From: a virus
Virus record (IMG/VR): IMGVR_UViG_3300029305_003176
Direction: 5' to 3' (one strand)
Length of the DNA stretch: 64,000 nt
In this document: piece by piece, positions 1 to 64,000 of the stretch
How positions within the stretch are numbered: position 1 is the first letter of the stretch
How the letters are laid out: each line of letters opens with the position of its first letter
Position numbers and translations under genes: made by a program
The notes under the pieces: generated by a model
The model's input: the letters and a program-made list of their open reading frames with translations, nothing else
Told to the model about the DNA's origin: nothing
The model's database searches: none

Positions 1-1285
1 ATGAATCCTTCTTAACCTTATAGGACTGCTTGAAAGCTCTGCCAGACCAACAATCCTGCATGATTACATATTTCTCTTCATCAAATACATCAACATAATA
101 CCAAGTGCCATCGCTTTCGTATGTTTCATTTACAAGAGTTGATATAGCATTAATCTTTTCAGATAATGAAATAGAGAACTCTTTAATAGTTTCTCCATAT
201 GTTACAGAACACTTTAAAGAGTATTCTTCAGGAGTTGCTTCTCCTTCATCATTGTTATCTCCGTCATTATTATCTGTATCATCATTCTCGTCATCTGTCT
301 TATCAGATTCATCAGCTCCTTCGCCACCTTCAGAAGCAGGTTCTGGGTCAGCACCTTCTCCATCAGTATCATCTTCTCTAAATACTTCGGCAAATTTTGC
401 CTCAAGTTCTTCATCGGAAAGATTTTCATACTCGAAAGTAACATCATCTACGGTTTTGCCGTATTTTGCAAGTAATTCTTCAAATTTATTCACCGATTCG
501 TTTCCTCCTTCCTCTAGTTTTGAATTTATATTTGAAAAGCCAGAGAGAGTGGTGTTTAACTTCTCCAACACTTCAATCAATTTATTATTCTCAGAGAACA
601 TACTATTATTTTCTTTACTAAAGTCTGCCAGTTTAATATTTGAACCACTCATGCCAGGGCGAACAATTTCACCCTCATCATTCTTACCCAAAATTGTAAC
701 TCCTGAGAAGAAGAAATCTTCAATATCAAGATACTTATTCTTGGCATCGTAACTTAATTCTCTGATTGAGAGTTCAACACTTACAGAGCATTCTTGTTCT
801 CGTTCTAATATTTCAGCAGCCTTGCTATATTCTTCAAAAATATAACCTTTGACTTCAACATATGTTTTATCCTTATCTTTATCATAGACAAGCTTTGCAT
901 CGCATGACTCAGGAATAACACCTATTGGTACTTCATCATATACTACATTTCCATCATCATCTATATGCATATTGTGACCATAAAACTCAGGTTGTCCATC
1001 CACAATATGAATATATCCGAGAATTGGTCTATTACTGAAAGAAGGAAGTGCAGCAGTCATTACAGATTTCTTGATATTTGACCCATTAATATTTTCATCA
1101 ATATGACAAGCCTGTAAATAAACTTCTCTTAGACCTTCTGTATCTTTTTCGCTCTTCTTAAATTTGAGTTTTCCATTTATTTGAACCACAATATTCTCAT
1201 TGTCTTCAGATGCACTAAAATGTGTTGACTTTTTAGTAGAAGAGTAGTAGTTATAAAGATCGTTTAATGTTAATAGTCTCTTCAT
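1..1285 (-). CDS. Prohead protease/scaffold protein (SPbeta YonD-like), runs off window start
   Basis: Open frame from ATG 1285 (RBS AGGAGG) to the window edge, not in the ORF track. Protease-like motifs (CHIDENINGS, SVSVEL, FSGVTILG) followed by an acidic linker; downstream of portal. Confidence 0.75.
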   Translation of the reverse strand, partial: MKRLLTLNDLYNYYSSTKKSTHFSASEDNENIVVQINGKLKFKKSEKDTEGLREVYLQACHIDENINGSNIKKSVMTAALPSFSNRPILGYIHIVDGQPEFYGHNMHIDDDGNVVYDEVPIGVIPESCDAKLVYDKDKDKTYVEVKGYIFEEYSKAAEILEREQECSVSVELSIRELSYDAKNKYLDIEDFFFSGVTILGKNDEGEIVRPGMSGSNIKLADFSKENNSMFSENNKLIEVLEKLNTTLSGFSNINSKLEEGGNESVNKFEELLAKYGKTVDDVTFEYENLSDEELEAKFAEVFREDDTDGEGADPEPASEGGEGADESDKTDDENDDTDNNDGDNNDEGEATPEEYSLKCSVTYGETIKEFSISLSEKINAISTLVNETYESDGTWYYVDVFDEEKYVIMQDCWSGRAFKQSYKVKKDS

Positions 1286-1419
1286 CAGTTCCTCCTTTCC
1301 TCTAAAAATCTTTTTATATAATAGAAGAGTGAACTACCAAAGTAATCCACTCTTATTAAACATTAATATTTTATTGCCATTTCCTCGTTAGAAGGTTATA
1401 CTGTTACCCATATTATTCA

Positions 1420-3375
1420 TTAAAATGTAATGAATAAACTTGTTATAGTACCACCTAATTCAATAGAAATAAAGCTAGTATCGGACTCTCTTGTTATCTC
1501 AGCAGAAGAATCATTGCTTGAATATACCACCTTATCAAGATAAATTCCACCTTCAAATTTTGCAAAACAAGATAAAAGTGTGTTATTATTAGATGTATAG
1601 CAAGTTAAATAAATCGGTATATATGCGTTTTGTTTTACGCCACTATCCTCAAAATTACAATACTTATCAATCAACGCAGCAACATCACTATATTTAACAC
1701 TAAATTTATTATTTGAAACTGTATATGGTAAGTCCATTACTTGTTTCTTTTTTGCCGTCTCACTTGCAATCTTACTACTGCTCCAAGTTGAATTAGTATT
1801 TGTTGATGAGTCATCAATTCTTCCCCAGTTACTCTCAGGAATTGAAATCATCTCACTTTTTCCAGCAGGTAAACTTGTAACCATTTCAGGTTTAGTAGTT
1901 GCACCACTTACTTTAATAGTACACCACTGTCTAATTTCCAAGTAATAACAACCATTAGTAGGATAGTAGTACAAACGTTGAATCTTATAATTAGGGTCAA
2001 CTCCATCATACGCAGTATAATCTGTCGCACTATATGTAGTCCAATCACCATAACTATATCTAACCAATTTAACAGATTTGTATGTGCCATCATCAGCCAT
2101 ACCAGTAATCTCAACTTTTCCTCCATATTGGTCTGAAATTACAATAGGTTGGAACGTTGAAGAATTACCCAATGTTAATTTAAGCCACTGTGTACCACCT
2201 GCTGTACCGAATGTATATGCACCATATTTCTCATCAATTTTAGATGATGAGTACGTTGAAGTTGTGGAAGATTTAGTGTCGTTTAAACAACCAATCTGTC
2301 TCCAACCACTCCAAGTATAAGTATTTCCATTATCATTAGACATTCCGTAACGCATATAGATTAATCCATTTGCTGTGTCATCGTCATTGGTCATATAAGT
2401 TTGTGTAATTCGTATATATTGTGTATTATCATAATAGTTGTTACTAATAATTACACCAATACGATTTACTGGTATATTTAAACAAGAATGCATAACACGA
2501 TATATATGTAAACCATTTCCACTATCTATAACAGTATTAGCATCCGTAAGTGATGCGTAATTTTTTGTTAATTTCTTAGCTAACTCATTACTCGTTTTCT
2601 GACTGCTCCAAACGGTTGAGTCTGAAACTTCGTCTTTGATTTCTGTGATTACTTTGCAATAGTCGGACATACGACAGAGTTCAGTACCTTGCATAGTGTC
2701 TACTAAAACAAATTCAGTTTCCAAATCCATGTAATATTCAGTGTTGATAGAAGGAACACGAATACTACCTGTTGCTAATGATGATTCTTGTTTAAAGTCT
2801 ACATAAGCATATGCCATATTTTCTTCATCAACTGTAACTACAAGGTCAACATACTGGAAACCGTCAGCACAGTCTGCATATCCTCTGAATATATTATCTT
2901 TATCAGCACCATTTTTGAAGCTGACGGATAATGTGATTATGGACTTTTTATCGGAAGATGTGTTACTTCCGAAAACACCTTCAAAGATATATGGCTCGTT
3001 CATTAAAAGTGTCTGATTAAGGTCAGATTTTCCTATTAAACAATAGCGAGGTTCATTTACCCCATTACGTCTCATAGTAAATTTAATTTTGTTTAAGTCA
3101 TCCTGTTTTGAAGAGATGTCTGTCTGTCGTCCATAAGATACGCCCTTATAATATAAATTTCCAGTGTCGTAACAATGAAAATCTCCCTCAAGTTTCTCTT
3201 GGTCAGTTAAGTTTTGGTATTCTTCCTCAGTGAGCGTTGTAATATTTGTACCGCCACCACCAAGCGTACTTAATTTTGTTTCTAAGTCTGTGCCATCGGC
3301 ACATTCGATGGAATTTGCGAAAGCAACAGGAAAATCACCCATGCTTTGAAGCGAATCCACTAATTTAATACTCAT
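1420..3375 (-). CDS. Putative virion fibre/decoration protein
   Basis: 651 aa, Ser/Thr-rich, three (W/Y)SS(Q/S)K repeats (TVWSSQK, STYSSSK, STWSSSK) typical of phage fibre proteins. Confidence 0.55.
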   Translation of the reverse strand: MSIKLVDSLQSMGDFPVAFANSIECADGTDLETKLSTLGGGGTNITTLTEEEYQNLTDQEKLEGDFHCYDTGNLYYKGVSYGRQTDISSKQDDLNKIKFTMRRNGVNEPRYCLIGKSDLNQTLLMNEPYIFEGVFGSNTSSDKKSIITLSVSFKNGADKDNIFRGYADCADGFQYVDLVVTVDEENMAYAYVDFKQESSLATGSIRVPSINTEYYMDLETEFVLVDTMQGTELCRMSDYCKVITEIKDEVSDSTVWSSQKTSNELAKKLTKNYASLTDANTVIDSGNGLHIYRVMHSCLNIPVNRIGVIISNNYYDNTQYIRITQTYMTNDDDTANGLIYMRYGMSNDNGNTYTWSGWRQIGCLNDTKSSTTSTYSSSKIDEKYGAYTFGTAGGTQWLKLTLGNSSTFQPIVISDQYGGKVEITGMADDGTYKSVKLVRYSYGDWTTYSATDYTAYDGVDPNYKIQRLYYYPTNGCYYLEIRQWCTIKVSGATTKPEMVTSLPAGKSEMISIPESNWGRIDDSSTNTNSTWSSSKIASETAKKKQVMDLPYTVSNNKFSVKYSDVAALIDKYCNFEDSGVKQNAYIPIYLTCYTSNNNTLLSCFAKFEGGIYLDKVVYSSNDSSAEITRESDTSFISIELGGTITSLFITF

Positions 3376-4778
3376 CAGTTATCTTCCTCGCTTTCTTCAT
3401 TATTTTTATTATTAATAAAAGAGCCATCCGTAGCGAATGACTCTTTATATTTTTCTAATATTCTTTTTTGTTCTTCTTGTGAAAGGTCTAAAAATAAATC
3501 ATAATACATCCAAGTTAATTTATTGCCATTTGGTAATATTCCCGTTTGACCAATTCCTTTTTTGCAAGCATTTAATATACTGCCAAAATGTATTTTAATT
3601 CCACAATTATTTGCTGCTTCTGTTGAATCTTTATAAACGGTGCTATAACTTAAACATATCATAGGTCGTTTTGTTTTAAATGTATGTTTTATTTCATAAA
3701 TTTCTTCTGGTGTTTTGGTTAAATACTCGTCATAATACATCCAATGCAATCCAAGTCCATCTTCACGATAGTATGTTATTCTACCAACATTTTGACAAGC
3801 ACGAGAAATGGCAGAATGATATTTGTCATCAGTAGAATATTTTCTTTCTGCATCAGCAACGGATTCAAATATTTCTTCTGTTTCCAAACAGATAACAGAA
3901 GTATGATTATTATTCTCATTACAATAATCCATATATTTATTAATATCTTCTTGAGTCATATTCATGTATTCGTCATACCATAAGAAATGATATCCATTTA
4001 CAGATTTATATTTTTCAAGTTTATTACATACTTTGTATATGGGTGCTTTTGATTTGAATTTTAGTTCTCTACATATTTCAATCGCACTATTATATACAGT
4101 ATCATTGTCAATGCAATATATCTTTTTTGCTGGTGTTATATCTACATCACACTTCATTAATTCAATAGTCTTACCAAGCCATTCTTCAAATTGTTCTTTG
4201 GTATTACCTCCATAACCATAACAAGCGTGAAAATTTGAATGACAATCAGAACAAAGAGTTATTCCGTTTGTTTCATCTGTACGTTTTTCAACACACCATT
4301 CATATCCGTCTAAGTGATGAACTTCAAAATTTGTTTCTCTATTCATTTTTCCACAACACTGACAAGTATAATCATCTCGTGCCAATACTCGTTTTATAAA
4401 TTCAGTATATTCTGGATATTTTCTTTCAATTTTTCGTTCTTCATCTGTCTTATTGAAATTCCATCTATTGCTATTCTTTCCACTATTAAAAAGTCTATTT
4501 CCACAAGGTTGACAATATGTTTTACCATCATGGTTAGTATCTACATATGAACAATATTGCATACTTAATAATTTACCACAACAATCACATTCTGCTTCAA
4601 CTCTTATCTTGCTTCCTTTTTGTAAATCGGCTACTCTAACTTTAATAGTAGTCCCTCTTTTAACCATCCATTTTCTATTATTCTCATTCCAATATTTAGG
4701 AAATTCATATCCTAAATTTTCAAAACGTTTTATATGACTACCACAATTTATTTCAACTTCTTTTGTAATTAAACCCAT
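3375..4778 (-). CDS. HNH homing endonuclease with NUMOD1-like repeats
   Basis: CxxC motifs, RDDYTCQCCG..EVHHLDG..NGITLCSDCHSNFH (HNH); three ICLET/GYHFLWY-type DNA-binding repeats. Confidence 0.85.
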   Translation of the reverse strand: MGLITKEVEINCGSHIKRFENLGYEFPKYWNENNRKWMVKRGTTIKVRVADLQKGSKIRVEAECDCCGKLLSMQYCSYVDTNHDGKTYCQPCGNRLFNSGKNSNRWNFNKTDEERKIERKYPEYTEFIKRVLARDDYTCQCCGKMNRETNFEVHHLDGYEWCVEKRTDETNGITLCSDCHSNFHACYGYGGNTKEQFEEWLGKTIELMKCDVDITPAKKIYCIDNDTVYNSAIEICRELKFKSKAPIYKVCNKLEKYKSVNGYHFLWYDEYMNMTQEDINKYMDYCNENNNHTSVICLETEEIFESVADAERKYSTDDKYHSAISRACQNVGRITYYREDGLGLHWMYYDEYLTKTPEEIYEIKHTFKTKRPMICLSYSTVYKDSTEAANNCGIKIHFGSILNACKKGIGQTGILPNGNKLTWMYYDLFLDLSQEEQKRILEKYKESFATDGSFINNKNNEESEEDN

Positions 4779-4841
4779 TCTATTTCATTCCTTTCTAAAA
4801 ACAAATATTCTAATAATATATTTCTCCATAAGAAAAGAGAC

Positions 4842-5030
4842 TTAGGTTGGTTTCCTAAGTCTCCATTCATCTAAGCATTTTCCCAATTCTTCTGTTCTGA
4901 TATATATCCACATAGTCTTATGACTTTTTTCATTTAAAGCACATACTTCATAAGCAATACCTTGATTTGTTAAAAAATCTCTAAGTGGAATACTAAAACA
5001 ACAAAAGAGTTTACTATTTTCATTCTTCAA
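4842..5030 (-). CDS. Small hypothetical protein (DUF5659-like)
   Basis: 62 aa, FSxxLxxFLxxxGxxY pattern, TTG start. Confidence 0.55.
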   Translation of the reverse strand: MKNENSKLFCCFSIPLRDFLTNQGIAYEVCALNEKSHKTMWIYIRTEELGKCLDEWRLRKPT

Positions 5031-5054
5031 TTAACATTCTTCTTTCTATAATAT

Positions 5055-7091
5055 TTATTTCACCTCTGCCACAAATGAACCTAATCCACTATTGCTAAAT
5101 CTTGAAATAGTATAGGAACTTACATGACCAGATGAGTTAGTGTGGCTAACAACTGCAACTTCTTCAACTGAACTTTGGAATCCGTTAACCCAAGCAGAAG
5201 TCACTTTCATATTTGTTGGTGTAGCAAAGTACGCATACTCACCACTTCCACAGTTGAAGTTGTATGACATCTTGTTGCTTGCTGTTAATTTCTTATTTCC
5301 CAAAGCTAAGATGAAGTCGTTGTTATATTCACTCTCTGTACAACATCCATAATAGATAGGGTAGAGGAAACTAATTTTCTTAGTAGCAGTAGTAATACCG
5401 CCTTCATTTCCTGACCCGTCACTTGCTGTGAGAACGTAGCTCTTAGTATTCTGCAAAGTAGCAACAGTGCTTTCTCTGTCATCTGCAACAATAGTGCAAT
5501 CAGTAAGTGTCTGTGTTTTAATATCTTTGCTATAACTCCATGAGAATGCAATATCTGTAAGAACAGTACCGATTTCATGGGTGTCTGCAACATTACAAGT
5601 AAACGAAGTAATCTTTAATGCTTCATAATTGATTTTGTCTAAGATATTCTTTAAAGCAAGTGATACATTTGTCAAATCAGGATAATCCTCATTTTCATAT
5701 GCAACCTTGTCGGCAGTACCACCTAATTCAATAGGGTCAGTGTAACCGATAGAACCATCTTCTCTAACGGATAATACTTTACCTGCCTCATCAACTGACT
5801 GTGTAGCATCAAACTTCTTATCCAATTCCGTCTTCACAACTTTTGTCTGTGGAGCAGAAGAGGAAGTAAGGTTTAATTCTTCATCGTAATTCGCAAGAGC
5901 AACATTACCCAAAGAGTCAGTTACAAGGTGTTTATTTGCAATATCATCGCCACTAAAAGTTTTATCCAGTTTAGTGTTAATTTTCTCATTAAGGATTCTT
6001 CCTTGATTTGCAGATAATGCACTTGTCAAACTTGAACTTTCTACAGAGTCAAGAATAGCGTCACCACTAATTTTACTGTCAATGTCTGTTTGCAAATATG
6101 TTTCAAGTGCTTGTAATGCTTCAACATTAGGAATCTTTGTAGTATCTGCACCATCAAATGTAGAAACAACATCTTTAGATTTAGATACGAAATCTTCAAA
6201 ATTAGTCTCGCCAGCACTTACAATGTCCTGTACCGTTACACTGTTATCAGTACTATCCACAATAAAGATAGTCTGCATTAACTTATCATCTTGTGTATAA
6301 TAGAACCATGTGCTTGTCTCGTTTGTTGTATAAGCTTCACCATCTTTGAGATAGGTTATGGTAATTTCACCATTCCCTGCGTCAAAATAACTTGGTTTTG
6401 AATCACAATTTATGGCTGCATTGTCTGACATTTCAGAAATTCTTTGGTCAACATAAGCCTTTGCATCTTTGAGCGTATTACTTGATGCTTTTTTTATGCT
6501 TCCTGATACAGAACTATCGCCATTGATAATAGCAATAGCATCTTCGTTAGCAGTAACACGCTCACTCAAAGAAGTATTAGCAGTATCACACACATTCTTA
6601 ATTTCTACAATCGCACCACTTAAAGTTTGGTCATTCGTAGTGAGAGGTGTGTTACCCATAGCAGTTTGAATATCTGCAATCTGTGCTTCTGTTGTAGAAA
6701 TATGTGTCTGAACTTGTGTATCATCGTAGTTCTCCAATGACGCAAGTTTCTCTTTTTCAAGAGTTGTAAAATCATTTGTAGAAAGACCTTTACCGTCTTC
6801 CTTTGCAACATAACCCTCTAAGAGAGTATCTGTTTCAGTTTTCTTATAATAATCAATGAGACTTGAAGAACCACCAGATTCTACCAATCTCCATTTACCT
6901 AAATTTTCGTCAACAATATTACTTCTGTTGTATCTATATCTATTACCATCCTCAACAACATTACATTCATAAATATCTGGGAGGTAATTTTCATTGAATG
7001 CAACCATCTCATCAATCGTATTAAATAAAGAACGCACATTATCTGCTTTCTTACCGAGATATGAGATGTTATCTAACATTGATACACTCAT
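5055..7091 (-). CDS. Putative virion structural protein
   Basis: 678 aa; KGLSTNDFT and ALSANQG motifs typical of phage fibre proteins; C-terminal domain resembles the next gene (KKISFLYPIYYG). Confidence 0.6.
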   Translation of the reverse strand: MSVSMLDNISYLGKKADNVRSLFNTIDEMVAFNENYLPDIYECNVVEDGNRYRYNRSNIVDENLGKWRLVESGGSSSLIDYYKKTETDTLLEGYVAKEDGKGLSTNDFTTLEKEKLASLENYDDTQVQTHISTTEAQIADIQTAMGNTPLTTNDQTLSGAIVEIKNVCDTANTSLSERVTANEDAIAIINGDSSVSGSIKKASSNTLKDAKAYVDQRISEMSDNAAINCDSKPSYFDAGNGEITITYLKDGEAYTTNETSTWFYYTQDDKLMQTIFIVDSTDNSVTVQDIVSAGETNFEDFVSKSKDVVSTFDGADTTKIPNVEALQALETYLQTDIDSKISGDAILDSVESSSLTSALSANQGRILNEKINTKLDKTFSGDDIANKHLVTDSLGNVALANYDEELNLTSSSAPQTKVVKTELDKKFDATQSVDEAGKVLSVREDGSIGYTDPIELGGTADKVAYENEDYPDLTNVSLALKNILDKINYEALKITSFTCNVADTHEIGTVLTDIAFSWSYSKDIKTQTLTDCTIVADDRESTVATLQNTKSYVLTASDGSGNEGGITTATKKISFLYPIYYGCCTESEYNNDFILALGNKKLTASNKMSYNFNCGSGEYAYFATPTNMKVTSAWVNGFQSSVEEVAVVSHTNSSGHVSSYTISRFSNSGLGSFVAEVK

Positions 7092-7106
7092 TTAATTATC
7101 TCCTTT

Positions 7107-8333
7107 CTATGAAAATTTCAATGTAATTCCACTAGCTGCGGAAGGGTCAATCTGTATATAAACTGCATAGTCATAACCATTAATCTTAACAGTTACAGAT
7201 GAAAAACTATTTGTATAACTTAAAGCATTTACAGGGTCTAAGATTGTAGTGATATTACCGAGCATTTTTGGTACAGCTACACAAACCTTTCCCCAATCAG
7301 TTGTAATTCCTTCATAAGTAAATACCTTTGTATTCTGTAACTTAGAACTAAGAGTCTTAATCATTGCTTCTGTAGGTTCACCTGTTTCTGCATCCACAAT
7401 TCCATAGTAAATCACAGGATAAAATTCAATCTTCTTAGTGATAGTAGAAGATAATCCTTCTTTATCTGTTACAACGACTTTGATTGTAGAAGTTTCTTTA
7501 ATCTCAGTATTGTGAATATAAGGGAATGAACCACCTGATGCACAAGAAGTATTTTCCTTTACCTCAACGTCATTGATAAAGTATTCAATCTTCGCAACAT
7601 CATAAGTCTGTTTAGTAACTGTTGCGTTGATAGTAAGAGAAGAAATGCTTTCAGTAACAATGTCGTATAATGTCTTTGAAGGAGAGATACTTAATGTTAC
7701 CTTTGGTGCAATCTTTTCAGTAAGCATATCTCTGATAATCTCTTCAAGAGGCGTTCCCTTTGGATAAGAACTCTTTAATGTACCCATCTGAACATTTGGT
7801 GTCAATGGTGCTTCTAATTCTGAGTCTGTCTTAACCATGAGTTTGTCCAATGCGCCCTTTACATTATTGATAGTAGCATCTACATTATTTTCATATTCAA
7901 GAGTATCTACATTGATATCCATTGCTTTATCTAATGCGCCTTTCACATTAGTAATAGAAGCATCTTTTGTAGTTGTATATTCTAAGTTGTTAACGCCAAT
8001 ATTCATTGCTTTATCTAAAGCATTCTTTACATTCTTAACTGTTACATCTTTACTTGTTGTATAAGCAATATTAGTAGTTTCAATTACTAATGGGTCAGTA
8101 GTTTTTTCAGTACCATCTGACATCTCACAAGTAATTGTATTATCTGAATTTAAAACTATATTCTCAATTGATATACCATCGGCAGGAGTAGGAACTGTAA
8201 CCGACACCTCTTCGCCAGTTTCATTAATAGTAAAATATACGGTAGTTCCTTCTACACGCATATTTCCAATACCAAGGGCAACTTGGTTTGTATAGTTCTT
8301 ACCAGAGCCTAATGTTATAATATTTAATCCCAT
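7107..8333 (-). CDS. Putative virion structural protein with internal repeats
   Basis: 408 aa; three ~27-aa NVK(G/N)ALDK repeats; KKIEFYPVIYYG. Confidence 0.6.
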   Translation of the reverse strand: MGLNIITLGSGKNYTNQVALGIGNMRVEGTTVYFTINETGEEVSVTVPTPADGISIENIVLNSDNTITCEMSDGTEKTTDPLVIETTNIAYTTSKDVTVKNVKNALDKAMNIGVNNLEYTTTKDASITNVKGALDKAMDINVDTLEYENNVDATINNVKGALDKLMVKTDSELEAPLTPNVQMGTLKSSYPKGTPLEEIIRDMLTEKIAPKVTLSISPSKTLYDIVTESISSLTINATVTKQTYDVAKIEYFINDVEVKENTSCASGGSFPYIHNTEIKETSTIKVVVTDKEGLSSTITKKIEFYPVIYYGIVDAETGEPTEAMIKTLSSKLQNTKVFTYEGITTDWGKVCVAVPKMLGNITTILDPVNALSYTNSFSSVTVKINGYDYAVYIQIDPSAASGITLKFS

Positions 8334-8345
8334 TTAGACACCTCC

Positions 8346-8537
8346 TTATACATCCCACCACTTATGATTTTCTTCATCATAAATGTAGGCTTTCTTGGTG
8401 TCCATTTCATAAAATGTACTTGAATTTCCGATTAAATTATTTCCGAATTTTTCAATTGGTTTTTCATCTGTTGATAAGCCATATAATTCCATCCATACAC
8501 GGTTTTGCTTATCTCCATATTTATTAAGTGTTATCAT
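8346..8537 (-). CDS. Hypothetical protein
   Basis: ELYGLSTDEKP motif; ATG 8537 with RBS GAGGT. Confidence 0.65.
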   Translation of the reverse strand: MITLNKYGDKQNRVWMELYGLSTDEKPIEKFGNNLIGNSSTFYEMDTKKAYIYDEENHKWWDV

Positions 8538-8621
8538 AGCAAACCTCACTTTCTTTAGCGTATTGGAAAGATAGTGGCTATATATAATAAAGGAGCCTTG
8601 TTGTACAAGACTCCTTTTATT

Positions 8622-8810
8622 TTAAATATTTAATATATTGGTATAAATTCCACCAAATTGTTCAACATCGAACTTTAATTTCTTTCCATCATTTAAAAAT
8701 ATGTATTCACCCGGTATTTGAGATGGAAGCTCTGTGTACTGTTCGTATCTGAGCTTGTGAGCCGTCTCTTTATGGGTTACTCTTATAAATTTCATATCTC
8801 TATTATCCAT
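8622..8810 (-). CDS. Hypothetical protein
   Basis: ORF with RBS AAGGAG, co-oriented with neighbours. Confidence 0.6.
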   Translation of the reverse strand: MDNRDMKFIRVTHKETAHKLRYEQYTELPSQIPGEYIFLNDGKKLKFDVEQFGGIYTNILNI

Positions 8811-8892
8811 ATCCGTGTTCTCCTTTTATATAATATATTGCTATTATATATGAAATAATATTTTAATCAAGGTAATAAAACAAAATTATTTT

Positions 8893-10089
8893 TTAAGATG
8901 CTTTTACACCTTGAGTTATTATTTTTGATTTGTCTGGTTGGTTAGGGTCGTCTGCATAGTACCATTTGTAGCCGTAAGCTGTTTTTTGTATGCCAGCAAC
9001 ACATCTTGAAATTCCTGTAGAAATTGAATTAAGTTTTTTAACATCATCATTCACATGTCTTGCTCCATCCGCAATAGATATATATGTAGTAATAAAATTA
9101 TCATTTAAATCATAGCAATTGCATAGTTTAGTATCTGAACGCTGCAACTGCTTACTATATATATCATCTCCATGAAAACGACAATAATATCCATGTATTG
9201 TAAGTAATTTATTCTTTGGATTACATGCGTCCATAACCATATCAGAACGACATCCTAAAAAATTACCACACTTTGTAGAATTAAAAAATGTATCTACAAA
9301 ATTTAAATTTGAATCATATAAATCTATTTTAGGTCTATACTCTCTTTTCTCATAACCTTTGTAATTATATTCTGGAAAATTAGACCACCAAAATCCATAC
9401 GCAGTTTTATGTTCCTTATTTAGAACATCCGAAATATACCCGTCATTTCTTCCAAATGCTTGATTTGCTTCGACACAACTTGTATAATAACCAACAATCT
9501 GTTCTGTTTCTAATGAAAATTGATAAATATCTTGAAAATTATATGGCGTATAATCATATTTATCTATTGGATCACCACTGTTTCTAAATACATATGTATT
9601 TTTATAATTTCGTGTATGCCCGTATATTATATTAGTAATTGATTTTATGGATATATTTAATGTTTCTGAGGCTTCGACTCTTGTTCGAAAATTAAACAAT
9701 AATATACCATCCATATCATATACATCAACGGGTTGACCTTGCCCAATCTTGTTGTTCCCACCATCATCAATATTATATCCACCACAAAGTATTGAAGTAT
9801 GCAGCTCTTCAATATATTTTATTTCTAATTCATTTAAAACCGATGTTAAATTATCTTTAGATGTAAAAGATACAACATCTATTGTTTCAACAGAAAAATT
9901 ATCACGTCCATACTTGCGTATTGCGGCATCAATTCCTGTCAAAGAAGGTTTATTAATAGCATCAGAGTAGTGAGCTATCCATCTTTTTTGAACAGTTTGT
10001 GTTGTTTGTCCAACATATTTCTTACTATTTATTAAATTGGTTATAAGATAAATATAGCCTTCGTATTCATTTGTATTTTTATTAAACAT
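8893..10089 (-). CDS. GIY-YIG homing endonuclease with NUMOD1 repeats
   Basis: GYIYLITNLINSKKYVGQT, ELEIKYI, GYN; repeated KTAYGF/YxW; ATG 10089 after GGAGG. Confidence 0.9.
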   Translation of the reverse strand: MFNKNTNEYEGYIYLITNLINSKKYVGQTTQTVQKRWIAHYSDAINKPSLTGIDAAIRKYGRDNFSVETIDVVSFTSKDNLTSVLNELEIKYIEELHTSILCGGYNIDDGGNNKIGQGQPVDVYDMDGILLFNFRTRVEASETLNISIKSITNIIYGHTRNYKNTYVFRNSGDPIDKYDYTPYNFQDIYQFSLETEQIVGYYTSCVEANQAFGRNDGYISDVLNKEHKTAYGFWWSNFPEYNYKGYEKREYRPKIDLYDSNLNFVDTFFNSTKCGNFLGCRSDMVMDACNPKNKLLTIHGYYCRFHGDDIYSKQLQRSDTKLCNCYDLNDNFITTYISIADGARHVNDDVKKLNSISTGISRCVAGIQKTAYGYKWYYADDPNQPDKSKIITQGVKAS

Positions 10090-10103
10090 AATTTCCTCCA
10101 ATC

Positions 10104-10132
10104 AAAAAAGAGCCGATATATAATCGACTCTT
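10104..10132 (-). terminator. Intrinsic terminator-like hairpin
   Basis: AAGAGTCGAT-loop-ATCGGCTC followed by a T run on the minus strand. Confidence 0.55.
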
Positions 10133-10135
10133 GTA

Positions 10136-10208
10136 ATTGAAGGCAGAGATAGGAGAGCGTAAACCGTCCTATATTAACTCTTTACCGGATTCTCCATCCG
10201 ACCTATAT
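10136..10208 (-). ncRNA. Structured leader element, copy A (upstream of GIY-YIG gene)
   Basis: 65/73 nt identical to 16514-16586; hairpin CGGAT-GGAGA-ATCCG whose loop is complementary to downstream TCTCC. Confidence 0.6.
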
Positions 10209-10214
10209 TTCTAT

Positions 10215-11780
10215 TTAATTATTTTTATCTCTTTTTGCCTCACTAGCTTCTGATTCGTCCGTAGGTGTTTCATTCTTAGGTCTACCACCAGTTTCTTCAT
10301 CGCCGGTTGCACTGCCAGACTGAGTATGTGTAGATTGTAATGGAACAAATAAAGTTCCAAGATTTAAGCATGATTCCTCTAAGAAATTTAAAGAAATTGT
10401 GTCTTTAGCACTGAATCCATTACAAGCATTATATAGCAACTTTGTAGGCAATCCATATTCAGCAGACTTAAGTAAACTTTCTTGGAAATCCTTCTTTGTG
10501 TATACTGAAACAGGGAAGAATTTTATCTTACCTGGATTCTTAATTTGATAACTCACAAAACGTTGTACAAAAGATTCAATCTGTGGAAGAATCGAACTAA
10601 TAGCAAATTCTGTGTTTGCAATCATCGCATTTTGAAGTCCTGTTGAACCAGTAATGTTGCTTCCAATTAATAATTCAGAACCACCACTTGTATCAAGAAT
10701 AGCAGTAGTAGCCTTCTGTAAACGATTAACGTCTGTTGTTGCATCATTATCAAATGATATTGTTTTTAATTCCTTACCCGGAATTACTGCACTAGATGTA
10801 TAATCAGGAATAGCACCAGAATCTAACATTCTATTAAAATAATCCAATACGAGATCAGGTGAAACCATCCAGTCATCAACATCCTCGCCAATAGTATCCA
10901 TAGGTAAGTAAACTAACTTATACACCTGTTGTTCATCACTAATTGCTTGAATTTCAGCAAGATCCAGGAGAGAGATAAGATCTAAGAACATTGCACAGAA
11001 TGGGGGAATAACGACATCAAAATCTTCATTACGAAACTTTAAGCAAAAAGCTGAAGTATCTTCAAAATGTTGCCATTTTTCTCCACTATTTTGATAAGCA
11101 TTATACATATCTGTTAATGGCGAACCGAGTGCTTCCAATACATCTTGCCTACTACGCCAATAAGTCATATCCATAGCAAAACTAAAATCACCCGTACTGT
11201 AACGACCATCAATTCTACAGTAGTCAGGGTCAAGATTCATTAAAAACAATCCTGTCTCATCGTAGAATACACAGTAATAAGCAACGTCCTCTCTTAAAGC
11301 CATAAGAATAGCAGCAAGCATTTCTCTCTGCAATCCCATTCTATCTACAATATCAACTGTTTCATTAAATGATTTTAAAGTCTTTGTAGCATCTCCACCT
11401 TTTACTAAATCATATTCTGGTATAACAGAACGCACATCTAAACAAAAACAGTTTGCAAAGAACTTTAATAATCTAAAATAAATATGAGAACGATAGAAGA
11501 GGTATCTTGATAAACCTCTTAAGTTCTTTTCATTTGAACCAGGTGATTTTAAATAATTTCGCACTGAATCCTTGCTAAAACTAGAAATATTTCTTGTACT
11601 CGTCTTATTTACATCTCTTAAATATTTCATGCCTTCTATCTGTGCAATTTCATATCTTTGCAGTGCATCTAATCTATCCTTATTCTTCTCATAAAATTCT
11701 TTGACTTCAGCCACAGTAGGCTGTTTCTTTTCAGAAGGTGCAGTAGTAGTCACCTCAGTTTTTTTCATTTTTTGTGCCAT
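10215..11780 (-). CDS. Portal protein (SPbeta YonE-like)
   Basis: 521 aa directly after terminase; C-terminal PLQSTHTQSG..GGRP tail typical of portals. Confidence 0.85.
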   Translation of the reverse strand: MAQKMKKTEVTTTAPSEKKQPTVAEVKEFYEKNKDRLDALQRYEIAQIEGMKYLRDVNKTSTRNISSFSKDSVRNYLKSPGSNEKNLRGLSRYLFYRSHIYFRLLKFFANCFCLDVRSVIPEYDLVKGGDATKTLKSFNETVDIVDRMGLQREMLAAILMALREDVAYYCVFYDETGLFLMNLDPDYCRIDGRYSTGDFSFAMDMTYWRSRQDVLEALGSPLTDMYNAYQNSGEKWQHFEDTSAFCLKFRNEDFDVVIPPFCAMFLDLISLLDLAEIQAISDEQQVYKLVYLPMDTIGEDVDDWMVSPDLVLDYFNRMLDSGAIPDYTSSAVIPGKELKTISFDNDATTDVNRLQKATTAILDTSGGSELLIGSNITGSTGLQNAMIANTEFAISSILPQIESFVQRFVSYQIKNPGKIKFFPVSVYTKKDFQESLLKSAEYGLPTKLLYNACNGFSAKDTISLNFLEESCLNLGTLFVPLQSTHTQSGSATGDEETGGRPKNETPTDESEASEAKRDKNN

Positions 11781-11895
11781 TACGCACCTCCTTGTATTTT
11801 TATATTAAATGACCCACCGTGGTACGCATTACTAAGAGGCGTGGTGGGTTCTGTTCAAAAATTTATGTAGGTAAATTATTTATTTTTACCTATGT

Positions 11896-13653
11896 TTACT
11901 CAAATGATGATAATCGTCTCGCTGGACGAATAGTGAGTTGCTTAACTAAATTATTCGTATCTTGTTGTTTTGGTTTTAATTTAAGTTCTAACTGACAAGC
12001 ACACCAATAATTATAAGCTATACTAGAATATCTGTCCTTTCTCATTCCAGATATTTCTTTTACTTTAATATTTCCGTTTTTAACTTCATGTTCTAATTTT
12101 ATTAACTCGTATTGAGTCATTGTTGTTTGTATGTACGGCATTTTCAAAGCGTTCTGTTCTGTTAAAGAGAACTTATTGTAACTCTTAAAGGTATCACGTA
12201 ATATATCTTCGCCATCATGTTCAGATACCAAGAAATTTATTTTTCCATTTTGAATACCATTTCTCAAAAGAACACATATTTCATTGTTGAAAGCAGAGGT
12301 AGCCTTAACAGACCAAACAACTTTTTGAGCATCCTTAACTTTACAACGAGCCGCCATATCAGGGTCGTTACAACAAGTTAAAGCCTTATATGTCTCTCCG
12401 GTCTCCGGGTCGTATTGGTCTTTTATTATAAAGTCATATACTCCAAGACCTATACCATTCGTATCTAGCACAAAATCAGTACATTTGTAATGATAAAAGT
12501 ATCTCATAGCAATAATACCAAGTTCATCTGTTGTTAAACCTTCATATGTTTCTGCATATATAGGATTTGATTGATACGAAGTTTGATTAGTTTGAACTAA
12601 ATTATTAATGAAAAATGCAGCAGCATCGTTTTTCTTTTTCTTTGATGAAGCCATTAAAGCAACGTCCAAAGATAATATTCGTTTCTCGGCAGCACTTACT
12701 GATGGAACTCTAATTTTGTCGTTATAGAATTTAAGTGGATAGAAAGCATTTTTAATTTTTCTACATTTCCCAAATTCATCAAATTTAAATAAGCTTCCAT
12801 CTGTATCACCAAACCATAAGCATTCCATTTCCATCTGTTGTACAAGTTCATTATAATCTGCTTCGCTCATTTCATCTTGTAACTGCTCACGAGATAGTAG
12901 ATTTTCAAGTATACTTATTTGATAAGGTAAACCACATATAAAATATTTTTTTACATCGTCAAAGAAGTTAAGAGTATAGCTTTGAGCTTTTTTCCATGCC
13001 CATGAACTTTTAAAGTAAGCACTGGACATATAAATTTCTTTATTTCTTTCTGTTAAATGTGCATATTCTGGTTTGTTCAAATATTTAGGATGGCGAGGGC
13101 TTGTTAAGAATTTTCTTAATACAGTATTTATAACTGTTTCATCAACCATTCTAAATTCATCAACAACAATAATGTTAGCTCTCGCAGATCTTGAATTCTC
13201 AGAACTAGTACGAGTTTTTATCCAAGAGGTGTTTTTAAATGATATTGTCGCATCGTTCTGGCCAATGTTGCATTTCTCAATTTCACTCCGTAAAATCGCT
13301 GATTGTTTCATAAAGTCATCTTGAATTTTTAATAAAACTTCATTAGCCTGTTTTAAAGTTCCTGAACTAACAACAATTTTTGTTCCAGGGAACAATATAC
13401 ACCTAACAACACAAAAGAGGGCGGTAAGATAGGTTTTTCCTTGACCTCTTGCTGCAAGATACATCATAAAATTATAATGCATCATTGCATATATCAAAAT
13501 CTTTTGAAATAATTTCAAATGAATACCCAATACATCAGAAACAAATCTCTGTGGATTGGCTCTATAATAGGCACATCTCCAAGCAACAGTGTCCATAATT
13601 TTTTGTGCCTTATCACGCTCAACATCTTTTACGGTTTTTACTTGAGTAGCCAT
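11896..13653 (-). CDS. terL: Terminase large subunit (YonF-like)
   Basis: Walker A ARGQGKT, Walker B IVVDE, nuclease motifs LSLDVA, LDTNGIG, KDRYSS. Confidence 0.93.
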   Translation of the reverse strand: MATQVKTVKDVERDKAQKIMDTVAWRCAYYRANPQRFVSDVLGIHLKLFQKILIYAMMHYNFMMYLAARGQGKTYLTALFCVVRCILFPGTKIVVSSGTLKQANEVLLKIQDDFMKQSAILRSEIEKCNIGQNDATISFKNTSWIKTRTSSENSRSARANIIVVDEFRMVDETVINTVLRKFLTSPRHPKYLNKPEYAHLTERNKEIYMSSAYFKSSWAWKKAQSYTLNFFDDVKKYFICGLPYQISILENLLSREQLQDEMSEADYNELVQQMEMECLWFGDTDGSLFKFDEFGKCRKIKNAFYPLKFYNDKIRVPSVSAAEKRILSLDVALMASSKKKKNDAAAFFINNLVQTNQTSYQSNPIYAETYEGLTTDELGIIAMRYFYHYKCTDFVLDTNGIGLGVYDFIIKDQYDPETGETYKALTCCNDPDMAARCKVKDAQKVVWSVKATSAFNNEICVLLRNGIQNGKINFLVSEHDGEDILRDTFKSYNKFSLTEQNALKMPYIQTTMTQYELIKLEHEVKNGNIKVKEISGMRKDRYSSIAYNYWCACQLELKLKPKQQDTNNLVKQLTIRPARRLSSFE

Positions 13654-14717
13654 TATTCCTCGTCTATCTTTGACCCAAATATTTGGTCAAATAGTGCTTC
13701 TGAATCTACATCTTCATCATACTGTGGCTTGGTCACAGTGTACTTTCTAATAAATCTTTCATAGAGAGAAGAAAAAGCATTCTTTAATCCCATCATCTTA
13801 GATAAGTGGCCTTTAAAGAATACATCAATATATAGACCTATTTTATCAACATCTCTAAATTCTTCATCTGGTTCAGGGATTGGCTTTTCGTCTTCCCATT
13901 TTGCAATTAATTGTCCAAATGTCTGAAAATCTGCCAAAGAATCGGAATTAGACTGAGATGGTTTTACAGATAAAGAACCCATTAATTCTTGTAATGTCTT
14001 ATCTAATTCTTTTGTATCTTTTCCTGTTTTTTGTGCTTTATCTATTTCTAGTTCTTTGAAACATATTCTCTTAAACAACAATTCCTGTGCTTTATTTTCA
14101 CATGCATATCTTGTTGTCCAATCTTGATATTCGGTTTCTAAAAACATATAGTCTTCATTAGAATACCCTGAGCCGAATCTTTTCTTGGCTGCTTTTATAG
14201 TTTTAGCATTAATCTTAGTTTCTTCTTCTTCGGTTATAACACCTAGTTCAAATTCACTATCTACCCAAGTTTTATTTTTATACTGCGGCAAAGACTTTAA
14301 TGGAACAAGATAGGCAAGAAAAGGTGCTTTCCTATTTTTCTCATTAACTTCATCTGCAACAGTTTTACAAGCAGATTCATATAAATCATCTATGTATGGA
14401 AGATTCATTTTTTGAAGCATGCGCTTAACTGAATCTTTGGTTTCATTTGCTTTGTCGTTTTTTTTATCTCTTTGCTCAACTTCAGCAAGAATACATTTTT
14501 TGCATTGTGGGAATACACCAATAGCGTATTTGTTGGAAGAATAAAAGTTTTCACGACTTATAAATTCTCCACATTTAGGACAAAGAATATAATCCTGTTC
14601 TATAACTTTATTATAATCACGAGCCAAATCGTTGTAAGACTTCTTAACATTGGCTACGGTTAATTTTTTAATCTCTTCTTCGGTTTTAGCTTGTCTTAAA
14701 TATGCCATAACCAACAT
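13653..14717 (-). CDS. Zn-finger protein upstream of terminase (YonG-like; possible small terminase)
   Basis: CPKC..CKKC; overlaps the terL start. Confidence 0.6.
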   Translation of the reverse strand: MLVMAYLRQAKTEEEIKKLTVANVKKSYNDLARDYNKVIEQDYILCPKCGEFISRENFYSSNKYAIGVFPQCKKCILAEVEQRDKKNDKANETKDSVKRMLQKMNLPYIDDLYESACKTVADEVNEKNRKAPFLAYLVPLKSLPQYKNKTWVDSEFELGVITEEEETKINAKTIKAAKKRFGSGYSNEDYMFLETEYQDWTTRYACENKAQELLFKRICFKELEIDKAQKTGKDTKELDKTLQELMGSLSVKPSQSNSDSLADFQTFGQLIAKWEDEKPIPEPDEEFRDVDKIGLYIDVFFKGHLSKMMGLKNAFSSLYERFIRKYTVTKPQYDEDVDSEALFDQIFGSKIDEE

Positions 14718-14742
14718 TCCTCCTTTTATTCTTTTTAATCAA

Positions 14743-14816
14743 ATGGATAGGTGGGACTCGAACCCACGACAACGTGATCCCAAATCACGCATTCTACCAA
14801 ACTGAATTACTACCCA
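14743..14816 (-). tRNA. tRNA-Pro(TGG)
   Basis: Acceptor TGGGTAG/CTATCCA, anticodon arm CGTGA-TTTGGGA-TCACG, T-loop TTCGAGT. Confidence 0.92.
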
Positions 14817-14822
14817 ATATAT

Positions 14823-15062
14823 CTACACACATTTATGAAATGTGCGAGAAATTACATCATCTTGTTGTTCCTTTGTAAGCTTAATGAAGTTAACTGCGTA
14901 TCCTGAAACACGAATAGTTAACTGCGGATATTTCTCAGGGTGCTTCTGAGCGTCAAGAAGAGTATCTCTATTAAAAACATTAACATTAAGGTGATGACCA
15001 CCACTTGTCATATATCCATCTAATAAGGATATCAAATTATCAATCTGTGCTTTCTTTGCCAT
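14823..15062 (-). CDS. grcA: Autonomous glycyl radical cofactor
   Basis: 79 aa with GGHHLNVNV and [15 protein letters not shown], the PFL C-terminal glycyl radical loop. Confidence 0.92.
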
Positions 15063-15136
15063 TTTTAATCATATCCTTTCAATAAAAATAGGAGAGTAGC
15101 GATAACCATTCGATAAGCCACTCTCCAAACATATTT

Positions 15137-15421
15137 TTATTGTATACAATCCCTTATAACCACTTGCTTTTGCAAATTGTCGTACTCATCAAATTTCTCC
15201 CAGTCAACTAAATAGCCTTTAGGCTCTATGAAACCTGTCCAATCATAGTAATAATCTTCATACTTAAATATAAAATGCCCATATATAACATCATAATAAA
15301 TTGTGCCACTTGGAAATCTATCTTTAAGAATGAGAGAAAAGTAATAACAATTTCCACTCAACCAGTTACAATCGGTTGGAAATCTGCGTTTTATAAATTC
15401 TAAAATTTTAGTCATAGCCAT
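15137..15421 (-). CDS. Hypothetical protein
   Basis: GNCYYF..GHF..YYDWTG conserved-looking pattern. Confidence 0.65.
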   Translation of the reverse strand: MAMTKILEFIKRRFPTDCNWLSGNCYYFSLILKDRFPSGTIYYDVIYGHFIFKYEDYYYDWTGFIEPKGYLVDWEKFDEYDNLQKQVVIRDCIQ

Positions 15422-15432
15422 TACCCCTATTG

Positions 15433-16494
15433 TTAAGCATATCTAAAACGATATCCTTGAACAGTTTTGCTTATACCTTTACATACCTTAGAAATAGCAC
15501 TGGGATCATTAATGTCCAAATCTTTTGCGGCGCTACTTATAGACACATATTTCTTAATATCATTGCCTTTATTATCTATCAAAACAACGGCAGTCCATTT
15601 TCGATGTTCGAATTTAATTGGTTGAGTTATATCATAATTTTCAGGTAATCTACGCCATATAAATCCACCTGCGGTGTCTATATTCCCTGATATGCAATTT
15701 GATATAGATGAATTACGTATTTTTGTAATACGACTAGCCTCATTAATAGAAATAAAGCGCTCCACATATTTTCCTGCCAAATCAAATTTATAGATATATA
15801 GAATTTCGATGGGTTCTATTTTGTCTTTATAATTATACGACCATTGAAAACCTTGGTAAGTTTTTTGTTTTTTACGACAACACTTTGAAATTCCACTAAC
15901 TCCAATATGATTTTCTTCTGCTGCAATTTTAATACTCGGATATCTATTTATAAAATTTCCACATACATCATATTGATAAACCATATTCGATGCATGTAAT
16001 TCTCCACGTGATCGTATTGGTTCTATCTTATCCATATGGTATAATTTCCATTGATATCCATATGCATAATGTATTTTTTCATCACAACACTGTCTTACGG
16101 CAGGTTGCTGAGATTTAGGTATTTCAGTTATATCATTAATTTTACAAACAAAATTACCATCTAAGTCATATTTATAAATATTTTTATATTTGATCACTGG
16201 GTTACCTGCGCCACCAGCAGATATATTGTAACCGTATTTAGGATTATTAGAGTTGTAGTAAGCAATTAAAGATATTTCTTCAAAATCTGCTTCTTCTTTA
16301 CTTAAATGCTCCTTTAACACTTTATGTTCAAAATTATCCCAACCATATTTCTGAATCGCTTTATAAAAATATGTACAACTGACATAGCCGTTCCCATTAT
16401 CCCATCTATGTTCTAGACGCTGCTTTGTTTGCCCTATATAAACTTTTCCGTTTATTTTGTTTTTGTGCATATAAATTTTATAGTTATTTTTCAT
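15433..16494 (-). CDS. GIY-YIG homing endonuclease with NUMOD1 repeats
   Basis: YKIYMHKNKINGKVYIGQT, KYGYN; repeated TAGGFIW/TYQGFQW. Confidence 0.9.
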   Translation of the reverse strand: MKNNYKIYMHKNKINGKVYIGQTKQRLEHRWDNGNGYVSCTYFYKAIQKYGWDNFEHKVLKEHLSKEEADFEEISLIAYYNSNNPKYGYNISAGGAGNPVIKYKNIYKYDLDGNFVCKINDITEIPKSQQPAVRQCCDEKIHYAYGYQWKLYHMDKIEPIRSRGELHASNMVYQYDVCGNFINRYPSIKIAAEENHIGVSGISKCCRKKQKTYQGFQWSYNYKDKIEPIEILYIYKFDLAGKYVERFISINEASRITKIRNSSISNCISGNIDTAGGFIWRRLPENYDITQPIKFEHRKWTAVVLIDNKGNDIKKYVSISSAAKDLDINDPSAISKVCKGISKTVQGYRFRYA

Positions 16495-16513
16495 ATTTCC
16501 TCCAATCTTTTGT

Positions 16514-16586
16514 ATTGAAGGCAGAGATAGGAGAGTATGAACCGTCCCACTTTAACTCTTTACCAGATTCTCCATCCGGCCTATAT
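16514..16586 (-). ncRNA. Structured leader element, copy B (upstream of GIY-YIG gene)
   Basis: Near-identical to 10136-10208; its 3' CCTTCAAT can pair with the gene's ATTGGAGG RBS. Confidence 0.6.
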
Positions 16587-16627
16587 ATTTTTTTTGCATA
16601 TAAAAAGAGCCGGTAATTAACCGACTC

Positions 16628-17827
16628 TTAATTCAATTCTACATTATAAATTGCGTCTATTCCATTTTCAGAACATACCAACACGGTTTGATTTGCTTTT
16701 CCACTAAGTCTCTGAGACAATGTATAATCATCGCCCCCTCCTGCGAGACTACCGCTTTGAATATATTTAACACCATTGAATTCTTGATATGCAGGAGTAT
16801 GCCTATGACCACCAATAATTGCATAAGGAAAGAATCCCAACATCATGCAAAGTTTTCCTACGGCATTAGAATTCATAGCATCGTTATCACCGTGAACACC
16901 AATATAGGTTTTACCTCTTACAGATAAATCAGATATTCCTGAATCCAAATTCCTATGTAAAACAACAATATTTTCAATGTGTTTAGTAGTTTGTTCTACA
17001 ATCCAAGTAATCAAACTGTCAAGACGCTCATCTTTAATATCTTTTTCTTTATTAGATATAAGCCTGCTATGATTACCTGCAACTCCAATAATAAATATAC
17101 GTTTAAAATATTTATTTAATTCAACTGCAAAATTAGTAATTAATTCTGCGGTTAATTTAACTTGTTCTATCACATTTTCTCTATTAGAAACCTGAATACT
17201 TAAATGAATATTTCCGGAAATTTGATCTCCTAATAAATTTAAATAAACGTTTTCAGAATTATGTCTTCTTCCGATTTTAACAATTTCTAATAAATAATCA
17301 TCTAATCTGTTTCTAGCAATAGAAGTATTGTATTCTCCAAAACAAGAACTAAATGTCTGACCTATATGTAAATCACTAAGGCAGCAAATTAAATCATTGT
17401 CACTATTAATTTCTACATTAGCACAATCAGTAAACTCAACCTTGCCGATTTCACAAAGTTTTTCTTCTAATAATTCTAATGTTTCCTCAATTCTTGAATC
17501 AGCATAATTCTGTCTATTCCAAGCATTACGTTGATCTCTAAATTTAATTGTATTTCTAGCAAGTTCCCTATTTAAAGCATCAAGTTTTTCTTGGTATTCA
17601 CTAGATTCCATTTTAGAAAAACATCCGTCATAAAACTTCTTTGCCGCCTGATAGCGTTTCCTAAACGAACTTTCATCTCTCCATTTGTCTTCGTCAATAC
17701 CAAGTTCTTTATTTATAATATCATTAATAGATGACCAACTTTCTATTTGACCAGAATCAATCATCTGGCCTATTTTCCACAAGAACTGTTCTTCAGTTTC
17801 TTCTGGTAATTTCTTAATATCTATCAA
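16628..17827 (-). CDS. Calcineurin-like metallophosphoesterase (YonJ-like)
   Basis: SDLHIG, LGDQISG, GNHSR, HGD, GHRH. Confidence 0.85.
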   Translation of the reverse strand: MIDIKKLPEETEEQFLWKIGQMIDSGQIESWSSINDIINKELGIDEDKWRDESSFRKRYQAAKKFYDGCFSKMESSEYQEKLDALNRELARNTIKFRDQRNAWNRQNYADSRIEETLELLEEKLCEIGKVEFTDCANVEINSDNDLICCLSDLHIGQTFSSCFGEYNTSIARNRLDDYLLEIVKIGRRHNSENVYLNLLGDQISGNIHLSIQVSNRENVIEQVKLTAELITNFAVELNKYFKRIFIIGVAGNHSRLISNKEKDIKDERLDSLITWIVEQTTKHIENIVVLHRNLDSGISDLSVRGKTYIGVHGDNDAMNSNAVGKLCMMLGFFPYAIIGGHRHTPAYQEFNGVKYIQSGSLAGGGDDYTLSQRLSGKANQTVLVCSENGIDAIYNVELN

Positions 17828-17879
17828 ATCCTATTCCTCCAATAAAATAGGAGAGCAGTAGTTGCTCTCCATCAATATA

Positions 17880-18086
17880 TTATTCTTCGTCTGTTTCCTT
17901 AACTTCTGGTTCAATAATTTCATCAGACTTGGCAGTAGTAGACAAATCAAACGACATATCTCCATAAACACTAGCAAGTAAAACTGCCAAATCAAGTATT
18001 TCTCCATCCACATCAACAAACTTACCATTTACAATTTGCAAACCTTTTATTTTACCTGTATAATTAATCTGCTTTTTAAATTCCAT
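17880..18086 (-). CDS. Small protein (YonK-like position)
   Basis: 68 aa with RBS AAGGAG; lies just upstream of the YonJ-like gene. Confidence 0.55.
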   Translation of the reverse strand: MEFKKQINYTGKIKGLQIVNGKFVDVDGEILDLAVLLASVYGDMSFDLSTTAKSDEIIEPEVKETDEE

Positions 18087-18175
18087 AATAATTCTCCTTA
18101 TTTTCCTATTTTTATATTGACACTATATAAATAATGTGATAGTATGATATATGTGAAAAAATACACATTTGCTTT

Positions 18176-18796
18176 TTAAAAAATATCTTCAAAACTTTCA
18201 ACTAATTTATTTACAACACTGTATTTAATAAGCTCTTCACTAGTTAAATACCAATCCTTAGATTTATTTTTATTGAATGTCTTCTCATCAATAGTAGTTC
18301 TTTCAAGAATATAAGACTTCATTTCTTCAATTTGTCTCTTATAATTCTTTTGGGCCATTTCAATTTGTTCGGCAGTTCCAGAGAATGCAGCAGAACCTTC
18401 GTGAACCATTAAGTTTGAATGTCTGAAAGTATATCTCTTATGACCAGATAAGAAAATCATAAATCCGGCACTCATTGCCACACCCATAGCAATAGTAATA
18501 ATAGGGATTCTACTTGCAGACACAATATCAATCAGACTGTTTGCCTGCTCTAAATCACCGCCATATGAATGTATCCAAAGATAAATAGGTTTTAATTCTT
18601 CCTTTGGAATATCCTTTTCTTCTATATTCATCTGAATGATAACCTTACCTAGTTCAACCAAGTTATACATTTCGTCTATTTCATAATCAATATAGAATGT
18701 TCTATTTTCTCTTGCCTTCCAATATGTATATTGTTCTGGAGATAAATATTTTTCATTTTCTGCTCCAGATAAAATTTCAGGTATTAATATATCCAT
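18176..18796 (-). CDS. ClpP-family protease
   Basis: IHSYGGD, AMSAG (catalytic Ser), MVHE (His), KDWYL (Asp); ATG 18796 after AAGGAG. Confidence 0.88.
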   Translation of the reverse strand: MDILIPEILSGAENEKYLSPEQYTYWKARENRTFYIDYEIDEMYNLVELGKVIIQMNIEEKDIPKEELKPIYLWIHSYGGDLEQANSLIDIVSASRIPIITIAMGVAMSAGFMIFLSGHKRYTFRHSNLMVHEGSAAFSGTAEQIEMAQKNYKRQIEEMKSYILERTTIDEKTFNKNKSKDWYLTSEELIKYSVVNKLVESFEDIF

Positions 18797-18885
18797 ATTC
18801 TTTTTCTCCTTATTTTCCTTATTTGTCTCACGACATAAAAACACCCGCACAAATCTAATTAGAAATGCACGGATGTTATAAAATT

Positions 18886-20118
18886 TTAATCTAATAATTC
18901 TGCCATTTCAGCAGTTTCACTACGTTCTGTTTTGTCTAATTTAACAAAACCAAATTTAGGATGTCCCTTTAAACAATTAATTGCAGACATAAGACCATTG
19001 TTCATTCTAAACACAGGGCTATCTGTTTGTTTAAAATCGCCATTCATCCATAATACAGAACCTTCTCCAATTCTTGAAATAAGTAATTGGACTTGATTCT
19101 TAGTTAAATTTTCTGCTTCAGATACATATACAATCGAATTTAAATAAGTTCTACCACGAATAAATCCAAGATGTTCTACTACAATATTGCCTTGCATCAT
19201 TTGGAACTCCAATCCCTGTTGTCCACCTAGGTGATCTGCGAGAGCAGCGGTGAACGGTGCAAGTTTTTCTTCCATAGTACCTGGGAGAAAACCAATATCA
19301 TGAGAATCTGAAATTCCTATTGGATTTCTAATATAAATTAATCTATCATATTTCCCTTGTTTAATCATATCCAAAGCATTAGAAATCATTAAGAAGTCTT
19401 TGCCACTTCCCCATTTGCCCGACAAGATTTTGATAGTTGTATCTTTATTTTGAAGCATATCAAATGATAAAACTTGTGCGTTATTTCTAGGTTTTATCTT
19501 TCCTAAAAAATCATTATTAAGTTGTTTATAAGACATTGCTTTGTGTGTGCTTCCATCCCAACGTCTATTATCTTTAATATTACCATCGGCATCTTTAATA
19601 ACTAAATATTGATTGGGTATTAAATCATATATATTCTCATCAATATGTGAATAAAAATAACCCATTTCATTGTCGTTCATATTTACTTCTTTATAACCAA
19701 TATATTCTTCCCCCTCTACAAGGTTGAGTTCATCTATGCCTTTGGTTGGTAATTTAAATATATTCTTTGAAATAAATTTTACATTAATATCATCAGAAAC
19801 AACGATAATAGGATTTTCTTTGTTATAGTAATAAGCCGAAGCTAATATTAAATTGTCCGGGGTCTCATCTAAATCAAACCCATATAAATAATTTTTAATC
19901 TCACTATTTATAATAACTACATCATATTTGTCATCTTGTTCATCAAGCAGTCTAGCAATTTTTCTTGCTTTATATTTAATTTCGTTATCTTTTGTAGAAG
20001 AAGATTTAATCTTTTCTAATTCTTCAAGTGTTTTTTGAGAGATTACAAATTGTTCATTAAAAGCCTTATCTTGTAAATTGAGTAAGGCGTTAGTATCTAG
20101 AAATAATTGATACTTCAT
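18886..20118 (-). CDS. phoH: PIN-domain PhoH-family protein
   Basis: N-terminal LDTNAL..EELE..DNLI..SDD (PIN); GKWGSGKD, IGFLPG, FIRGRT, EAEN, NGDFKQ. Confidence 0.9.
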   Translation of the reverse strand: MKYQLFLDTNALLNLQDKAFNEQFVISQKTLEELEKIKSSSTKDNEIKYKARKIARLLDEQDDKYDVVIINSEIKNYLYGFDLDETPDNLILASAYYYNKENPIIVVSDDINVKFISKNIFKLPTKGIDELNLVEGEEYIGYKEVNMNDNEMGYFYSHIDENIYDLIPNQYLVIKDADGNIKDNRRWDGSTHKAMSYKQLNNDFLGKIKPRNNAQVLSFDMLQNKDTTIKILSGKWGSGKDFLMISNALDMIKQGKYDRLIYIRNPIGISDSHDIGFLPGTMEEKLAPFTAALADHLGGQQGLEFQMMQGNIVVEHLGFIRGRTYLNSIVYVSEAENLTKNQVQLLISRIGEGSVLWMNGDFKQTDSPVFRMNNGLMSAINCLKGHPKFGFVKLDKTERSETAEMAELLD

Positions 20119-20157
20119 ATCTCACCAACTTTCTATTAATATTTAACTATTTAATTG

Positions 20158-20322
20158 TTAGCGAGTTACGCTTTTTCTGTACTTTGAAAGAAGATTCAAT
20201 ACTTTGTCGCACTCGGTAGCATAATAGGTACCTTTGTTGCTATACGTCTTGTGGAGTTCTTGTTTCCACTTACAACCTTTACTTTCTAAATATTGTCCTT
20301 CTTGTTTTGTAATTTTAATCAA
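20158..20322 (-). CDS. Small hypothetical protein (54 aa, below ORF-track cutoff)
   Basis: TTG start after GAGGA; MIKITKQEGQYLESKG... Confidence 0.55.
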   Translation of the reverse strand: MIKITKQEGQYLESKGCKWKQELHKTYSNKGTYYATECDKVLNLLSKYRKSVTR

Positions 20323-20367
20323 TTTTCATTCCTCTTTTTTCTTAATATTTCCCTAATGGGATAGTAA

Positions 20368-20439
20368 CGACTCTAGAGGTAGTCGAAACCTCATCTCCTG
20401 ATAGACAGTCAGGTATCATAACCGTTAGACCATAGAGCC
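20368..20439 (-). tRNA. tRNA-Asp(GTC)
   Basis: Acceptor GGCTCTA/TAGAGTC, anticodon arm CCTGA-CTGTCTA-TCAGG. Confidence 0.9.
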
Positions 20440-20588
20440 AAATAACAAGGCGCAAATATAAATTGTAGTACTTGTTATATAATTTAAAAAGTAGTTTTAT
20501 ATAGCTGTTTACGCCTTTAATACAAGATACATAATTTGTTCTTCCACCTAGAAATAAGAATATCATTAATTGCTGATTGTATCTTAAG

Positions 20589-20661
20589 AGCACTTGATGG
20601 GCTTCGAACCCACATAACTCGCTTGGAAGGCGAGAATGTTAACCAATTACATCACAAATGC
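20589..20661 (-). tRNA. tRNA-Gly(TCC)
   Basis: Acceptor GCATTTG/CAAGTGC, anticodon arm CTCGC-CTTCCAA-GCGAG. Confidence 0.9.
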
Positions 20662-20805
20662 ATATATAAAGACAGAGACGCATCCCTGTCTCTAAAAGCA
20701 GCGCCCCGTAGGAACCTCCTGTGCACCGGATAGGTTTCTCACTAAATATCCAGAATGGTAATTACTCCACCCAAATAAACGTAAGCTTAACCAACTGCCA
20801 AACCA

Positions 20806-20877
20806 TAGAAGGTAGGGGAATTGAACCCCTCTTACGAGAATGAAAATCTCGTGTACTAACCACTATACGAACCTCCC
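20806..20877 (-). tRNA. tRNA-Glu(TTC)
   Basis: Acceptor GGGAGGT/ACCTTCT, anticodon arm CGAGA-TTTTCAT-TCTCG. Confidence 0.9.
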
Positions 20878-21196
20878 AAAAATCAAGAGTGGACAAATAA
20901 GACCACTCCTTACAAAGCAAAAGCTTTCAATTAAAGATTCAGAACACCGTGCGCAACGCTGTCCCTATAGAACTAAAAGTTCTCAATGAATACGGGTGAC
21001 GATAAGCTAATCCTGTCCGTGTTTTACCCCGTATTAATGTGTAGTCTCTGCAAAGAAAACACAAATCTAGGACTAAGGTTTTTTCAATAGGGAATTGCAG
21101 TTACCTATTGAAGCTATGTAAGTTGCCCACTTAAGGGTTCTTTTTATACGGCTCGTAAAGAGCAATGTTACAAGGCTCAACCCTTGCTTGCAGTTC

Positions 21197-21580
21197 TTAA
21201 CTGCATTTTTTTAACATTCTACTTAAACGTGCCTTTTCACACATCATTTGCATATGTTCTTTAGAATGTACAATATCAGTATTTTCGTTAAAAACCTGTT
21301 CTGATCTAGTAGCCCATCTCAGGTTAGAAATAGTATTATTATTTTTATTTCTGTCAATATGATCTACAGTAGGCTTGTTTTCTGGATTTTCTATGAAAGT
21401 TTCAGCAATAATCCTATGCAACAATAAAGTTTCCACACGATAACTGTCATTACTCAATTTTACTTGATAATAGCCATCTTTTCTTTTTCTTGGACTTAAA
21501 AATTTATTTGATATATAACTCCAAATTCGCCCATCCTCGGTTGCCGCATAACGACCTTCATATCCTTTAATATCCTTCAT
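21197..21580 (-). CDS. NUMOD4-HNH endonuclease
   Basis: KDIKGYEGRY..GRI (NUMOD4); LHRIIAETF..VDHIDRNKNNN..NLRW. Confidence 0.9.
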   Translation of the reverse strand: MKDIKGYEGRYAATEDGRIWSYISNKFLSPRKRKDGYYQVKLSNDSYRVETLLLHRIIAETFIENPENKPTVDHIDRNKNNNTISNLRWATRSEQVFNENTDIVHSKEHMQMMCEKARLSRMLKKCS

Positions 21581-21966
21581 TTGTTCTCCTTTAAATACAA
21601 TATCATTTATATAGGAGTGTTCCGTAAAACACCCCTATAATTAATTGTAGTCTCAATCCTACATGTAGAAAGTTCCTTTCTATGTTCCCCAGCTTCTCAG
21701 TACCAGGTGGTGGACGCATATGTACGCCACTGAAATTTATTCAGACCGCTATAGAGCAGTAGCGATAGAGTTTTTGATTGGCTTCTCACAAACCAGCTAT
21801 TTTAACACTCAGTTTATTAATCGGATAGAGTTATTAACCGATGCTCTTTGTCTGACTTTAATTAAATTCGGTAGATATTATAAACGCCGAATTATATAAG
21901 AGCCGTCTTTAGCTATGCATAAGACAGATTCCTTTTCTACACATGGTAGATAGGTTATTTACTATT

Positions 21967-22065
21967 GAATGATATTATACATTTCAGTCCCGTCATTCTC
22001 GGAGACTATACATAACTAACTATCGAGTAATATTCTACATTTAAATCCCGTTACTCTCGGAGATT
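21967..22065 (-). ncRNA. Two tandem 41-nt H-type pseudoknot repeats
   Basis: Copies at 22025-22065 and 21967-22007 with three compensatory base-pair changes. Confidence 0.6.
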
Positions 22066-22127
22066 AAATAAACGAAAATGTCATAATGACAAAATCTCAG
22101 CTCAATCCACACAAGGACGGATGAGTA

Positions 22128-22203
22128 TTGCGGAGAGGTGGATTTGAACCACCAACCTTTGCCTTATGAGGGCAACGAGCTAACCGAACTGCTCCATCCC
22201 GCT
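22128..22203 (-). tRNA. tRNA-Met-like (CAT), atypical
   Basis: AGCGGGATGGAGCAGTTCGG.. TTGCC-CTCATAA-GGCAA.. GGTGG-TTCAAAT-CCACC; one extra base in the 3' acceptor strand. Confidence 0.8.
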
Positions 22204-22262
22204 ATAGTTGGGGCACAGGATGTACCCCTTTTATTCAAATATTTAGTTGTATTTAATCTTAA

Positions 22263-22538
22263 TTAAGCGTTAACTGCATCCTTTAAAGCCTTACCTGCCT
22301 TAAACTTTGGTGCCTTAGAAGCTGCGATTACAAGAGTCTCACCTGTCTGTGGATTACGACCTTCTCTTTCGGCCCTTTCTGCTACTGAAAACTTACCAAA
22401 ACCAGCAATGCTAACTTCGTCACCAGCAATTAAAGCTTCTGTGATTGTTTCAATAACTGTGTCTACAACTAATGTAGTATCCTTCTTTGTGTAACCTGTC
22501 TTTTCAGCTACTGCTGAAATTAATTCTGTCTTGTTCAT
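22263..22538 (-). CDS. hup: Histone-like DNA-binding protein HU (YonN-like)
   Basis: MNKTELI..GFGKF..REGRNPQTGE..PKFKAGKALKDAV. Confidence 0.95.
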   Translation of the reverse strand: MNKTELISAVAEKTGYTKKDTTLVVDTVIETITEALIAGDEVSIAGFGKFSVAERAEREGRNPQTGETLVIAASKAPKFKAGKALKDAVNA

Positions 22539-22617
22539 AATTTCTTTTTCTCCTTTTATTCTTTAAATTTATTCTAAACCTCTTATGAGGAATAGTTGCT
22601 TATTTAATTTTGTTTAA

Positions 22618-22959
22618 CTATGCAAAAATATTATTTGCAATTTCACTTCCGAGATCATCTAATAAATCATAAGAAGGTGTATAAGTAACTATTTCATTAC
22701 CTTCTCTATCTGTTCTGACATTCTTTACACCTTTGCATTTTTCGTTCAAACACACCATTGTATTTGAATTACTTATAAATACCATAGACTTTCCGCAAGC
22801 TTTACATTTGTGCTTCGAACAAAAAACACTTTGTTGCTCTGTTAATTTCTTTTCGTCTGAAGTCTTTTTATTTACTGGTCTCAACCCCCATGCACTACGC
22901 ATTTCCTCAAGAGAAGAGTAGTGTTCAGTGGTATTTCTACCTAATCTAAATTCGCTCAT
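22618..22959 (-). CDS. Hypothetical Zn-ribbon protein
   Basis: CKAC..C..C; ATG 22959 after AGGAG. Confidence 0.6.
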   Translation of the reverse strand: MSEFRLGRNTTEHYSSLEEMRSAWGLRPVNKKTSDEKKLTEQQSVFCSKHKCKACGKSMVFISNSNTMVCLNEKCKGVKNVRTDREGNEIVTYTPSYDLLDDLGSEIANNIFA

Positions 22960-23138
22960 TCCGTTTTCTCCTAATCTATAGATTTTTATATATAGACCGT
23001 ATACTAAGCCTACGGTCAAGGCATATGCATTCGAATTCCATACTTATACCCGCAATCGGTAATAGCGGTTGAAGTACTTTAGCAAAACGCCATTTCTCTT
23101 CATAAGTGGGAAATAACTCGAATATAATTTTGCTTAGT

Positions 23139-24061
23139 TTAAAAGGCTTTTTTTGAAATCTCATTTTGCTCGGTGTACATATTTTTCTTTGAAAAACACT
23201 TTAAAACAGCATCAGAATTAACATCATATAATACTTTCAACAAAAGAGATTTATTGGTATTAATAGTGCTTATAATATTCTTATTATTACTTTGAATATT
23301 TGGTGTAACTAAAAAAGCTCTATCAATTAACCAAGACATCATTCCAAGGTAATTTTTTGAAATGTAAATATTACTAATATCATGGATTAACTTATCATAA
23401 TCTGATCTCAATAATAAATAAGATGCTTCATCATCTTCATCAATATTATAATTGTATAAATCTAAAGAATATTTTTGAATCAATTCTTCAACCTTTTTAG
23501 ACTTTCTCCTGTCTTCGACAATAGGGAATTTAACAAAAAAATCGCTCATTGGAAGAGTCCCAACTCTCTGTCTAACATCATTAATTTTTATATCAAAAAT
23601 ATAATTCATAGGGCATTTAAGTTTTTTGTTAATACGACTCTTATTAAAACCTTTTCTTATAATACTCCAAAATGCAGGATAACCATTTTTCTTGATATTC
23701 ATATCTTTCTTTATTCGAGAAATTTCTTCAGTTAAATCTATATCAAACCTACGCTTGGCATTATCTATAGCAACTTGTGCCAAAACACTTAAAATGCACA
23801 CATAATCCTTATATTTCTGATCATCAAAGTTATAAGTATATGTTAAACATATTTGTGCTAAATTACTTGATTCTCCTATAGCTATTTGTGCTGCGGCTAG
23901 ATTATTATCAATCTCTGCATAATTTTCCATTGATAATAAATAATTATTTTTTTCCTTTGGAATGTTATTAACTATAGTAGGATAGTGTAAATAACAATGT
24001 TTTGCATATTGTACAATATCCATCTGATTGGTTACATACAAACTGTCAGAATCTTGATCTG
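23139..24061 (-). CDS. yonO: YonO-like single-subunit RNA polymerase, exon 2
   Basis: Begins (T)CA GAT CAA GAT TCT GAC = S-DQDSD; IGESSNLAQ and QVAIDNAKR motifs. Confidence 0.85.
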
Positions 24062-25243
24062 CATCTGTTATATCCTTGGCTCTTTATCCAAGGCTTCTCC
24101 GATTTTTACCGGAGTATCGGACTATCTCTTTACCCTCGTCTTTACGTTAGGGTATTCAGCACTCGTGGGTGGATTATTGTTTAACCTACTCACCACCTAG
24201 TCTCTAAACCTTACTATCTAATTTTATGGTTTTCAATAGTCTTGGTAATTGATTAACATGTGTGTGTTATTTTTTAATATAGCTAAAAATTAAATTTTTA
24301 TATGGTTTGCCGGTTTCCACTGACTTAATAATATATGGACGCATAGAATCAATTTTACATTTTATTTTATATTCGTTCTGCATCCATTCGGCACAATCCT
24401 TTATACATCCAAAATCTTTTATATAATTTCCGTCTAAATCATACACATAAACTTCCTTAGCTCGTCCGTTTTGAGAACCAGGTCTAGAATAGTATTGAAT
24501 TCTTAATTCCGGATTATCTTTTACTTTGTTATGTAAAGTTTTGTTACCATAATTAGGATTATTTTCTCCATATTGATTTGATAATCTGTTATGAGTTTTT
24601 TCTAACCAATTTTTATATGTTTCATTGGTCATTCTTTCTTTAGGACTTATTCCATACATAGGATTGTTTTTCCCAGAAGAAGATAGGCTTAATTTTTCTT
24701 TTATTTCTTTTGCTTTTTCATCAGAATACGAATCCCATACATTAATACCATACATCGGATTATTTTTACCTAACATATCTACTGAATGTTGTTTACACCA
24801 TTCTTCAGAATGTACCATTCCAAATGAGCCATCTCCACCAAAGGTATGATTGGTTAAATGACCAAGTTCTACTTTTTTATTGTTATAACCTATAATATCA
24901 ATACCATAACCCAATGTAAAAACGTAATATTGAATGAGTTCTCTTTCAAATTGATATGCTTCTTCTTCTGATAAATTATCTTTTATAATTTTAACTTTCA
25001 TTCCACATTTTTCTACAATTCTATTGTGATGTTCATTACGTGAAATGAAATTGGCACGTTTACCCCTACCTTTACCAACATAAAAACAGGTATTATTATC
25101 AAGCCTTATATGTTCATATACATAATAATCATTTTTATTCATGTTTTCACCTCCTTTTTATTTTTATAAACACACATTTAGTCTTCCAATTTTCACTGAA
25201 TAGTTTTTGAACTACATTTCTGTAGAACCGACCCATTTTGTTA
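24062..25243 (-). mobile_element. Group I intron with internal endonuclease ORF
   Basis: 5' splice after U with P1 GGCU/GGUC wobble; R element TTTAGAGACTA; S element AAGAGATAGTCC; terminal G; splicing restores the frame. Confidence 0.9.
24267..25142 (-). CDS. Intron-encoded GIY-YIG-like homing endonuclease with NUMOD3-like repeats
   Basis: YYVYEH..FYVGKG; repeated GKNNPMYG. Confidence 0.85.
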   Translation of the reverse strand: MNKNDYYVYEHIRLDNNTCFYVGKGRGKRANFISRNEHHNRIVEKCGMKVKIIKDNLSEEEAYQFERELIQYYVFTLGYGIDIIGYNNKKVELGHLTNHTFGGDGSFGMVHSEEWCKQHSVDMLGKNNPMYGINVWDSYSDEKAKEIKEKLSLSSSGKNNPMYGISPKERMTNETYKNWLEKTHNRLSNQYGENNPNYGNKTLHNKVKDNPELRIQYYSRPGSQNGRAKEVYVYDLDGNYIKDFGCIKDCAEWMQNEYKIKCKIDSMRPYIIKSVETGKPYKNLIFSYIKK

Positions 25244-26939
25244 AGCCATTATTACGATCCTGAAAATCCGTCCCAATCATATTTACAGCAATAATTTGTT
25301 TTCCAAAATTAAAATATTTATCAAAATATTCATGGTAAACATTGTGTAAATATCCCATATTATTTTTACTATTAAATGGGGAACGAAACTCCGCAAGATA
25401 TTCTCCATCTTCAAATCTTTTTGTCCAGCATTGAATAGTATTTTCTTCTGTTGTAAATGTATTATCATTATTTACATCACAACCAACCGAATGAAGCAAC
25501 ATGGCATATGGAGAACCTATAATAACAAGATTATCTGCATTTTGAATTGTTTTTCCATTTTTAAAATTCAATACATAAGTTTCAATAATTTTTCGTTTTC
25601 TATCTCTAAAATATTCACTTCTTAAAAAATCTCGATTTTGGTCAACCAATGCAATCAATACTTCATAATCATTTGAAAAATTTTTATTATCTCTTAGATA
25701 ATTTAAAAATACATCATCATTCATTTTAAGTTGTTCAATGTAATTCATACTACATTGGACTGTATTCGGCATAATATCCATATCCAAGGCATTAATCATT
25801 TGGTAGCTCATTCTTTGAACTTCTCCAAGTTTGCTCTGATGAGCAGTCTTAACTATGCCAAACATACAATTATTCGCCCTAACCCAATCACTCCAGTATT
25901 CATATGATACATCAAATTTTAACCATTTCATAGCATTGTCGGTAGTAATAAGTCTAATATCCTTTACACGAACATCTCTTCCAAACATATCTTTTACAGT
26001 GGCAGTTTCATATTCATTCCCAAAGTAATCTTGCATAAATAATTGGATATTTGAATGAAATGCGGCCATTTTACATAAATGGTGTCTAAGAAGAATATAA
26101 CCTTCTCCCCATTCCGGAAAGATAGAAGTATCAATTAATGCTTGTCCGTCAAATAAAGTATTCTTTACCTGATAATCACCCATAGGAACCGCTTTACAAT
26201 GTTTGTTCTCATCTGTTTCCACACTAATTACTTTTGTATTAAAGAAAGAATCTACATCTTTTAAAACTAAAATTTGTTCCGGTAATATTTGAACCTTTCC
26301 AACAATAGAAGAAGTAATAAGAGAAGAGTATGCCCCCATTTCTACAATAGGAGAGTTGTCTTCTGATAATTGAATTCCCATATATAAAAAATTACGAGCA
26401 ATATCATATAGCTTCTCATTGATAAACATACAGGAACCTTTCTTTGCCTTTCCAGGCGTTCTATATAACATCTTATAGTGAATTTTCTCTTCTTTAATTA
26501 CTTCGCCTTTTTTATTATAAGTTTGGTAATTTATATCAACTCCTTTAGTGTAAAAGATAGTGCGAATTTCTTGATGAGACATTTTTTGATACTTGTATTC
26601 ATTATATATTGCACGTTCCTTTAAAAATTCAATCTTTTGAACACGGGCTTCTTTATCACTTTTAGACAATATTTCATTGTTTTGAATATCCTTTATAATT
26701 TTATCAAAGTTTTTAATTTCGTCTTCATAAGAACGTGTACCATAATTAAACTCTATACAAATAACATCTCTAGTAGATTCTCCTTTCCAAATGTTAAGTC
26801 CATTTTCTTTGAGAAAATCACTAAACAAACTATTTGTTAGCATAGCATCTGTACTATCAAGCCTGTCTCTAAGTCCCAAATTATATCCATATAAAGAACC
26901 TGCTTCGAAGTTTTTTATCTTAAGTCCATATTCTGACAT
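25244..26939 (-). CDS. yonO: YonO-like single-subunit RNA polymerase, exon 1
   Basis: RTPGKAKKG, FDGQALID, LLRHH..KMA, SYQMIN, FRSPFN, QDRNNG; SPbeta synteny next to HU; spliced product 872 aa. Confidence 0.85.
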
Positions 26940-26980
26940 TTTACCACCTCAATAACACCATATTAATTTTTTGCACTAAT

Positions 26981-27199
26981 TTACCCCTCCTCAAAATAAG
27001 CTGCGCAATCTGTCTCCGTACAGTTGCAACTATTAACTACCAAATCATCGTCCCACTCAAATTTAACTTCTTCATAGTTTGCTGGGATAGGATAGTAACA
27101 TCCGGTTCTGTCTATCATTACCTCTAATAAATCTTCTCCATCGTTAAAATCTTCATTTGCGTCTACTATGTAAGCTTCAATTTTATAAATCTTTGCCAT
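26981..27199 (-). CDS. Hypothetical protein
   Basis: ORF with RBS AAGGAG. Confidence 0.6.
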   Translation of the reverse strand: MAKIYKIEAYIVDANEDFNDGEDLLEVMIDRTGCYYPIPANYEEVKFEWDDDLVVNSCNCTETDCAAYFEEG

Positions 27200-27201
27200 T
27201 T

Positions 27202-27726
27202 TTAATTCTCCTTATTATTTATAATTTCTTCTAATGTTCTTGGGGTAAATCCAATAATATCTACGCCTACATTATAAGCATTCTTCATTTTAGAAGCATA
27301 GCGTGTCGTTTCATTATGAAATGTATTATGTACATGACCATAAAAGTGTAATACATTTCTATAATATCCATTCCATTCAATCATAGGATAGTGACAACAA
27401 ACAATCTGAGTTCCATTATCGTTGACCATTTTCATATCAACAATCTCCACTAAATACTTCTTATAAACAGGATTCTTTAATAACTGTACATCATGATTTC
27501 CAATAATTAAATGTTTACGACCTTTTAATTGTTTTAAATAACTAATAGGGTCTTCACTTTTATATGAAAAGTCACCTAAAATATAAACATCATCATTGTC
27601 TCTTATTCGATTATTCCAATTATTAATAATCGTTTTGTCCATTTCTTCAGTAGATTCAAATGGTCTATTTGATAACTTGCGAATATTATCATGTCCAAAG
27701 TGTGTATCTGCTATATAATAATTAAT
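27202..27726 (-). CDS. Metallophosphoesterase (probable ATT start)
   Basis: ADTHFGH motif lies upstream of the called Met; LGDF, GNHD, HYP, GHVH. Confidence 0.85.
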   Translation of the reverse strand: MNYYIADTHFGHDNIRKLSNRPFESTEEMDKTIINNWNNRIRDNDDVYILGDFSYKSEDPISYLKQLKGRKHLIIGNHDVQLLKNPVYKKYLVEIVDMKMVNDNGTQIVCCHYPMIEWNGYYRNVLHFYGHVHNTFHNETTRYASKMKNAYNVGVDIIGFTPRTLEEIINNKEN

Positions 27727-27728
27727 TC

Positions 27729-28184
27729 TTATTCACCACTTTTCTTCAAAATTTCATTAAGCACTTTATTAGCAATTTTCATATCAACTTTTCCCTTTAG
27801 CTTAGGCATAATAGTTTTCATTATATTGCTCTTACCGTCTTGCTGAATATCTACCGTTGACAATAAATGATAAATCATTTTACAGATTTCATCCTCGTCA
27901 GAAATAATTACCGGAGCAAATTCGTCAATAATAGTAAGCTTGTTTTTATATTCCTGCATTAACTCGTCCCTATTTGTAGGACAGGTATCAATCATTTCTT
28001 GAACGATTTTCTTTTCCTTTAAAATAACTTCATTAACAAGGTCTTCGGTGATATTGTCTTTGCACATCTTATCAATTGCTACTTTCTTTATAGCTCCAAC
28101 AAGAGAAGAGAGAGTATCTTTTCTTGTTTTATCTTTGTTTTTCATAGCCGAAATCATTTCGGTCTGTAATATTTTCAGTGTCAT
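27729..28184 (-). CDS. GatB/YqeY-domain protein
   Basis: MISAMKNKD..IMKTIMPKLKGKVDMK. Confidence 0.85.
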   Translation of the reverse strand: MTLKILQTEMISAMKNKDKTRKDTLSSLVGAIKKVAIDKMCKDNITEDLVNEVILKEKKIVQEMIDTCPTNRDELMQEYKNKLTIIDEFAPVIISDEDEICKMIYHLLSTVDIQQDGKSNIMKTIMPKLKGKVDMKIANKVLNEILKKSGE

Positions 28185-28216
28185 TTTATACCTCGCTTTC
28201 AAATAATTTTAATTAG

Positions 28217-28804
28217 TTAAAATATTTTTTTACCAATCATAGTAGCAATAATATTTCTAATTTCTTTTTCTGCGACAATTTTATTGCATTCTAAATTCTC
28301 AATCACATCAGTATATGCTTGATTTTGTTTTTCTAAATTATTAATCATTTGTTTATATTCATTGATTAATGCAGCATTATCCTTAATAATACCAGAATAA
28401 GTCTCAGTGTCTGTTTGAATAATCTCGTAGACAGAAGAGTAATTTTGTTTTGCTGCTTCTAGTTTTTCCAATAATTTAGATATGTATATTTGGTTAAATT
28501 CGTGACCCAATCCTAAATCAATTGAATATAATGTAACCACATTAGCTTTAGATATATCTACAATAATTATCCAAGTTCCATTTAAGAAAATGTCTACTGG
28601 CTGTTTATTAAATTCTGATACAGATTTTCCTGAATAGAGCAGTGTTCCATACTCAATCATTTTAAAAATATCTTCTTTAATTTTTTGTTCATTTTGAGCA
28701 ACATACACAGCAATATCCGAGGCAGATGTCTTATCCATAATACGAGCAGCGTATCTTTCTTTGCTATGTTGTGAAAATTTAAGTGTGTCTAATGTATAGT
28801 TCAT
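28217..28804 (-). CDS. Hypothetical coiled-coil protein
   Basis: SQHSKERYAARI; promoter TTGACT-17-TATATT upstream. Confidence 0.65.
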   Translation of the reverse strand: MNYTLDTLKFSQHSKERYAARIMDKTSASDIAVYVAQNEQKIKEDIFKMIEYGTLLYSGKSVSEFNKQPVDIFLNGTWIIIVDISKANVVTLYSIDLGLGHEFNQIYISKLLEKLEAAKQNYSSVYEIIQTDTETYSGIIKDNAALINEYKQMINNLEKQNQAYTDVIENLECNKIVAEKEIRNIIATMIGKKIF

Positions 28805-28915
28805 GAAAACTCCTTTTAAATAATTTTGATTAATGACATGTTTAATATAACACATTTTTTAAAAAAGTCAATAGCGAAAAAATAATTTTAATTAGTTGAT
28901 GGAAGATTAATTTTC

Positions 28916-29407
28916 TTACCATACGAAATCTGGGTGTTCTTTCATAAATGGTTCAATAATTTCATCAATAGCTCTTTTAGCTATGTTCTCAGAATAAAAT
29001 ACAGTCATAAGTGGCTGTGAATAATGATAGCCTGACACCTCAAAAGTTTTGTATCTGTTATCATAATAAACATAATATTTTGTTTGTTCCATATCTTCCC
29101 AATCAATTTTATCTCCATCATTCTGCATACTTAATCTCCAGAGAAGACGAGAGAGCGTTTCATAATATGCACGTTGCTGCATGAGTTGTTCGTCCGTGCA
29201 ATAATTAGCAGAAGAATAACATTCTTCAGAAAAAGCAACATCTCTACCATCTTGATGACGAACATTCCCCCAAGCAGTTACACAATAATATTCGCCCCTT
29301 TTTGTATATTCAAAACGATCTTTTCTAGGATTAAAACCTAATTTCTCAATTTGCTCATCGGTTAAATCTACACGTTTACCATTAATCATTAAATAATTTT
29401 CGTTCAT
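28916..29407 (-). CDS. Hypothetical protein
   Basis: ORF with RBS AAGGAG. Confidence 0.65.
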   Translation of the reverse strand: MNENYLMINGKRVDLTDEQIEKLGFNPRKDRFEYTKRGEYYCVTAWGNVRHQDGRDVAFSEECYSSANYCTDEQLMQQRAYYETLSRLLWRLSMQNDGDKIDWEDMEQTKYYVYYDNRYKTFEVSGYHYSQPLMTVFYSENIAKRAIDEIIEPFMKEHPDFVW

Positions 29408-29420
29408 TGTATTTCTCCTT

Positions 29421-30185
29421 TCAACTAATTCTTATAATTTGTTCATATAATCCTATATCTTTATCATTAATAGCTCTGTCTATATGCATATGGCCAAAGA
29501 AATGTTTTTTATATTCTGTTTTACAACGTATGTCTTCAAGGTAATGGGTAAGTATATCTTGTTTATATAACCCCCTACCAAGAAGTGCAGTAACGCTCGC
29601 AGAAGGAGAGTGAGAGAGTATATAGTCTACTTTATAGTTATGTGCTGCTAAATTGTTGAGTCCGGTTTGCATTTCTTCTGCACTAGGAAGCTCTTGTTCC
29701 CACCAGGACAATCCCTTGACACGATACATACATTTACCTTGTATGTTTAAGAATTTTGCTTTTATCGTCCACACCGGGTTCTCATAATCAAGAATACCAT
29801 CTTGAATATCATGTGATGATGCGCCACCAAATGTAAAGAACTTTTTATTTTCAATAGTAAATACTTGTCCTCTCATAAGATGTAATACGTGTGGACGTAT
29901 CTCATGAACAAGACCTCCATGCCATTCTTTTACTGGGTATTGATAAAGTCTATCAAAGTTCTCATGATTGCCATCAATGAATAGGGTAGTAAATGGTTTT
30001 TTCTCTAATACATCTAGCCATGTTTCTTCTTCAGCACTTTCTTCTTTACGATTCCAGATTAGTCCAAAATCGCCTAATATAATAACGAAATTTTCTTCTT
30101 GATTAGTCATTTCTTTTTGTTCATAAAATGATTCTGAGAAAAACCTGCGAGGATTTCCATGGATATCACCTGTTATATAAATCAT
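29421..30185 (-). CDS. Metallophosphoesterase
   Basis: GDIHG, LGDFG, DGNHE, SH, GHMH. Confidence 0.9.
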   Translation of the reverse strand: MIYITGDIHGNPRRFFSESFYEQKEMTNQEENFVIILGDFGLIWNRKEESAEEETWLDVLEKKPFTTLFIDGNHENFDRLYQYPVKEWHGGLVHEIRPHVLHLMRGQVFTIENKKFFTFGGASSHDIQDGILDYENPVWTIKAKFLNIQGKCMYRVKGLSWWEQELPSAEEMQTGLNNLAAHNYKVDYILSHSPSASVTALLGRGLYKQDILTHYLEDIRCKTEYKKHFFGHMHIDRAINDKDIGLYEQIIRIS

Positions 30186-30550
30186 TGTTCTTTCCTTTCT
30201 CTTGCTATATAAGTATCAAAAGCTTCGACAAATGCTTCTTTAGGTATAATACGTTTATGTGTTCCGGTGTACATTTTTTCCCCGTTCTGATCTAACCATT
30301 CCATATTCTCATAAATACCATCTTTCTCTACAGAGTAAGAAATTATTTGTTTTGTAGGTATTCTGACAAAAGAAGATGAGTCTACTCTAGAAATAACTCC
30401 ATACGGATTGTCGCAGGGTATAACTATATCAACTATCTCAAACGAAGTAGTATCTTCGCCATTTGAGATTTTTTCTAAGAATTCATTCGTGTTGTCATTA
30501 ATGTTGTTATCATAACAGTCTATAATCATAATTTCCTCCTTTAATCCCAT
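30182..30550 (-). CDS. Hypothetical protein
   Basis: Overlapping operon ORF. Confidence 0.6.
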   Translation of the reverse strand: MGLKEEIMIIDCYDNNINDNTNEFLEKISNGEDTTSFEIVDIVIPCDNPYGVISRVDSSSFVRIPTKQIISYSVEKDGIYENMEWLDQNGEKMYTGTHKRIIPKEAFVEAFDTYIARERKEQ

Positions 30551-31044
30551 AAATTATAAAAATACTTTGAAAATAACTTAAAAAATTCATCTTTATGTTT
30601 TTCTGTAATCATATCAATAGTTGGAACACAAGGTATCCAATTATCAGGCACATCCTTACATAACTCTTCATCAACCTTTTCCTCATCCATATATCTGAGG
30701 TGAAAGATCATTTCATCAATAATATTGTTCCATTCTTCTTCGGTCATAGTTCCTGGGTAGCCAGACATATTTTTTCTGTATCTTGTAAGAATTTTATAGT
30801 AGCGATCTATAAACCCACTGTATGTGTTAATAACATCTATACTGTCATAACCCCTAAACATTCTTTGGAAACCATATATGATTTTCCAATATATATCTTT
30901 GAGTTTTCTTTTAATTATGTAATGTTGAGTAGTTATCTTGTCCCATAAAGGAGTGGATATATTGCGACTAGCACCGTTAATTGAAAAGTATTCGGCTTCA
31001 ATTGTTTCTCCGTCTATGATTACTTGTTTCTTATGATTTCTCAT
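30541..31044 (-). CDS. Hypothetical protein
   Basis: WNNIIDEMIF..LFSKYFYNLWD phage-type motif. Confidence 0.65.
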   Translation of the reverse strand: MRNHKKQVIIDGETIEAEYFSINGASRNISTPLWDKITTQHYIIKRKLKDIYWKIIYGFQRMFRGYDSIDVINTYSGFIDRYYKILTRYRKNMSGYPGTMTEEEWNNIIDEMIFHLRYMDEEKVDEELCKDVPDNWIPCVPTIDMITEKHKDEFFKLFSKYFYNLWD

Positions 31045-31309
31045 ATGTCTCCTTTCTAATAAACACTTTATCTTGAAAATGATTATCTTTAAATATAGAT
31101 ACTCTTATCATAGGCTGTTCTCCGGCAATAAGGTCTATTATAAAGTCATCATCTTCGTAGATGTGTTTAATCTTGTTTTTTCTTGGTGGTTTAACTGGCA
31201 TTGGTATAGTAGTAGTACTTTTACGCATTGTCTGCATTACAGTTTCTATATTGTTCTTGCCGGTAGTATTGCCTACGAGAGAGTGTGTAAAATTCTTGCT
31301 TTTCATCAT
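31031..31309 (-). CDS. Hypothetical protein
   Basis: Overlapping operon ORF. Confidence 0.55.
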   Translation of the reverse strand: MMKSKNFTHSLVGNTTGKNNIETVMQTMRKSTTTIPMPVKPPRKNKIKHIYEDDDFIIDLIAGEQPMIRVSIFKDNHFQDKVFIRKETYEKS

Positions 31310-31962
31310 CTCTTTCCTTTCTTTCTTCTCATAATTCCACCATGTAGTTTACGATAATTATTTGTAATTTTTGTTCCTGTTTTTAACTCAGACCAATTTT
31401 TCCCATAAAGTCTTTTTCTTATTCCTTCAAAACCAGGTAGCGTTCCTGGTGATAAATTTGAATGTCCCATCCAACACCATGCCACCAAATCATTTTTTAT
31501 AGATATAATATCACCATCATCAAGCATACAACAAGAGCAAGAACTATGTACCATTTTTTTACAATGCTCTACTAGTTCTGTTTCTGTGTCAAAATAGTAT
31601 GCCAAAGCTGCCTCATGAGGTGAGCTATAATCAATTTTTTTATAATATGTATATTTGTTTTTGTTTTTCTCACTAATTTCTTTATAGCATCTATAACACA
31701 TCGTATGTTTTATTCCATCTTCTATCACATAATACTTTTCAAAATACTCGTCATAAGGCTCATTACATATTTCGCAGACCTCTATAGTGTTTAGATTTAT
31801 TGGATTTTCTCTAAGTTGTTTTATATAATCATCGCTGACCTTAGACCAATCTGCCGCTAATAATTTATCAACATTTAAAAAACAACGCCCATATTTATTT
31901 ATTTCCCTCTTTACATAAATATCTATTATCTGTTCTATTTCTTCTCTTCTTGATATTGTCAT
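31306..31962 (-). CDS. Hypothetical protein
   Basis: CxxC motifs; RBS present. Confidence 0.6.
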   Translation of the reverse strand: MTISRREEIEQIIDIYVKREINKYGRCFLNVDKLLAADWSKVSDDYIKQLRENPINLNTIEVCEICNEPYDEYFEKYYVIEDGIKHTMCYRCYKEISEKNKNKYTYYKKIDYSSPHEAALAYYFDTETELVEHCKKMVHSSCSCCMLDDGDIISIKNDLVAWCWMGHSNLSPGTLPGFEGIRKRLYGKNWSELKTGTKITNNYRKLHGGIMRRKKGKR

Positions 31963-31976
31963 TTTTTTATTTCTCC

Positions 31977-32234
31977 TTATAAATTTAATTCACTTGTTTC
32001 TATTCCGTCATCTTCCCAATTAATCCAACCTAATATATCCTGTGCTTTATCATCGGCTGTAAAGCCTGACTTGGGTGTAAGCTCGTTTGCTTCAGTATAT
32101 AATTCATCTATTTCTTTTTGGATTTCTGAATAGGGAAAGAAATTGCTTGCGTGAATATAAATATTTCTAACGCATTCTCCCGCAGTTTCAAGACCGCAAT
32201 CAATTCCTATTTCTAAACATTTTTTAAATTTCAT
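31977..32234 (-). CDS. Hypothetical protein
   Basis: ORF with RBS. Confidence 0.6.
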   Translation of the reverse strand: MKFKKCLEIGIDCGLETAGECVRNIYIHASNFFPYSEIQKEIDELYTEANELTPKSGFTADDKAQDILGWINWEDDGIETSELNL

Positions 32235-32247
32235 TGGTTTCTCCTTT

Positions 32248-32430
32248 CTATATGTCCATATAATTTAAACAAGTCTTAGCTTCTTCCTCATCTAATGGGT
32301 AATAGTATGGAAGTTCGTGTGGTTCCTTGTGTGAATATTTACCTGTACTTCTATAATGATAATTGCAGTCCTTATACGGACATTCATATTTTGAATGTTC
32401 ACATTTGTATTTACTTCCGTTTATATCCAT
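32248..32430 (-). CDS. Hypothetical Cys-rich protein
   Basis: ATG 32430 after AAGGAG. Confidence 0.55.
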   Translation of the reverse strand: MDINGSKYKCEHSKYECPYKDCNYHYRSTGKYSHKEPHELPYYYPLDEEEAKTCLNYMDI

Positions 32431-32753
32431 TACTTTCTCCTTTCTTGTATGTCTCTGATACAATCATTGTATCCTTGGGCATATGAATAAAGAATTGCGT
32501 GAGTTATACTCTTTGCATCTCCACGACTAACATAGCTTGTTAAATCTTTATACTCTGGTAGTGGTGTGAGAGGGCACCAATCTGGTTTCTTTGTTTTATA
32601 ATCATTGTAATCAGAAATTTTTCTTGCAGGTCTACACCAACCTTTATCATCTCTTATTGCTTTGCAATAACTTCCTACTAAATCACTAGAATAACAGGGA
32701 CACAATACGTTACATTTTTCTGGTGTATCTATTACTAATACTGATTTACTCAT
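32430..32753 (-). CDS. Hypothetical phage protein (PxxC..C..PDWCPL..GYNxC family)
   Basis: Paralogous to 49728-50012 and 51040-51318. Confidence 0.65.
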   Translation of the reverse strand: MSKSVLVIDTPEKCNVLCPCYSSDLVGSYCKAIRDDKGWCRPARKISDYNDYKTKKPDWCPLTPLPEYKDLTSYVSRGDAKSITHAILYSYAQGYNDCIRDIQERRK

Positions 32754-32940
32754 TGATAATCTCCTTTGCGTATTTAATCCATACAGCTAAATGTTCTGAT
32801 AACTGCTCAATCCATTTGACTTCCATCTTAAATTCAGTTTGATTATTGTATACATTTTCTAATCTTTGATTAATAAGTGTATCTGCAAATAACATAGGAG
32901 TAAATTCTTCGTGTTCATTAAGGTGTATTTCTATTTTCAT
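32746..32940 (-). CDS. Hypothetical protein
   Basis: Operon ORF. Confidence 0.5.
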   Translation of the reverse strand: MKIEIHLNEHEEFTPMLFADTLINQRLENVYNNQTEFKMEVKWIEQLSEHLAVWIKYAKEIINE

Positions 32941-33063
32941 TCTATTTCCCTTTCTTCTTTTTAAGCGCATATGCTGCACATATTCCAACTGCTTTATTGC
33001 TCCAATGTGGATGCTTTTTCTTCGCTCTCTGAAATACTATATAATATAGGTTACGTTTTATTT

Positions 33064-33375
33064 TCAATCTATAATTCCCTCCCAATTTTCTAACTCAGTT
33101 TGTTGCTGTTGTTCTAATAGTTCTTTATCAAGCTGCTTTTGGTATTCCTTAAATAAACATTGTACTTGTTTTACACGATAATATGAGTTAGGGTATATTT
33201 CTCCATTATATAGTGCTTCAAGTTCGTTTTCATTGATATAAAAAACCTCAGTTGTTTTTGTAGGAGATATTTCGAATAATTCTATTTTAGGTTTCTGTCC
33301 TATATATTCGTTACTTCTCCATTGTACGAGATAGTTTTTATCTTTGTATTTAACTATCTTTTCTAATGTTGTCAT
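33064..33375 (-). CDS. Hypothetical protein
   Basis: Overlaps the upstream stop (ATGA). Confidence 0.6.
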   Translation of the reverse strand: MTTLEKIVKYKDKNYLVQWRSNEYIGQKPKIELFEISPTKTTEVFYINENELEALYNGEIYPNSYYRVKQVQCLFKEYQKQLDKELLEQQQQTELENWEGIID

Positions 33376-34397
33376 AATTCGTTTTTCACAATCCTTTCAT
33401 TAACATTCATTACAAATTCTTTTATTCCTTTATAATCTGGATTATCTGAAAGAGAAGTATTTTGTTTTGCATAATCTAAACGTTTCTCATAATCATTTAC
33501 CATTTCAAAGAACTCTGAAGTAGGTTGATCATTATTGTCAAGATATTTACCATTACGAATATCCATAAGTAAATTATGTTCCGGTCTATAAGTAATGATT
33601 TCTTCTTTCTCTAAAATATCTAAACACATCATATACAAACGGATGAGATGCATCATGTGTTTTGCTATTTTGCCATGAACCAATGCATGTTCGTTGCGTT
33701 TTCCAATCTTAGAGTAAGACTTGACAGTGTTGTGTAGTTCACTCCACATAGATTTATAGTCTCTGAGTGGATAATGGGTTAATTTAATATCCATAAAAAT
33801 TTCTGTGTCATAATCAGGTTGTACGGCTTTATCTATGTAGAGATTAATACCGTCTTCTGGGAAAGAAGAGTACTTAGTAGTAAAGTCGTGCTTCATAAAC
33901 TCTAAAGTTTTAAGAATATGTTCTTCTAGTTCTGATTGAGAAAGTTTATGTGCTGCTTTTTGATTGAGTCTGTATAATTGCTGGTTTGCGTAGCCTCCGA
34001 AGCTATGGATTGCTCTCTTTGATAAGAAGAGATGTTTGTTGTCTAAGAGTTCTTGTCCTATTGGAGATAGGTGTAAATAATGTTCCGGTTTAAGTCCGAG
34101 CATTTCAATTGTATTAGGATTACAATTCGTCAGTAGGCTGATTATCTTATTAAAAGAATAAATAGTAGTATCAGTTTCTTCGTTTACAAATTGCTCGAAG
34201 TTCTCATTTGTAAGTATCTCTTCTTTACGGTTTAAAGCTATCCCCCTTATATCTAAGTCTGATGTTTCAATATCTGTTCCGTATGCGTGAGAACCACCTA
34301 ATCCTAATAGAATGATGTTTGAATTTAGGTGTTCATTTGTTGATAGGAAAGAATATTGTGGGGAGTGTAATGTCTGTTTAATTTCTTGTAAGTTCAT
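33372..34397 (-). CDS. Pol-beta superfamily nucleotidyltransferase
   Basis: GGSHAYG..SDLDIRG; NPNTIEML; KHMMHLIRL. Confidence 0.88.
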   Translation of the reverse strand: MNLQEIKQTLHSPQYSFLSTNEHLNSNIILLGLGGSHAYGTDIETSDLDIRGIALNRKEEILTNENFEQFVNEETDTTIYSFNKIISLLTNCNPNTIEMLGLKPEHYLHLSPIGQELLDNKHLFLSKRAIHSFGGYANQQLYRLNQKAAHKLSQSELEEHILKTLEFMKHDFTTKYSSFPEDGINLYIDKAVQPDYDTEIFMDIKLTHYPLRDYKSMWSELHNTVKSYSKIGKRNEHALVHGKIAKHMMHLIRLYMMCLDILEKEEIITYRPEHNLLMDIRNGKYLDNNDQPTSEFFEMVNDYEKRLDYAKQNTSLSDNPDYKGIKEFVMNVNERIVKNEL

Positions 34398-34398
34398 T

Positions 34399-34650
34399 TT
34401 ATTCCTCCTCTATATGTCCAATTACTTCGTAAGTTGGTATTTGTCCGTTATAAATAGGACTATAACCTATAAATTCTGAAGTACTATTTTTATAATGTCC
34501 AACAGTTTTAAGCCATCCGTTTTCTATTTCATTGTAATGGAAGACTATTGATACATAGTTACCGTAATCTCCATATTCTGTACGGAAGATATCTCCTGGT
34601 TGAATCTCTGTGTAAGTTTTAATGGTTGGTTTAATTTTGATTAGTTTCAT
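34399..34650 (-). CDS. Hypothetical protein
   Basis: ORF with RBS AAGGAG. Confidence 0.6.
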   Translation of the reverse strand: MKLIKIKPTIKTYTEIQPGDIFRTEYGDYGNYVSIVFHYNEIENGWLKTVGHYKNSTSEFIGYSPIYNGQIPTYEVIGHIEEE

Positions 34651-35884
34651 AATCGCTCCTTTCTATCCAAGCCTGTAATAAATCCCTCATTCTTTTGCTT
34701 GGTATGTATATTGTAATGTGTTTACCATCCCTAATTCCTGAACGCCACAAAAACTGTAGCATTTCAGATAGAGCATAGTCATCTTCATATACCTCTATGC
34801 CATTAGAAATAAAAAAGTTTTTAACATAAGGGTTGATATATTTATTTACTAAATACGCAATAGCCGTCCTATCTCTATATTCATTTGTAGCTCTCATATT
34901 AGAAGGGACGAACCCTTTAGAATATCCTTTACCGGCCAACCTATCTTTATAATCTTTAAAAGTAGTCCATATATTATTATTTGATTTAGAAGTAATCCAT
35001 TTCTCGCCAGTAAACACAATAGGCTTATTATTGAAATAATTTAATGTATTATTTTTTAATTGTTTTAATAAACTATTATCTTTATTTCGCATATACCAAG
35101 TTTTAGATAGGGCAGTATCTGCATCACCAATCATATTTAATTTTTTATCATCATATATAGTAATAAGTTTTTTATAATTATATTTATGTTTGTATTTTTG
35201 TGGTTCCTCAGTAAACCTATAAGTATCTAAAGAATTACCAATAACATACAAATATTTATATTCCATTCCATAATAATCATAGTAATATTTCTGCATTTGC
35301 GCCTGGAACATATAAGTAAGAATGTAACTTTCTCTAAAAGCGTTAAATATCTTTATTGGAAACATCCACATCATAACAGATGTGCCATATAATGCAAGAC
35401 AATCCATTTCGCATAATCTTTTTACATCTTCAAATCTACCATCATAATCAGAATTAGCTCTCCACTTTAATAAGTTATTATCTTTAATATCTACAAAATT
35501 ATTCAATAAAATTTGCAAATCATCTTTGTGTATATTATATGGTTCAATAACATCTGTCACTTCATCCATAATAAGTATATATCCTTGTGAATAACATAAG
35601 TCTATTATCTCATCATCAAATAGATGGAAGAGCACATGTGTTGTTGCTATATTATGTCCACTATTTAGTAAGTCTTTTAGACTAATTAATTTAGACGCTT
35701 TCTCATTATATTTCTCTGGCTGCTTAAAATGTCTATCTGGACAATTTTTAATAATACGTTCTACTTCATTCAAGTATGGTGTAACATACATAAATTTTTT
35801 ATCATTAGATGAACTATTAATATAATTAATTGATGCACTTGTCTTACCAGCGCCCATAATAGAATCAATAATGTTAATTTCCAT
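34631..35884 (-). CDS. SF2 helicase-like P-loop protein (YonV-like)
   Basis: DSIMGAGKT, TPYLNEV, LIMDEV, QFLWRSGIRDG. Confidence 0.75.
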   Translation of the reverse strand: MEINIIDSIMGAGKTSASINYINSSSNDKKFMYVTPYLNEVERIIKNCPDRHFKQPEKYNEKASKLISLKDLLNSGHNIATTHVLFHLFDDEIIDLCYSQGYILIMDEVTDVIEPYNIHKDDLQILLNNFVDIKDNNLLKWRANSDYDGRFEDVKRLCEMDCLALYGTSVMMWMFPIKIFNAFRESYILTYMFQAQMQKYYYDYYGMEYKYLYVIGNSLDTYRFTEEPQKYKHKYNYKKLITIYDDKKLNMIGDADTALSKTWYMRNKDNSLLKQLKNNTLNYFNNKPIVFTGEKWITSKSNNNIWTTFKDYKDRLAGKGYSKGFVPSNMRATNEYRDRTAIAYLVNKYINPYVKNFFISNGIEVYEDDYALSEMLQFLWRSGIRDGKHITIYIPSKRMRDLLQAWIERSDYETNQN

Positions 35885-36201
35885 TTTTCCCTTATTTTCT
35901 CCTTGTTTTTTAAGATTGAAATTTTATTGCCTTTTTGGGGACGCTCGGCAATAAAATAATTTTTCATTTTTCTTGATTTTACTGGCTTTTTTTAAAATTG
36001 GTACTTATTTTTTGAGTTAATTCCTAAAATACAAAAGTAATAAAATAATTTTTTTTCCCTTATTTTCTGCGGTTTTTTAGGTGTAACCCTAAAAGGAAGG
36101 TATATAAAAAAGCAATAAAATTTTTTTGATAAGATTTTCCTTTAAAGGAAAAGATAAAAATATTATTCTTGCCGTAGGCAATTTAATTTTAATTAGTTAA
36201 A

Positions 36202-36232
36202 CATAGTATATCATATAATTTTAATTAGTCAA
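36202..36232 (-). promoter_or_regulatory. Sigma-A-type promoter of the left arm overlapped by operator-like motif A
   Basis: TTGACT-16-TATACT; ACTAATTAAAATTA overlaps the -35, with a second copy at 36184-36197. Confidence 0.6.
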
Positions 36233-36747
36233 TAGGAAAAAATAAAATTCGTTCATGTCTTATGTTTATTGGGTTTACAAGTATTTTTTCTATATATGTA
36301 TAAATATTTTTTTAATATATATTCTTTTATAAACTATATAATTTGATTTGGATTTTATGGGCTTTTTCGATGCAAGATGCGAAATAGGCAAGAAATAGTT
36401 TTACAGAATTAGATTTATTTAATCGGCTTATTTTTAAAGGTTAGTGTGTGGAATTAGTAGCTATATATAATCTATGAAAAAATGGGCTTTGTTTTGGTTT
36501 TAAGTACCCCCCTATTAGTGTTATAAAGTGCCAAAAAACTACGATTTTTTTGTATAAAAATTAGAATAAAATAATTTTATTTTTTTACCTTTTTTTATAT
36601 ATCGTTATAGTATAATTATATTGTAACAAGTAAGACGAATGTATGCAGATAGTATACGCAAAAGTTTCGTCAACGAAACAAAATAAAAAAGTTTCGTAAC
36701 GAAACAAACTAATCAAAATTATTTTATTATTAAAGGAGGTTTTCACT

Positions 36748-37392
36748 ATGAAAACAACAAACACAACAAATTCAATAATCAATGTAACAATTAACGGATT
36801 AACAGCAATGGACACTGTGGAAAAGGTTAAAACAAGATTAGAAGCTGTGGACAAGTCACTTTTTAACATTGCTTTACTTTGTGCTTATGGAACTGGTACA
36901 ACAATTCCAGCCTATATAGATAATAAAGGCAATGAGCACGGCGAAGCAACAGTTGAAAAACCTATTTCACGAAATGATTATATTGAATTAGTAGGACGTG
37001 ACAAGTCAACTATGTCAAAATGGATTAACACAATAAAAACAATTATTGAAAAAGGTTATTTCAATGATTTTGCTATGGGTAAATATCCATTCCAATACGA
37101 AAAACTTATAGTAATTTTTGACGAAAAGAACGAAGAATTTTTCAAAGGTTATTTACTTAGTGATTTATTAAAATTATCTCAAAAAACACTTGTGGCAATG
37201 TTAGCTGTTACTGAAACAAATGCAACAGAAGAAACAGTTGAAGTAGCTGAAGAAAATGCAACAGAAGAAGTTATTGAAGTTGAAGTGGCTGAAGAAGTTG
37301 AACTTACTACTATAACATACAATAATGTTGAGTATACAGTACCTAAAAAAGCCTTTGAAAAATGGTTATCTGATAATGCTATAACTGAATAG
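36748..37392 (+). CDS. Hypothetical protein, first gene of the right arm
   Basis: RBS AAAGGAGG; possible HTH (GRDKSTMSKWI); acidic repeat tail. Confidence 0.75.
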   Translation: MKTTNTTNSIINVTINGLTAMDTVEKVKTRLEAVDKSLFNIALLCAYGTGTTIPAYIDNKGNEHGEATVEKPISRNDYIELVGRDKSTMSKWINTIKTIIEKGYFNDFAMGKYPFQYEKLIVIFDEKNEEFFKGYLLSDLLKLSQKTLVAMLAVTETNATEETVEVAEENATEEVIEVEVAEEVELTTITYNNVEYTVPKKAFEKWLSDNAITE

Positions 37393-37402
37393 CATTATAT
37401 AT

Positions 37403-37434
37403 AAAAAGGGTAGGCTGAAAGTCTACCCTTTTTT
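37403..37434 (+). terminator. Bidirectional intrinsic terminator
   Basis: AAAAAGGGTAGGC-TGAAA-GTCTACCCTTTTTT. Confidence 0.8.
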
Positions 37435-37541
37435 AATGTTTTTATAATTTCGTTACTAAACAAAACAAGTAATTTATTTTACTTGTTTTTTTATTTGTTT
37501 TGTTTCGTAACTAAACTATAAAAAAGGAGGATATATAACAT

Positions 37542-37994
37542 ATGAAGATATATGTATGCAATAATAATTATACTTACATTTGGGGACAGCATATCCCTTT
37601 AGGTGCGTGGTATGGGCAAGACAGTAAGAGTTGGTGGTTCTGTACTGTTCATGGTAAGAGTGAGGATAACTCACTGATATTATACCGATTTAACGGTAAT
37701 CGTTGGGTTAAAATCAACGAAGTATCAAGAACTACGCAGTCCATCTGTCAATGGGCAGAATCTACTCATTCGTGGTGGACAAAGTGCCATTGGTTTAAGG
37801 AAGAGGATAGAGAAAAAAGTTTCGTGACTAAACAAGATAATCATATGAAAACATATGAAAGTCTTATGAAGCACGATAGAAAGCATAAGAAGAGTTCTGG
37901 AATAAGGTTAGACAGAGAAAACTACTATGCACAACATACATTCACAGATTATGAATGTACTAACAGACCAATGCACGATTTTAGAAGTTATTAG
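37542..37994 (+). CDS. Hypothetical protein
   Basis: RBS AAGGAGG. Confidence 0.65.
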   Translation: MKIYVCNNNYTYIWGQHIPLGAWYGQDSKSWWFCTVHGKSEDNSLILYRFNGNRWVKINEVSRTTQSICQWAESTHSWWTKCHWFKEEDREKSFVTKQDNHMKTYESLMKHDRKHKKSSGIRLDRENYYAQHTFTDYECTNRPMHDFRSY

Positions 37995-38118
37995 TTGATA
38001 TAAAATAGCACTTGTTAATATATTTGTAGGTGCTATTTTTATATAAAAACGCTTTAAAGGAGGTGTTTATTATGGTATACTTTTTACGGACTTAAAAATC
38101 CGGAAAGGAGTACAAACC

Positions 38119-38328
38119 ATGGCACAACAAAAAGCGATTGTTTACAAAGTGCCTGAAGAGGTCAGGGCACAGAGCATAGAAACTCTAAAAGTACGCAAAG
38201 AAACATTAGAATATTTGCGTAAAAATGGTTTTAAAACCATAGAGGATTTTATTGCCAAGCAAGAAAAAGTCCCTAAAAAATATAGAGGGAACATCTATGC
38301 ATACCTTATTTTTGGTATGGAAGATTAA
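38119..38328 (+). CDS. Hypothetical protein
   Basis: RBS AAGGAG; terminator at 38377-38404. Confidence 0.65.
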   Translation: MAQQKAIVYKVPEEVRAQSIETLKVRKETLEYLRKNGFKTIEDFIAKQEKVPKKYRGNIYAYLIFGMED

Positions 38329-38692
38329 TTTCATATCTAAAAGTTTAGTAACTAAAGTTAGTTACTATAATAACCTAAAAGGCATCTGTTTTAGATGCCT
38401 TTTTATTATGTAAAATCGAACATACACGCAATATGTATGTAGCAAAGAGTGAGAGCGGCTCAGGCTCTTAGGCTCGCTATGTAGAAGAAACATAGCACTT
38501 ATATAATCTCATATAAAAGGAACGGGCATTGATAATGTATTATATATAACTATTTAAACGATACGCTGACCGTGTAGGTAAATATATATATGAAGTCGTC
38601 ACTAATATTATATATAAATACATACAATGTTTTTTGATAATAACAAAAGGGATTTTTTATAATAATACTCTAAATATCAAGGAGAAATTATA

Positions 38693-38953
38693 ATGGCAGA
38701 AAAACAATATAAAATTTACGAAGGTTTTAGAAACAGGCTTGCCAGTAAATATGCAGATATGACAATGCATATTAACAACATTAACGCAATAGAAAAGATT
38801 ATAAATCTTGACTATATGCGAGCAGTACTGTTTATGAATTATATCATTGAGTACTGGTATGCATATACCAGTGATATTATAAATGGACATTATAAGCATA
38901 TCAATATGACAAGTATTGTATGGAATAGTTTTCTTGACCATATGGCAAGATAA
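38693..38953 (+). CDS. Hypothetical protein
   Basis: RBS AAGGAG. Confidence 0.6.
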   Translation: MAEKQYKIYEGFRNRLASKYADMTMHINNINAIEKIINLDYMRAVLFMNYIIEYWYAYTSDIINGHYKHINMTSIVWNSFLDHMAR

Positions 38954-39075
38954 ACTTAAAGCAACGGAAACCAGTTTAGCAACTAAACTAATAATATTAT
39001 AGGCAAGGGAAATTTATTTAAACCTTGCTACAATAATACTAAGCACAAGGGAAATTAATAGGAGGTGCAAGGCAA

Positions 39076-39189
39076 ATGAAAGGTTACACAACTCAACAAG
39101 GATTTATGGGATATATTCCGAACAAGGGTTATATCCTTTTTTGTACTCAAACAGAATATATAGAATATTATCAGGAGGCTAATCAATAA
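39076..39189 (+). CDS. Small protein (37 aa, below ORF cutoff)
   Basis: RBS GGAGG; MKGYTTQQGFMGYIP... Confidence 0.55.
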   Translation: MKGYTTQQGFMGYIPNKGYILFCTQTEYIEYYQEANQ

Positions 39190-39509
39190 TGAGCAAGGCA
39201 AAGGAAATTTTATTAGAAATCCTCGGTGGAATTGCACTGGCAACAATACTAATAATTTTTATAATAATAGTGCTGGCTACGGAAACAGATTACAATTACG
39301 CTGTGGCAATCGAAGATGAATTTGGAGTTCATTACGAATATGTTACAGAACGAATATGCACTGTAACAGAGATAAAAAATGATCTTATTACAGTAGACTG
39401 TAAGGGAAAACTTTATCAGTTCTACGGCACAGGTTACACAATAAACGATGAAATCATTTGTGTGTTCAATGAGGCAAATGAAATCATAGATACAAAGTTT
39501 AGTAACTAA
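39189..39509 (+). CDS. Membrane-anchored hypothetical protein
   Basis: N-terminal hydrophobic helix. Confidence 0.65.
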   Translation: MSKAKEILLEILGGIALATILIIFIIIVLATETDYNYAVAIEDEFGVHYEYVTERICTVTEIKNDLITVDCKGKLYQFYGTGYTINDEIICVFNEANEIIDTKFSN

Positions 39510-39543
39510 ACAAAATAAAATTATACAGAAAGGAAATAAAAAT

Positions 39544-39765
39544 ATGCCAAGAGGACGACCAAAGGGAAGTAAAACCAAAAAACCAAAGATTAAAAGTTGG
39601 ATATCTACATTAGATAAAGATGACCCACTTTATTCTGAAAAGAGAGAGGCAATCAGGATTGCAGCACAGCTTAAATATCCCGATGCTTGCTTTTATAGTA
39701 TAGTCCAAGCGAAATCTGAAATACACATTGACAGAGCACTTAGACAAGCAAGACTTGCGGGTTAA
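39544..39765 (+). CDS. Hypothetical protein with AT-hook-like N-terminus
   Basis: PRGRPKGSK. Confidence 0.6.
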   Translation: MPRGRPKGSKTKKPKIKSWISTLDKDDPLYSEKREAIRIAAQLKYPDACFYSIVQAKSEIHIDRALRQARLAG

Positions 39766-39857
39766 TGTTAAAATTTTAAACTAATCAAAATTATATATTG
39801 CAATTTATATATAACTATGATATAACTAAATAAAATTATATTTAAGGAGTGAAAAAT

Positions 39858-40649
39858 ATGACAAGAGAAACAATTATCTAAGAGCTACGCAGTAGAGGTT
39901 ACAAGGCAGAATCTATAGATATAACAAAGAATAGAGTTGTATTCCAAGGAATTACGGTAGGCGAAGGCGATTTAAGACCTACGGTTTATGTAGAAAATTA
40001 TAAAGAGTACACTCTTGGCGAAGCTATTGCAGACATCATAGATATAGTCAATAACAATAAAACAGATATATCTACAAATGATATGACAAATTGGAACAAA
40101 ATAAAAGGGAAACTTATGCTTTGTTTACAGAGACAGTCCACGGAAAACATCGTTAAGAGAAACTGGCTTGACCTTGAATTATATGTCAGAGTTAAAATAA
40201 AAGACTTTGCGACATATAAAGTAAACCCTAAAATGTTAGAGGAATTTGGTATAACAGAAAATGATTTATTTAACACAGCATGGGATTGCACCAAACCTAC
40301 AATAGAAGTATCTGATATGTCGCAAATACTCAAGAAAATGGGATTTGAAGTGCCAGAAATAGCAGAGACTTCAATGATTGTTGCCAAGAATAAGTTTGAT
40401 AATAATGGTGCTATAGCTATATATGATATAGAAGCCTTACTACAAGTAGCGAACAGATATAATACAGATTTGGTAATCTTGCCAAGTAGCATTCATGAAT
40501 GTATTCTTGTGCCAATTAATAAGGATACTAATTTTGAAGAATTAAATGAAATGGTAAGAGAAGTAAATGAGAGCGAGGTTGCACCAGAAGATGTGTTGAG
40601 CAATCATATTTATATATTTAATCGTAATACAAAACAAATCACATACTAA
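39858..40649 (+). pseudogene. DUF5688-like gene with premature stop at codon 8
   Basis: ATG 39858 after AAGGAG; TAA at 39879-39881; frame continues into ORF 40083 (GAIAI..ILPSSIHE..VLSNHIY). Confidence 0.7.
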
Positions 40650-40696
40650 TTAAAATTATATGCAAGCCGAAAAGGAAACCAAGTAGGCTTGTATCC

Positions 40697-40768
40697 GGCT
40701 CAGTAGTCAAGTGGTTAAGACGCTACATTCTCAGTGTAGAAACTCCGGTTCGAATCCGGGCTGAGTCA
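40697..40768 (+). tRNA. tRNA-Glu(CTC)
   Basis: Acceptor GGCTCAG/CTGAGTC, anticodon arm CTACA-TTCTCAG-TGTAG, T-loop TTCGAAT. Confidence 0.92.
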
Positions 40769-40802
40769 TTACCGAAAGGCAAAGAAATGGAGGAAATGAA
40801 AA

Positions 40803-41018
40803 ATGAAAATTTACCAAGTTGTTGAAATCGTAACACAATACATTGATGGATTCGATGGCAACCATGAATGGGAAGAAGAAATTAATAAAGGGCATTATTC
40901 CACAATGGAAAATGCTCAGGCAAAACTTAATGCTCTCACAGAATTACATTGGGATAGCAAATATAACTGTTGTAGCAGAGAGTTCAAAATAAAAGAAATT
41001 GAACTTGATGTAGAATAA
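40803..41018 (+). CDS. Hypothetical protein
   Basis: RBS GGAGG. Confidence 0.65.
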   Translation: MKIYQVVEIVTQYIDGFDGNHEWEEEINKGHYSTMENAQAKLNALTELHWDSKYNCCSREFKIKEIELDVE

Positions 41019-41031
41019 AACAATTATTTGA

Positions 41032-41250
41032 TTGGAAAGGCAGGTAATGATTATGAGAACTTTTATTTTTCCAAACGAATATGTACATCTAATTCAGATT
41101 CATAAAAGATATTTGAATAGACTTGAAAAACATATCCGAAAAACAATAAATCCAATAAAGAAAAACTCTTATAAAAAAGAGCTAAAACGTTGTAAACAGG
41201 CAATTACTTTATTAGAAGAAGAACTTAAGGAAAGATTCATGGATATGTAA
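41032..41250 (+). CDS. Hypothetical protein
   Basis: ORF between junction sites. Confidence 0.55.
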   Translation: MERQVMIMRTFIFPNEYVHLIQIHKRYLNRLEKHIRKTINPIKKNSYKKELKRCKQAITLLEEELKERFMDM

Positions 41251-41280
41251 ATAAAAACAATATTTGATGGAGGTGTAAAG

Positions 41281-41541
41281 ATGTATATTCCAGAACATTT
41301 TTTTAAAGCAGGTGAAGTGCAACGAAAATATGAAATACCGTGTTATTTTCCTAAAGAATATGCAAAAAAAGTTTTAAAAATGAAGCGAAGAGATATCAAA
41401 AAAATTGAAGTGTGCTACAATTTACCAAATATTGTAGACAGCCAGCCATTAGATATGGCAGATTATGTCCAATGTGACAAAATGTGTATTGTAATGGATA
41501 AATACAATGCTTTTCTGTTTCCATTGCAGAGAGTTAAGTAA
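41281..41541 (+). CDS. Hypothetical protein
   Basis: RBS GGAGG. Confidence 0.65.
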   Translation: MYIPEHFFKAGEVQRKYEIPCYFPKEYAKKVLKMKRRDIKKIEVCYNLPNIVDSQPLDMADYVQCDKMCIVMDKYNAFLFPLQRVK

Positions 41542-41575
41542 ATAAAAACAATTATTTGATTGGAGGTAAAGAAAA

Positions 41576-41908
41576 ATGAAAAGTGAAATGTTAATTAAAA
41601 TGGTTGATGGTGGATTAGTTAATTATGATGATGATAGTTACAAGATTGGTGGTTGTCCAACTTGTGATTATGGTAGTTCATACATCACGGAAATTGATAT
41701 GACTCTTACCAAGCATAAGATTCATATTAAAACAGACAAGATGTATGATTATGTTCTTTCTGAAGGAGATATGTTGAAATTGCTTTTATCTAATTATAAA
41801 GAAATTACAACAATGACTGAAAAGGAATTTGTTGATTGGCTTAAAGTTAAACTTCTGGAAATCGTAAGCAAAGATGAGTTGGAAAAATACAGTGTTGTTG
41901 AACTGTAA
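41576..41908 (+). CDS. Hypothetical protein
   Basis: GCPTCDYGS motif; RBS. Confidence 0.7.
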   Translation: MKSEMLIKMVDGGLVNYDDDSYKIGGCPTCDYGSSYITEIDMTLTKHKIHIKTDKMYDYVLSEGDMLKLLLSNYKEITTMTEKEFVDWLKVKLLEIVSKDELEKYSVVEL

Positions 41909-41941
41909 ATAAAAGAAATATTTGATTAGGAGGAAAATAAA

Positions 41942-42382
41942 ATGGCAGAATTGCATTTAAAAGGTTACTTATGTAACGACTATGACGGAATTATCGCATT
42001 GAATAACAAAAATCCAAACGAAAGCGAATATTCACAGTGTAGATATGGAGATTCAATTATCAGTAGTATTGAATCTTTTGCTTATGAACACGGAATGTTT
42101 GGCGAGCACAAAAAAGGTTTGGGTGGTCGCAAAGCTTTTATTGATGATTGCAATTTAAGAGCATATTTTACAACTGAAGAATGTGAACTTGAAGAAGCGA
42201 TGTTAGCGATGGATGTACTTATGTATGGTGGTGATATCAAAACAAGGGTTGATTGGTGTGGATATTCTGAATGGACTATTACTGGATTAGATTTAGAAGA
42301 GTTCTCTATTGGTGGACACGACTTAGAAAGCGAATTTAGAAGTCACTATGGACAGTATTGCCACATTATCATCGAATGCTAA
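41942..42382 (+). CDS. Hypothetical protein
   Basis: GYSEWTITG..IGGHDL; RBS. Confidence 0.7.
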   Translation: MAELHLKGYLCNDYDGIIALNNKNPNESEYSQCRYGDSIISSIESFAYEHGMFGEHKKGLGGRKAFIDDCNLRAYFTTEECELEEAMLAMDVLMYGGDIKTRVDWCGYSEWTITGLDLEEFSIGGHDLESEFRSHYGQYCHIIIEC

Positions 42383-42422
42383 TAGTAAAGAAAATAATAT
42401 TTAATAGATGGAGGTAAAGCAA

Positions 42423-42746
42423 ATGGGATTATTAGGAACCAATTTAAATATGAATGATCAAACAAAAACTGTAATTGCAGAAGTAATTGATAAAGAAGAT
42501 TGCTATGAAATCATATTTGTGTATGGTAATAATGAAGATTTTGACGTAGCACAGGCATTTTTATCAAATATGCCGATGCAGTTTAGCAAGGAAGGTATAA
42601 TTTTTCAATTACAAAAATTTAAATTTTATAGTGATTTCCCTATCTATACATGCCAGATTTCTCACAACGGCAATGTCATGAGCAGAGAAGAAGCGTTTGA
42701 AAAGATTCTTAATGCAACAGAACCTTGGGAGGGCAATAGTAAATAA
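42423..42746 (+). CDS. Hypothetical protein
   Basis: RBS GGAGG. Confidence 0.65.
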   Translation: MGLLGTNLNMNDQTKTVIAEVIDKEDCYEIIFVYGNNEDFDVAQAFLSNMPMQFSKEGIIFQLQKFKFYSDFPIYTCQISHNGNVMSREEAFEKILNATEPWEGNSK

Positions 42747-42776
42747 AAACAATATTTGATTAACGGAGGAACGGAA

Positions 42777-43004
42777 ATGACAGCAAGAGAATTTTGTTTA
42801 AAGAAAACACAAGTATCTGAATTATGTGTAATAAGAGATACTGGGTGGATTGTTGCTATTGTATGGATTGACTCAGAAGATTTATTTGCAATGAACGAAA
42901 CAATTGCAAAGATGGAAGTTAAATCTGATGAATGGGGCACTTTAAGTATCGTAACAAAACATGGTGACAAGCTTGAAGTTCCTTGTCACTATATTGATTG
43001 TTAA
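42777..43004 (+). CDS. Hypothetical protein
   Basis: RBS GGAGG. Confidence 0.65.
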   Translation: MTAREFCLKKTQVSELCVIRDTGWIVAIVWIDSEDLFAMNETIAKMEVKSDEWGTLSIVTKHGDKLEVPCHYIDC

Positions 43005-43036
43005 AATAAATCAACATTTTATTAGGAGGTCTAACT

Positions 43037-43237
43037 ATGAAAAATCTTTTAATGTTTGTGGCTTGGAATATAACAATAATAATTCTTATATTACTTAATT
43101 ATGCGACTGTAACTATAGGCGGTGAGACTCTGGGATTAGGAGATACGATTATCTATTTTTGCGGTATAGTATTTATTTATTACAATTATAGAAAAATAAT
43201 AGAAAAGAAAATAATTAAACATAAAATGGAGGTCTAA
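43037..43237 (+). CDS. Small two-TM membrane protein
   Basis: Two hydrophobic segments. Confidence 0.6.
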   Translation: MKNLLMFVAWNITIIILILLNYATVTIGGETLGLGDTIIYFCGIVFIYYNYRKIIEKKIIKHKMEV

Positions 43238-43239
43238 CT

Positions 43240-43449
43240 ATGACAGCAAGCGAAGTAGCACAATGGCTTAATTATGAAGCCACAGATGAACAATTTGCCG
43301 AAACCTTTGCTCTATTAGAGATAATGAGTTATGGCAGACAAGCACCACAAATCTACGACCAAAAGGAAATTATTAAGAGTATGAATATAACTACGGTGTG
43401 TCGTAGGCTTAATGAAATTCTAAGCGAAATCAAAACTAATCAAAATTAA
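43240..43449 (+). CDS. Hypothetical protein
   Basis: RBS GGAGG. Confidence 0.6.
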   Translation: MTASEVAQWLNYEATDEQFAETFALLEIMSYGRQAPQIYDQKEIIKSMNITTVCRRLNEILSEIKTNQN

Positions 43450-43462
43450 AAGGAGGCATATT

Positions 43463-44276
43463 ATGCAAATATTGGTAAGAGAAATGGAAGATGACAAACT
43501 AAAATATGTTTGGAAAAAGGTATTCAAGAAAAATATATCAAAAGATGGCACAATTGTAATTGATAACAAAAGATATTATGACACTGATATTCTTAAAATT
43601 AAAGGAGACTTGCGAAATAAATATGTATTTTGTAGGAATTGCGGTGAATTAATAAAGCCAGAAGATGCAGAAAAGCACTTTGAAAAAAAAAGAAAAAGGA
43701 ATAGATTGCCTAAATTGTGGTCATTTAACATTCAGACCAACAGGAAATTATAAGAAACAAAAATATGTAAAAAACGAAGACGGAACATATATGGAAACAA
43801 TAAGGCAAGAAGTTAATATAATGTGCAATGCATCGTATTATTTAGAACGTACTGAAAAAATGATAAAAAATAAAAGCCATTACTGTCCACATTTTAAATG
43901 CAGATATTCAGGAGTTTCCCAGTTTGCACAAACAATGCTAATGCAATATCCAAAAATGAATGATATCATTGCAACGGAAAGGAGTTTAATAGAAAACAAG
44001 TTTGTTTTCAATAGAATGTTAGATGATTGTAGAATTTACAATCATATTAAGATAAAGAATTTAAATGCTTTTGTGGATAGGAATGGAGTGATTAAACATT
44101 TTGAGTATATTCACAGAGGTAATGTATATAGATTTATTTATGCAAAGAAATATGATAAATTCTTTTCGATTTTCAGCATTAAATATAAGTCCTTTAACCT
44201 TTATAATTATATAAGTGACACAACGATTGAAAATATCCAAAAAGCAGTAAGAGCAGTTTATAAGGAGGAAGCTTAA
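43463..44276 (+). pseudogene. Zn-finger protein gene frameshifted in an A9 run
   Basis: Removing one A from 43683-43691 fuses ORFs 43463 and 43665 (CRNC..HFEKKEKGIDCLNC). Confidence 0.7.
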
Positions 44277-45680
44277 ATGGTAAAGTTTAGTGAATTAAAA
44301 GAAAAATGGGCGTTTTGTTATACAGAAAGCCAATTATTAGACCTAATAAATGAAATGTATGAATTATGTATGTATTACGGGCATAGTGCTACAAAGTACG
44401 GTATCATGTGTGTGCTTGATAAATTCATTGATAATAAAAAGGAAAAGATTGAGCTACTTATGAAACACTCAGGGTACAACGGAAATCTACAAGTAGTTAC
44501 CGTAAAGGAATTTGTTAGAGACACTTCGGCAAGCGAAATATCTAACTTTGTCTATAAATTCCCCGACAAGATCAAATCAAAGAATAAGATAATTAAGAAA
44601 AATATTAATGGCGAAACTCTTGTAGATATTATCAAAAAGGAAATGACAAATATAAAAGTACTCAAGATTTCCGATATTGATAAGGTTAAAAATGATGTAA
44701 AGGTTAGTGGCAAATTCAATGATTATGGCGAAGTAAAAGAAAGTGTAATAATTCACTCAAAATATTTAAATGCTAACGACATATTTCGTTTCGAACATAA
44801 ATCTACATTAAGTGAATTGGCTGCAAGGAATTTAAATGATTATGTGCCAGAGCTTAAGGTTGTAAAAGATATGAAAACATCGAGAGCTTTTGGTAAGTTG
44901 TGTAATTACTTTAAACTAAACGAAGCACCAAATTACAATAAATTATACGCAGAATACTGTGATTTGGTAAGTGTATTAACGAGAAAGCTAAACTTTGTTA
45001 TTTCTCTTAATCCATTAGATTACTTAAAAATGAGTTTTGGTGTTAATTGGGCAAGTTGCCACACAATCGACATACATAATAAAAGACGTATGCCAGATAG
45101 TTATTCAGGTGGATATTGCGGTGGCACACTATCTTATATGTTAGATAAAAATTCCTTTGTAACATATGTTGTTCCAATCGAAGAGAAAAATGGTATTACA
45201 TCAACACAAAGACCAGACAGATGGGATAAGATATATAGAAATATGTTCCATTTGCAAGGGCAACAACTTATTCAGGGCAGAATTTACCCACAAGGCAAAG
45301 ATGGTGCAACAGATTTATACAAGGTAATGCGTTTTAATATGCAAGAAGCTCTGTGTGAAATGTGGGGTATTAATTATATTGATAGCGGTAACGGAAATGA
45401 TACTTGGGTGTCAAGAGGAAGCACAAAAGATAATACTTCTTGGTATAACACATTAGGATGTAACTATCAAGATTATAGATATTTTCGAGATTGTAATTTA
45501 TCTAAGGTAAGAAACTCCGACAATGACTTGCCAATAGAAATTGGACACGAACAAATAGATGTATTCTGTGGCGAATCACTTTCGGGCTGTTCTGGTAAAA
45601 TATCGCTTGGCGAAAGAAAAGCGGATTTACCAGATATGATTGCAGAAAAAACAAATTATACTACATATATTCCAAACTAA
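44277..45680 (+). CDS. Conserved phage protein, paralog 1
   Basis: SLNPLDYLKMSFGVNWASCHTID, SYMLD, QGRIYPQ. Confidence 0.75.
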   Translation: MVKFSELKEKWAFCYTESQLLDLINEMYELCMYYGHSATKYGIMCVLDKFIDNKKEKIELLMKHSGYNGNLQVVTVKEFVRDTSASEISNFVYKFPDKIKSKNKIIKKNINGETLVDIIKKEMTNIKVLKISDIDKVKNDVKVSGKFNDYGEVKESVIIHSKYLNANDIFRFEHKSTLSELAARNLNDYVPELKVVKDMKTSRAFGKLCNYFKLNEAPNYNKLYAEYCDLVSVLTRKLNFVISLNPLDYLKMSFGVNWASCHTIDIHNKRRMPDSYSGGYCGGTLSYMLDKNSFVTYVVPIEEKNGITSTQRPDRWDKIYRNMFHLQGQQLIQGRIYPQGKDGATDLYKVMRFNMQEALCEMWGINYIDSGNGNDTWVSRGSTKDNTSWYNTLGCNYQDYRYFRDCNLSKVRNSDNDLPIEIGHEQIDVFCGESLSGCSGKISLGERKADLPDMIAEKTNYTTYIPN

Positions 45681-45690
45681 ATAAAATTAA

Positions 45691-47520
45691 ATGGAGGATG
45701 ATATTATGATAATGGAAAAGAACGCAACTTACGAACTCTCACAAGAAGAAAGAGAATCGTTACGAAAGGAAATTATTGATCTTACAAGAGAATATCATTA
45801 CAACCCAACAGAAAGTGCTGTTGATAAGTTACTTGATGAATGGGTAAAGAATAATGGCTGGATGATTAATTTGTTTAAGAAACATCCAAATTATAATGGA
45901 AAGTATCAGATTGTATTTGACGCAAACTATCTACGAACAACTAACATAAATGAAATAAGGAATTTCTGCAATTGGATAATGTTTTATTGTTGCGAAGTGT
46001 TAGTACCAATGAAAATAAGTACATTCTCGTATATAGAAGTGTGTGACCATAGAAGTCGTGTTAAAGATATTTGTGACTATATGGAATTTTTAAAATCATA
46101 TGGGAAAAGTGTGGTTGTTGATGGAATGAGTCTTAGAGAATGGAGAAATGAGCTTAATAAATGGATCGCACTTAAGAAAAGATATGAATCTGAAACTTAT
46201 ATTTATGATGTTAGGGCATATACTGTAGAAAGTGGTAAAAAGAAAAAAGCTTTAGATGATCTTGCAAGAGTATTATATGACTATTATGACAATGTGATAA
46301 CAGAAGAGATTGCGGAAAGAGTAAACAATATTTATCAAGATATAAAGGCTGTTGCAGGACAGAAAACTTCAAAGCTTATGAGAAAGATATGTAAAAAACT
46401 TGATATAGATAAAGTTGTAAATTTTGAAAGAGAATTTGCAAAGTATGCAGATAGTATTAATCCAATAGAACTTACACGAAAAACAGTTCTTTCTTGTCAT
46501 CCTGTTGATTTCTTAACAATGAGCTTCGGAAATAGCTGGGCAAGCTGTCATACAATTGATAAGCGAAACGATAGAGGTATGCCAGATTCATACGAAGGGC
46601 AATATAGCTCAGGTACAATTTCTTATATGCTTGATGATACATCATTTGTGTATTACACAATAGATAAAGATTACAATGGAAATCAGCCAGAGTTGCAGCC
46701 AAAGATTAATAGAAATATGTTTCATATTGGCGAAGATAAATTAATACAAGGTAGAATTTATCCTCAAGGAAACGATGGAGATGACGGATTATATAAGCAA
46801 GTAAGAGAAATCGTACAAAAGGTAATTGCTGACTGCCTTGAAGTTCCTAATATGTGGAAAAATGTAAAGGGAACCAATGAATGTAGAAATATGACATCTA
46901 GCAAGGGAACTCATTATAGAGATTATACTTCTTTTTCAAGTTGTAATGTATCTTATTTAAAGGATACAGATGGGAATATTAACACTATTTATATCACAGT
47001 GGGACACGATCCAATTTGTATACAATGTGGACGAACTCATAACTGGTCGGATGCTATTGAATGTAGTAGTTGCTACGATGGTATTTTTATTTGTGCAGAT
47101 TGTGGTTGCGAAGTAGATGAAGAAGATGTGATAGAAATAAATGGCGAATACTACTGTAGAGATTGTTGTAGTTACTGCGACTATCATGAGCAATATGAAA
47201 GAGAAGAACTTACATATGTAAATAATTATGGCTATGTATGCGATAGTGGTTTGGATAATGATGATTTTGATTATTGTGAGAGATGCGAGCAATGGTTTTA
47301 TGATAATGAAGAGGGTTTTAGCACAGCAGACGGATTATGGTACTGTTGTGAAGAACATGTAAGAAATGACGGCTATGAAATGACAGAAGATGGCGAATGG
47401 TACCCAGAAGATGAGGTGCATTATTGTGAGATTTGCAAGAGATATGTTCACGAAGATAACTGGAATGAAGATGAAGATTGTTGTAACGATTGTGCAACAG
47501 AAGAAAGAGAGGCGATTTAG
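45691..47520 (+). CDS. Conserved phage protein, paralog 2 with C-terminal Cys-rich repeats
   Basis: SCHPVDFLTMSFGNSWASCHTID, SYMLD, QGRIYPQ; many CxxC motifs. Confidence 0.75.
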   Translation: MEDDIMIMEKNATYELSQEERESLRKEIIDLTREYHYNPTESAVDKLLDEWVKNNGWMINLFKKHPNYNGKYQIVFDANYLRTTNINEIRNFCNWIMFYCCEVLVPMKISTFSYIEVCDHRSRVKDICDYMEFLKSYGKSVVVDGMSLREWRNELNKWIALKKRYESETYIYDVRAYTVESGKKKKALDDLARVLYDYYDNVITEEIAERVNNIYQDIKAVAGQKTSKLMRKICKKLDIDKVVNFEREFAKYADSINPIELTRKTVLSCHPVDFLTMSFGNSWASCHTIDKRNDRGMPDSYEGQYSSGTISYMLDDTSFVYYTIDKDYNGNQPELQPKINRNMFHIGEDKLIQGRIYPQGNDGDDGLYKQVREIVQKVIADCLEVPNMWKNVKGTNECRNMTSSKGTHYRDYTSFSSCNVSYLKDTDGNINTIYITVGHDPICIQCGRTHNWSDAIECSSCYDGIFICADCGCEVDEEDVIEINGEYYCRDCCSYCDYHEQYEREELTYVNNYGYVCDSGLDNDDFDYCERCEQWFYDNEEGFSTADGLWYCCEEHVRNDGYEMTEDGEWYPEDEVHYCEICKRYVHEDNWNEDEDCCNDCATEEREAI

Positions 47521-47521
47521 T

Positions 47522-48592
47522 ATGAGCAAGAAAACTAAACAAAATTATATAAGTGCATTTAATACAAAGAAATATACATACAAGGGAAAGAAAAATAAAA
47601 CAATATTTCCAGAATTTATTAGTATATGCAAAAAGACACAAGCAGAGCTTAAGTTTGATTTAGTTACTAAACTAACAGAAGCAGGCTATCCCGAAGTTAT
47701 TTGTGCTGATGGATATGTTTATGCAAAGGGAGAATTACCTATCTTATTAACAGCTCATTTAGATACAGTTCATGATAATCCGGTAAAGGATTTTTATGAA
47801 TTTGTAGATAAAAATGGAAGTCATATCTTAAGTTCGCCACAAGGTATAGGTGGAGATGATAGATGTGGTGTATATATGATACTTGAAATTATTAAGAATT
47901 ATAAGCCATCAATTCTTTTCTGCGAAGATGAAGAAACAGGAGGGCAAGGTTCAAAAAAATTTACTAAAACTGAATTCATTAATGATTTATCAGATTTAAA
48001 GTATCTTATTGAACTTGACCGAGCAAATGCAAATGACGCAGTATTCTACGATTGCGATAATCCTGAATTTACTAAGTTCATAGAAGAAACAACTGGTTTT
48101 AAAAAGTCATTTGGTAGTTTTTCTGATATATCAGTGCTTGCGCCTGCTTGTAAAGTTGCAGCAGTAAACCTTAGTTGTGGTTATTATCACGCTCATACAC
48201 TCCGAGAAGAAGTAAACATGGAAGAAATGTTTAATACAATCTCCGCCGTTAAAAAGCTTCTCGAAACAGAAAGTGAACAATATGAATACATTGAAAAGAA
48301 ATATAGTTATATAGATTGGGGTGTTTATGGAAGATATGGACTTGTAGACTATGACGACTATGGCTGGGGTAGCTATGGCGGTTATAGTGGTAGCAGTGGA
48401 AACTATTTTGAAGGTGAATTAAAAGAAGAATATGAATGTGTTGTAATGTATGTAACATTCAATAGAAACGAAAAAGAGGACTATGACGAAGTTTATGGTT
48501 ATACAAAAGAAGAATGTTGGGCAGATTTCTTTATGGGTAATCCAGATATTTGTTATAACGATGTTTTAGATTATTATTTCGATGTGTTCTAA
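47522..48592 (+). CDS. M20/M28-family zinc metallopeptidase
   Basis: AHLDTVH, GGDDRCG, EDEETG, ELDR, GYYHAH. Confidence 0.85.
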   Translation: MSKKTKQNYISAFNTKKYTYKGKKNKTIFPEFISICKKTQAELKFDLVTKLTEAGYPEVICADGYVYAKGELPILLTAHLDTVHDNPVKDFYEFVDKNGSHILSSPQGIGGDDRCGVYMILEIIKNYKPSILFCEDEETGGQGSKKFTKTEFINDLSDLKYLIELDRANANDAVFYDCDNPEFTKFIEETTGFKKSFGSFSDISVLAPACKVAAVNLSCGYYHAHTLREEVNMEEMFNTISAVKKLLETESEQYEYIEKKYSYIDWGVYGRYGLVDYDDYGWGSYGGYSGSSGNYFEGELKEEYECVVMYVTFNRNEKEDYDEVYGYTKEECWADFFMGNPDICYNDVLDYYFDVF

Positions 48593-48639
48593 AAATAAAG
48601 AAAAGACAGTTTTTGAACCAAGATGAAAATTTGTTGTTA

Positions 48640-48722
48640 GTAATTTAGATAATTTTGGTAAAACCGTATTCATAACCCAAGAAAAAGCAGAACAAGCATT
48701 GGCAGAGATGAAAGGAGAATAG
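48640..48722 (+). pseudogene. 3' remnant of a phage gene
   Basis: DNFGKTVFITQEKAEQALAEMKGE* with no start codon or RBS. Confidence 0.5.
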
Positions 48723-48725
48723 TTT

Positions 48726-48977
48726 ATGTGCAAATATTGTGAAGAAAATGAATCAATTTTCTATGATGAAAAATCAAAGGGGATAAGAGAAGTTGTTGTC
48801 GAACAGGATAACACTCTTTGTATTTGCAGCAATGATTACGACCAAGATGATGCGAATGAATCTGAAGCGATAGGATTTAGTTTTTATGAAGCTAAACTTA
48901 TGGCGCAATATAGCATTTCATTACCAATAAATTACTGCCCTATGTGTGGCAAGGCATTAAAGCAGATAGGAGATTGA
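48726..48977 (+). CDS. Zn-ribbon hypothetical protein
   Basis: CKYC..INYCPMCG. Confidence 0.7.
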   Translation: MCKYCEENESIFYDEKSKGIREVVVEQDNTLCICSNDYDQDDANESEAIGFSFYEAKLMAQYSISLPINYCPMCGKALKQIGD

Positions 48978-48981
48978 GAGG

Positions 48982-49176
48982 ATGAAATGGAACGCAAGTG
49001 TAACAATGACATTGAACATTGATTATGAAGATATTGAAGCAGATACAGAGGAAGAAGCAAAGAGAATAGCTGAAGATATGGCTTATGAAGATGTAGATTT
49101 CAATAATTGTATGTGTGATGATGATGCAACAGCATTTGTTTGGTTAGCAAAGGAGAATGAGCATGACGGAGAATGA
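48982..49176 (+). CDS. Hypothetical protein
   Basis: IEADTEEEA motif. Confidence 0.65.
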   Translation: MKWNASVTMTLNIDYEDIEADTEEEAKRIAEDMAYEDVDFNNCMCDDDATAFVWLAKENEHDGE

Positions 49177-49528
49177 AGCGATTAACGAATTACAAGCAAA
49201 TATTGACTTGCCTTTTGGATTTACTGTATCGGATGAAGTATCAGCAATGGCAATCCAAGCCCTTGAAGAAATCCAACGGTACAGAGCAATCGGAACTATT
49301 GAAGAATTTAAGGCTTTGAAAGAGAAGAGTGTGGCGAAGAAAGTAATTGCACCCCCTTGTAATGCTTGTGATAAAGAATTATGCGATTATGATTGCAAGT
49401 ATTTTTTAACTACATATACGGATGAATATAAATGCCCTACTTGCCACACTAATCAAGTGTACATACCTGAATACGAAATAAGACTTGATTGTTGTCCTAA
49501 TTGCGGACAGAAACTTGATTGGCAATGA
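49157..49528 (+). CDS. Zn-ribbon hypothetical protein
   Basis: YRAIGT..CPTC..CPNCGQKLDW. Confidence 0.7.
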   Translation: MSMTENEAINELQANIDLPFGFTVSDEVSAMAIQALEEIQRYRAIGTIEEFKALKEKSVAKKVIAPPCNACDKELCDYDCKYFLTTYTDEYKCPTCHTNQVYIPEYEIRLDCCPNCGQKLDWQ

Positions 49529-49539
49529 AAGGAGAAGAT

Positions 49540-49731
49540 ATGGGAAGTTTAGCAGATTTATGTGCAAGTGAAGTAATTACCCAAAAAATTGATAAAGCCT
49601 ATGAAGAAGGATATAACAAGGCTATTGATGAAATGGTAGATGGCATAAGAGAGATATTAGAGTGCAATGCAATATACAACATTGATTGTATTTCAACATT
49701 AGCAGAGCAGATGAAAGGCGGTGCGGAATGA
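49540..49731 (+). CDS. Hypothetical protein
   Basis: GYNKAIDE motif. Confidence 0.6.
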   Translation: MGSLADLCASEVITQKIDKAYEEGYNKAIDEMVDGIREILECNAIYNIDCISTLAEQMKGGAE

Positions 49732-50012
49732 GTAAAGTTATAGCAATAATAGATAGACCTAAAAATTGTCAAGAGTGCGTGTTTGGGATTTGTAAATACT
49801 CATTGCCATTATCTACTCACAGAAAAGCATACTATTGTCAATTAAAAGAACCAAAAGGTAGAGTTGCAGAAGATTTTGATTATGACGAAGAAGTACATTT
49901 GAGTAATTGTCCTCTGAAAGAATTACCACAGAAACAAGAAGATTTACCAACTAACATCTATCGTGAAGGTTGGAATGCCTGCATAGATAAGATTTTGAAA
50001 GGAAGTGATTAA
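49728..50012 (+). CDS. Hypothetical phage protein (paralog of 32430-32753)
   Basis: PKNC..C..CPL..GWNACID. Confidence 0.65.
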   Translation: MSKVIAIIDRPKNCQECVFGICKYSLPLSTHRKAYYCQLKEPKGRVAEDFDYDEEVHLSNCPLKELPQKQEDLPTNIYREGWNACIDKILKGSD

Positions 50013-50300
50013 ATGAGATTGATAGATGCAGATGCTTGGGTTAAGGAATTTGACGAAGTAATAACAAAAATAGAAGAATCAAATAATAAAGAACCTATTA
50101 GCAAAGAAGATTTTATTAAACTTCTCAAAATTATAAGAGGAGGTGTTGAAGAACAGCCAACAGCCTACAATGTGGATGCAGTAGTGAAAGAGTTGGAAGA
50201 TATAAAAAATGCACCAAAGCGAGATTGTCCTTATAACACAGGATGGAAGAGTAGTGTTGAATGTGCAATCGAGATAGTAATAAAGGGTGGTGTGGAATGA
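50013..50300 (+). CDS. Hypothetical phage protein
   Basis: MRLIDAD..QPTAY motif. Confidence 0.7.
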   Translation: MRLIDADAWVKEFDEVITKIEESNNKEPISKEDFIKLLKIIRGGVEEQPTAYNVDAVVKELEDIKNAPKRDCPYNTGWKSSVECAIEIVIKGGVE

Positions 50301-50611
50301 AACTAATAATTGACATACCGACAGAGTTTGAAACTGACTACAACGGCGATAAATTCAAAGACTTCTTTTCAAGAGTTCAATGTGATATAGAAAATGGAAC
50401 GTTATGTAGTAATTATGAGAAAGAAACCGCAGAAATGTTTTTGAAAGCATTTGATGAAAGCGTACCTATGGCTGATATCGTGGAGAAGTTGGAAGAAGAA
50501 AAAGGCAAAGTCGTTATTGATGGAAAAGAAATGTATCAAGAAAATTATTTTATTGATATTGATGATGCCATCAACATAGTAAAGCAGGAGATTAACAATG
50601 GATTGGAGTGA
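50297..50611 (+). CDS. Hypothetical protein
   Basis: Overlapping ATGA junction. Confidence 0.65.
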   Translation: MKLIIDIPTEFETDYNGDKFKDFFSRVQCDIENGTLCSNYEKETAEMFLKAFDESVPMADIVEKLEEEKGKVVIDGKEMYQENYFIDIDDAINIVKQEINNGLE

Positions 50612-50615
50612 TACC

Positions 50616-50864
50616 GTGAGCAGATTAAGAGAATTAGTTAAATGGTTTTATGAGAAGTTTCCGAGTGGTGGTTTTTTACACATTGTTTTAGATGATGGGA
50701 ATTTTGAAACAAGACACATTGTATGGTGCTTATTACATTGGAAAGATAATTTATCCCAAGAAGAAATTGAATGGGTAGAAAATAACGAAAACGAAATAAG
50801 AGAAATGTGTACTTTACTTTTAGAACTTAAAGAAAAGGATAGGTACAAGATTTGGAAGGAGTGA
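50616..50864 (+). CDS. Hypothetical protein
   Basis: GTG start within GGAGTGATACCGTG; LHIVLDDGN. Confidence 0.65.
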   Translation: MSRLRELVKWFYEKFPSGGFLHIVLDDGNFETRHIVWCLLHWKDNLSQEEIEWVENNENEIREMCTLLLELKEKDRYKIWKE

Positions 50865-50868
50865 TACC

Positions 50869-51027
50869 GTGTTTTTATTGTTGGCATTAGTATTTATGGT
50901 TTTAAGTTGGATTTTTGCGTTAAAATGCGACAAGTTTAATATCAAGAAAGACATTGTATGGTTTGTATTGGCAATCTTATTCGGATTTTTAGATGTTTTA
51001 TTTTGTACATTACATTTTATTTTGTAA
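50869..51027 (+). CDS. Small two-TM membrane protein (52 aa)
   Basis: GTG start within GGAGTGATACCGTG. Confidence 0.55.
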   Translation: MFLLLALVFMVLSWIFALKCDKFNIKKDIVWFVLAILFGFLDVLFCTLHFIL

Positions 51028-51039
51028 AGGAGTGATACC

Positions 51040-51318
51040 GTGAAAGCGATTTTGGTTTTAGATGAAATGCCGAGTAGTTGTAAGGAATGTAACTTGCAAC
51101 AATTTTATATATGCAAACCGGTAGGAAAATCCGTTGTAGGAACACCAACAGACTTGAAAAGTAAACCCGATTGGTGTCCGTTAAAGCCGATGCCGAAAGA
51201 GAAGGAACTTAAAAATATTAAGCGTGGATATAATACATATAGTAATACTGAATTTTGGGAAGCAGTAGGCTACAACGCTTGCATTGATGAAATTTTAGGA
51301 GGTTCGGAAAGTGAGTAA
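51040..51318 (+). CDS. Hypothetical phage protein (paralog of 32430-32753)
   Basis: PSSC..C..PDWCPL..GYNACID. Confidence 0.65.
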   Translation: MKAILVLDEMPSSCKECNLQQFYICKPVGKSVVGTPTDLKSKPDWCPLKPMPKEKELKNIKRGYNTYSNTEFWEAVGYNACIDEILGGSESE

Positions 51319-51637
51319 ATTTGATTATAACCATTTCTATGGTGGATATGATTCTTTTGCAGTGTCAAAAGAGAAATTCACAAAAGAAGAAGCGATAGAA
51401 ATTGCCAAGGTTGAAATGGAAACAGTTTATTTGAATAAACCTTACTATCTTTGCATTAGTGACGGATTTGTAAGACACAGAGCAGGAATAAACGAAGATA
51501 ACGAACCTTGCGTTGGTTGGTGGATTGAATATCAAGAACATAAAAGAAGTTGTCCTTGTTGGGTATTCCATTTATCAAAATTAGAGGATGAAGAAACATT
51601 CTTTGGAGATAAGTACGAAAGAATATTGATTGAATGA
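51311..51637 (+). CDS. Hypothetical protein
   Basis: Overlapping operon ORF. Confidence 0.65.
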   Translation: MSKFDYNHFYGGYDSFAVSKEKFTKEEAIEIAKVEMETVYLNKPYYLCISDGFVRHRAGINEDNEPCVGWWIEYQEHKRSCPCWVFHLSKLEDEETFFGDKYERILIE

Positions 51638-51673
51638 TGATAATTGATGAAATGTTAGGAGATAAGGAGTGAA

Positions 51674-51862
51674 TTGCAAATGAATGATTTCAATATAACA
51701 ATTGGAGATGTAACTGCTAATACAAGTATGATCGAAGAAGATGTTATAAGAAGCAGACTTGGATTAGAACCTAAAAAACAAGAGTATCAACATCAAGAAA
51801 GTCCAAAAGAAGACTATTTTGAATGTAGAAACAGTTATCTTGATGGAACATGGTGTTGCTAG
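51674..51862 (+). CDS. Hypothetical protein
   Basis: RBS AAGGAG. Confidence 0.55.
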   Translation: MQMNDFNITIGDVTANTSMIEEDVIRSRLGLEPKKQEYQHQESPKEDYFECRNSYLDGTWCC

Positions 51863-51911
51863 AAGGTAACAACCAAACCCGCATTTTATTAAGAGAAAAG
51901 GAGAACAAACA

Positions 51912-52235
51912 ATGAAAAGATATTTGCTTAATGTAACATTTTACGCAGGAAGTAATGATATAGAAGATACAGACCGAGATTTGTTTTTACTCTGTATTGA
52001 TAAAGAAATTAGTGAAAAAGAAATGACTGAGATTTTTAGAACTGTCAATAAACTTCTTGACTATTTTGACGATGAAGAAAAAGATTTTCCTATTTCTTAT
52101 GAGCAAGGATTAAATATCAATACTCTTATGGAAGGCATCGGAATTTATACAAAGGGAGAAGTTAAAGAAGTGTATAGTAATTTTGGTCATTTGCAAGAGA
52201 TTGACAATTATTATGTGATTGAACAGTGGCAGTAA
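51912..52235 (+). CDS. Hypothetical protein
   Basis: RBS. Confidence 0.65.
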   Translation: MKRYLLNVTFYAGSNDIEDTDRDLFLLCIDKEISEKEMTEIFRTVNKLLDYFDDEEKDFPISYEQGLNINTLMEGIGIYTKGEVKEVYSNFGHLQEIDNYYVIEQWQ

Positions 52236-52248
52236 ATGGAGGTAAAAG

Positions 52249-52476
52249 ATGTATTTAATATATAAGAGAAAAGACGGTACGATTGAAGATTGTGTATACA
52301 GAGGAGGTTGCGGTGGAATTGAAGTTGCTACTGGAGGCGATTTCAGAAAAGGATATATTACATTTCCAAAAGAAAAGTTTGAAGAGTTGTTTATGTCTGG
52401 TGCAATTAAAGTGTTAAAACATAAACCAAAAGAGGATTTATGCGATTATTTGAAACACTTAAAAGCAAATGACTAG
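52249..52476 (+). CDS. Hypothetical protein
   Basis: RBS. Confidence 0.6.
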   Translation: MYLIYKRKDGTIEDCVYRGGCGGIEVATGGDFRKGYITFPKEKFEELFMSGAIKVLKHKPKEDLCDYLKHLKAND

Positions 52477-52530
52477 TTCAATTACAAAAATAAATAAAAT
52501 CCATGTTTGATTATGAAAGGAGCTTGAATT

Positions 52531-52935
52531 ATGGTAACACTAGAACAGTTGGTCAAAAAACAAAAATGGAATGAAATGAGTGATATTCAAATCATTAAAG
52601 AATTCTTCGACTTAAATAATTTAGAAGAAGAAGGAATGGATTTGATACACGAATTAACAAGAACTAAAATTGAAAAAATGAAACAAAAACATCGAACGTC
52701 GGAAGAATGGGTTTGTATGTTACCATCCAAATATCTGTATGAAAATTACGACTTAGATATTGCAGACAGACTTCATACTCTTGAACTTAATTATCTTGTA
52801 AATGGTGGAAAACTTTCTAAAGGTCATCTGAAATGGGCAACAGAAAACATTCCTAACATTGTAAGACCTCAAGCATATTTTAACCCACTTGTAGAATGGT
52901 TAGAAAATGAGGGAATTAGATTTAAAGCAAGATAA
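52531..52935 (+). CDS. Hypothetical protein
   Basis: RBS. Confidence 0.65.
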   Translation: MVTLEQLVKKQKWNEMSDIQIIKEFFDLNNLEEEGMDLIHELTRTKIEKMKQKHRTSEEWVCMLPSKYLYENYDLDIADRLHTLELNYLVNGGKLSKGHLKWATENIPNIVRPQAYFNPLVEWLENEGIRFKAR

Positions 52936-52967
52936 AATTCGTGTTTGATTAGGAGGTAAGCATAATT

Positions 52968-53429
52968 ATGAAATTAAAAGATTATGAAAAATTCGATGAA
53001 TATGCAAGAGAGGTTATGAACTACTTTCGTGAGTTAAAAAAGGAAAGGGAATTAACCAGAGAAGAAGAACGGTTAATGCTTCATTCTTTAACAATGAGAA
53101 CAATTGCTCATTCTGCTCAATCTAAACATATGGATAAGCAGGAAGCAGTAAGACAGAGCAACAGAGAAAAGCAAAGAGATGCATTATTTGCTAGTTCTAA
53201 AATTGTATATGAAGGGTTTGTTGATGATATCTATGAGCCAGTATATGCTTCAGATTACAAGGAACTTCGCAAAAAAATGTCTAAATACGCAAATCTTTAT
53301 CCGAAAGAAAAAGATATGGCAACTGTGAATACTTATGAGAATGGAGAACTAATTAAAAAGGAAATATGGGTCAGAGAAAACACATTATGTAATGAAATAT
53401 GGTCTTTTGGGAAATGGGATATTTCTTAA
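52968..53429 (+). CDS. Hypothetical protein
   Basis: RBS. Confidence 0.65.
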   Translation: MKLKDYEKFDEYAREVMNYFRELKKERELTREEERLMLHSLTMRTIAHSAQSKHMDKQEAVRQSNREKQRDALFASSKIVYEGFVDDIYEPVYASDYKELRKKMSKYANLYPKEKDMATVNTYENGELIKKEIWVRENTLCNEIWSFGKWDIS

Positions 53430-53445
53430 TACAGGAGGTAATTAT

Positions 53446-53658
53446 ATGAAGATTGTTAAAGTTAAGGAATTTCGAAATGATATGTCTGCTTTACCGTGCC
53501 CGTTTTGTGGAGAAACAGAAGAAATTTACTTTGAAGAATATGAAACTAAAGTAGGCGAGAGGTGGCGTATTGTATGTGCTAAATGCATGGCTAATATTGA
53601 TAGAGGATATGACCAAACACCGCATCCATTAGTGGAATTGTGGAACAAGAGAAAATAA
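53446..53658 (+). CDS. Lar-family restriction alleviation-like protein
   Basis: LPCPFCG..CAKC..WNKR. Confidence 0.7.
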   Translation: MKIVKVKEFRNDMSALPCPFCGETEEIYFEEYETKVGERWRIVCAKCMANIDRGYDQTPHPLVELWNKRK

Positions 53659-53686
53659 AATTTGTATTTGATATGGAGGTAAAACA

Positions 53687-53923
53687 ATGGGTATTAAAAG
53701 AAAAATCGAATTAACTTTCTACAGTTTGTTTTCTATTGTAACTTTTCACAAATATTATATTTGTGAAGATTGTCACAAGATTCATAAGCGAACCGGAAAT
53801 GAATTTGAAGTATGTGGTGGATGGTATAAACCACATGTATTTGTGTCATATAAATGTGCAAATGAAGTAATTAGTAACAGTAGAAAACTTTTACGTGACG
53901 CAGCATTAAAAAGATGGAAATAA
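53687..53923 (+). CDS. Hypothetical protein
   Basis: RBS. Confidence 0.6.
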   Translation: MGIKRKIELTFYSLFSIVTFHKYYICEDCHKIHKRTGNEFEVCGGWYKPHVFVSYKCANEVISNSRKLLRDAALKRWK

Positions 53924-53951
53924 AAATTATATTTGATGGAGGCAAAATACA

Positions 53952-54929
53952 ATGTTAGAGATATATCTACAAGAAACTGATTATGAACATGGAAATGATT
54001 GTTTAATACAGAATTGTTATACAATTCTCAAATGTCATGATAAATACATCACAATGAATATCAGAAGATATAAAGGCTGGTGCGACAATGGTATGCCGGT
54101 AGTAGTAACAAACAATACTACAACTAACGATCCAATTCTTAATCAGATTATTGAGGATGGATATGTAAGAAATACAAAGCTACATAGAAGATGGGTTATG
54201 GCACAAATGTTCCACATGCTTGATTACGAAAGTTACAAGAAAGACGGGCACGGTCGTTATAATAGAACAGAAACTGGTTATGACGCTTGCCTGAGAAATA
54301 ATTACGGATATATGTATCAATTCGATATGATGCTTGAGGAAATTCGTATTCTTAGCAAGTTAGAAGATAGAGATATGGAGAGTTTCAATGAGAGAAGCCA
54401 TTTCTTTACAAAGAATGTTGTCGTTGATACTTGTACTGATTATTTAAAGAATCTTCAAATATATGTTGATAGCCTTAAAGAATATAAGTGCAAGGGAGTT
54501 CCTTATAAGAAGGTAAAAGGAAAAAATATCTTTGTATCTGATTTATATAAGAAATTATATTATCCAATTAATATGTCAATTAATCGAATTGGAAGAACAA
54601 AGAACTATAAAGAATTATATAGAGAACTTAGAATTTTCAATCGAAATATGATTAAGTTGCCTTGGGAAACTAAGAAATGTAGAAGTTGGATTGACGCATT
54701 TAAGGGAAATGGTGCGTATTACACATTAAAGAACTTAGTTATGTATCATAACTGCAAGATTTATAACAGAGATGATGTTCATGCAGGAATAGATGCTGTA
54801 AAGTTTATACAGTCTAGACTTGATGACTATTTAGGAGAAGGCTGGAGATATATGGCAATGCTTAAGAAATGTATTGCAGATAATAAATTCAGTTTTAACG
54901 AGGCAATGGATGAGATTTATAACAAATAG
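53952..54929 (+). CDS. Basic 325-aa protein of unknown function preceding the structured-repeat array
   Basis: LHRRWVMAQMFHML, CKGVPYK, WIDAFKGNGAYYTLKNLVMYH. Confidence 0.8.
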   Translation: MLEIYLQETDYEHGNDCLIQNCYTILKCHDKYITMNIRRYKGWCDNGMPVVVTNNTTTNDPILNQIIEDGYVRNTKLHRRWVMAQMFHMLDYESYKKDGHGRYNRTETGYDACLRNNYGYMYQFDMMLEEIRILSKLEDRDMESFNERSHFFTKNVVVDTCTDYLKNLQIYVDSLKEYKCKGVPYKKVKGKNIFVSDLYKKLYYPINMSINRIGRTKNYKELYRELRIFNRNMIKLPWETKKCRSWIDAFKGNGAYYTLKNLVMYHNCKIYNRDDVHAGIDAVKFIQSRLDDYLGEGWRYMAMLKKCIADNKFSFNEAMDEIYNK

Positions 54930-54950
54930 AACTAAGTAAAAAAATAAACT

Positions 54951-55099
54951 TGATGCAAAGCAAGTATAACAACTGTTTAGATTTAATTATATACGCTATC
55001 AGTCCAGAAGAAGATACGACTTAATCCTTATCAGGATTAATTTCGTATCCTATTCTGGATATAGCGATATAAATATGAAACTAATAAAGATATGCATTA
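54951..55099 (+). ncRNA. ~150-nt structured element, copy 1
   Basis: Closing stem TGATGCA/TGCATTA; TTAATTAT-hairpin-AATATGAAAC. Confidence 0.7.
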
Positions 55100-55132
55100 A
55101 GAACAGACGTTATATTTAGGAAGGAGATTATT

Positions 55133-55435
55133 ATGAGACATGCAGTTATGATAGTAAGGTGTGGATTTAAAATCCGTAAGAAGGCAGATATTACTGAATT
55201 TATGAATAAATGTATGCAGAATAAGAACGTGTATTGTGTGCAAACAGAGGATAAGACATTGTATTTCGAAAAAGATGATAATGGAGATTTTAGCGTGTCA
55301 GAGAAGCAAGATGGCTGGGTGAGTCTTGAGGTCGCTAGAACTAACAACGGTAGCTGTTATAAAGACACCGTTGAGGATTTAATATGGAAGTATAGGAAAT
55401 ATATTAATGAACAATGGTTGAATCCTAGAAATTAG
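55133..55435 (+). CDS. Hypothetical protein
   Basis: RBS AAGGAG; IWKYRKYIN. Confidence 0.65.
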   Translation: MRHAVMIVRCGFKIRKKADITEFMNKCMQNKNVYCVQTEDKTLYFEKDDNGDFSVSEKQDGWVSLEVARTNNGSCYKDTVEDLIWKYRKYINEQWLNPRN

Positions 55436-55445
55436 GAACTAGTGC

Positions 55446-55598
55446 GGAAAGGGCAAATATATATTAAGCACTCAAAAATTAATTATCCCGTATATTAACC
55501 TGTATGCCATGCCCGCTACGCAGCTTATCAGACTGCATATCGGGACATTCTATACAGGCATCTATCGGGAGAATATGAAACTTATAAAGAAACTTTCT
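55446..55598 (+). ncRNA. ~150-nt structured element, copy 2
   Basis: Closing stem GGAAAG/CTTTCT; TTAATTAT-hairpin-AATATGAAAC. Confidence 0.7.
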
Positions 55599-55674
55599 AA
55601 GAGTGAACAATATGTAAAACTAAATAAAATTATTAAAGAAGAGATTATTATACTGGTTGAAAAGGAAATAAATT

Positions 55675-55983
55675 ATGATAGATAAAAGAATTAAATTTGA
55701 TGAAAGATACGATGACGAAGATTATAAAACTACTACATTGTATTTTATAGCACCCAAAGAAATGTTAAAAACAATAATGACAAATGATTATCCCGATGCG
55801 GTATCTATGGAAATTAGTATTGAATTTCCAATGGGATATATTGATGCGACATATGCAGATGTTTGCGTGTCTCCTACGTCATACGACAAAGAAACAAATA
55901 GTTATTATGAGTATGATTGGTATTATATTGATATGCCATATAACGAGATTAATGAGCTGATATTATTAGCAGAAAGGAGTTGA
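55675..55983 (+). CDS. Hypothetical protein
   Basis: Acidic ORF with RBS. Confidence 0.65.
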   Translation: MIDKRIKFDERYDDEDYKTTTLYFIAPKEMLKTIMTNDYPDAVSMEISIEFPMGYIDATYADVCVSPTSYDKETNSYYEYDWYYIDMPYNEINELILLAERS

Positions 55984-55987
55984 TAAT

Positions 55988-56395
55988 ATGGAACCATTAA
56001 CGTTTAGGATGTATGCAGGAGTTAGAATGAGTCGTGCTATTGATCCAAATACAGATTTCATTTCTCCGGGCGGGTACGAAATGATAATGAATGGAAAGAA
56101 AATACCATTTGATTTTGAAATTTTTATTGGTGGCAGATGCCCTATTGATTATTCGTTATTAGAAATTGAACTTAAAAATCCAATGTACGATGAGTATCCA
56201 GACTTGAATAGTATCACAGAGGATATGCTTAATAATGTTACAGAGATTACAGAGTTCTTTGTATATACGGGAGAGATAGGCGAAACAGATTTAAAACCAA
56301 TATCATTAGAATATGTGAGCTTTGTATTACCTTATGAATGGAAAGAAATTGAAGTTCCTTTAGAGATAGTAAAAGCAGCGAATGTAACATTTTAA
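55988..56395 (+). CDS. Hypothetical protein
   Basis: SPGGYEM..PFDF; RBS. Confidence 0.65.
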   Translation: MEPLTFRMYAGVRMSRAIDPNTDFISPGGYEMIMNGKKIPFDFEIFIGGRCPIDYSLLEIELKNPMYDEYPDLNSITEDMLNNVTEITEFFVYTGEIGETDLKPISLEYVSFVLPYEWKEIEVPLEIVKAANVTF

Positions 56396-56407
56396 GCAAC
56401 AAACAGA

Positions 56408-56557
56408 TAGATACTGTAAATATGTAAGGCAAATTTAACTTTAATTATCTTCCTTATTATATATGAGCTGCAGGTAATTAGTCTGGATAACACCAGCCTC
56501 AGTACCTGCTCCTCATCTCTTAAGGAAGCTAATATGAAACTATTAGAGATATATCTA
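56408..56557 (+). ncRNA. ~150-nt structured element, copy 3
   Basis: Closing stem TAGATA/TATCTA; TTAATTAT-hairpin-AATATGAAAC. Confidence 0.7.
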
Positions 56558-56578
56558 CAGATTTGCAAAGCATATTGT

Positions 56579-56737
56579 TTATAGACGGACAGATATATAA
56601 GGTTCAATTATTTAATAATAGGTCTTCTTTAACAATTGTATGAACGAACTATTCAACGAGATTACATCTCAATTTCATTAGTTCGTGATGACAATCGACA
56701 GAAGAAATTATATGAAACATATAAAGACAGTCTATAA
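56579..56737 (+). ncRNA. ~150-nt structured element, copy 4
   Basis: Closing stem TTATAGAC/GTCTATAA; TTAATAAT-hairpin-TATATGAAAC. Confidence 0.7.
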
Positions 56738-56760
56738 GAGAAATGAATATATCATTGGTA

Positions 56761-56913
56761 TAAGCAGCTAGATATACAAGAGGAATTTATTTATTCAAAC
56801 GGTAAGATGATAGCTAATCTCCAGGATTAATTTCAGGATGATATCCTGAATAATAATCCTGGATATCAAGCTCCACTTGACCGTTTCAAATGAAACAATT
56901 ATAGAAATGCTTA
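56761..56913 (+). ncRNA. ~150-nt structured element, copy 5
   Basis: Closing stem TAAGCA/TGCTTA; TTATTTAT-hairpin-CAAATGAAAC. Confidence 0.65.
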
Positions 56914-56963
56914 CGAATTTTTTGAGTATGTCAAATAAGATACAGAAGAAAGGAGAGTTGATT

Positions 56964-57152
56964 ATGAAGTTAAACAATAATATAAAATTTAGAGATGCAG
57001 AAAAAATATTAAAAAGAAATGGTTTTGTATATGATAAAACTAGAGGAAGTCACCATCAATATGTTAGAAATGGTATAAGAATTGTAGTAAATAAAAATAT
57101 AAACCCTTGTGTATGGCTTCGATTAGTAAAAGAAAATAACTTGGAGGTATAA
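56964..57152 (+). CDS. hicA: HicA-family toxin/RNase (no adjacent HicB)
   Basis: 62 aa; ILKRNGF..RGSHHQY; RBS AAGGAG. Confidence 0.8.
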   Translation: MKLNNNIKFRDAEKILKRNGFVYDKTRGSHHQYVRNGIRIVVNKNINPCVWLRLVKENNLEV

Positions 57153-57156
57153 GATT

Positions 57157-57345
57157 ATGTTAGAAGAAATTTACAAATTATTAGGCTATGAAGATGTATT
57201 TTCAATTGAGAGTAAAGAAGTAAGAGATTACACAGTAGACAAAGCACACAATCATTTAATGGGTGTTTTGTTGAAATGTAAAGCATTGGGAATTGTAACC
57301 GGTGTAAATGAAGATAGACTTGATGAGATTGAAAGTGAAGAATGA
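57157..57345 (+). CDS. Small acidic hypothetical protein
   Basis: RBS GGAGG; no HicB motifs seen. Confidence 0.6.
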   Translation: MLEEIYKLLGYEDVFSIESKEVRDYTVDKAHNHLMGVLLKCKALGIVTGVNEDRLDEIESEE

Positions 57346-57378
57346 AATAGTGAGTTGATAAGAAAGGAGATACATATT

Positions 57379-57708
57379 ATGAAGAGATTTGATTTACCAG
57401 CAATGAGTGATAAGGCAAAAAGTTTTTATAACAAAGCAATTGTAATTGAGCAAGACAATGGTGACATTGAATTACAAAGCTACACTACAATCGTATGCAG
57501 AATTAGAAACGGAAAGTTTGAGAGATTATGGGGCGGATATTCAAGTACAACAATGAGACATATCAATTCTTTTCTTAAATTCTACGGAATTTCAGGTGGT
57601 GGAAAGGGTTGGTGGAATAAGTTGGAAGTTGTTGGGAAAAGAAATAATGATTATTTAACTCCAACCGAATCGTTACAAATTATGTATGCAAGAAGAAACG
57701 CAGGTTAA
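57379..57708 (+). CDS. Hypothetical phage protein
   Basis: LQSYTTIV..YSSTTMRHI. Confidence 0.7.
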   Translation: MKRFDLPAMSDKAKSFYNKAIVIEQDNGDIELQSYTTIVCRIRNGKFERLWGGYSSTTMRHINSFLKFYGISGGGKGWWNKLEVVGKRNNDYLTPTESLQIMYARRNAG

Positions 57709-57739
57709 TAGAAACACAATTTGATTAGGAGGAATTGGT

Positions 57740-57904
57740 ATGGAAATTAGATTAGAAGAAACATTGTGGATTATTAATGACGGAGAATATTTCATAGGCG
57801 ATGGAGAGTCAACTGCATATGTTGTAAGCGACTACGATGGAGAAACAGTTTATTCACATGATGATTTTGAACGTTGTTTAAATTGGGTTTGGAATAGTTT
57901 ATAA
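57740..57904 (+). CDS. Small protein (54 aa)
   Basis: RBS AGGAGG; lies between junction sites. Confidence 0.6.
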   Translation: MEIRLEETLWIINDGEYFIGDGESTAYVVSDYDGETVYSHDDFERCLNWVWNSL

Positions 57905-57931
57905 AGTGTGATTTTAAGTGGAGGAATTAAT

Positions 57932-58180
57932 ATGATTAAAGCTGGAAATGAAATTTGGTTTGAGGTTGGAGATAAAGTGAGAACTCAACCGGCTAAATAT
58001 TTTACTGATTATGCAAATAGTGTTTATGCAAATAGAAACGCAACTGTAATTGATGAAAATAATCATTGTGGGTTATACACAACATATAAGATTAGATTTG
58101 ATGAACCTTTTTATGACCACGGATATAAAGTGGAAACAATGTATTACGAAGCATTTCAAGACGGTTTAGTTTTAAGATAA
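57932..58180 (+). CDS. SH3/KOW-like small protein
   Basis: FEVGDKVR. Confidence 0.6.
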   Translation: MIKAGNEIWFEVGDKVRTQPAKYFTDYANSVYANRNATVIDENNHCGLYTTYKIRFDEPFYDHGYKVETMYYEAFQDGLVLR

Positions 58181-58219
58181 TAAAATAATGATTTTAACAG
58201 TAGATTGGAGGAATATTTT

Positions 58220-58483
58220 ATGAACATACAAAATTGGAACGAAGAGAGAATTGATGAAGTAATTTATGATTTAGAAGAGTGGATGACACTTGTTGCGTAT
58301 GAAGAAGATTGGTTAACCACAGAGGACGATGATATAATTGAAATCTTTGGTTCAAAAGCAAATTATCTTGAACAACTTATTGATTGGGTGTATGAACACG
58401 TATGCTCTGAAGATATAGATAATGTGGACTTTTGGGTAAGTCACGGATTTACAGAAGAAGAAGCACAAGAAATGTGTCAATAA
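58220..58483 (+). CDS. Acidic hypothetical protein
   Basis: RBS GGAGG. Confidence 0.65.
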   Translation: MNIQNWNEERIDEVIYDLEEWMTLVAYEEDWLTTEDDDIIEIFGSKANYLEQLIDWVYEHVCSEDIDNVDFWVSHGFTEEEAQEMCQ

Positions 58484-58519
58484 ATACACAATTTCAAAGC
58501 AGAAACGGAGGAAATAGAT

Positions 58520-58702
58520 ATGGATGTATATAAAGAATTTGATACAAAATGTCAGCAGAAGGGTTTGTTTGAAGTGTTTAAAACTCAAAGTCAATCAACA
58601 TATTTTCTTATGAGAAGAATGTTTGATGAAAAGAAAATTAAATACTTAGGAATCGGTGATGATTGGAATGGAAAATATGAAATTAGATTTTCTATTCATT
58701 AA
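58520..58702 (+). CDS. Hypothetical protein
   Basis: RBS. Confidence 0.6.
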   Translation: MDVYKEFDTKCQQKGLFEVFKTQSQSTYFLMRRMFDEKKIKYLGIGDDWNGKYEIRFSIH

Positions 58703-58742
58703 TGGAATCAGGATTTTAACAAGAAAAATGGAGGAATGAATT

Positions 58743-59081
58743 ATGAATATTGATTATAACAAAGTATCATTTAATGAGTTGGATATGGAATATCCATTAC
58801 AAGCATTCTTTAACTACGAAACAACGCAAGAGGAAATTTCTGAATGGTTAGCAAACGAAGTTACTTGTGATGAAATTCCAGAAGAAATTTCTATCGTTGG
58901 AATAGAATTGTGTTTGACTATTTTTGGCAGACATGATTTTAAATTAGAAGCAGTTTGTACAAGTGATGGTGGTAATCAATTTTGGGTAGAGTTAGATAAT
59001 CAATTAGCTAATGCAGATGAATTTATCTCATTAATACCTGATTATGGAAAGATTAAACTAGAGGATTTACCGAGAGCATAG
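58743..59081 (+). CDS. Acidic hypothetical protein
   Basis: RBS. Confidence 0.65.
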   Translation: MNIDYNKVSFNELDMEYPLQAFFNYETTQEEISEWLANEVTCDEIPEEISIVGIELCLTIFGRHDFKLEAVCTSDGGNQFWVELDNQLANADEFISLIPDYGKIKLEDLPRA

Positions 59082-59115
59082 GGCAATAGATTCGGAATTC
59101 AAAGGAGGAATTAAT

Positions 59116-59286
59116 GTGGTAAATAAGACAATAAAACAAATCATCGAAGAGAACAAAGATAAGGAAGTACATTTATATGACACATTTGGAACTTGGGGCG
59201 AATTGCCTTTAACAGAAAATAATATACAACATACACCCGATGCTATAGAAATCAATGATAATGTAATAAAAATTTATATCGGATAG
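59116..59286 (+). CDS. Small protein (56 aa)
   Basis: GTG start after AAGGAGG. Confidence 0.55.
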   Translation: MVNKTIKQIIEENKDKEVHLYDTFGTWGELPLTENNIQHTPDAIEINDNVIKIYIG

Positions 59287-59305
59287 ACGGATAGGAGAAA
59301 ATAAT

Positions 59306-59548
59306 ATGACGATTAGAATTTATAACGTAGAAACAAAGGAAGTTATTCATGAGTTTGAATTAAGCAACAGAATTAAAAAAGAAGAGTCTATTTTTAAAAA
59401 AGTAAAAGATGAATTAAGAATAAAATACAATAAGGAACCAAGACTTATATTTAGTGGCGAGTTTGATTTTAGTACAAGAACTTATAGTAATGACAGTGGA
59501 TATATTAATAATTTAGGCATTGGAAAGATTGATTATGTAAGAGTTTAA
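59306..59548 (+). CDS. Hypothetical protein
   Basis: RBS. Confidence 0.6.
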   Translation: MTIRIYNVETKEVIHEFELSNRIKKEESIFKKVKDELRIKYNKEPRLIFSGEFDFSTRTYSNDSGYINNLGIGKIDYVRV

Positions 59549-59560
59549 GGAGAAAGCGAT

Positions 59561-59785
59561 ATGAAAAATTTAGGTTTAACAGTAAATGAGTTATTGAAAT
59601 TATGTAAAGAACAAGTTAAGAAAGGAAATGGTAATAAACACATAATTATTTCTAATGATGATGAAGGAAATAGTTATCATACATTATTCTATGCGTTTAC
59701 AGATGACGCAGAAAATTTACAGTATATTTTAGAAAATGAGCATGACGGAACTCATACGGTTGATAATTGCGTGTGTTTGGGTTGA
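59561..59785 (+). CDS. Hypothetical protein
   Basis: SNDDEGNSYH motif. Confidence 0.65.
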   Translation: MKNLGLTVNELLKLCKEQVKKGNGNKHIIISNDDEGNSYHTLFYAFTDDAENLQYILENEHDGTHTVDNCVCLG

Positions 59786-59818
59786 TAAAACAAAGTTTTA
59801 CGATTGGAGGTATAAAAA

Positions 59819-60001
59819 ATGAAAAATATAAAAAAAGTTACAAGTGAACAGAAGAAAATCTTAAATAATGCAGAGTGTATTTTATATACTTGCAAAAATG
59901 ATTTAGGCAATTTCATAGAAAAAGAAGTTATAAAATATAATGGAAAGTATTATAGAGTGCAAACAACTAATAAATTTGTAACCGAATTTATAGAAGTGTA
60001 A
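59819..60001 (+). CDS. Hypothetical protein
   Basis: RBS. Confidence 0.55.
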   Translation: MKNIKKVTSEQKKILNNAECILYTCKNDLGNFIEKEVIKYNGKYYRVQTTNKFVTEFIEV

Positions 60002-60115
60002 ATAGAATTATGTAGAACAAAATAACAAGTAAACAAAATTATTTTTTAGTGTAGACAAAAAAAGAAATAAATGGTAAAATAAGATAAAATAAGATATAAG
60101 AAAGAAGGAATACCT

Positions 60116-60877
60116 ATGGGATTATTCGGAATGTTGTATATGACTATTATGGGTTTTGGTGCGGCCGGTCATTCTATAAAGCAAAGTATAAGAGATGACG
60201 AAAGTAGAGAGAGAGCTAAAAGAATGGGAAATAAAACATATATTTCTAGTACCGGAGAAAGAAGTGTTGAGACAAACAATCGTATAGTTTGTAAAACTTT
60301 GCCGAATGGAGATTTTGCCCATGTAGATGAAAGAACTGGAAAAGTTTATATTAATTTTGACGCTGGGGAAAGAAATAGAAAAGAAAGATTTAGAGAAGAA
60401 TTTAGACAGAAGGCTGCAAGAGCAAAAGAGATAGCTATTGCAAAAGGCGATGTTGTATATTCTGGTTGGTATTGGAAAGAGGGGCCTTATACAAATGGAG
60501 GAATACCTGCAAGTGTGCTCAGATTGGTTGAGAACGACATGCCTTTACGTACTAATAATTATGCTGTCAATGTTTATGGGGATATAAGGGACTATAATTT
60601 GGATTTATATTACAAAAAACCTAAAGAAGAATATTGTAAACCACCATTTAATATACTTATAGCTTTCCATGCATTTGATAAAGATATAAAAGAAATTAAT
60701 TCTACAAGATTGGTAAACTATATTGAGAGTTATAATTTGAATGAAATGTTAGAGTATTGTAAAAAATATAACATACCAATATATGAAGAAGAAAAAATAA
60801 TAGAAATGTTAAATGAAAAATATCCTTTAGAATCTTGGAAAGATAATAATACGAAAACGAAAAAATTATTTTGGTAG
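60116..60877 (+). CDS. Hypothetical protein with hydrophobic N-terminus
   Basis: Own promoter TAGACA..TG-TAAAAT at about 60052-60080. Confidence 0.7.
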   Translation: MGLFGMLYMTIMGFGAAGHSIKQSIRDDESRERAKRMGNKTYISSTGERSVETNNRIVCKTLPNGDFAHVDERTGKVYINFDAGERNRKERFREEFRQKAARAKEIAIAKGDVVYSGWYWKEGPYTNGGIPASVLRLVENDMPLRTNNYAVNVYGDIRDYNLDLYYKKPKEEYCKPPFNILIAFHAFDKDIKEINSTRLVNYIESYNLNEMLEYCKKYNIPIYEEEKIIEMLNEKYPLESWKDNNTKTKKLFW

Positions 60878-60972
60878 AAAGGGACAAACTATTATGAATA
60901 AAGATAGAAGAACAAAAATATCCGAAATTATGGAGATAGAGCAATTAGAGAACATTTAAGGAGATGGGTTGA

Positions 60973-61959
60973 ATGAATGGTAATCAAGCGTATAAGAATC
61001 AACATCAGAGAAAAATAGATAAGCTACTTGAAAATAATCAAGATAAAAAATATCTTAAGGGATTTTATAATTATATATCTAATAGTTTATCTCTTTCAAC
61101 CATATATGATTACATAAGCTATGTAATAAATTTTATGAATTTCAATCAAAAAAGCGTTGAAGATATTACTTTAGATGATTACACAGAATTTTTATCTCAA
61201 ATAAAAGATATGACTCCATCATATCAAATAACGGTATATTCAGGATTAAAAAAATTCTCAACATATTTATTGGCAAGTAAAAGAAATATGGATAATGCCA
61301 TGGCATATATCTCTCGACCAAAATACAGCGAAGATATAACTACTATTGAAAAAAGAGAGAAGGGATATTTAGATAAAAAAGAAATTAAAAAATATATAGC
61401 AACCGTTCAATCTGGAACAGGAAGTAATAAAGCTATAGCAAGACAGGAGAAATGGAAAAATCGTGATATGCTAATAGTATTATTATTATTGACTACCGGG
61501 ATGAGATGTTCTGCGTTATATAAAATTGATGTAGATAGTATTGATGTAGATACAAAATGTTTATATGTAACCGACAAAGGTTCAAAGATAAATAAGTATA
61601 ATTTGCCCGAAGAAATAATAAAATGTTATTTAGAGTGGATTAAAGAAAGGGATAAATTAGATGTGTCTCAAAATGAGAAAGCTCTCTTTATTTCAAATCA
61701 AAAAACACGTATGGATCAAAGTTCTATTAGTAGAGTTGTTAATAAATATTCAAAAAATATAGATGGAAAACATATTACCCCTCATAAACTTAGAGCTACA
61801 TATGGAAGTCAGTTGTATAAACAAACAAAAGATTTATTCTTTGTTCAAAAATGTATGGGACATAGTAATCCAAAAGTAACAGAGCTTTATATTAGAGATG
61901 GGAACAAAAACGATAGAAAGAATGCTGCAATTATAATGAGCAGTGCAATTTTTAATTAA
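60973..61959 (+). CDS. Tyrosine recombinase (YopP/SroD-like position)
   Basis: TGMR, DKGSK, PHKLR, MGHS, TELY: full R-K-HxxR-H-Y set. Confidence 0.9.
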   Translation: MNGNQAYKNQHQRKIDKLLENNQDKKYLKGFYNYISNSLSLSTIYDYISYVINFMNFNQKSVEDITLDDYTEFLSQIKDMTPSYQITVYSGLKKFSTYLLASKRNMDNAMAYISRPKYSEDITTIEKREKGYLDKKEIKKYIATVQSGTGSNKAIARQEKWKNRDMLIVLLLLTTGMRCSALYKIDVDSIDVDTKCLYVTDKGSKINKYNLPEEIIKCYLEWIKERDKLDVSQNEKALFISNQKTRMDQSSISRVVNKYSKNIDGKHITPHKLRATYGSQLYKQTKDLFFVQKCMGHSNPKVTELYIRDGNKNDRKNAAIIMSSAIFN

Positions 61960-62014
61960 TGACTATACAAAATTATATAAATATGGTATTATATGTCAAA
62001 AAGGAGGCTTTATT

Positions 62015-63235
62015 ATGTTGAAAAGTAAAAATGAATTAGAAAATTTTTTAGAGGGAAAATGTATAAAGATTGCCTTGAATAATGACTTGATTTCTAAAAC
62101 AAGAGATTACATATTTAATAAGTACAATATTCCAAAAGGAATAATAATGGATATGATTACACAAAGAGTATCCTTAATTGAAAAAACGGAATTTGAATTA
62201 TTTTGTTTACTCGATGGTATTGATAATGTAGTTAATACCAATAATAAAGAAAAATATTTCACAGACATAGAAATTAAAACATATTTAAATGAAAAATTAG
62301 AAGTAGATGGAATTAATTTCCCATTAGATATAAAATGTTACCAGGTTTCAACAGACCAATGGATTGGCGCAAGCGATGTTGATTTTTTTATAAAATTGAG
62401 AAAAGCACAACTTATAAAATATAATGTTAATGCCCAAAGAGTTATGAAAAGAATTATTAAAGGAGCAACAGTGTTGTTTAAAATAGTTCCTAACAAACTT
62501 GCAATTAAATCTATAAAGGCACTTATGAAATCTGGGCGATATATTCCAACAACAATTACACTTAATATTCCATATGATTCAGATGCGGAATTTTATTACG
62601 ATGAAAAAGAAGGTAAACTTGTAATAAAAAAACTTGACATATTTGATATTTCTGACGGTTATCATAGATATTTAGCGGTCTGTGAATTATATGATGAAGA
62701 CCAAAATTTTAATTATCCAATGGAAATTAGAATAGTTAATTTTACAGATGAAAAAACCCGTCAATTTATATTCCAAGAAGATCAAAAAACGAAGATGACA
62801 AAAGCAGACTCAAACACAATGAATATGAATAGGCCTTCAAATAATGCTATTGATAGATTAAATGAGATGTCTGGCTTTGATCTTAAGGGACAAATTGGTA
62901 GAAACACTGGTTTGATAAGTTACACTGATTTTTCTAATGTTATTGAATATTTTTATTTCAAAGAAAAGAAATTATATTCTAATACAGAAATTAGGAACGC
63001 TGCCAATGATATAAAGGTTAAATTAAATAGTCTTATAGAATATAATGAAAAATATATCAGTAAACCTTTAAATATAAGAGAATTATCATTAATATTTTAT
63101 GTTTTTAGCGTAGAAGAAAATGTTGAAAAAGCCTGCAGTATTATTGATGAAATTATTAAATCAGAAAAACTAAAAGATATTAAACAATCTATTATAGCGA
63201 AGCCGATGATTAATGCATTTAAAGAGTTAATTTAG
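62015..63235 (+). CDS. DGQHR/DndB-like domain protein (YopQ/SroE-like)
   Basis: PTTITLN..ISDGYHR; lies between two integrase-fold genes; ATG 62015 after AAGGAGG. Confidence 0.7.
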   Translation: MLKSKNELENFLEGKCIKIALNNDLISKTRDYIFNKYNIPKGIIMDMITQRVSLIEKTEFELFCLLDGIDNVVNTNNKEKYFTDIEIKTYLNEKLEVDGINFPLDIKCYQVSTDQWIGASDVDFFIKLRKAQLIKYNVNAQRVMKRIIKGATVLFKIVPNKLAIKSIKALMKSGRYIPTTITLNIPYDSDAEFYYDEKEGKLVIKKLDIFDISDGYHRYLAVCELYDEDQNFNYPMEIRIVNFTDEKTRQFIFQEDQKTKMTKADSNTMNMNRPSNNAIDRLNEMSGFDLKGQIGRNTGLISYTDFSNVIEYFYFKEKKLYSNTEIRNAANDIKVKLNSLIEYNEKYISKPLNIRELSLIFYVFSVEENVEKACSIIDEIIKSEKLKDIKQSIIAKPMINAFKELI

Positions 63236-63249
63236 AAGGAGGGATAAAT

Positions 63250-64000
63250 ATGTTTAATAAAGAATTAAAAGAGAGATATATTATAGAAAAGGAAAATGGC
63301 ACCGTTTTACCAAATAATTACTTACCAAGATGTTTTAAAACAACAGAACAGTTTGAATGTGATTTAAATAAAGATATATCTTGCTTTACTGTCTATGAGA
63401 TAATTGATATGTATAAGGTTATGAACTTATCATCATTTGAATCTTTAATAATGTTAAACAGTCATTTATCGCTATACACTCAATGGTGCCTACAACAAAA
63501 TCTTATTCCTGATTGTCAAGATCATTTTTCGGAAATTACGCAAGAAATGATTATGAAATGCATAAACACAGTAGTATTTTATAAGTCAATAATTGATAAA
63601 GATACATTATATTCATGGCTTAGACAATTGGTTAACCCAAGTGACGCTTTTATAATGATATCATTATTTGAGGGAATAAAAGGGAAGGAGTTTTGTGAAA
63701 TATATAATCTAAGATTATCTGATTTTGATTTAGAGAAAAACAAAGTGAAGCTTTGCACAGGTAGAGTTATTTCAGTATCGGATAAACTCATAGAAATAGC
63801 AAAAGAATCTGCTATTAAGTATGATTATACAGCGGTAACTCAGAACGAAATAAAAACAATTCCATTTTGGGAAGATGAATACAGTGATTTGATTGTTAAA
63901 AATTATCCTAATTGTTCAACTGATGTAAGCAGTTTTCAAAAAGGAAGAAGAATATATAACAAGATTACAAGAAATTTTAAGATGTTAGGGATTGATCAAT
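63250..64000 (+). CDS. Integrase-fold master repressor (YopR/MrpR/SroF-like), truncated by window end
   Basis: MFNKELKERY.., LYTQWC, LVNPSDAFIMISLFEGIKGKEFCEI; synteny with the two preceding genes. Confidence 0.7.
   Translation, partial: MFNKELKERYIIEKENGTVLPNNYLPRCFKTTEQFECDLNKDISCFTVYEIIDMYKVMNLSSFESLIMLNSHLSLYTQWCLQQNLIPDCQDHFSEITQEMIMKCINTVVFYKSIIDKDTLYSWLRQLVNPSDAFIMISLFEGIKGKEFCEIYNLRLSDFDLEKNKVKLCTGRVISVSDKLIEIAKESAIKYDYTAVTQNEIKTIPFWEDEYSDLIVKNYPNCSTDVSSFQKGRRIYNKITRNFKMLGIDQ

Follow-up and report, generated by a model that had tools for sequence, protein, structure and literature searches.

The small accessory genes arrayed in the 64-kb stretch of DNA analyzed here (hereafter, the window) are joined by a short palindromic linker whose central six nucleotides are specific to each junction and, in distant relatives too, follow one another in an unchanged order, with the genes between them swapped; this is the new feature of these arrays. 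How phages turn over small accessory genes and keep their operons functional is only partly understood, and with the linker a concrete joint, defined by its sequence, is now available for a very large group of phages that infect low-GC bacteria. The carrier is an SPbeta-like phage of approximately 137 kb with a low-GC host. The linkers, approximately 21–35 bp long, lie between cistrons within long co-directional operons, each consisting of a left box (AATAAAA), a 6-nt core and a right box (TTTGAT), with the Shine–Dalgarno sequence of the next gene immediately after it. On balance, we favor the view that the linkers serve as joints where relatives, whether co-infecting or resident, swap single ORFs, most plausibly through short-homology recombination between identical linkers; the linker is likely to be a recombination joint comparable to the PeSL (promoter-early stem-loop) elements of T4-type phages and likely to be a protein-binding site as well.

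The linker, 21 bases with two-fold symmetry, has the consensus AATAAAA-N6-TTTGAT, followed after 0–1 nt by GGAGG. Exact matches to TAAAA-N6-TTTKAT number 9 in the window against 1.67 expected, a count reached in none of 100 dinucleotide shuffles; eight of the nine are on the plus strand and all eight of these fall at gene junctions. A 21-nt weight matrix trained solely on sites of two other phages (L015 and G001) and applied to the window produced 13 plus-strand matches at a threshold of 12 bits, of which ten exceeded 17 bits, compared to 2.2 per strand in shuffled controls (maximum 5 on the plus and 6 on the minus strand). The weaker minus-strand matches coincide with these sites in reverse reading, which makes the linker quasi-palindromic. 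Enrichment over shuffled DNA, a check proposed in the initial sequence-only reading of this DNA, is thus far above chance. The approximately 20 junctions listed in that reading were partly confirmed: 12 are strong (41017, 41251, 41542, 41909, 42389, 42743, 43006, 51874, 52494, 52933, 53656 and 53921), one is moderate (57709, 14.4 bits), six are degenerate variants below the threshold, some with recognizable counterparts in relatives (57902, 58181, 58481, 58703, 59087 and 59786), and the one at 57343 is not convincing. The variable core, initially given as 6–7 nt, is constant at 6 nt, with the single N7 exception at 41542. As originally described, the site begins at the stop codon, which the left box adjoins or overlaps; the left box often contains the upstream stop. 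The right box is located 0–1 nt from the Shine–Dalgarno sequence in 45 of the 72 pooled sites (63 %). The left box is also present away from stop codons, at 52494 and in sites that follow gaps of 200–490 nt in phages G003 and G005. The reported absence of the motif from structural-gene junctions holds, with no sense-oriented match before any of the 41 minus-strand (structural and replication) genes; in sense orientation, the motif is confined to positions ahead of small plus-strand genes.

The first array (41013..43023, plus strand) contains seven linkers, with 21-mers starting at 41013, 41249, 41539, 41907, 42387, 42741 and 43003, each followed by one ORF of 66–146 aa (41047–43237). Its CAATTA and ACAATA linkers have orthologs in L015 and L131. 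Near-identical ACAATA-type cores occupy six of the seven linkers, compared to two at this place in the same two relatives, the pattern to be expected if the joint is duplicated with every insertion. The second array (51870..53938, plus strand) has five linkers, with the cores CCCGCA (51870), TCCATG (52492), TTCGTG (52930), TTTGTA (53653) and ATTATA (53918), which bound seven ORFs of 70–153 aa and precede a gene for a 325-aa protein (53952–54929); the same core types follow in the same order in L015, G001, L262 and L185. The third array (57706..59803, plus strand) consists of the moderate linker at 57706 and degenerate ones at approximately 57899, 58178, 58478, 58700, 59084 and 59783, with right boxes TTTTAA, TTTCAA or ATTCAA and intervening ORFs of 54–112 aa. 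The cassettes are co-oriented, mostly single-ORF and promoterless, as had been proposed: no sigma-70-like promoter was detected at the window junctions, the interval from 40.8 to 54.9 kb contained no terminator, and the 72 aligned linker sites lacked a conserved −35 element upstream.

Comparison with relatives reveals how the linkers and the genes between them differ in their fate. The boxes are generic and the N6 core is specific to its junction; ten core types are collinear in the window phage, L015, G001, L262/G006, L131 and L185 (up to six phage records). L185 is a distant relative, in which a conserved 604-aa protein, a marker with more than 2000 homologs, is only about 31 % identical, yet its cores are collinear. 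Four-fold-degenerate sites in conserved orthologs are only 36–49 % identical, so that neutral drift would have erased the cores; these position-specific "addresses" persist where almost no protein similarity is left. Within the arrays, the window and L015 share DNA similarity only in junction patches of 19–38 bp with 84–100 % identity. Over 41 orthologous junction pairs, ungapped identity rises from 28–33 % in the flanks to 80 % (left box) and 87 % (right box), is down to 44 % in the 10 nt that follow and reaches background by position +43; near the linkers it drops to background within about 20 nt. The core is the best conserved part, with 99 % identity over the 41 pairs, a figure that is partly circular because junction types were defined by their cores; the real support for core conservation is the number of exact shared cores together with their collinearity.

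In contrast to the linkers, the proteins encoded at matching positions are unrelated, with Smith–Waterman z-scores of about 0 and no detectable homology between the ORFs, and only 1 of the 19 linker-preceded genes has a homolog in six relatives versus 14 of the 41 other plus-strand genes (p = 0.023). Conversely, the same cassette is found behind different linkers, as with L015_16126 and G001_32059 (78 % aa identity) or L015_18521 and G001_33114 (69 %). The 134-aa cassette at 52531..52935 (plus strand), bounded in the window by the TCCATG and TTCGTG linkers, is another example: it belongs to a widespread family (532 homologs, 64–97 % identity) located elsewhere behind other linker types, and its homology to L342 and L343 covers only the ORF, approximately from the start codon to the stop codon or left box. 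The TCGGAA core of the linker at 59084 (junction 59087) is also present in G001 and L342, in the latter ahead of the homolog of this very cassette. In general, homology of shared cassettes begins at the right box or start codon and ends at the stop codon or left box; the breakpoints thus map within the linker or to its border, the point that the proposed comparison of related phages was meant to check. Given the collinear cores, the non-homologous ORFs and the occurrence of one cassette behind different linkers, the array behaves as a set of swappable cassettes on a conserved linker scaffold, which bears out the original description of cassette-like arrays with the motif at their joints. Against exchange at the linkers stands that no recombination event was seen, nor did near-identical strains of the window phage (L010–L012, ENA gene tables) differ in their cassettes.

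The SPbeta clade provides an independent test. SPbeta carries TAAAA-N6-TTTTA palindromes at gene junctions, and these are enriched at its homology breakpoints against phi3T and Goe12: 9 of the 32 breakpoints lie within 25 nt of such a palindrome, compared to an expectation of 1.3 when positions are drawn at random (a count of 9 was reached in none of 2000 trials) and of 3.8 when gene junctions are drawn instead (P = 0.012), the majority (23 of 32) being located away from palindromes. Some of the breakpoints are inside the palindrome or at the boundary between arm and core. With a related palindrome at junctions and breakpoints of the tractable phages SPbeta and phi3T, both the mechanism (homologous or recombinase-driven) and any regulatory role are directly testable.

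Short conserved elements are familiar from other phages. Lambdoid boundary sequences occupy the very short intergenic gaps of phage operons and have been proposed to target recombination, and the stoperators of cluster A mycobacteriophages are orientation-dependent repressor sites that overlap stop and start signals; to our knowledge, neither has been described as ordered, position-specific variants conserved around unrelated genes. The closest parallel is with the PeSLs of T4-type phages. These short elements are conserved and separate small non-essential ORFs within variable regions; differences between related phages, whether insertions, deletions or replacements, map to them, and they have been proposed to supply the patches of homology used in modular shuffling (Arbiol et al. 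2010, PMC2839356; Comeau et al. 2014, PMC4122927). The window linkers share with them the coincidence of replacement and indel breakpoints with the element. However, a PeSL consists of a sigma-70 promoter and a terminator hairpin, neither of which the linkers possess, and all PeSL copies are alike, whereas the linker is a 21-bp dyad fused to a stop codon and a Shine–Dalgarno sequence, its copies carrying cores that are ordered by position across distant phages. The core series forms a scaffold whose order is shared by related phages, the intervening ORFs being replaced, added or lost. By analogy with the proposals for PeSLs and lambdoid boundary sequences, short-homology recombination between identical linkers is the likeliest mechanism by which co-infecting or resident relatives would exchange single ORFs at the linkers. 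We infer that linker uniformity across lineages reflects frequent use of the joint and survival of those cassettes that keep intact arms. Homology patches of 21–35 bp are short for efficient homologous recombination, and the persistence of position-specific cores across very distant phages is explained here only by argument. That the linker has two-fold symmetry and a spacer of fixed length suggests a binding site as well, putatively for a dimeric DNA-binding protein.

A three-gene module lies downstream of the arrays (60973–63999). The first gene (60973..61959, plus strand) encodes a Xer-like tyrosine recombinase (Pfam PF00589 at 7e-29) with orthologs in G001 and G006/L241; as noted originally, all of its catalytic residues are present (R178, K202, H271, R274, H297 and Y306), and its NCBIfam matches, to XerA, XerS, XerC and XerD, are all below the cut-off. 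The second gene (62015..63235, plus strand), preceded by a conserved sigma-A-like promoter seen in a promoter alignment, encodes a protein with 27 % identity to SPbeta YopQ (E 3e-16) and a weak DndB/ParB-like match (PF14072, below its cut-off). The third (63250..63999, plus strand), cut off by the window end, encodes an MrpR (YopR)-like protein (PF22822, MrpR_N_CB, at 1e-13) with a recombinase-type core-binding domain; it aligns with YopR, its ortholog in G006 matches YopR of phi3T (E 2e-10) and SPbeta (E 8e-6), and the full-length orthologs from G006 and G001 end before the HxxR...H...Y segment of the catalytic recombinase. The module is arranged like yopP–yopQ–mrpR, the lysis–lysogeny module of SPbeta. 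Homology to SPbeta was shown for the second and third genes only; the 60973 protein shows no BLAST similarity to SPbeta YopP and is equated with it by position only.

A less probable alternative is that the linker is purely an expression signal or operator, either a site for a phage regulator (an MrpR-type recombinase-fold repressor or another dimer) or a translation or processing signal tied to the Shine–Dalgarno sequence, the variable genes being incidental. The proximity of the right box to the Shine–Dalgarno sequence speaks for it, as does the occurrence of the motif ahead of genes that follow long non-coding gaps and its dispersed distribution in the more distant phages G003 and G005. With this tight coupling, the primary role of the linker could be in expression. 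MrpR (YopR) is the recombinase-fold master repressor of SPbeta, with ten reported peaks, all at promoter regions with its operator SPBRE (Kohm et al. 2023, PMC10516654). SPBRE, a proven operator, resembles the linker in being a repeated short palindrome, in several cases right before a Shine–Dalgarno sequence, that is bound by a protein with the tyrosine recombinase fold (PMC10516654), and the window encodes an MrpR-like protein in its yopP–yopQ–mrpR-like module. However, SPBRE, as read from SPbeta promoters, is of the ATACA-N7-TGTAT type and occurs in about ten promoter regions rather than at ORF–ORF junctions, whereas the window linkers lie away from promoters; besides SPBRE, SPbeta has the TAAAA-N6-TTTTA palindromes. 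A better analogue of the MrpR operator is a separate family of 15-bp palindromes, GTTT[A/C]GTNAC[T/G]AAAC, with seven copies in the promoter-bearing early region (36691..39511, plus strand); it has 8 matches in the window against 0.05 expected, and its copies fall in the repeat families D1, D2 and D6. The sites also lack an upstream −35 element, and their left and right boxes show none of the covariation that an RNA hairpin would produce (42 of the 72 sites have an A:G mismatch). A shared operator leaves unexplained both the ordered, position-specific cores and the breakpoint enrichment.

Somewhat more doubtful is site-specific recombination, with the 7-6-7 dyads as core sites of the Xer-like recombinase 60973, the occupant of the YopP position, and exchange of cassettes between phages position by position, the array being spared internal deletion. 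The linker does have the geometry of a tyrosine recombinase core site, with two inverted arms at constant 6-bp spacing and reverse-strand scores at the same positions. As strand exchange needs identical overlap regions, only linkers with the same address would recombine, and this requirement would explain why the core is best conserved; breakpoints of SPbeta inside the palindrome or at the arm/core boundary point the same way. In the window phage, G001 and G004, the arrays are followed downstream by an intact recombinase, such recombinases are present in every SPbeta-like phage tested, and yopP is listed only as a conserved core gene of SPbeta-like phages, with no role assigned in that passage (PMC10516654). 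Under this scenario, which we regard as improbable, SPbeta-like phages would harbor a natural cassette-exchange system of ordered heterospecific sites, with the same arms and different 6-bp overlaps, in which ORFs are exchanged position by position and the array is neither scrambled nor deleted. The resemblance, a formal one only, is to the heterospecific lox and FRT sites of cassette-exchange engineering, which have identical arms and different spacers and pair only with their own kind, so that order is kept and each cassette is swapped at its own position. Several observations argue against it: conservation covers only 6–7 bp of each arm, two identical linkers in direct repeat (41249 and 42741), separated by 1.5 kb, persist stably and do so in an independent sample as well, one cassette is found behind linkers with different cores, and no site adjoins the recombinase gene, which is part of a lysogeny-management module. 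Nor is co-variation of linkers and recombinases evident: each of the ten relatives tested encodes tyrosine recombinases, whether it has linkers or not, including cases with few or no linkers nearby (L143, L260, L245–L261 and the downstream region of G006), and the module itself is present in relatives with few or no linkers. The link to the 60973 recombinase suggested originally is not supported.

A chance pattern in AT-rich intergenic DNA, where a TAA stop is followed by an A/T-rich spacer and a ribosome-binding site, might be suspected from the window GC content of 31 %, the stop codons within left boxes and the near-background scores of the weak third-array sites, but it is highly improbable, being contradicted by the shuffle tests (for the 12 strong sites, refuted), the lack of the motif before 41 minus-strand genes of the same composition, left boxes away from stop codons and the collinear recurrence of exact cores in other phages.

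Of the initial interpretation, the cassette joints are supported; the integron likeness and the recombinase link are not. Integrons do resemble the arrays: their single-ORF cassettes are co-oriented, lack promoters and are flanked by imperfect inverted repeats, and a tyrosine recombinase is found in the neighborhood. However, the window linkers, each with its own core, are not interchangeable; no IntI-type integrase, a type marked by a specific extra domain, reached its family score (TIGR02249, 48 bits versus a cut-off of 265; NF011946, 27.6 versus 435; best matches Xer-type); the conserved island of about 21 bp, with non-covarying boxes, differs from attC sites, which are 57–141-bp imperfect palindromes that fold as single strands; and in place of attI and Pc beside a divergent integrase, the 60973 recombinase is co-oriented and located approximately 1 kb downstream of the last array, with no linker adjoining. 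Support for the anti-defense label comes from one Lar-like cassette among 20 tested. In metagenomic phage genomes, the linkers could serve as landmarks for hypervariable, possibly counter-defense, cassettes.

Comparison of the phage in the window with its relatives shows, as the main result, a conserved and ordered scaffold of linkers with unrelated genes in between. Aligned junctions of the three plus-strand gene arrays (41013-43023, 51870-53938 and 57706-59803) consist of a left box, AATAAAA, six variable bases that form the core, and a right box, TTTGAT, followed after 0-5 nt by GGAGG and about 7 nt further on by ATG. When the proposed check against shuffled DNA was run, the pattern TAAAA-N6-TTTKAT was found 9 times in the window compared with 1.67 expected, a count reached in none of the 100 shuffles; 8 of the 9 matches are on the plus strand, at gene junctions. 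A weight matrix trained solely on sites of two other phages yielded 13 plus-strand matches, ten of these above 17 bits, vs 2.2 per strand in shuffled sequence. The weaker minus-strand matches of this matrix coincide with plus-strand sites, and the linker is therefore a 7-6-7 quasi-palindrome. The sequence-only reading had listed 20 junctions as motif sites, of which 12 strong sites and one moderate site stand, six are degenerate, and the one near 57343 is unsupported. Its statement that the motif is not evident at structural-gene junctions holds: every match within 30 nt of a start codon is sense-oriented, and minus-strand genes of the window are preceded by none. The enclosed genes are indeed promoterless, in that no sigma-70-like promoters were found at the linker sites; nor were terminators detected in the 40.8-54.9 kb stretch, which places the arrays inside long operons. 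Among 72 non-redundant sites of several phages taken together, there is no conservation upstream of the left box, and the right box abuts the Shine-Dalgarno sequence in 63%. The stop codon of the preceding gene often lies within the left box, which is also present where the stop is elsewhere, and downstream of long gaps. Linker families vary among arrays and phages, given that a relative, L185, carries at 17369-18707 a second array with a different linker (GATAAACTGA, one variable base, TTTTAG and a ribosome-binding site) and L344 has linkers of the AATAACGATTTAG type.

The window (31% GC) carries minus-strand genes, including those for the portal, terminase, exonuclease, PhoH and homing endonucleases, from its start to about 36 kb, and about 60 mostly small plus-strand genes from 36.7 kb to its end. 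Megablast did not find a close relative of the region among GenBank phages, and the portal shares about 25-30% identity with portals of large siphophages of Bacillota. The exact 604-aa protein encoded at 45706-47520, from a family of more than 2000 members, is present on contigs of up to 137 kb. This protein and the 467-aa protein (44277-47520 together) are paralogs, and their family, which has no Pfam domain, shows numerous invariant residues and a C-terminus rich in Cys. At the end of the window, three genes encode a tyrosine recombinase (60973-61959, plus strand), a YopQ-like protein and an MrpR/YopR-like protein, in the order of the yopP-yopQ-yopR part of the lysogeny-management operon of SPbeta. 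Given this gene order and the YonV_C domain of one protein, we interpret the phage as distantly SPbeta-like.

Relatives were collected via the 604-aa protein, the recombinase, a reverse transcriptase and motif scans. IMG/VR scans with a generic motif returned mostly single chance matches and yielded L073, L104, L106 and L120, and a viral scan for the TTTGTA junction added one new relative, L030/L185. Scanning JGI metagenomes with a 20-nt junction pattern gave 43 matches, read as chance because none had a ribosome-binding site in place. No cassette polymorphism was found among near-identical strains of the window phage. Two JGI contigs, drawn from separate samples and matching the window at 100% and 99.99% identity, both stop within the gene at 52249-52476 (at 52330 and 52351), about 150 nt short of the TCCATG linker at 52492.

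The suggested comparison with relatives showed that similarity in the arrays is limited to the junctions, with unrelated genes between them. Between the window and L015, a relative whose 604-aa protein is 55% identical, the only nucleotide similarity in the arrays is in junction patches 19-38 bp long (84-100% identity), and the variable cores are identical and in the same order. This order is CCCGCA, TCCATG, TTCGTG, TTTGTA, ATTATA in the window; ACCTTA, CCAACA, CCCGCA, TCCATG, TTCGTG, TTTGTA, ATTATA, GTTTCA, TTCTAC in L015; ACCTTA, CCAACA, CCCGCA, ATTATA, GTTTCA in G001; ACCTTA, CCAACA, (TACATA), TTCGTG, TTTGTA, ATTATA in L262/G006; and CCCGCA, TCCATG, TTCGTG, TTTGTA in L185, the 604-aa homolog of which is only about 31% identical. 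The genes flanked by corresponding linkers vary in number, and their products, of varying length, are dissimilar (Smith-Waterman z of about 0, compared with 24 for a control pair). Across 41 orthologous junction pairs, ungapped identity was 28-33% in the flanks, 80% in the left box, 87% in the right box and 44% in the next 10 nt, reaching background beyond +43. The 99% core identity in these pairs holds partly by construction because junction types were defined by their cores. The real evidence for core conservation lies elsewhere: 7 of the 12 window cores recur exactly, in order, in L015; only 39% of core positions agree between unrelated junction pairs; and four-fold-degenerate sites of conserved orthologs are 36-49% identical. 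At such divergence, neutral drift would have erased the cores.

SPbeta (NC_001884) contains 14-15 exact copies of the palindrome TAAAA-N6-TTTTA in 40.7 kb. Those at the yoq/yor junctions are located at 24720, 25532, 26245, 27046, 31040, 33775, 34209 and 38144, and stop codons are overlapped at the yoqC/D, yoqD/E, yoqG/H, yoqX/Y and yoqY/Z junctions. As an independent test, SPbeta was aligned with phi3T and Goe12. Nine of the 32 homology breakpoints fall within 25 nt of a palindrome, compared with an expectation of 1.3 when positions are random (a count of 9 was not reached in 2000 trials) and of 3.8 when random gene junctions are taken (P = 0.012). Several of the breakpoints are inside a palindrome or at its edge; the replaced block yoqH-I has palindromes on both sides, and the replaced block yoqE-F has one on the left. 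Most breakpoints in this clade lie away from palindromes, so these are preferred, not exclusive, joints.

Cassettes, that is, genes between two linkers, appear to move from one linker to another. The 130-aa product of L015_16126 is 78% identical to that of a G001 gene behind a different core, and L015_18521 is a second such case; in the nucleotide alignment of the moved cassette, homology extends from the right box through both the stop codon and the left box that follows. The 134-aa cassette at 52531 belongs to a family of more than 500 proteins with 64-97% identity, conservation far above that of phage core genes; in L342, another relative, it follows a TCGGAA-type linker, and homology covers the open reading frame only. 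Homologs in six relatives were found for 1 of 19 linker-preceded genes vs 14 of 41 other plus-strand genes (p = 0.023). The window has six ACAATA-type linkers compared with two in L015 and L131, an excess that insertion at a joint with duplication of the joint would produce. With a single Pfam match among the 20 linker-flanked proteins, the restriction alleviation protein Lar at 53446, anti-defence cargo is at most plausible as cassette content.

The linkers fit the role of joints for modular exchange, the role envisaged for boundary sequences. The same is proposed for PeSL (PMC2839356, PMC4122927), which the linkers resemble in this respect; unlike PeSL, they are much smaller, lack a promoter or hairpin and carry position-specific addresses. 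Homology-driven exchange between identical linkers would explain the collinearity, the sharp islands of identity and the duplication of joints and, operating via the shared boxes, the movement of cassettes. Core uniformity could, we argue, result from frequent use of the joints and the spread of cassettes with intact arms. A purely regulatory role would account for the coupling to the Shine-Dalgarno sequence but leaves the addresses and breakpoints unexplained, and we consider it unlikely. Slightly less probable still, albeit a live minority reading, is the action at the linkers of a tyrosine recombinase that requires identical overlaps; it would explain core conservation and dyad geometry at least as neatly as homologous exchange. 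Other candidates were rejected: a sigma-70 promoter for want of -35 and -10 elements, an RNA hairpin because the boxes do not covary and an A:G mismatch predominates in the 72 pooled sites, and guide RNAs because specific cores have no second copy in the window, including the structured-RNA region at 54951-56913. Extended Shine-Dalgarno pairing was rejected on inspection of the 16S 3' tail, and the linker is not known to fit the IHF, CodY or cre consensus.

The protein encoded at 60973 is an Xer-like tyrosine recombinase, intact as had been stated. PF00589 proteins are encoded by 10 of the 10 relatives tested, motif-rich and motif-poor alike, and co-occurrence with linkers is uninformative because every relative has a recombinase; no linker was found in the 10 kb ahead of the recombinase orthologs or paralogs of L143, L260 and L245-L261. 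Neither a linker nor a dif-like site adjoins the gene at 60973, dif-like sites are also missing near the other recombinase genes, and the conserved stretch after the recombinase gene is a sigma-A promoter of the YopQ-like gene. The module opened by the recombinase gene is conserved in the window, G001 and G006/L241. Homology to SPbeta was shown for its second and third genes; BLAST revealed no similarity between the 60973 protein and YopP of SPbeta. The third gene is MrpR-like; a reading as a plasmid-resolution recombinase does not hold, since its Pfam name goes back to the SPbeta repressor MrpR. In PMC10516654, yopP, yopQ and mrpR are counted among the core genes of SPbeta-like phages, with probable expression during lysogeny. 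The proposed link between this recombinase and the linkers therefore has no support and is kept as a minor possibility.

MrpR, a repressor with a recombinase fold, binds SPBRE at ten promoter regions according to the same paper (PMC10516654). The upstream regions of SPbeta aimR, yorE, yonX, yopV and yopM give SPBRE as a palindrome of the ATACA-N7-TGTAT type, which differs from the linker motif; in the aimR and yorE regions, TAAAA-N6-TTTTA palindromes have the upstream terminator on one side and the SPBRE operator on the other. A 15-bp palindrome, GTTT[A/C]GTNAC[T/G]AAAC (GTTTAGTAACTAAAC), has 8 copies in the window vs 0.05 expected, seven at 36691-39511, in the promoter- and terminator-bearing early region, and another at 47658; it is also found ahead of early genes in G001/L120. 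This palindrome is a better counterpart of SPBRE than the linker and a candidate operator of the MrpR-like repressor; the linker is, on these grounds, probably not an MrpR-type operator.

Several genes in and around the arrays deserve mention. The 325-aa product of 53952-54929 is similar to a conserved 430-aa protein (67% identity to that encoded at 3908-5200 of L241) over no more than the 276 C-terminal residues of the latter; the N-terminus of the 325-aa protein is new and begins directly after the ATTATA linker, as if by a deletion or replacement ending at this joint. After the linker array, L015 (19428-20687) and L262 (3846-5108) encode a 420-aa reverse transcriptase, absent from the window, with an RVT_1 domain and sub-threshold matches to group II intron and retron-type enzymes; the two copies are 92.6% identical, compared with just 61-72% for neighboring genes, and more than 300 relatives are present in other gut phage contigs. 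At 56964-57345, the window carries two 62-aa genes in succession, the first of them HicA-toxin-like and with homologs in G001 and G006. Just upstream of the 134-aa cassette, L342 (1-1498) encodes radical-SAM and NAD-synthase/QueC-like proteins, a hint that phages of this group may have a modified-base pathway.
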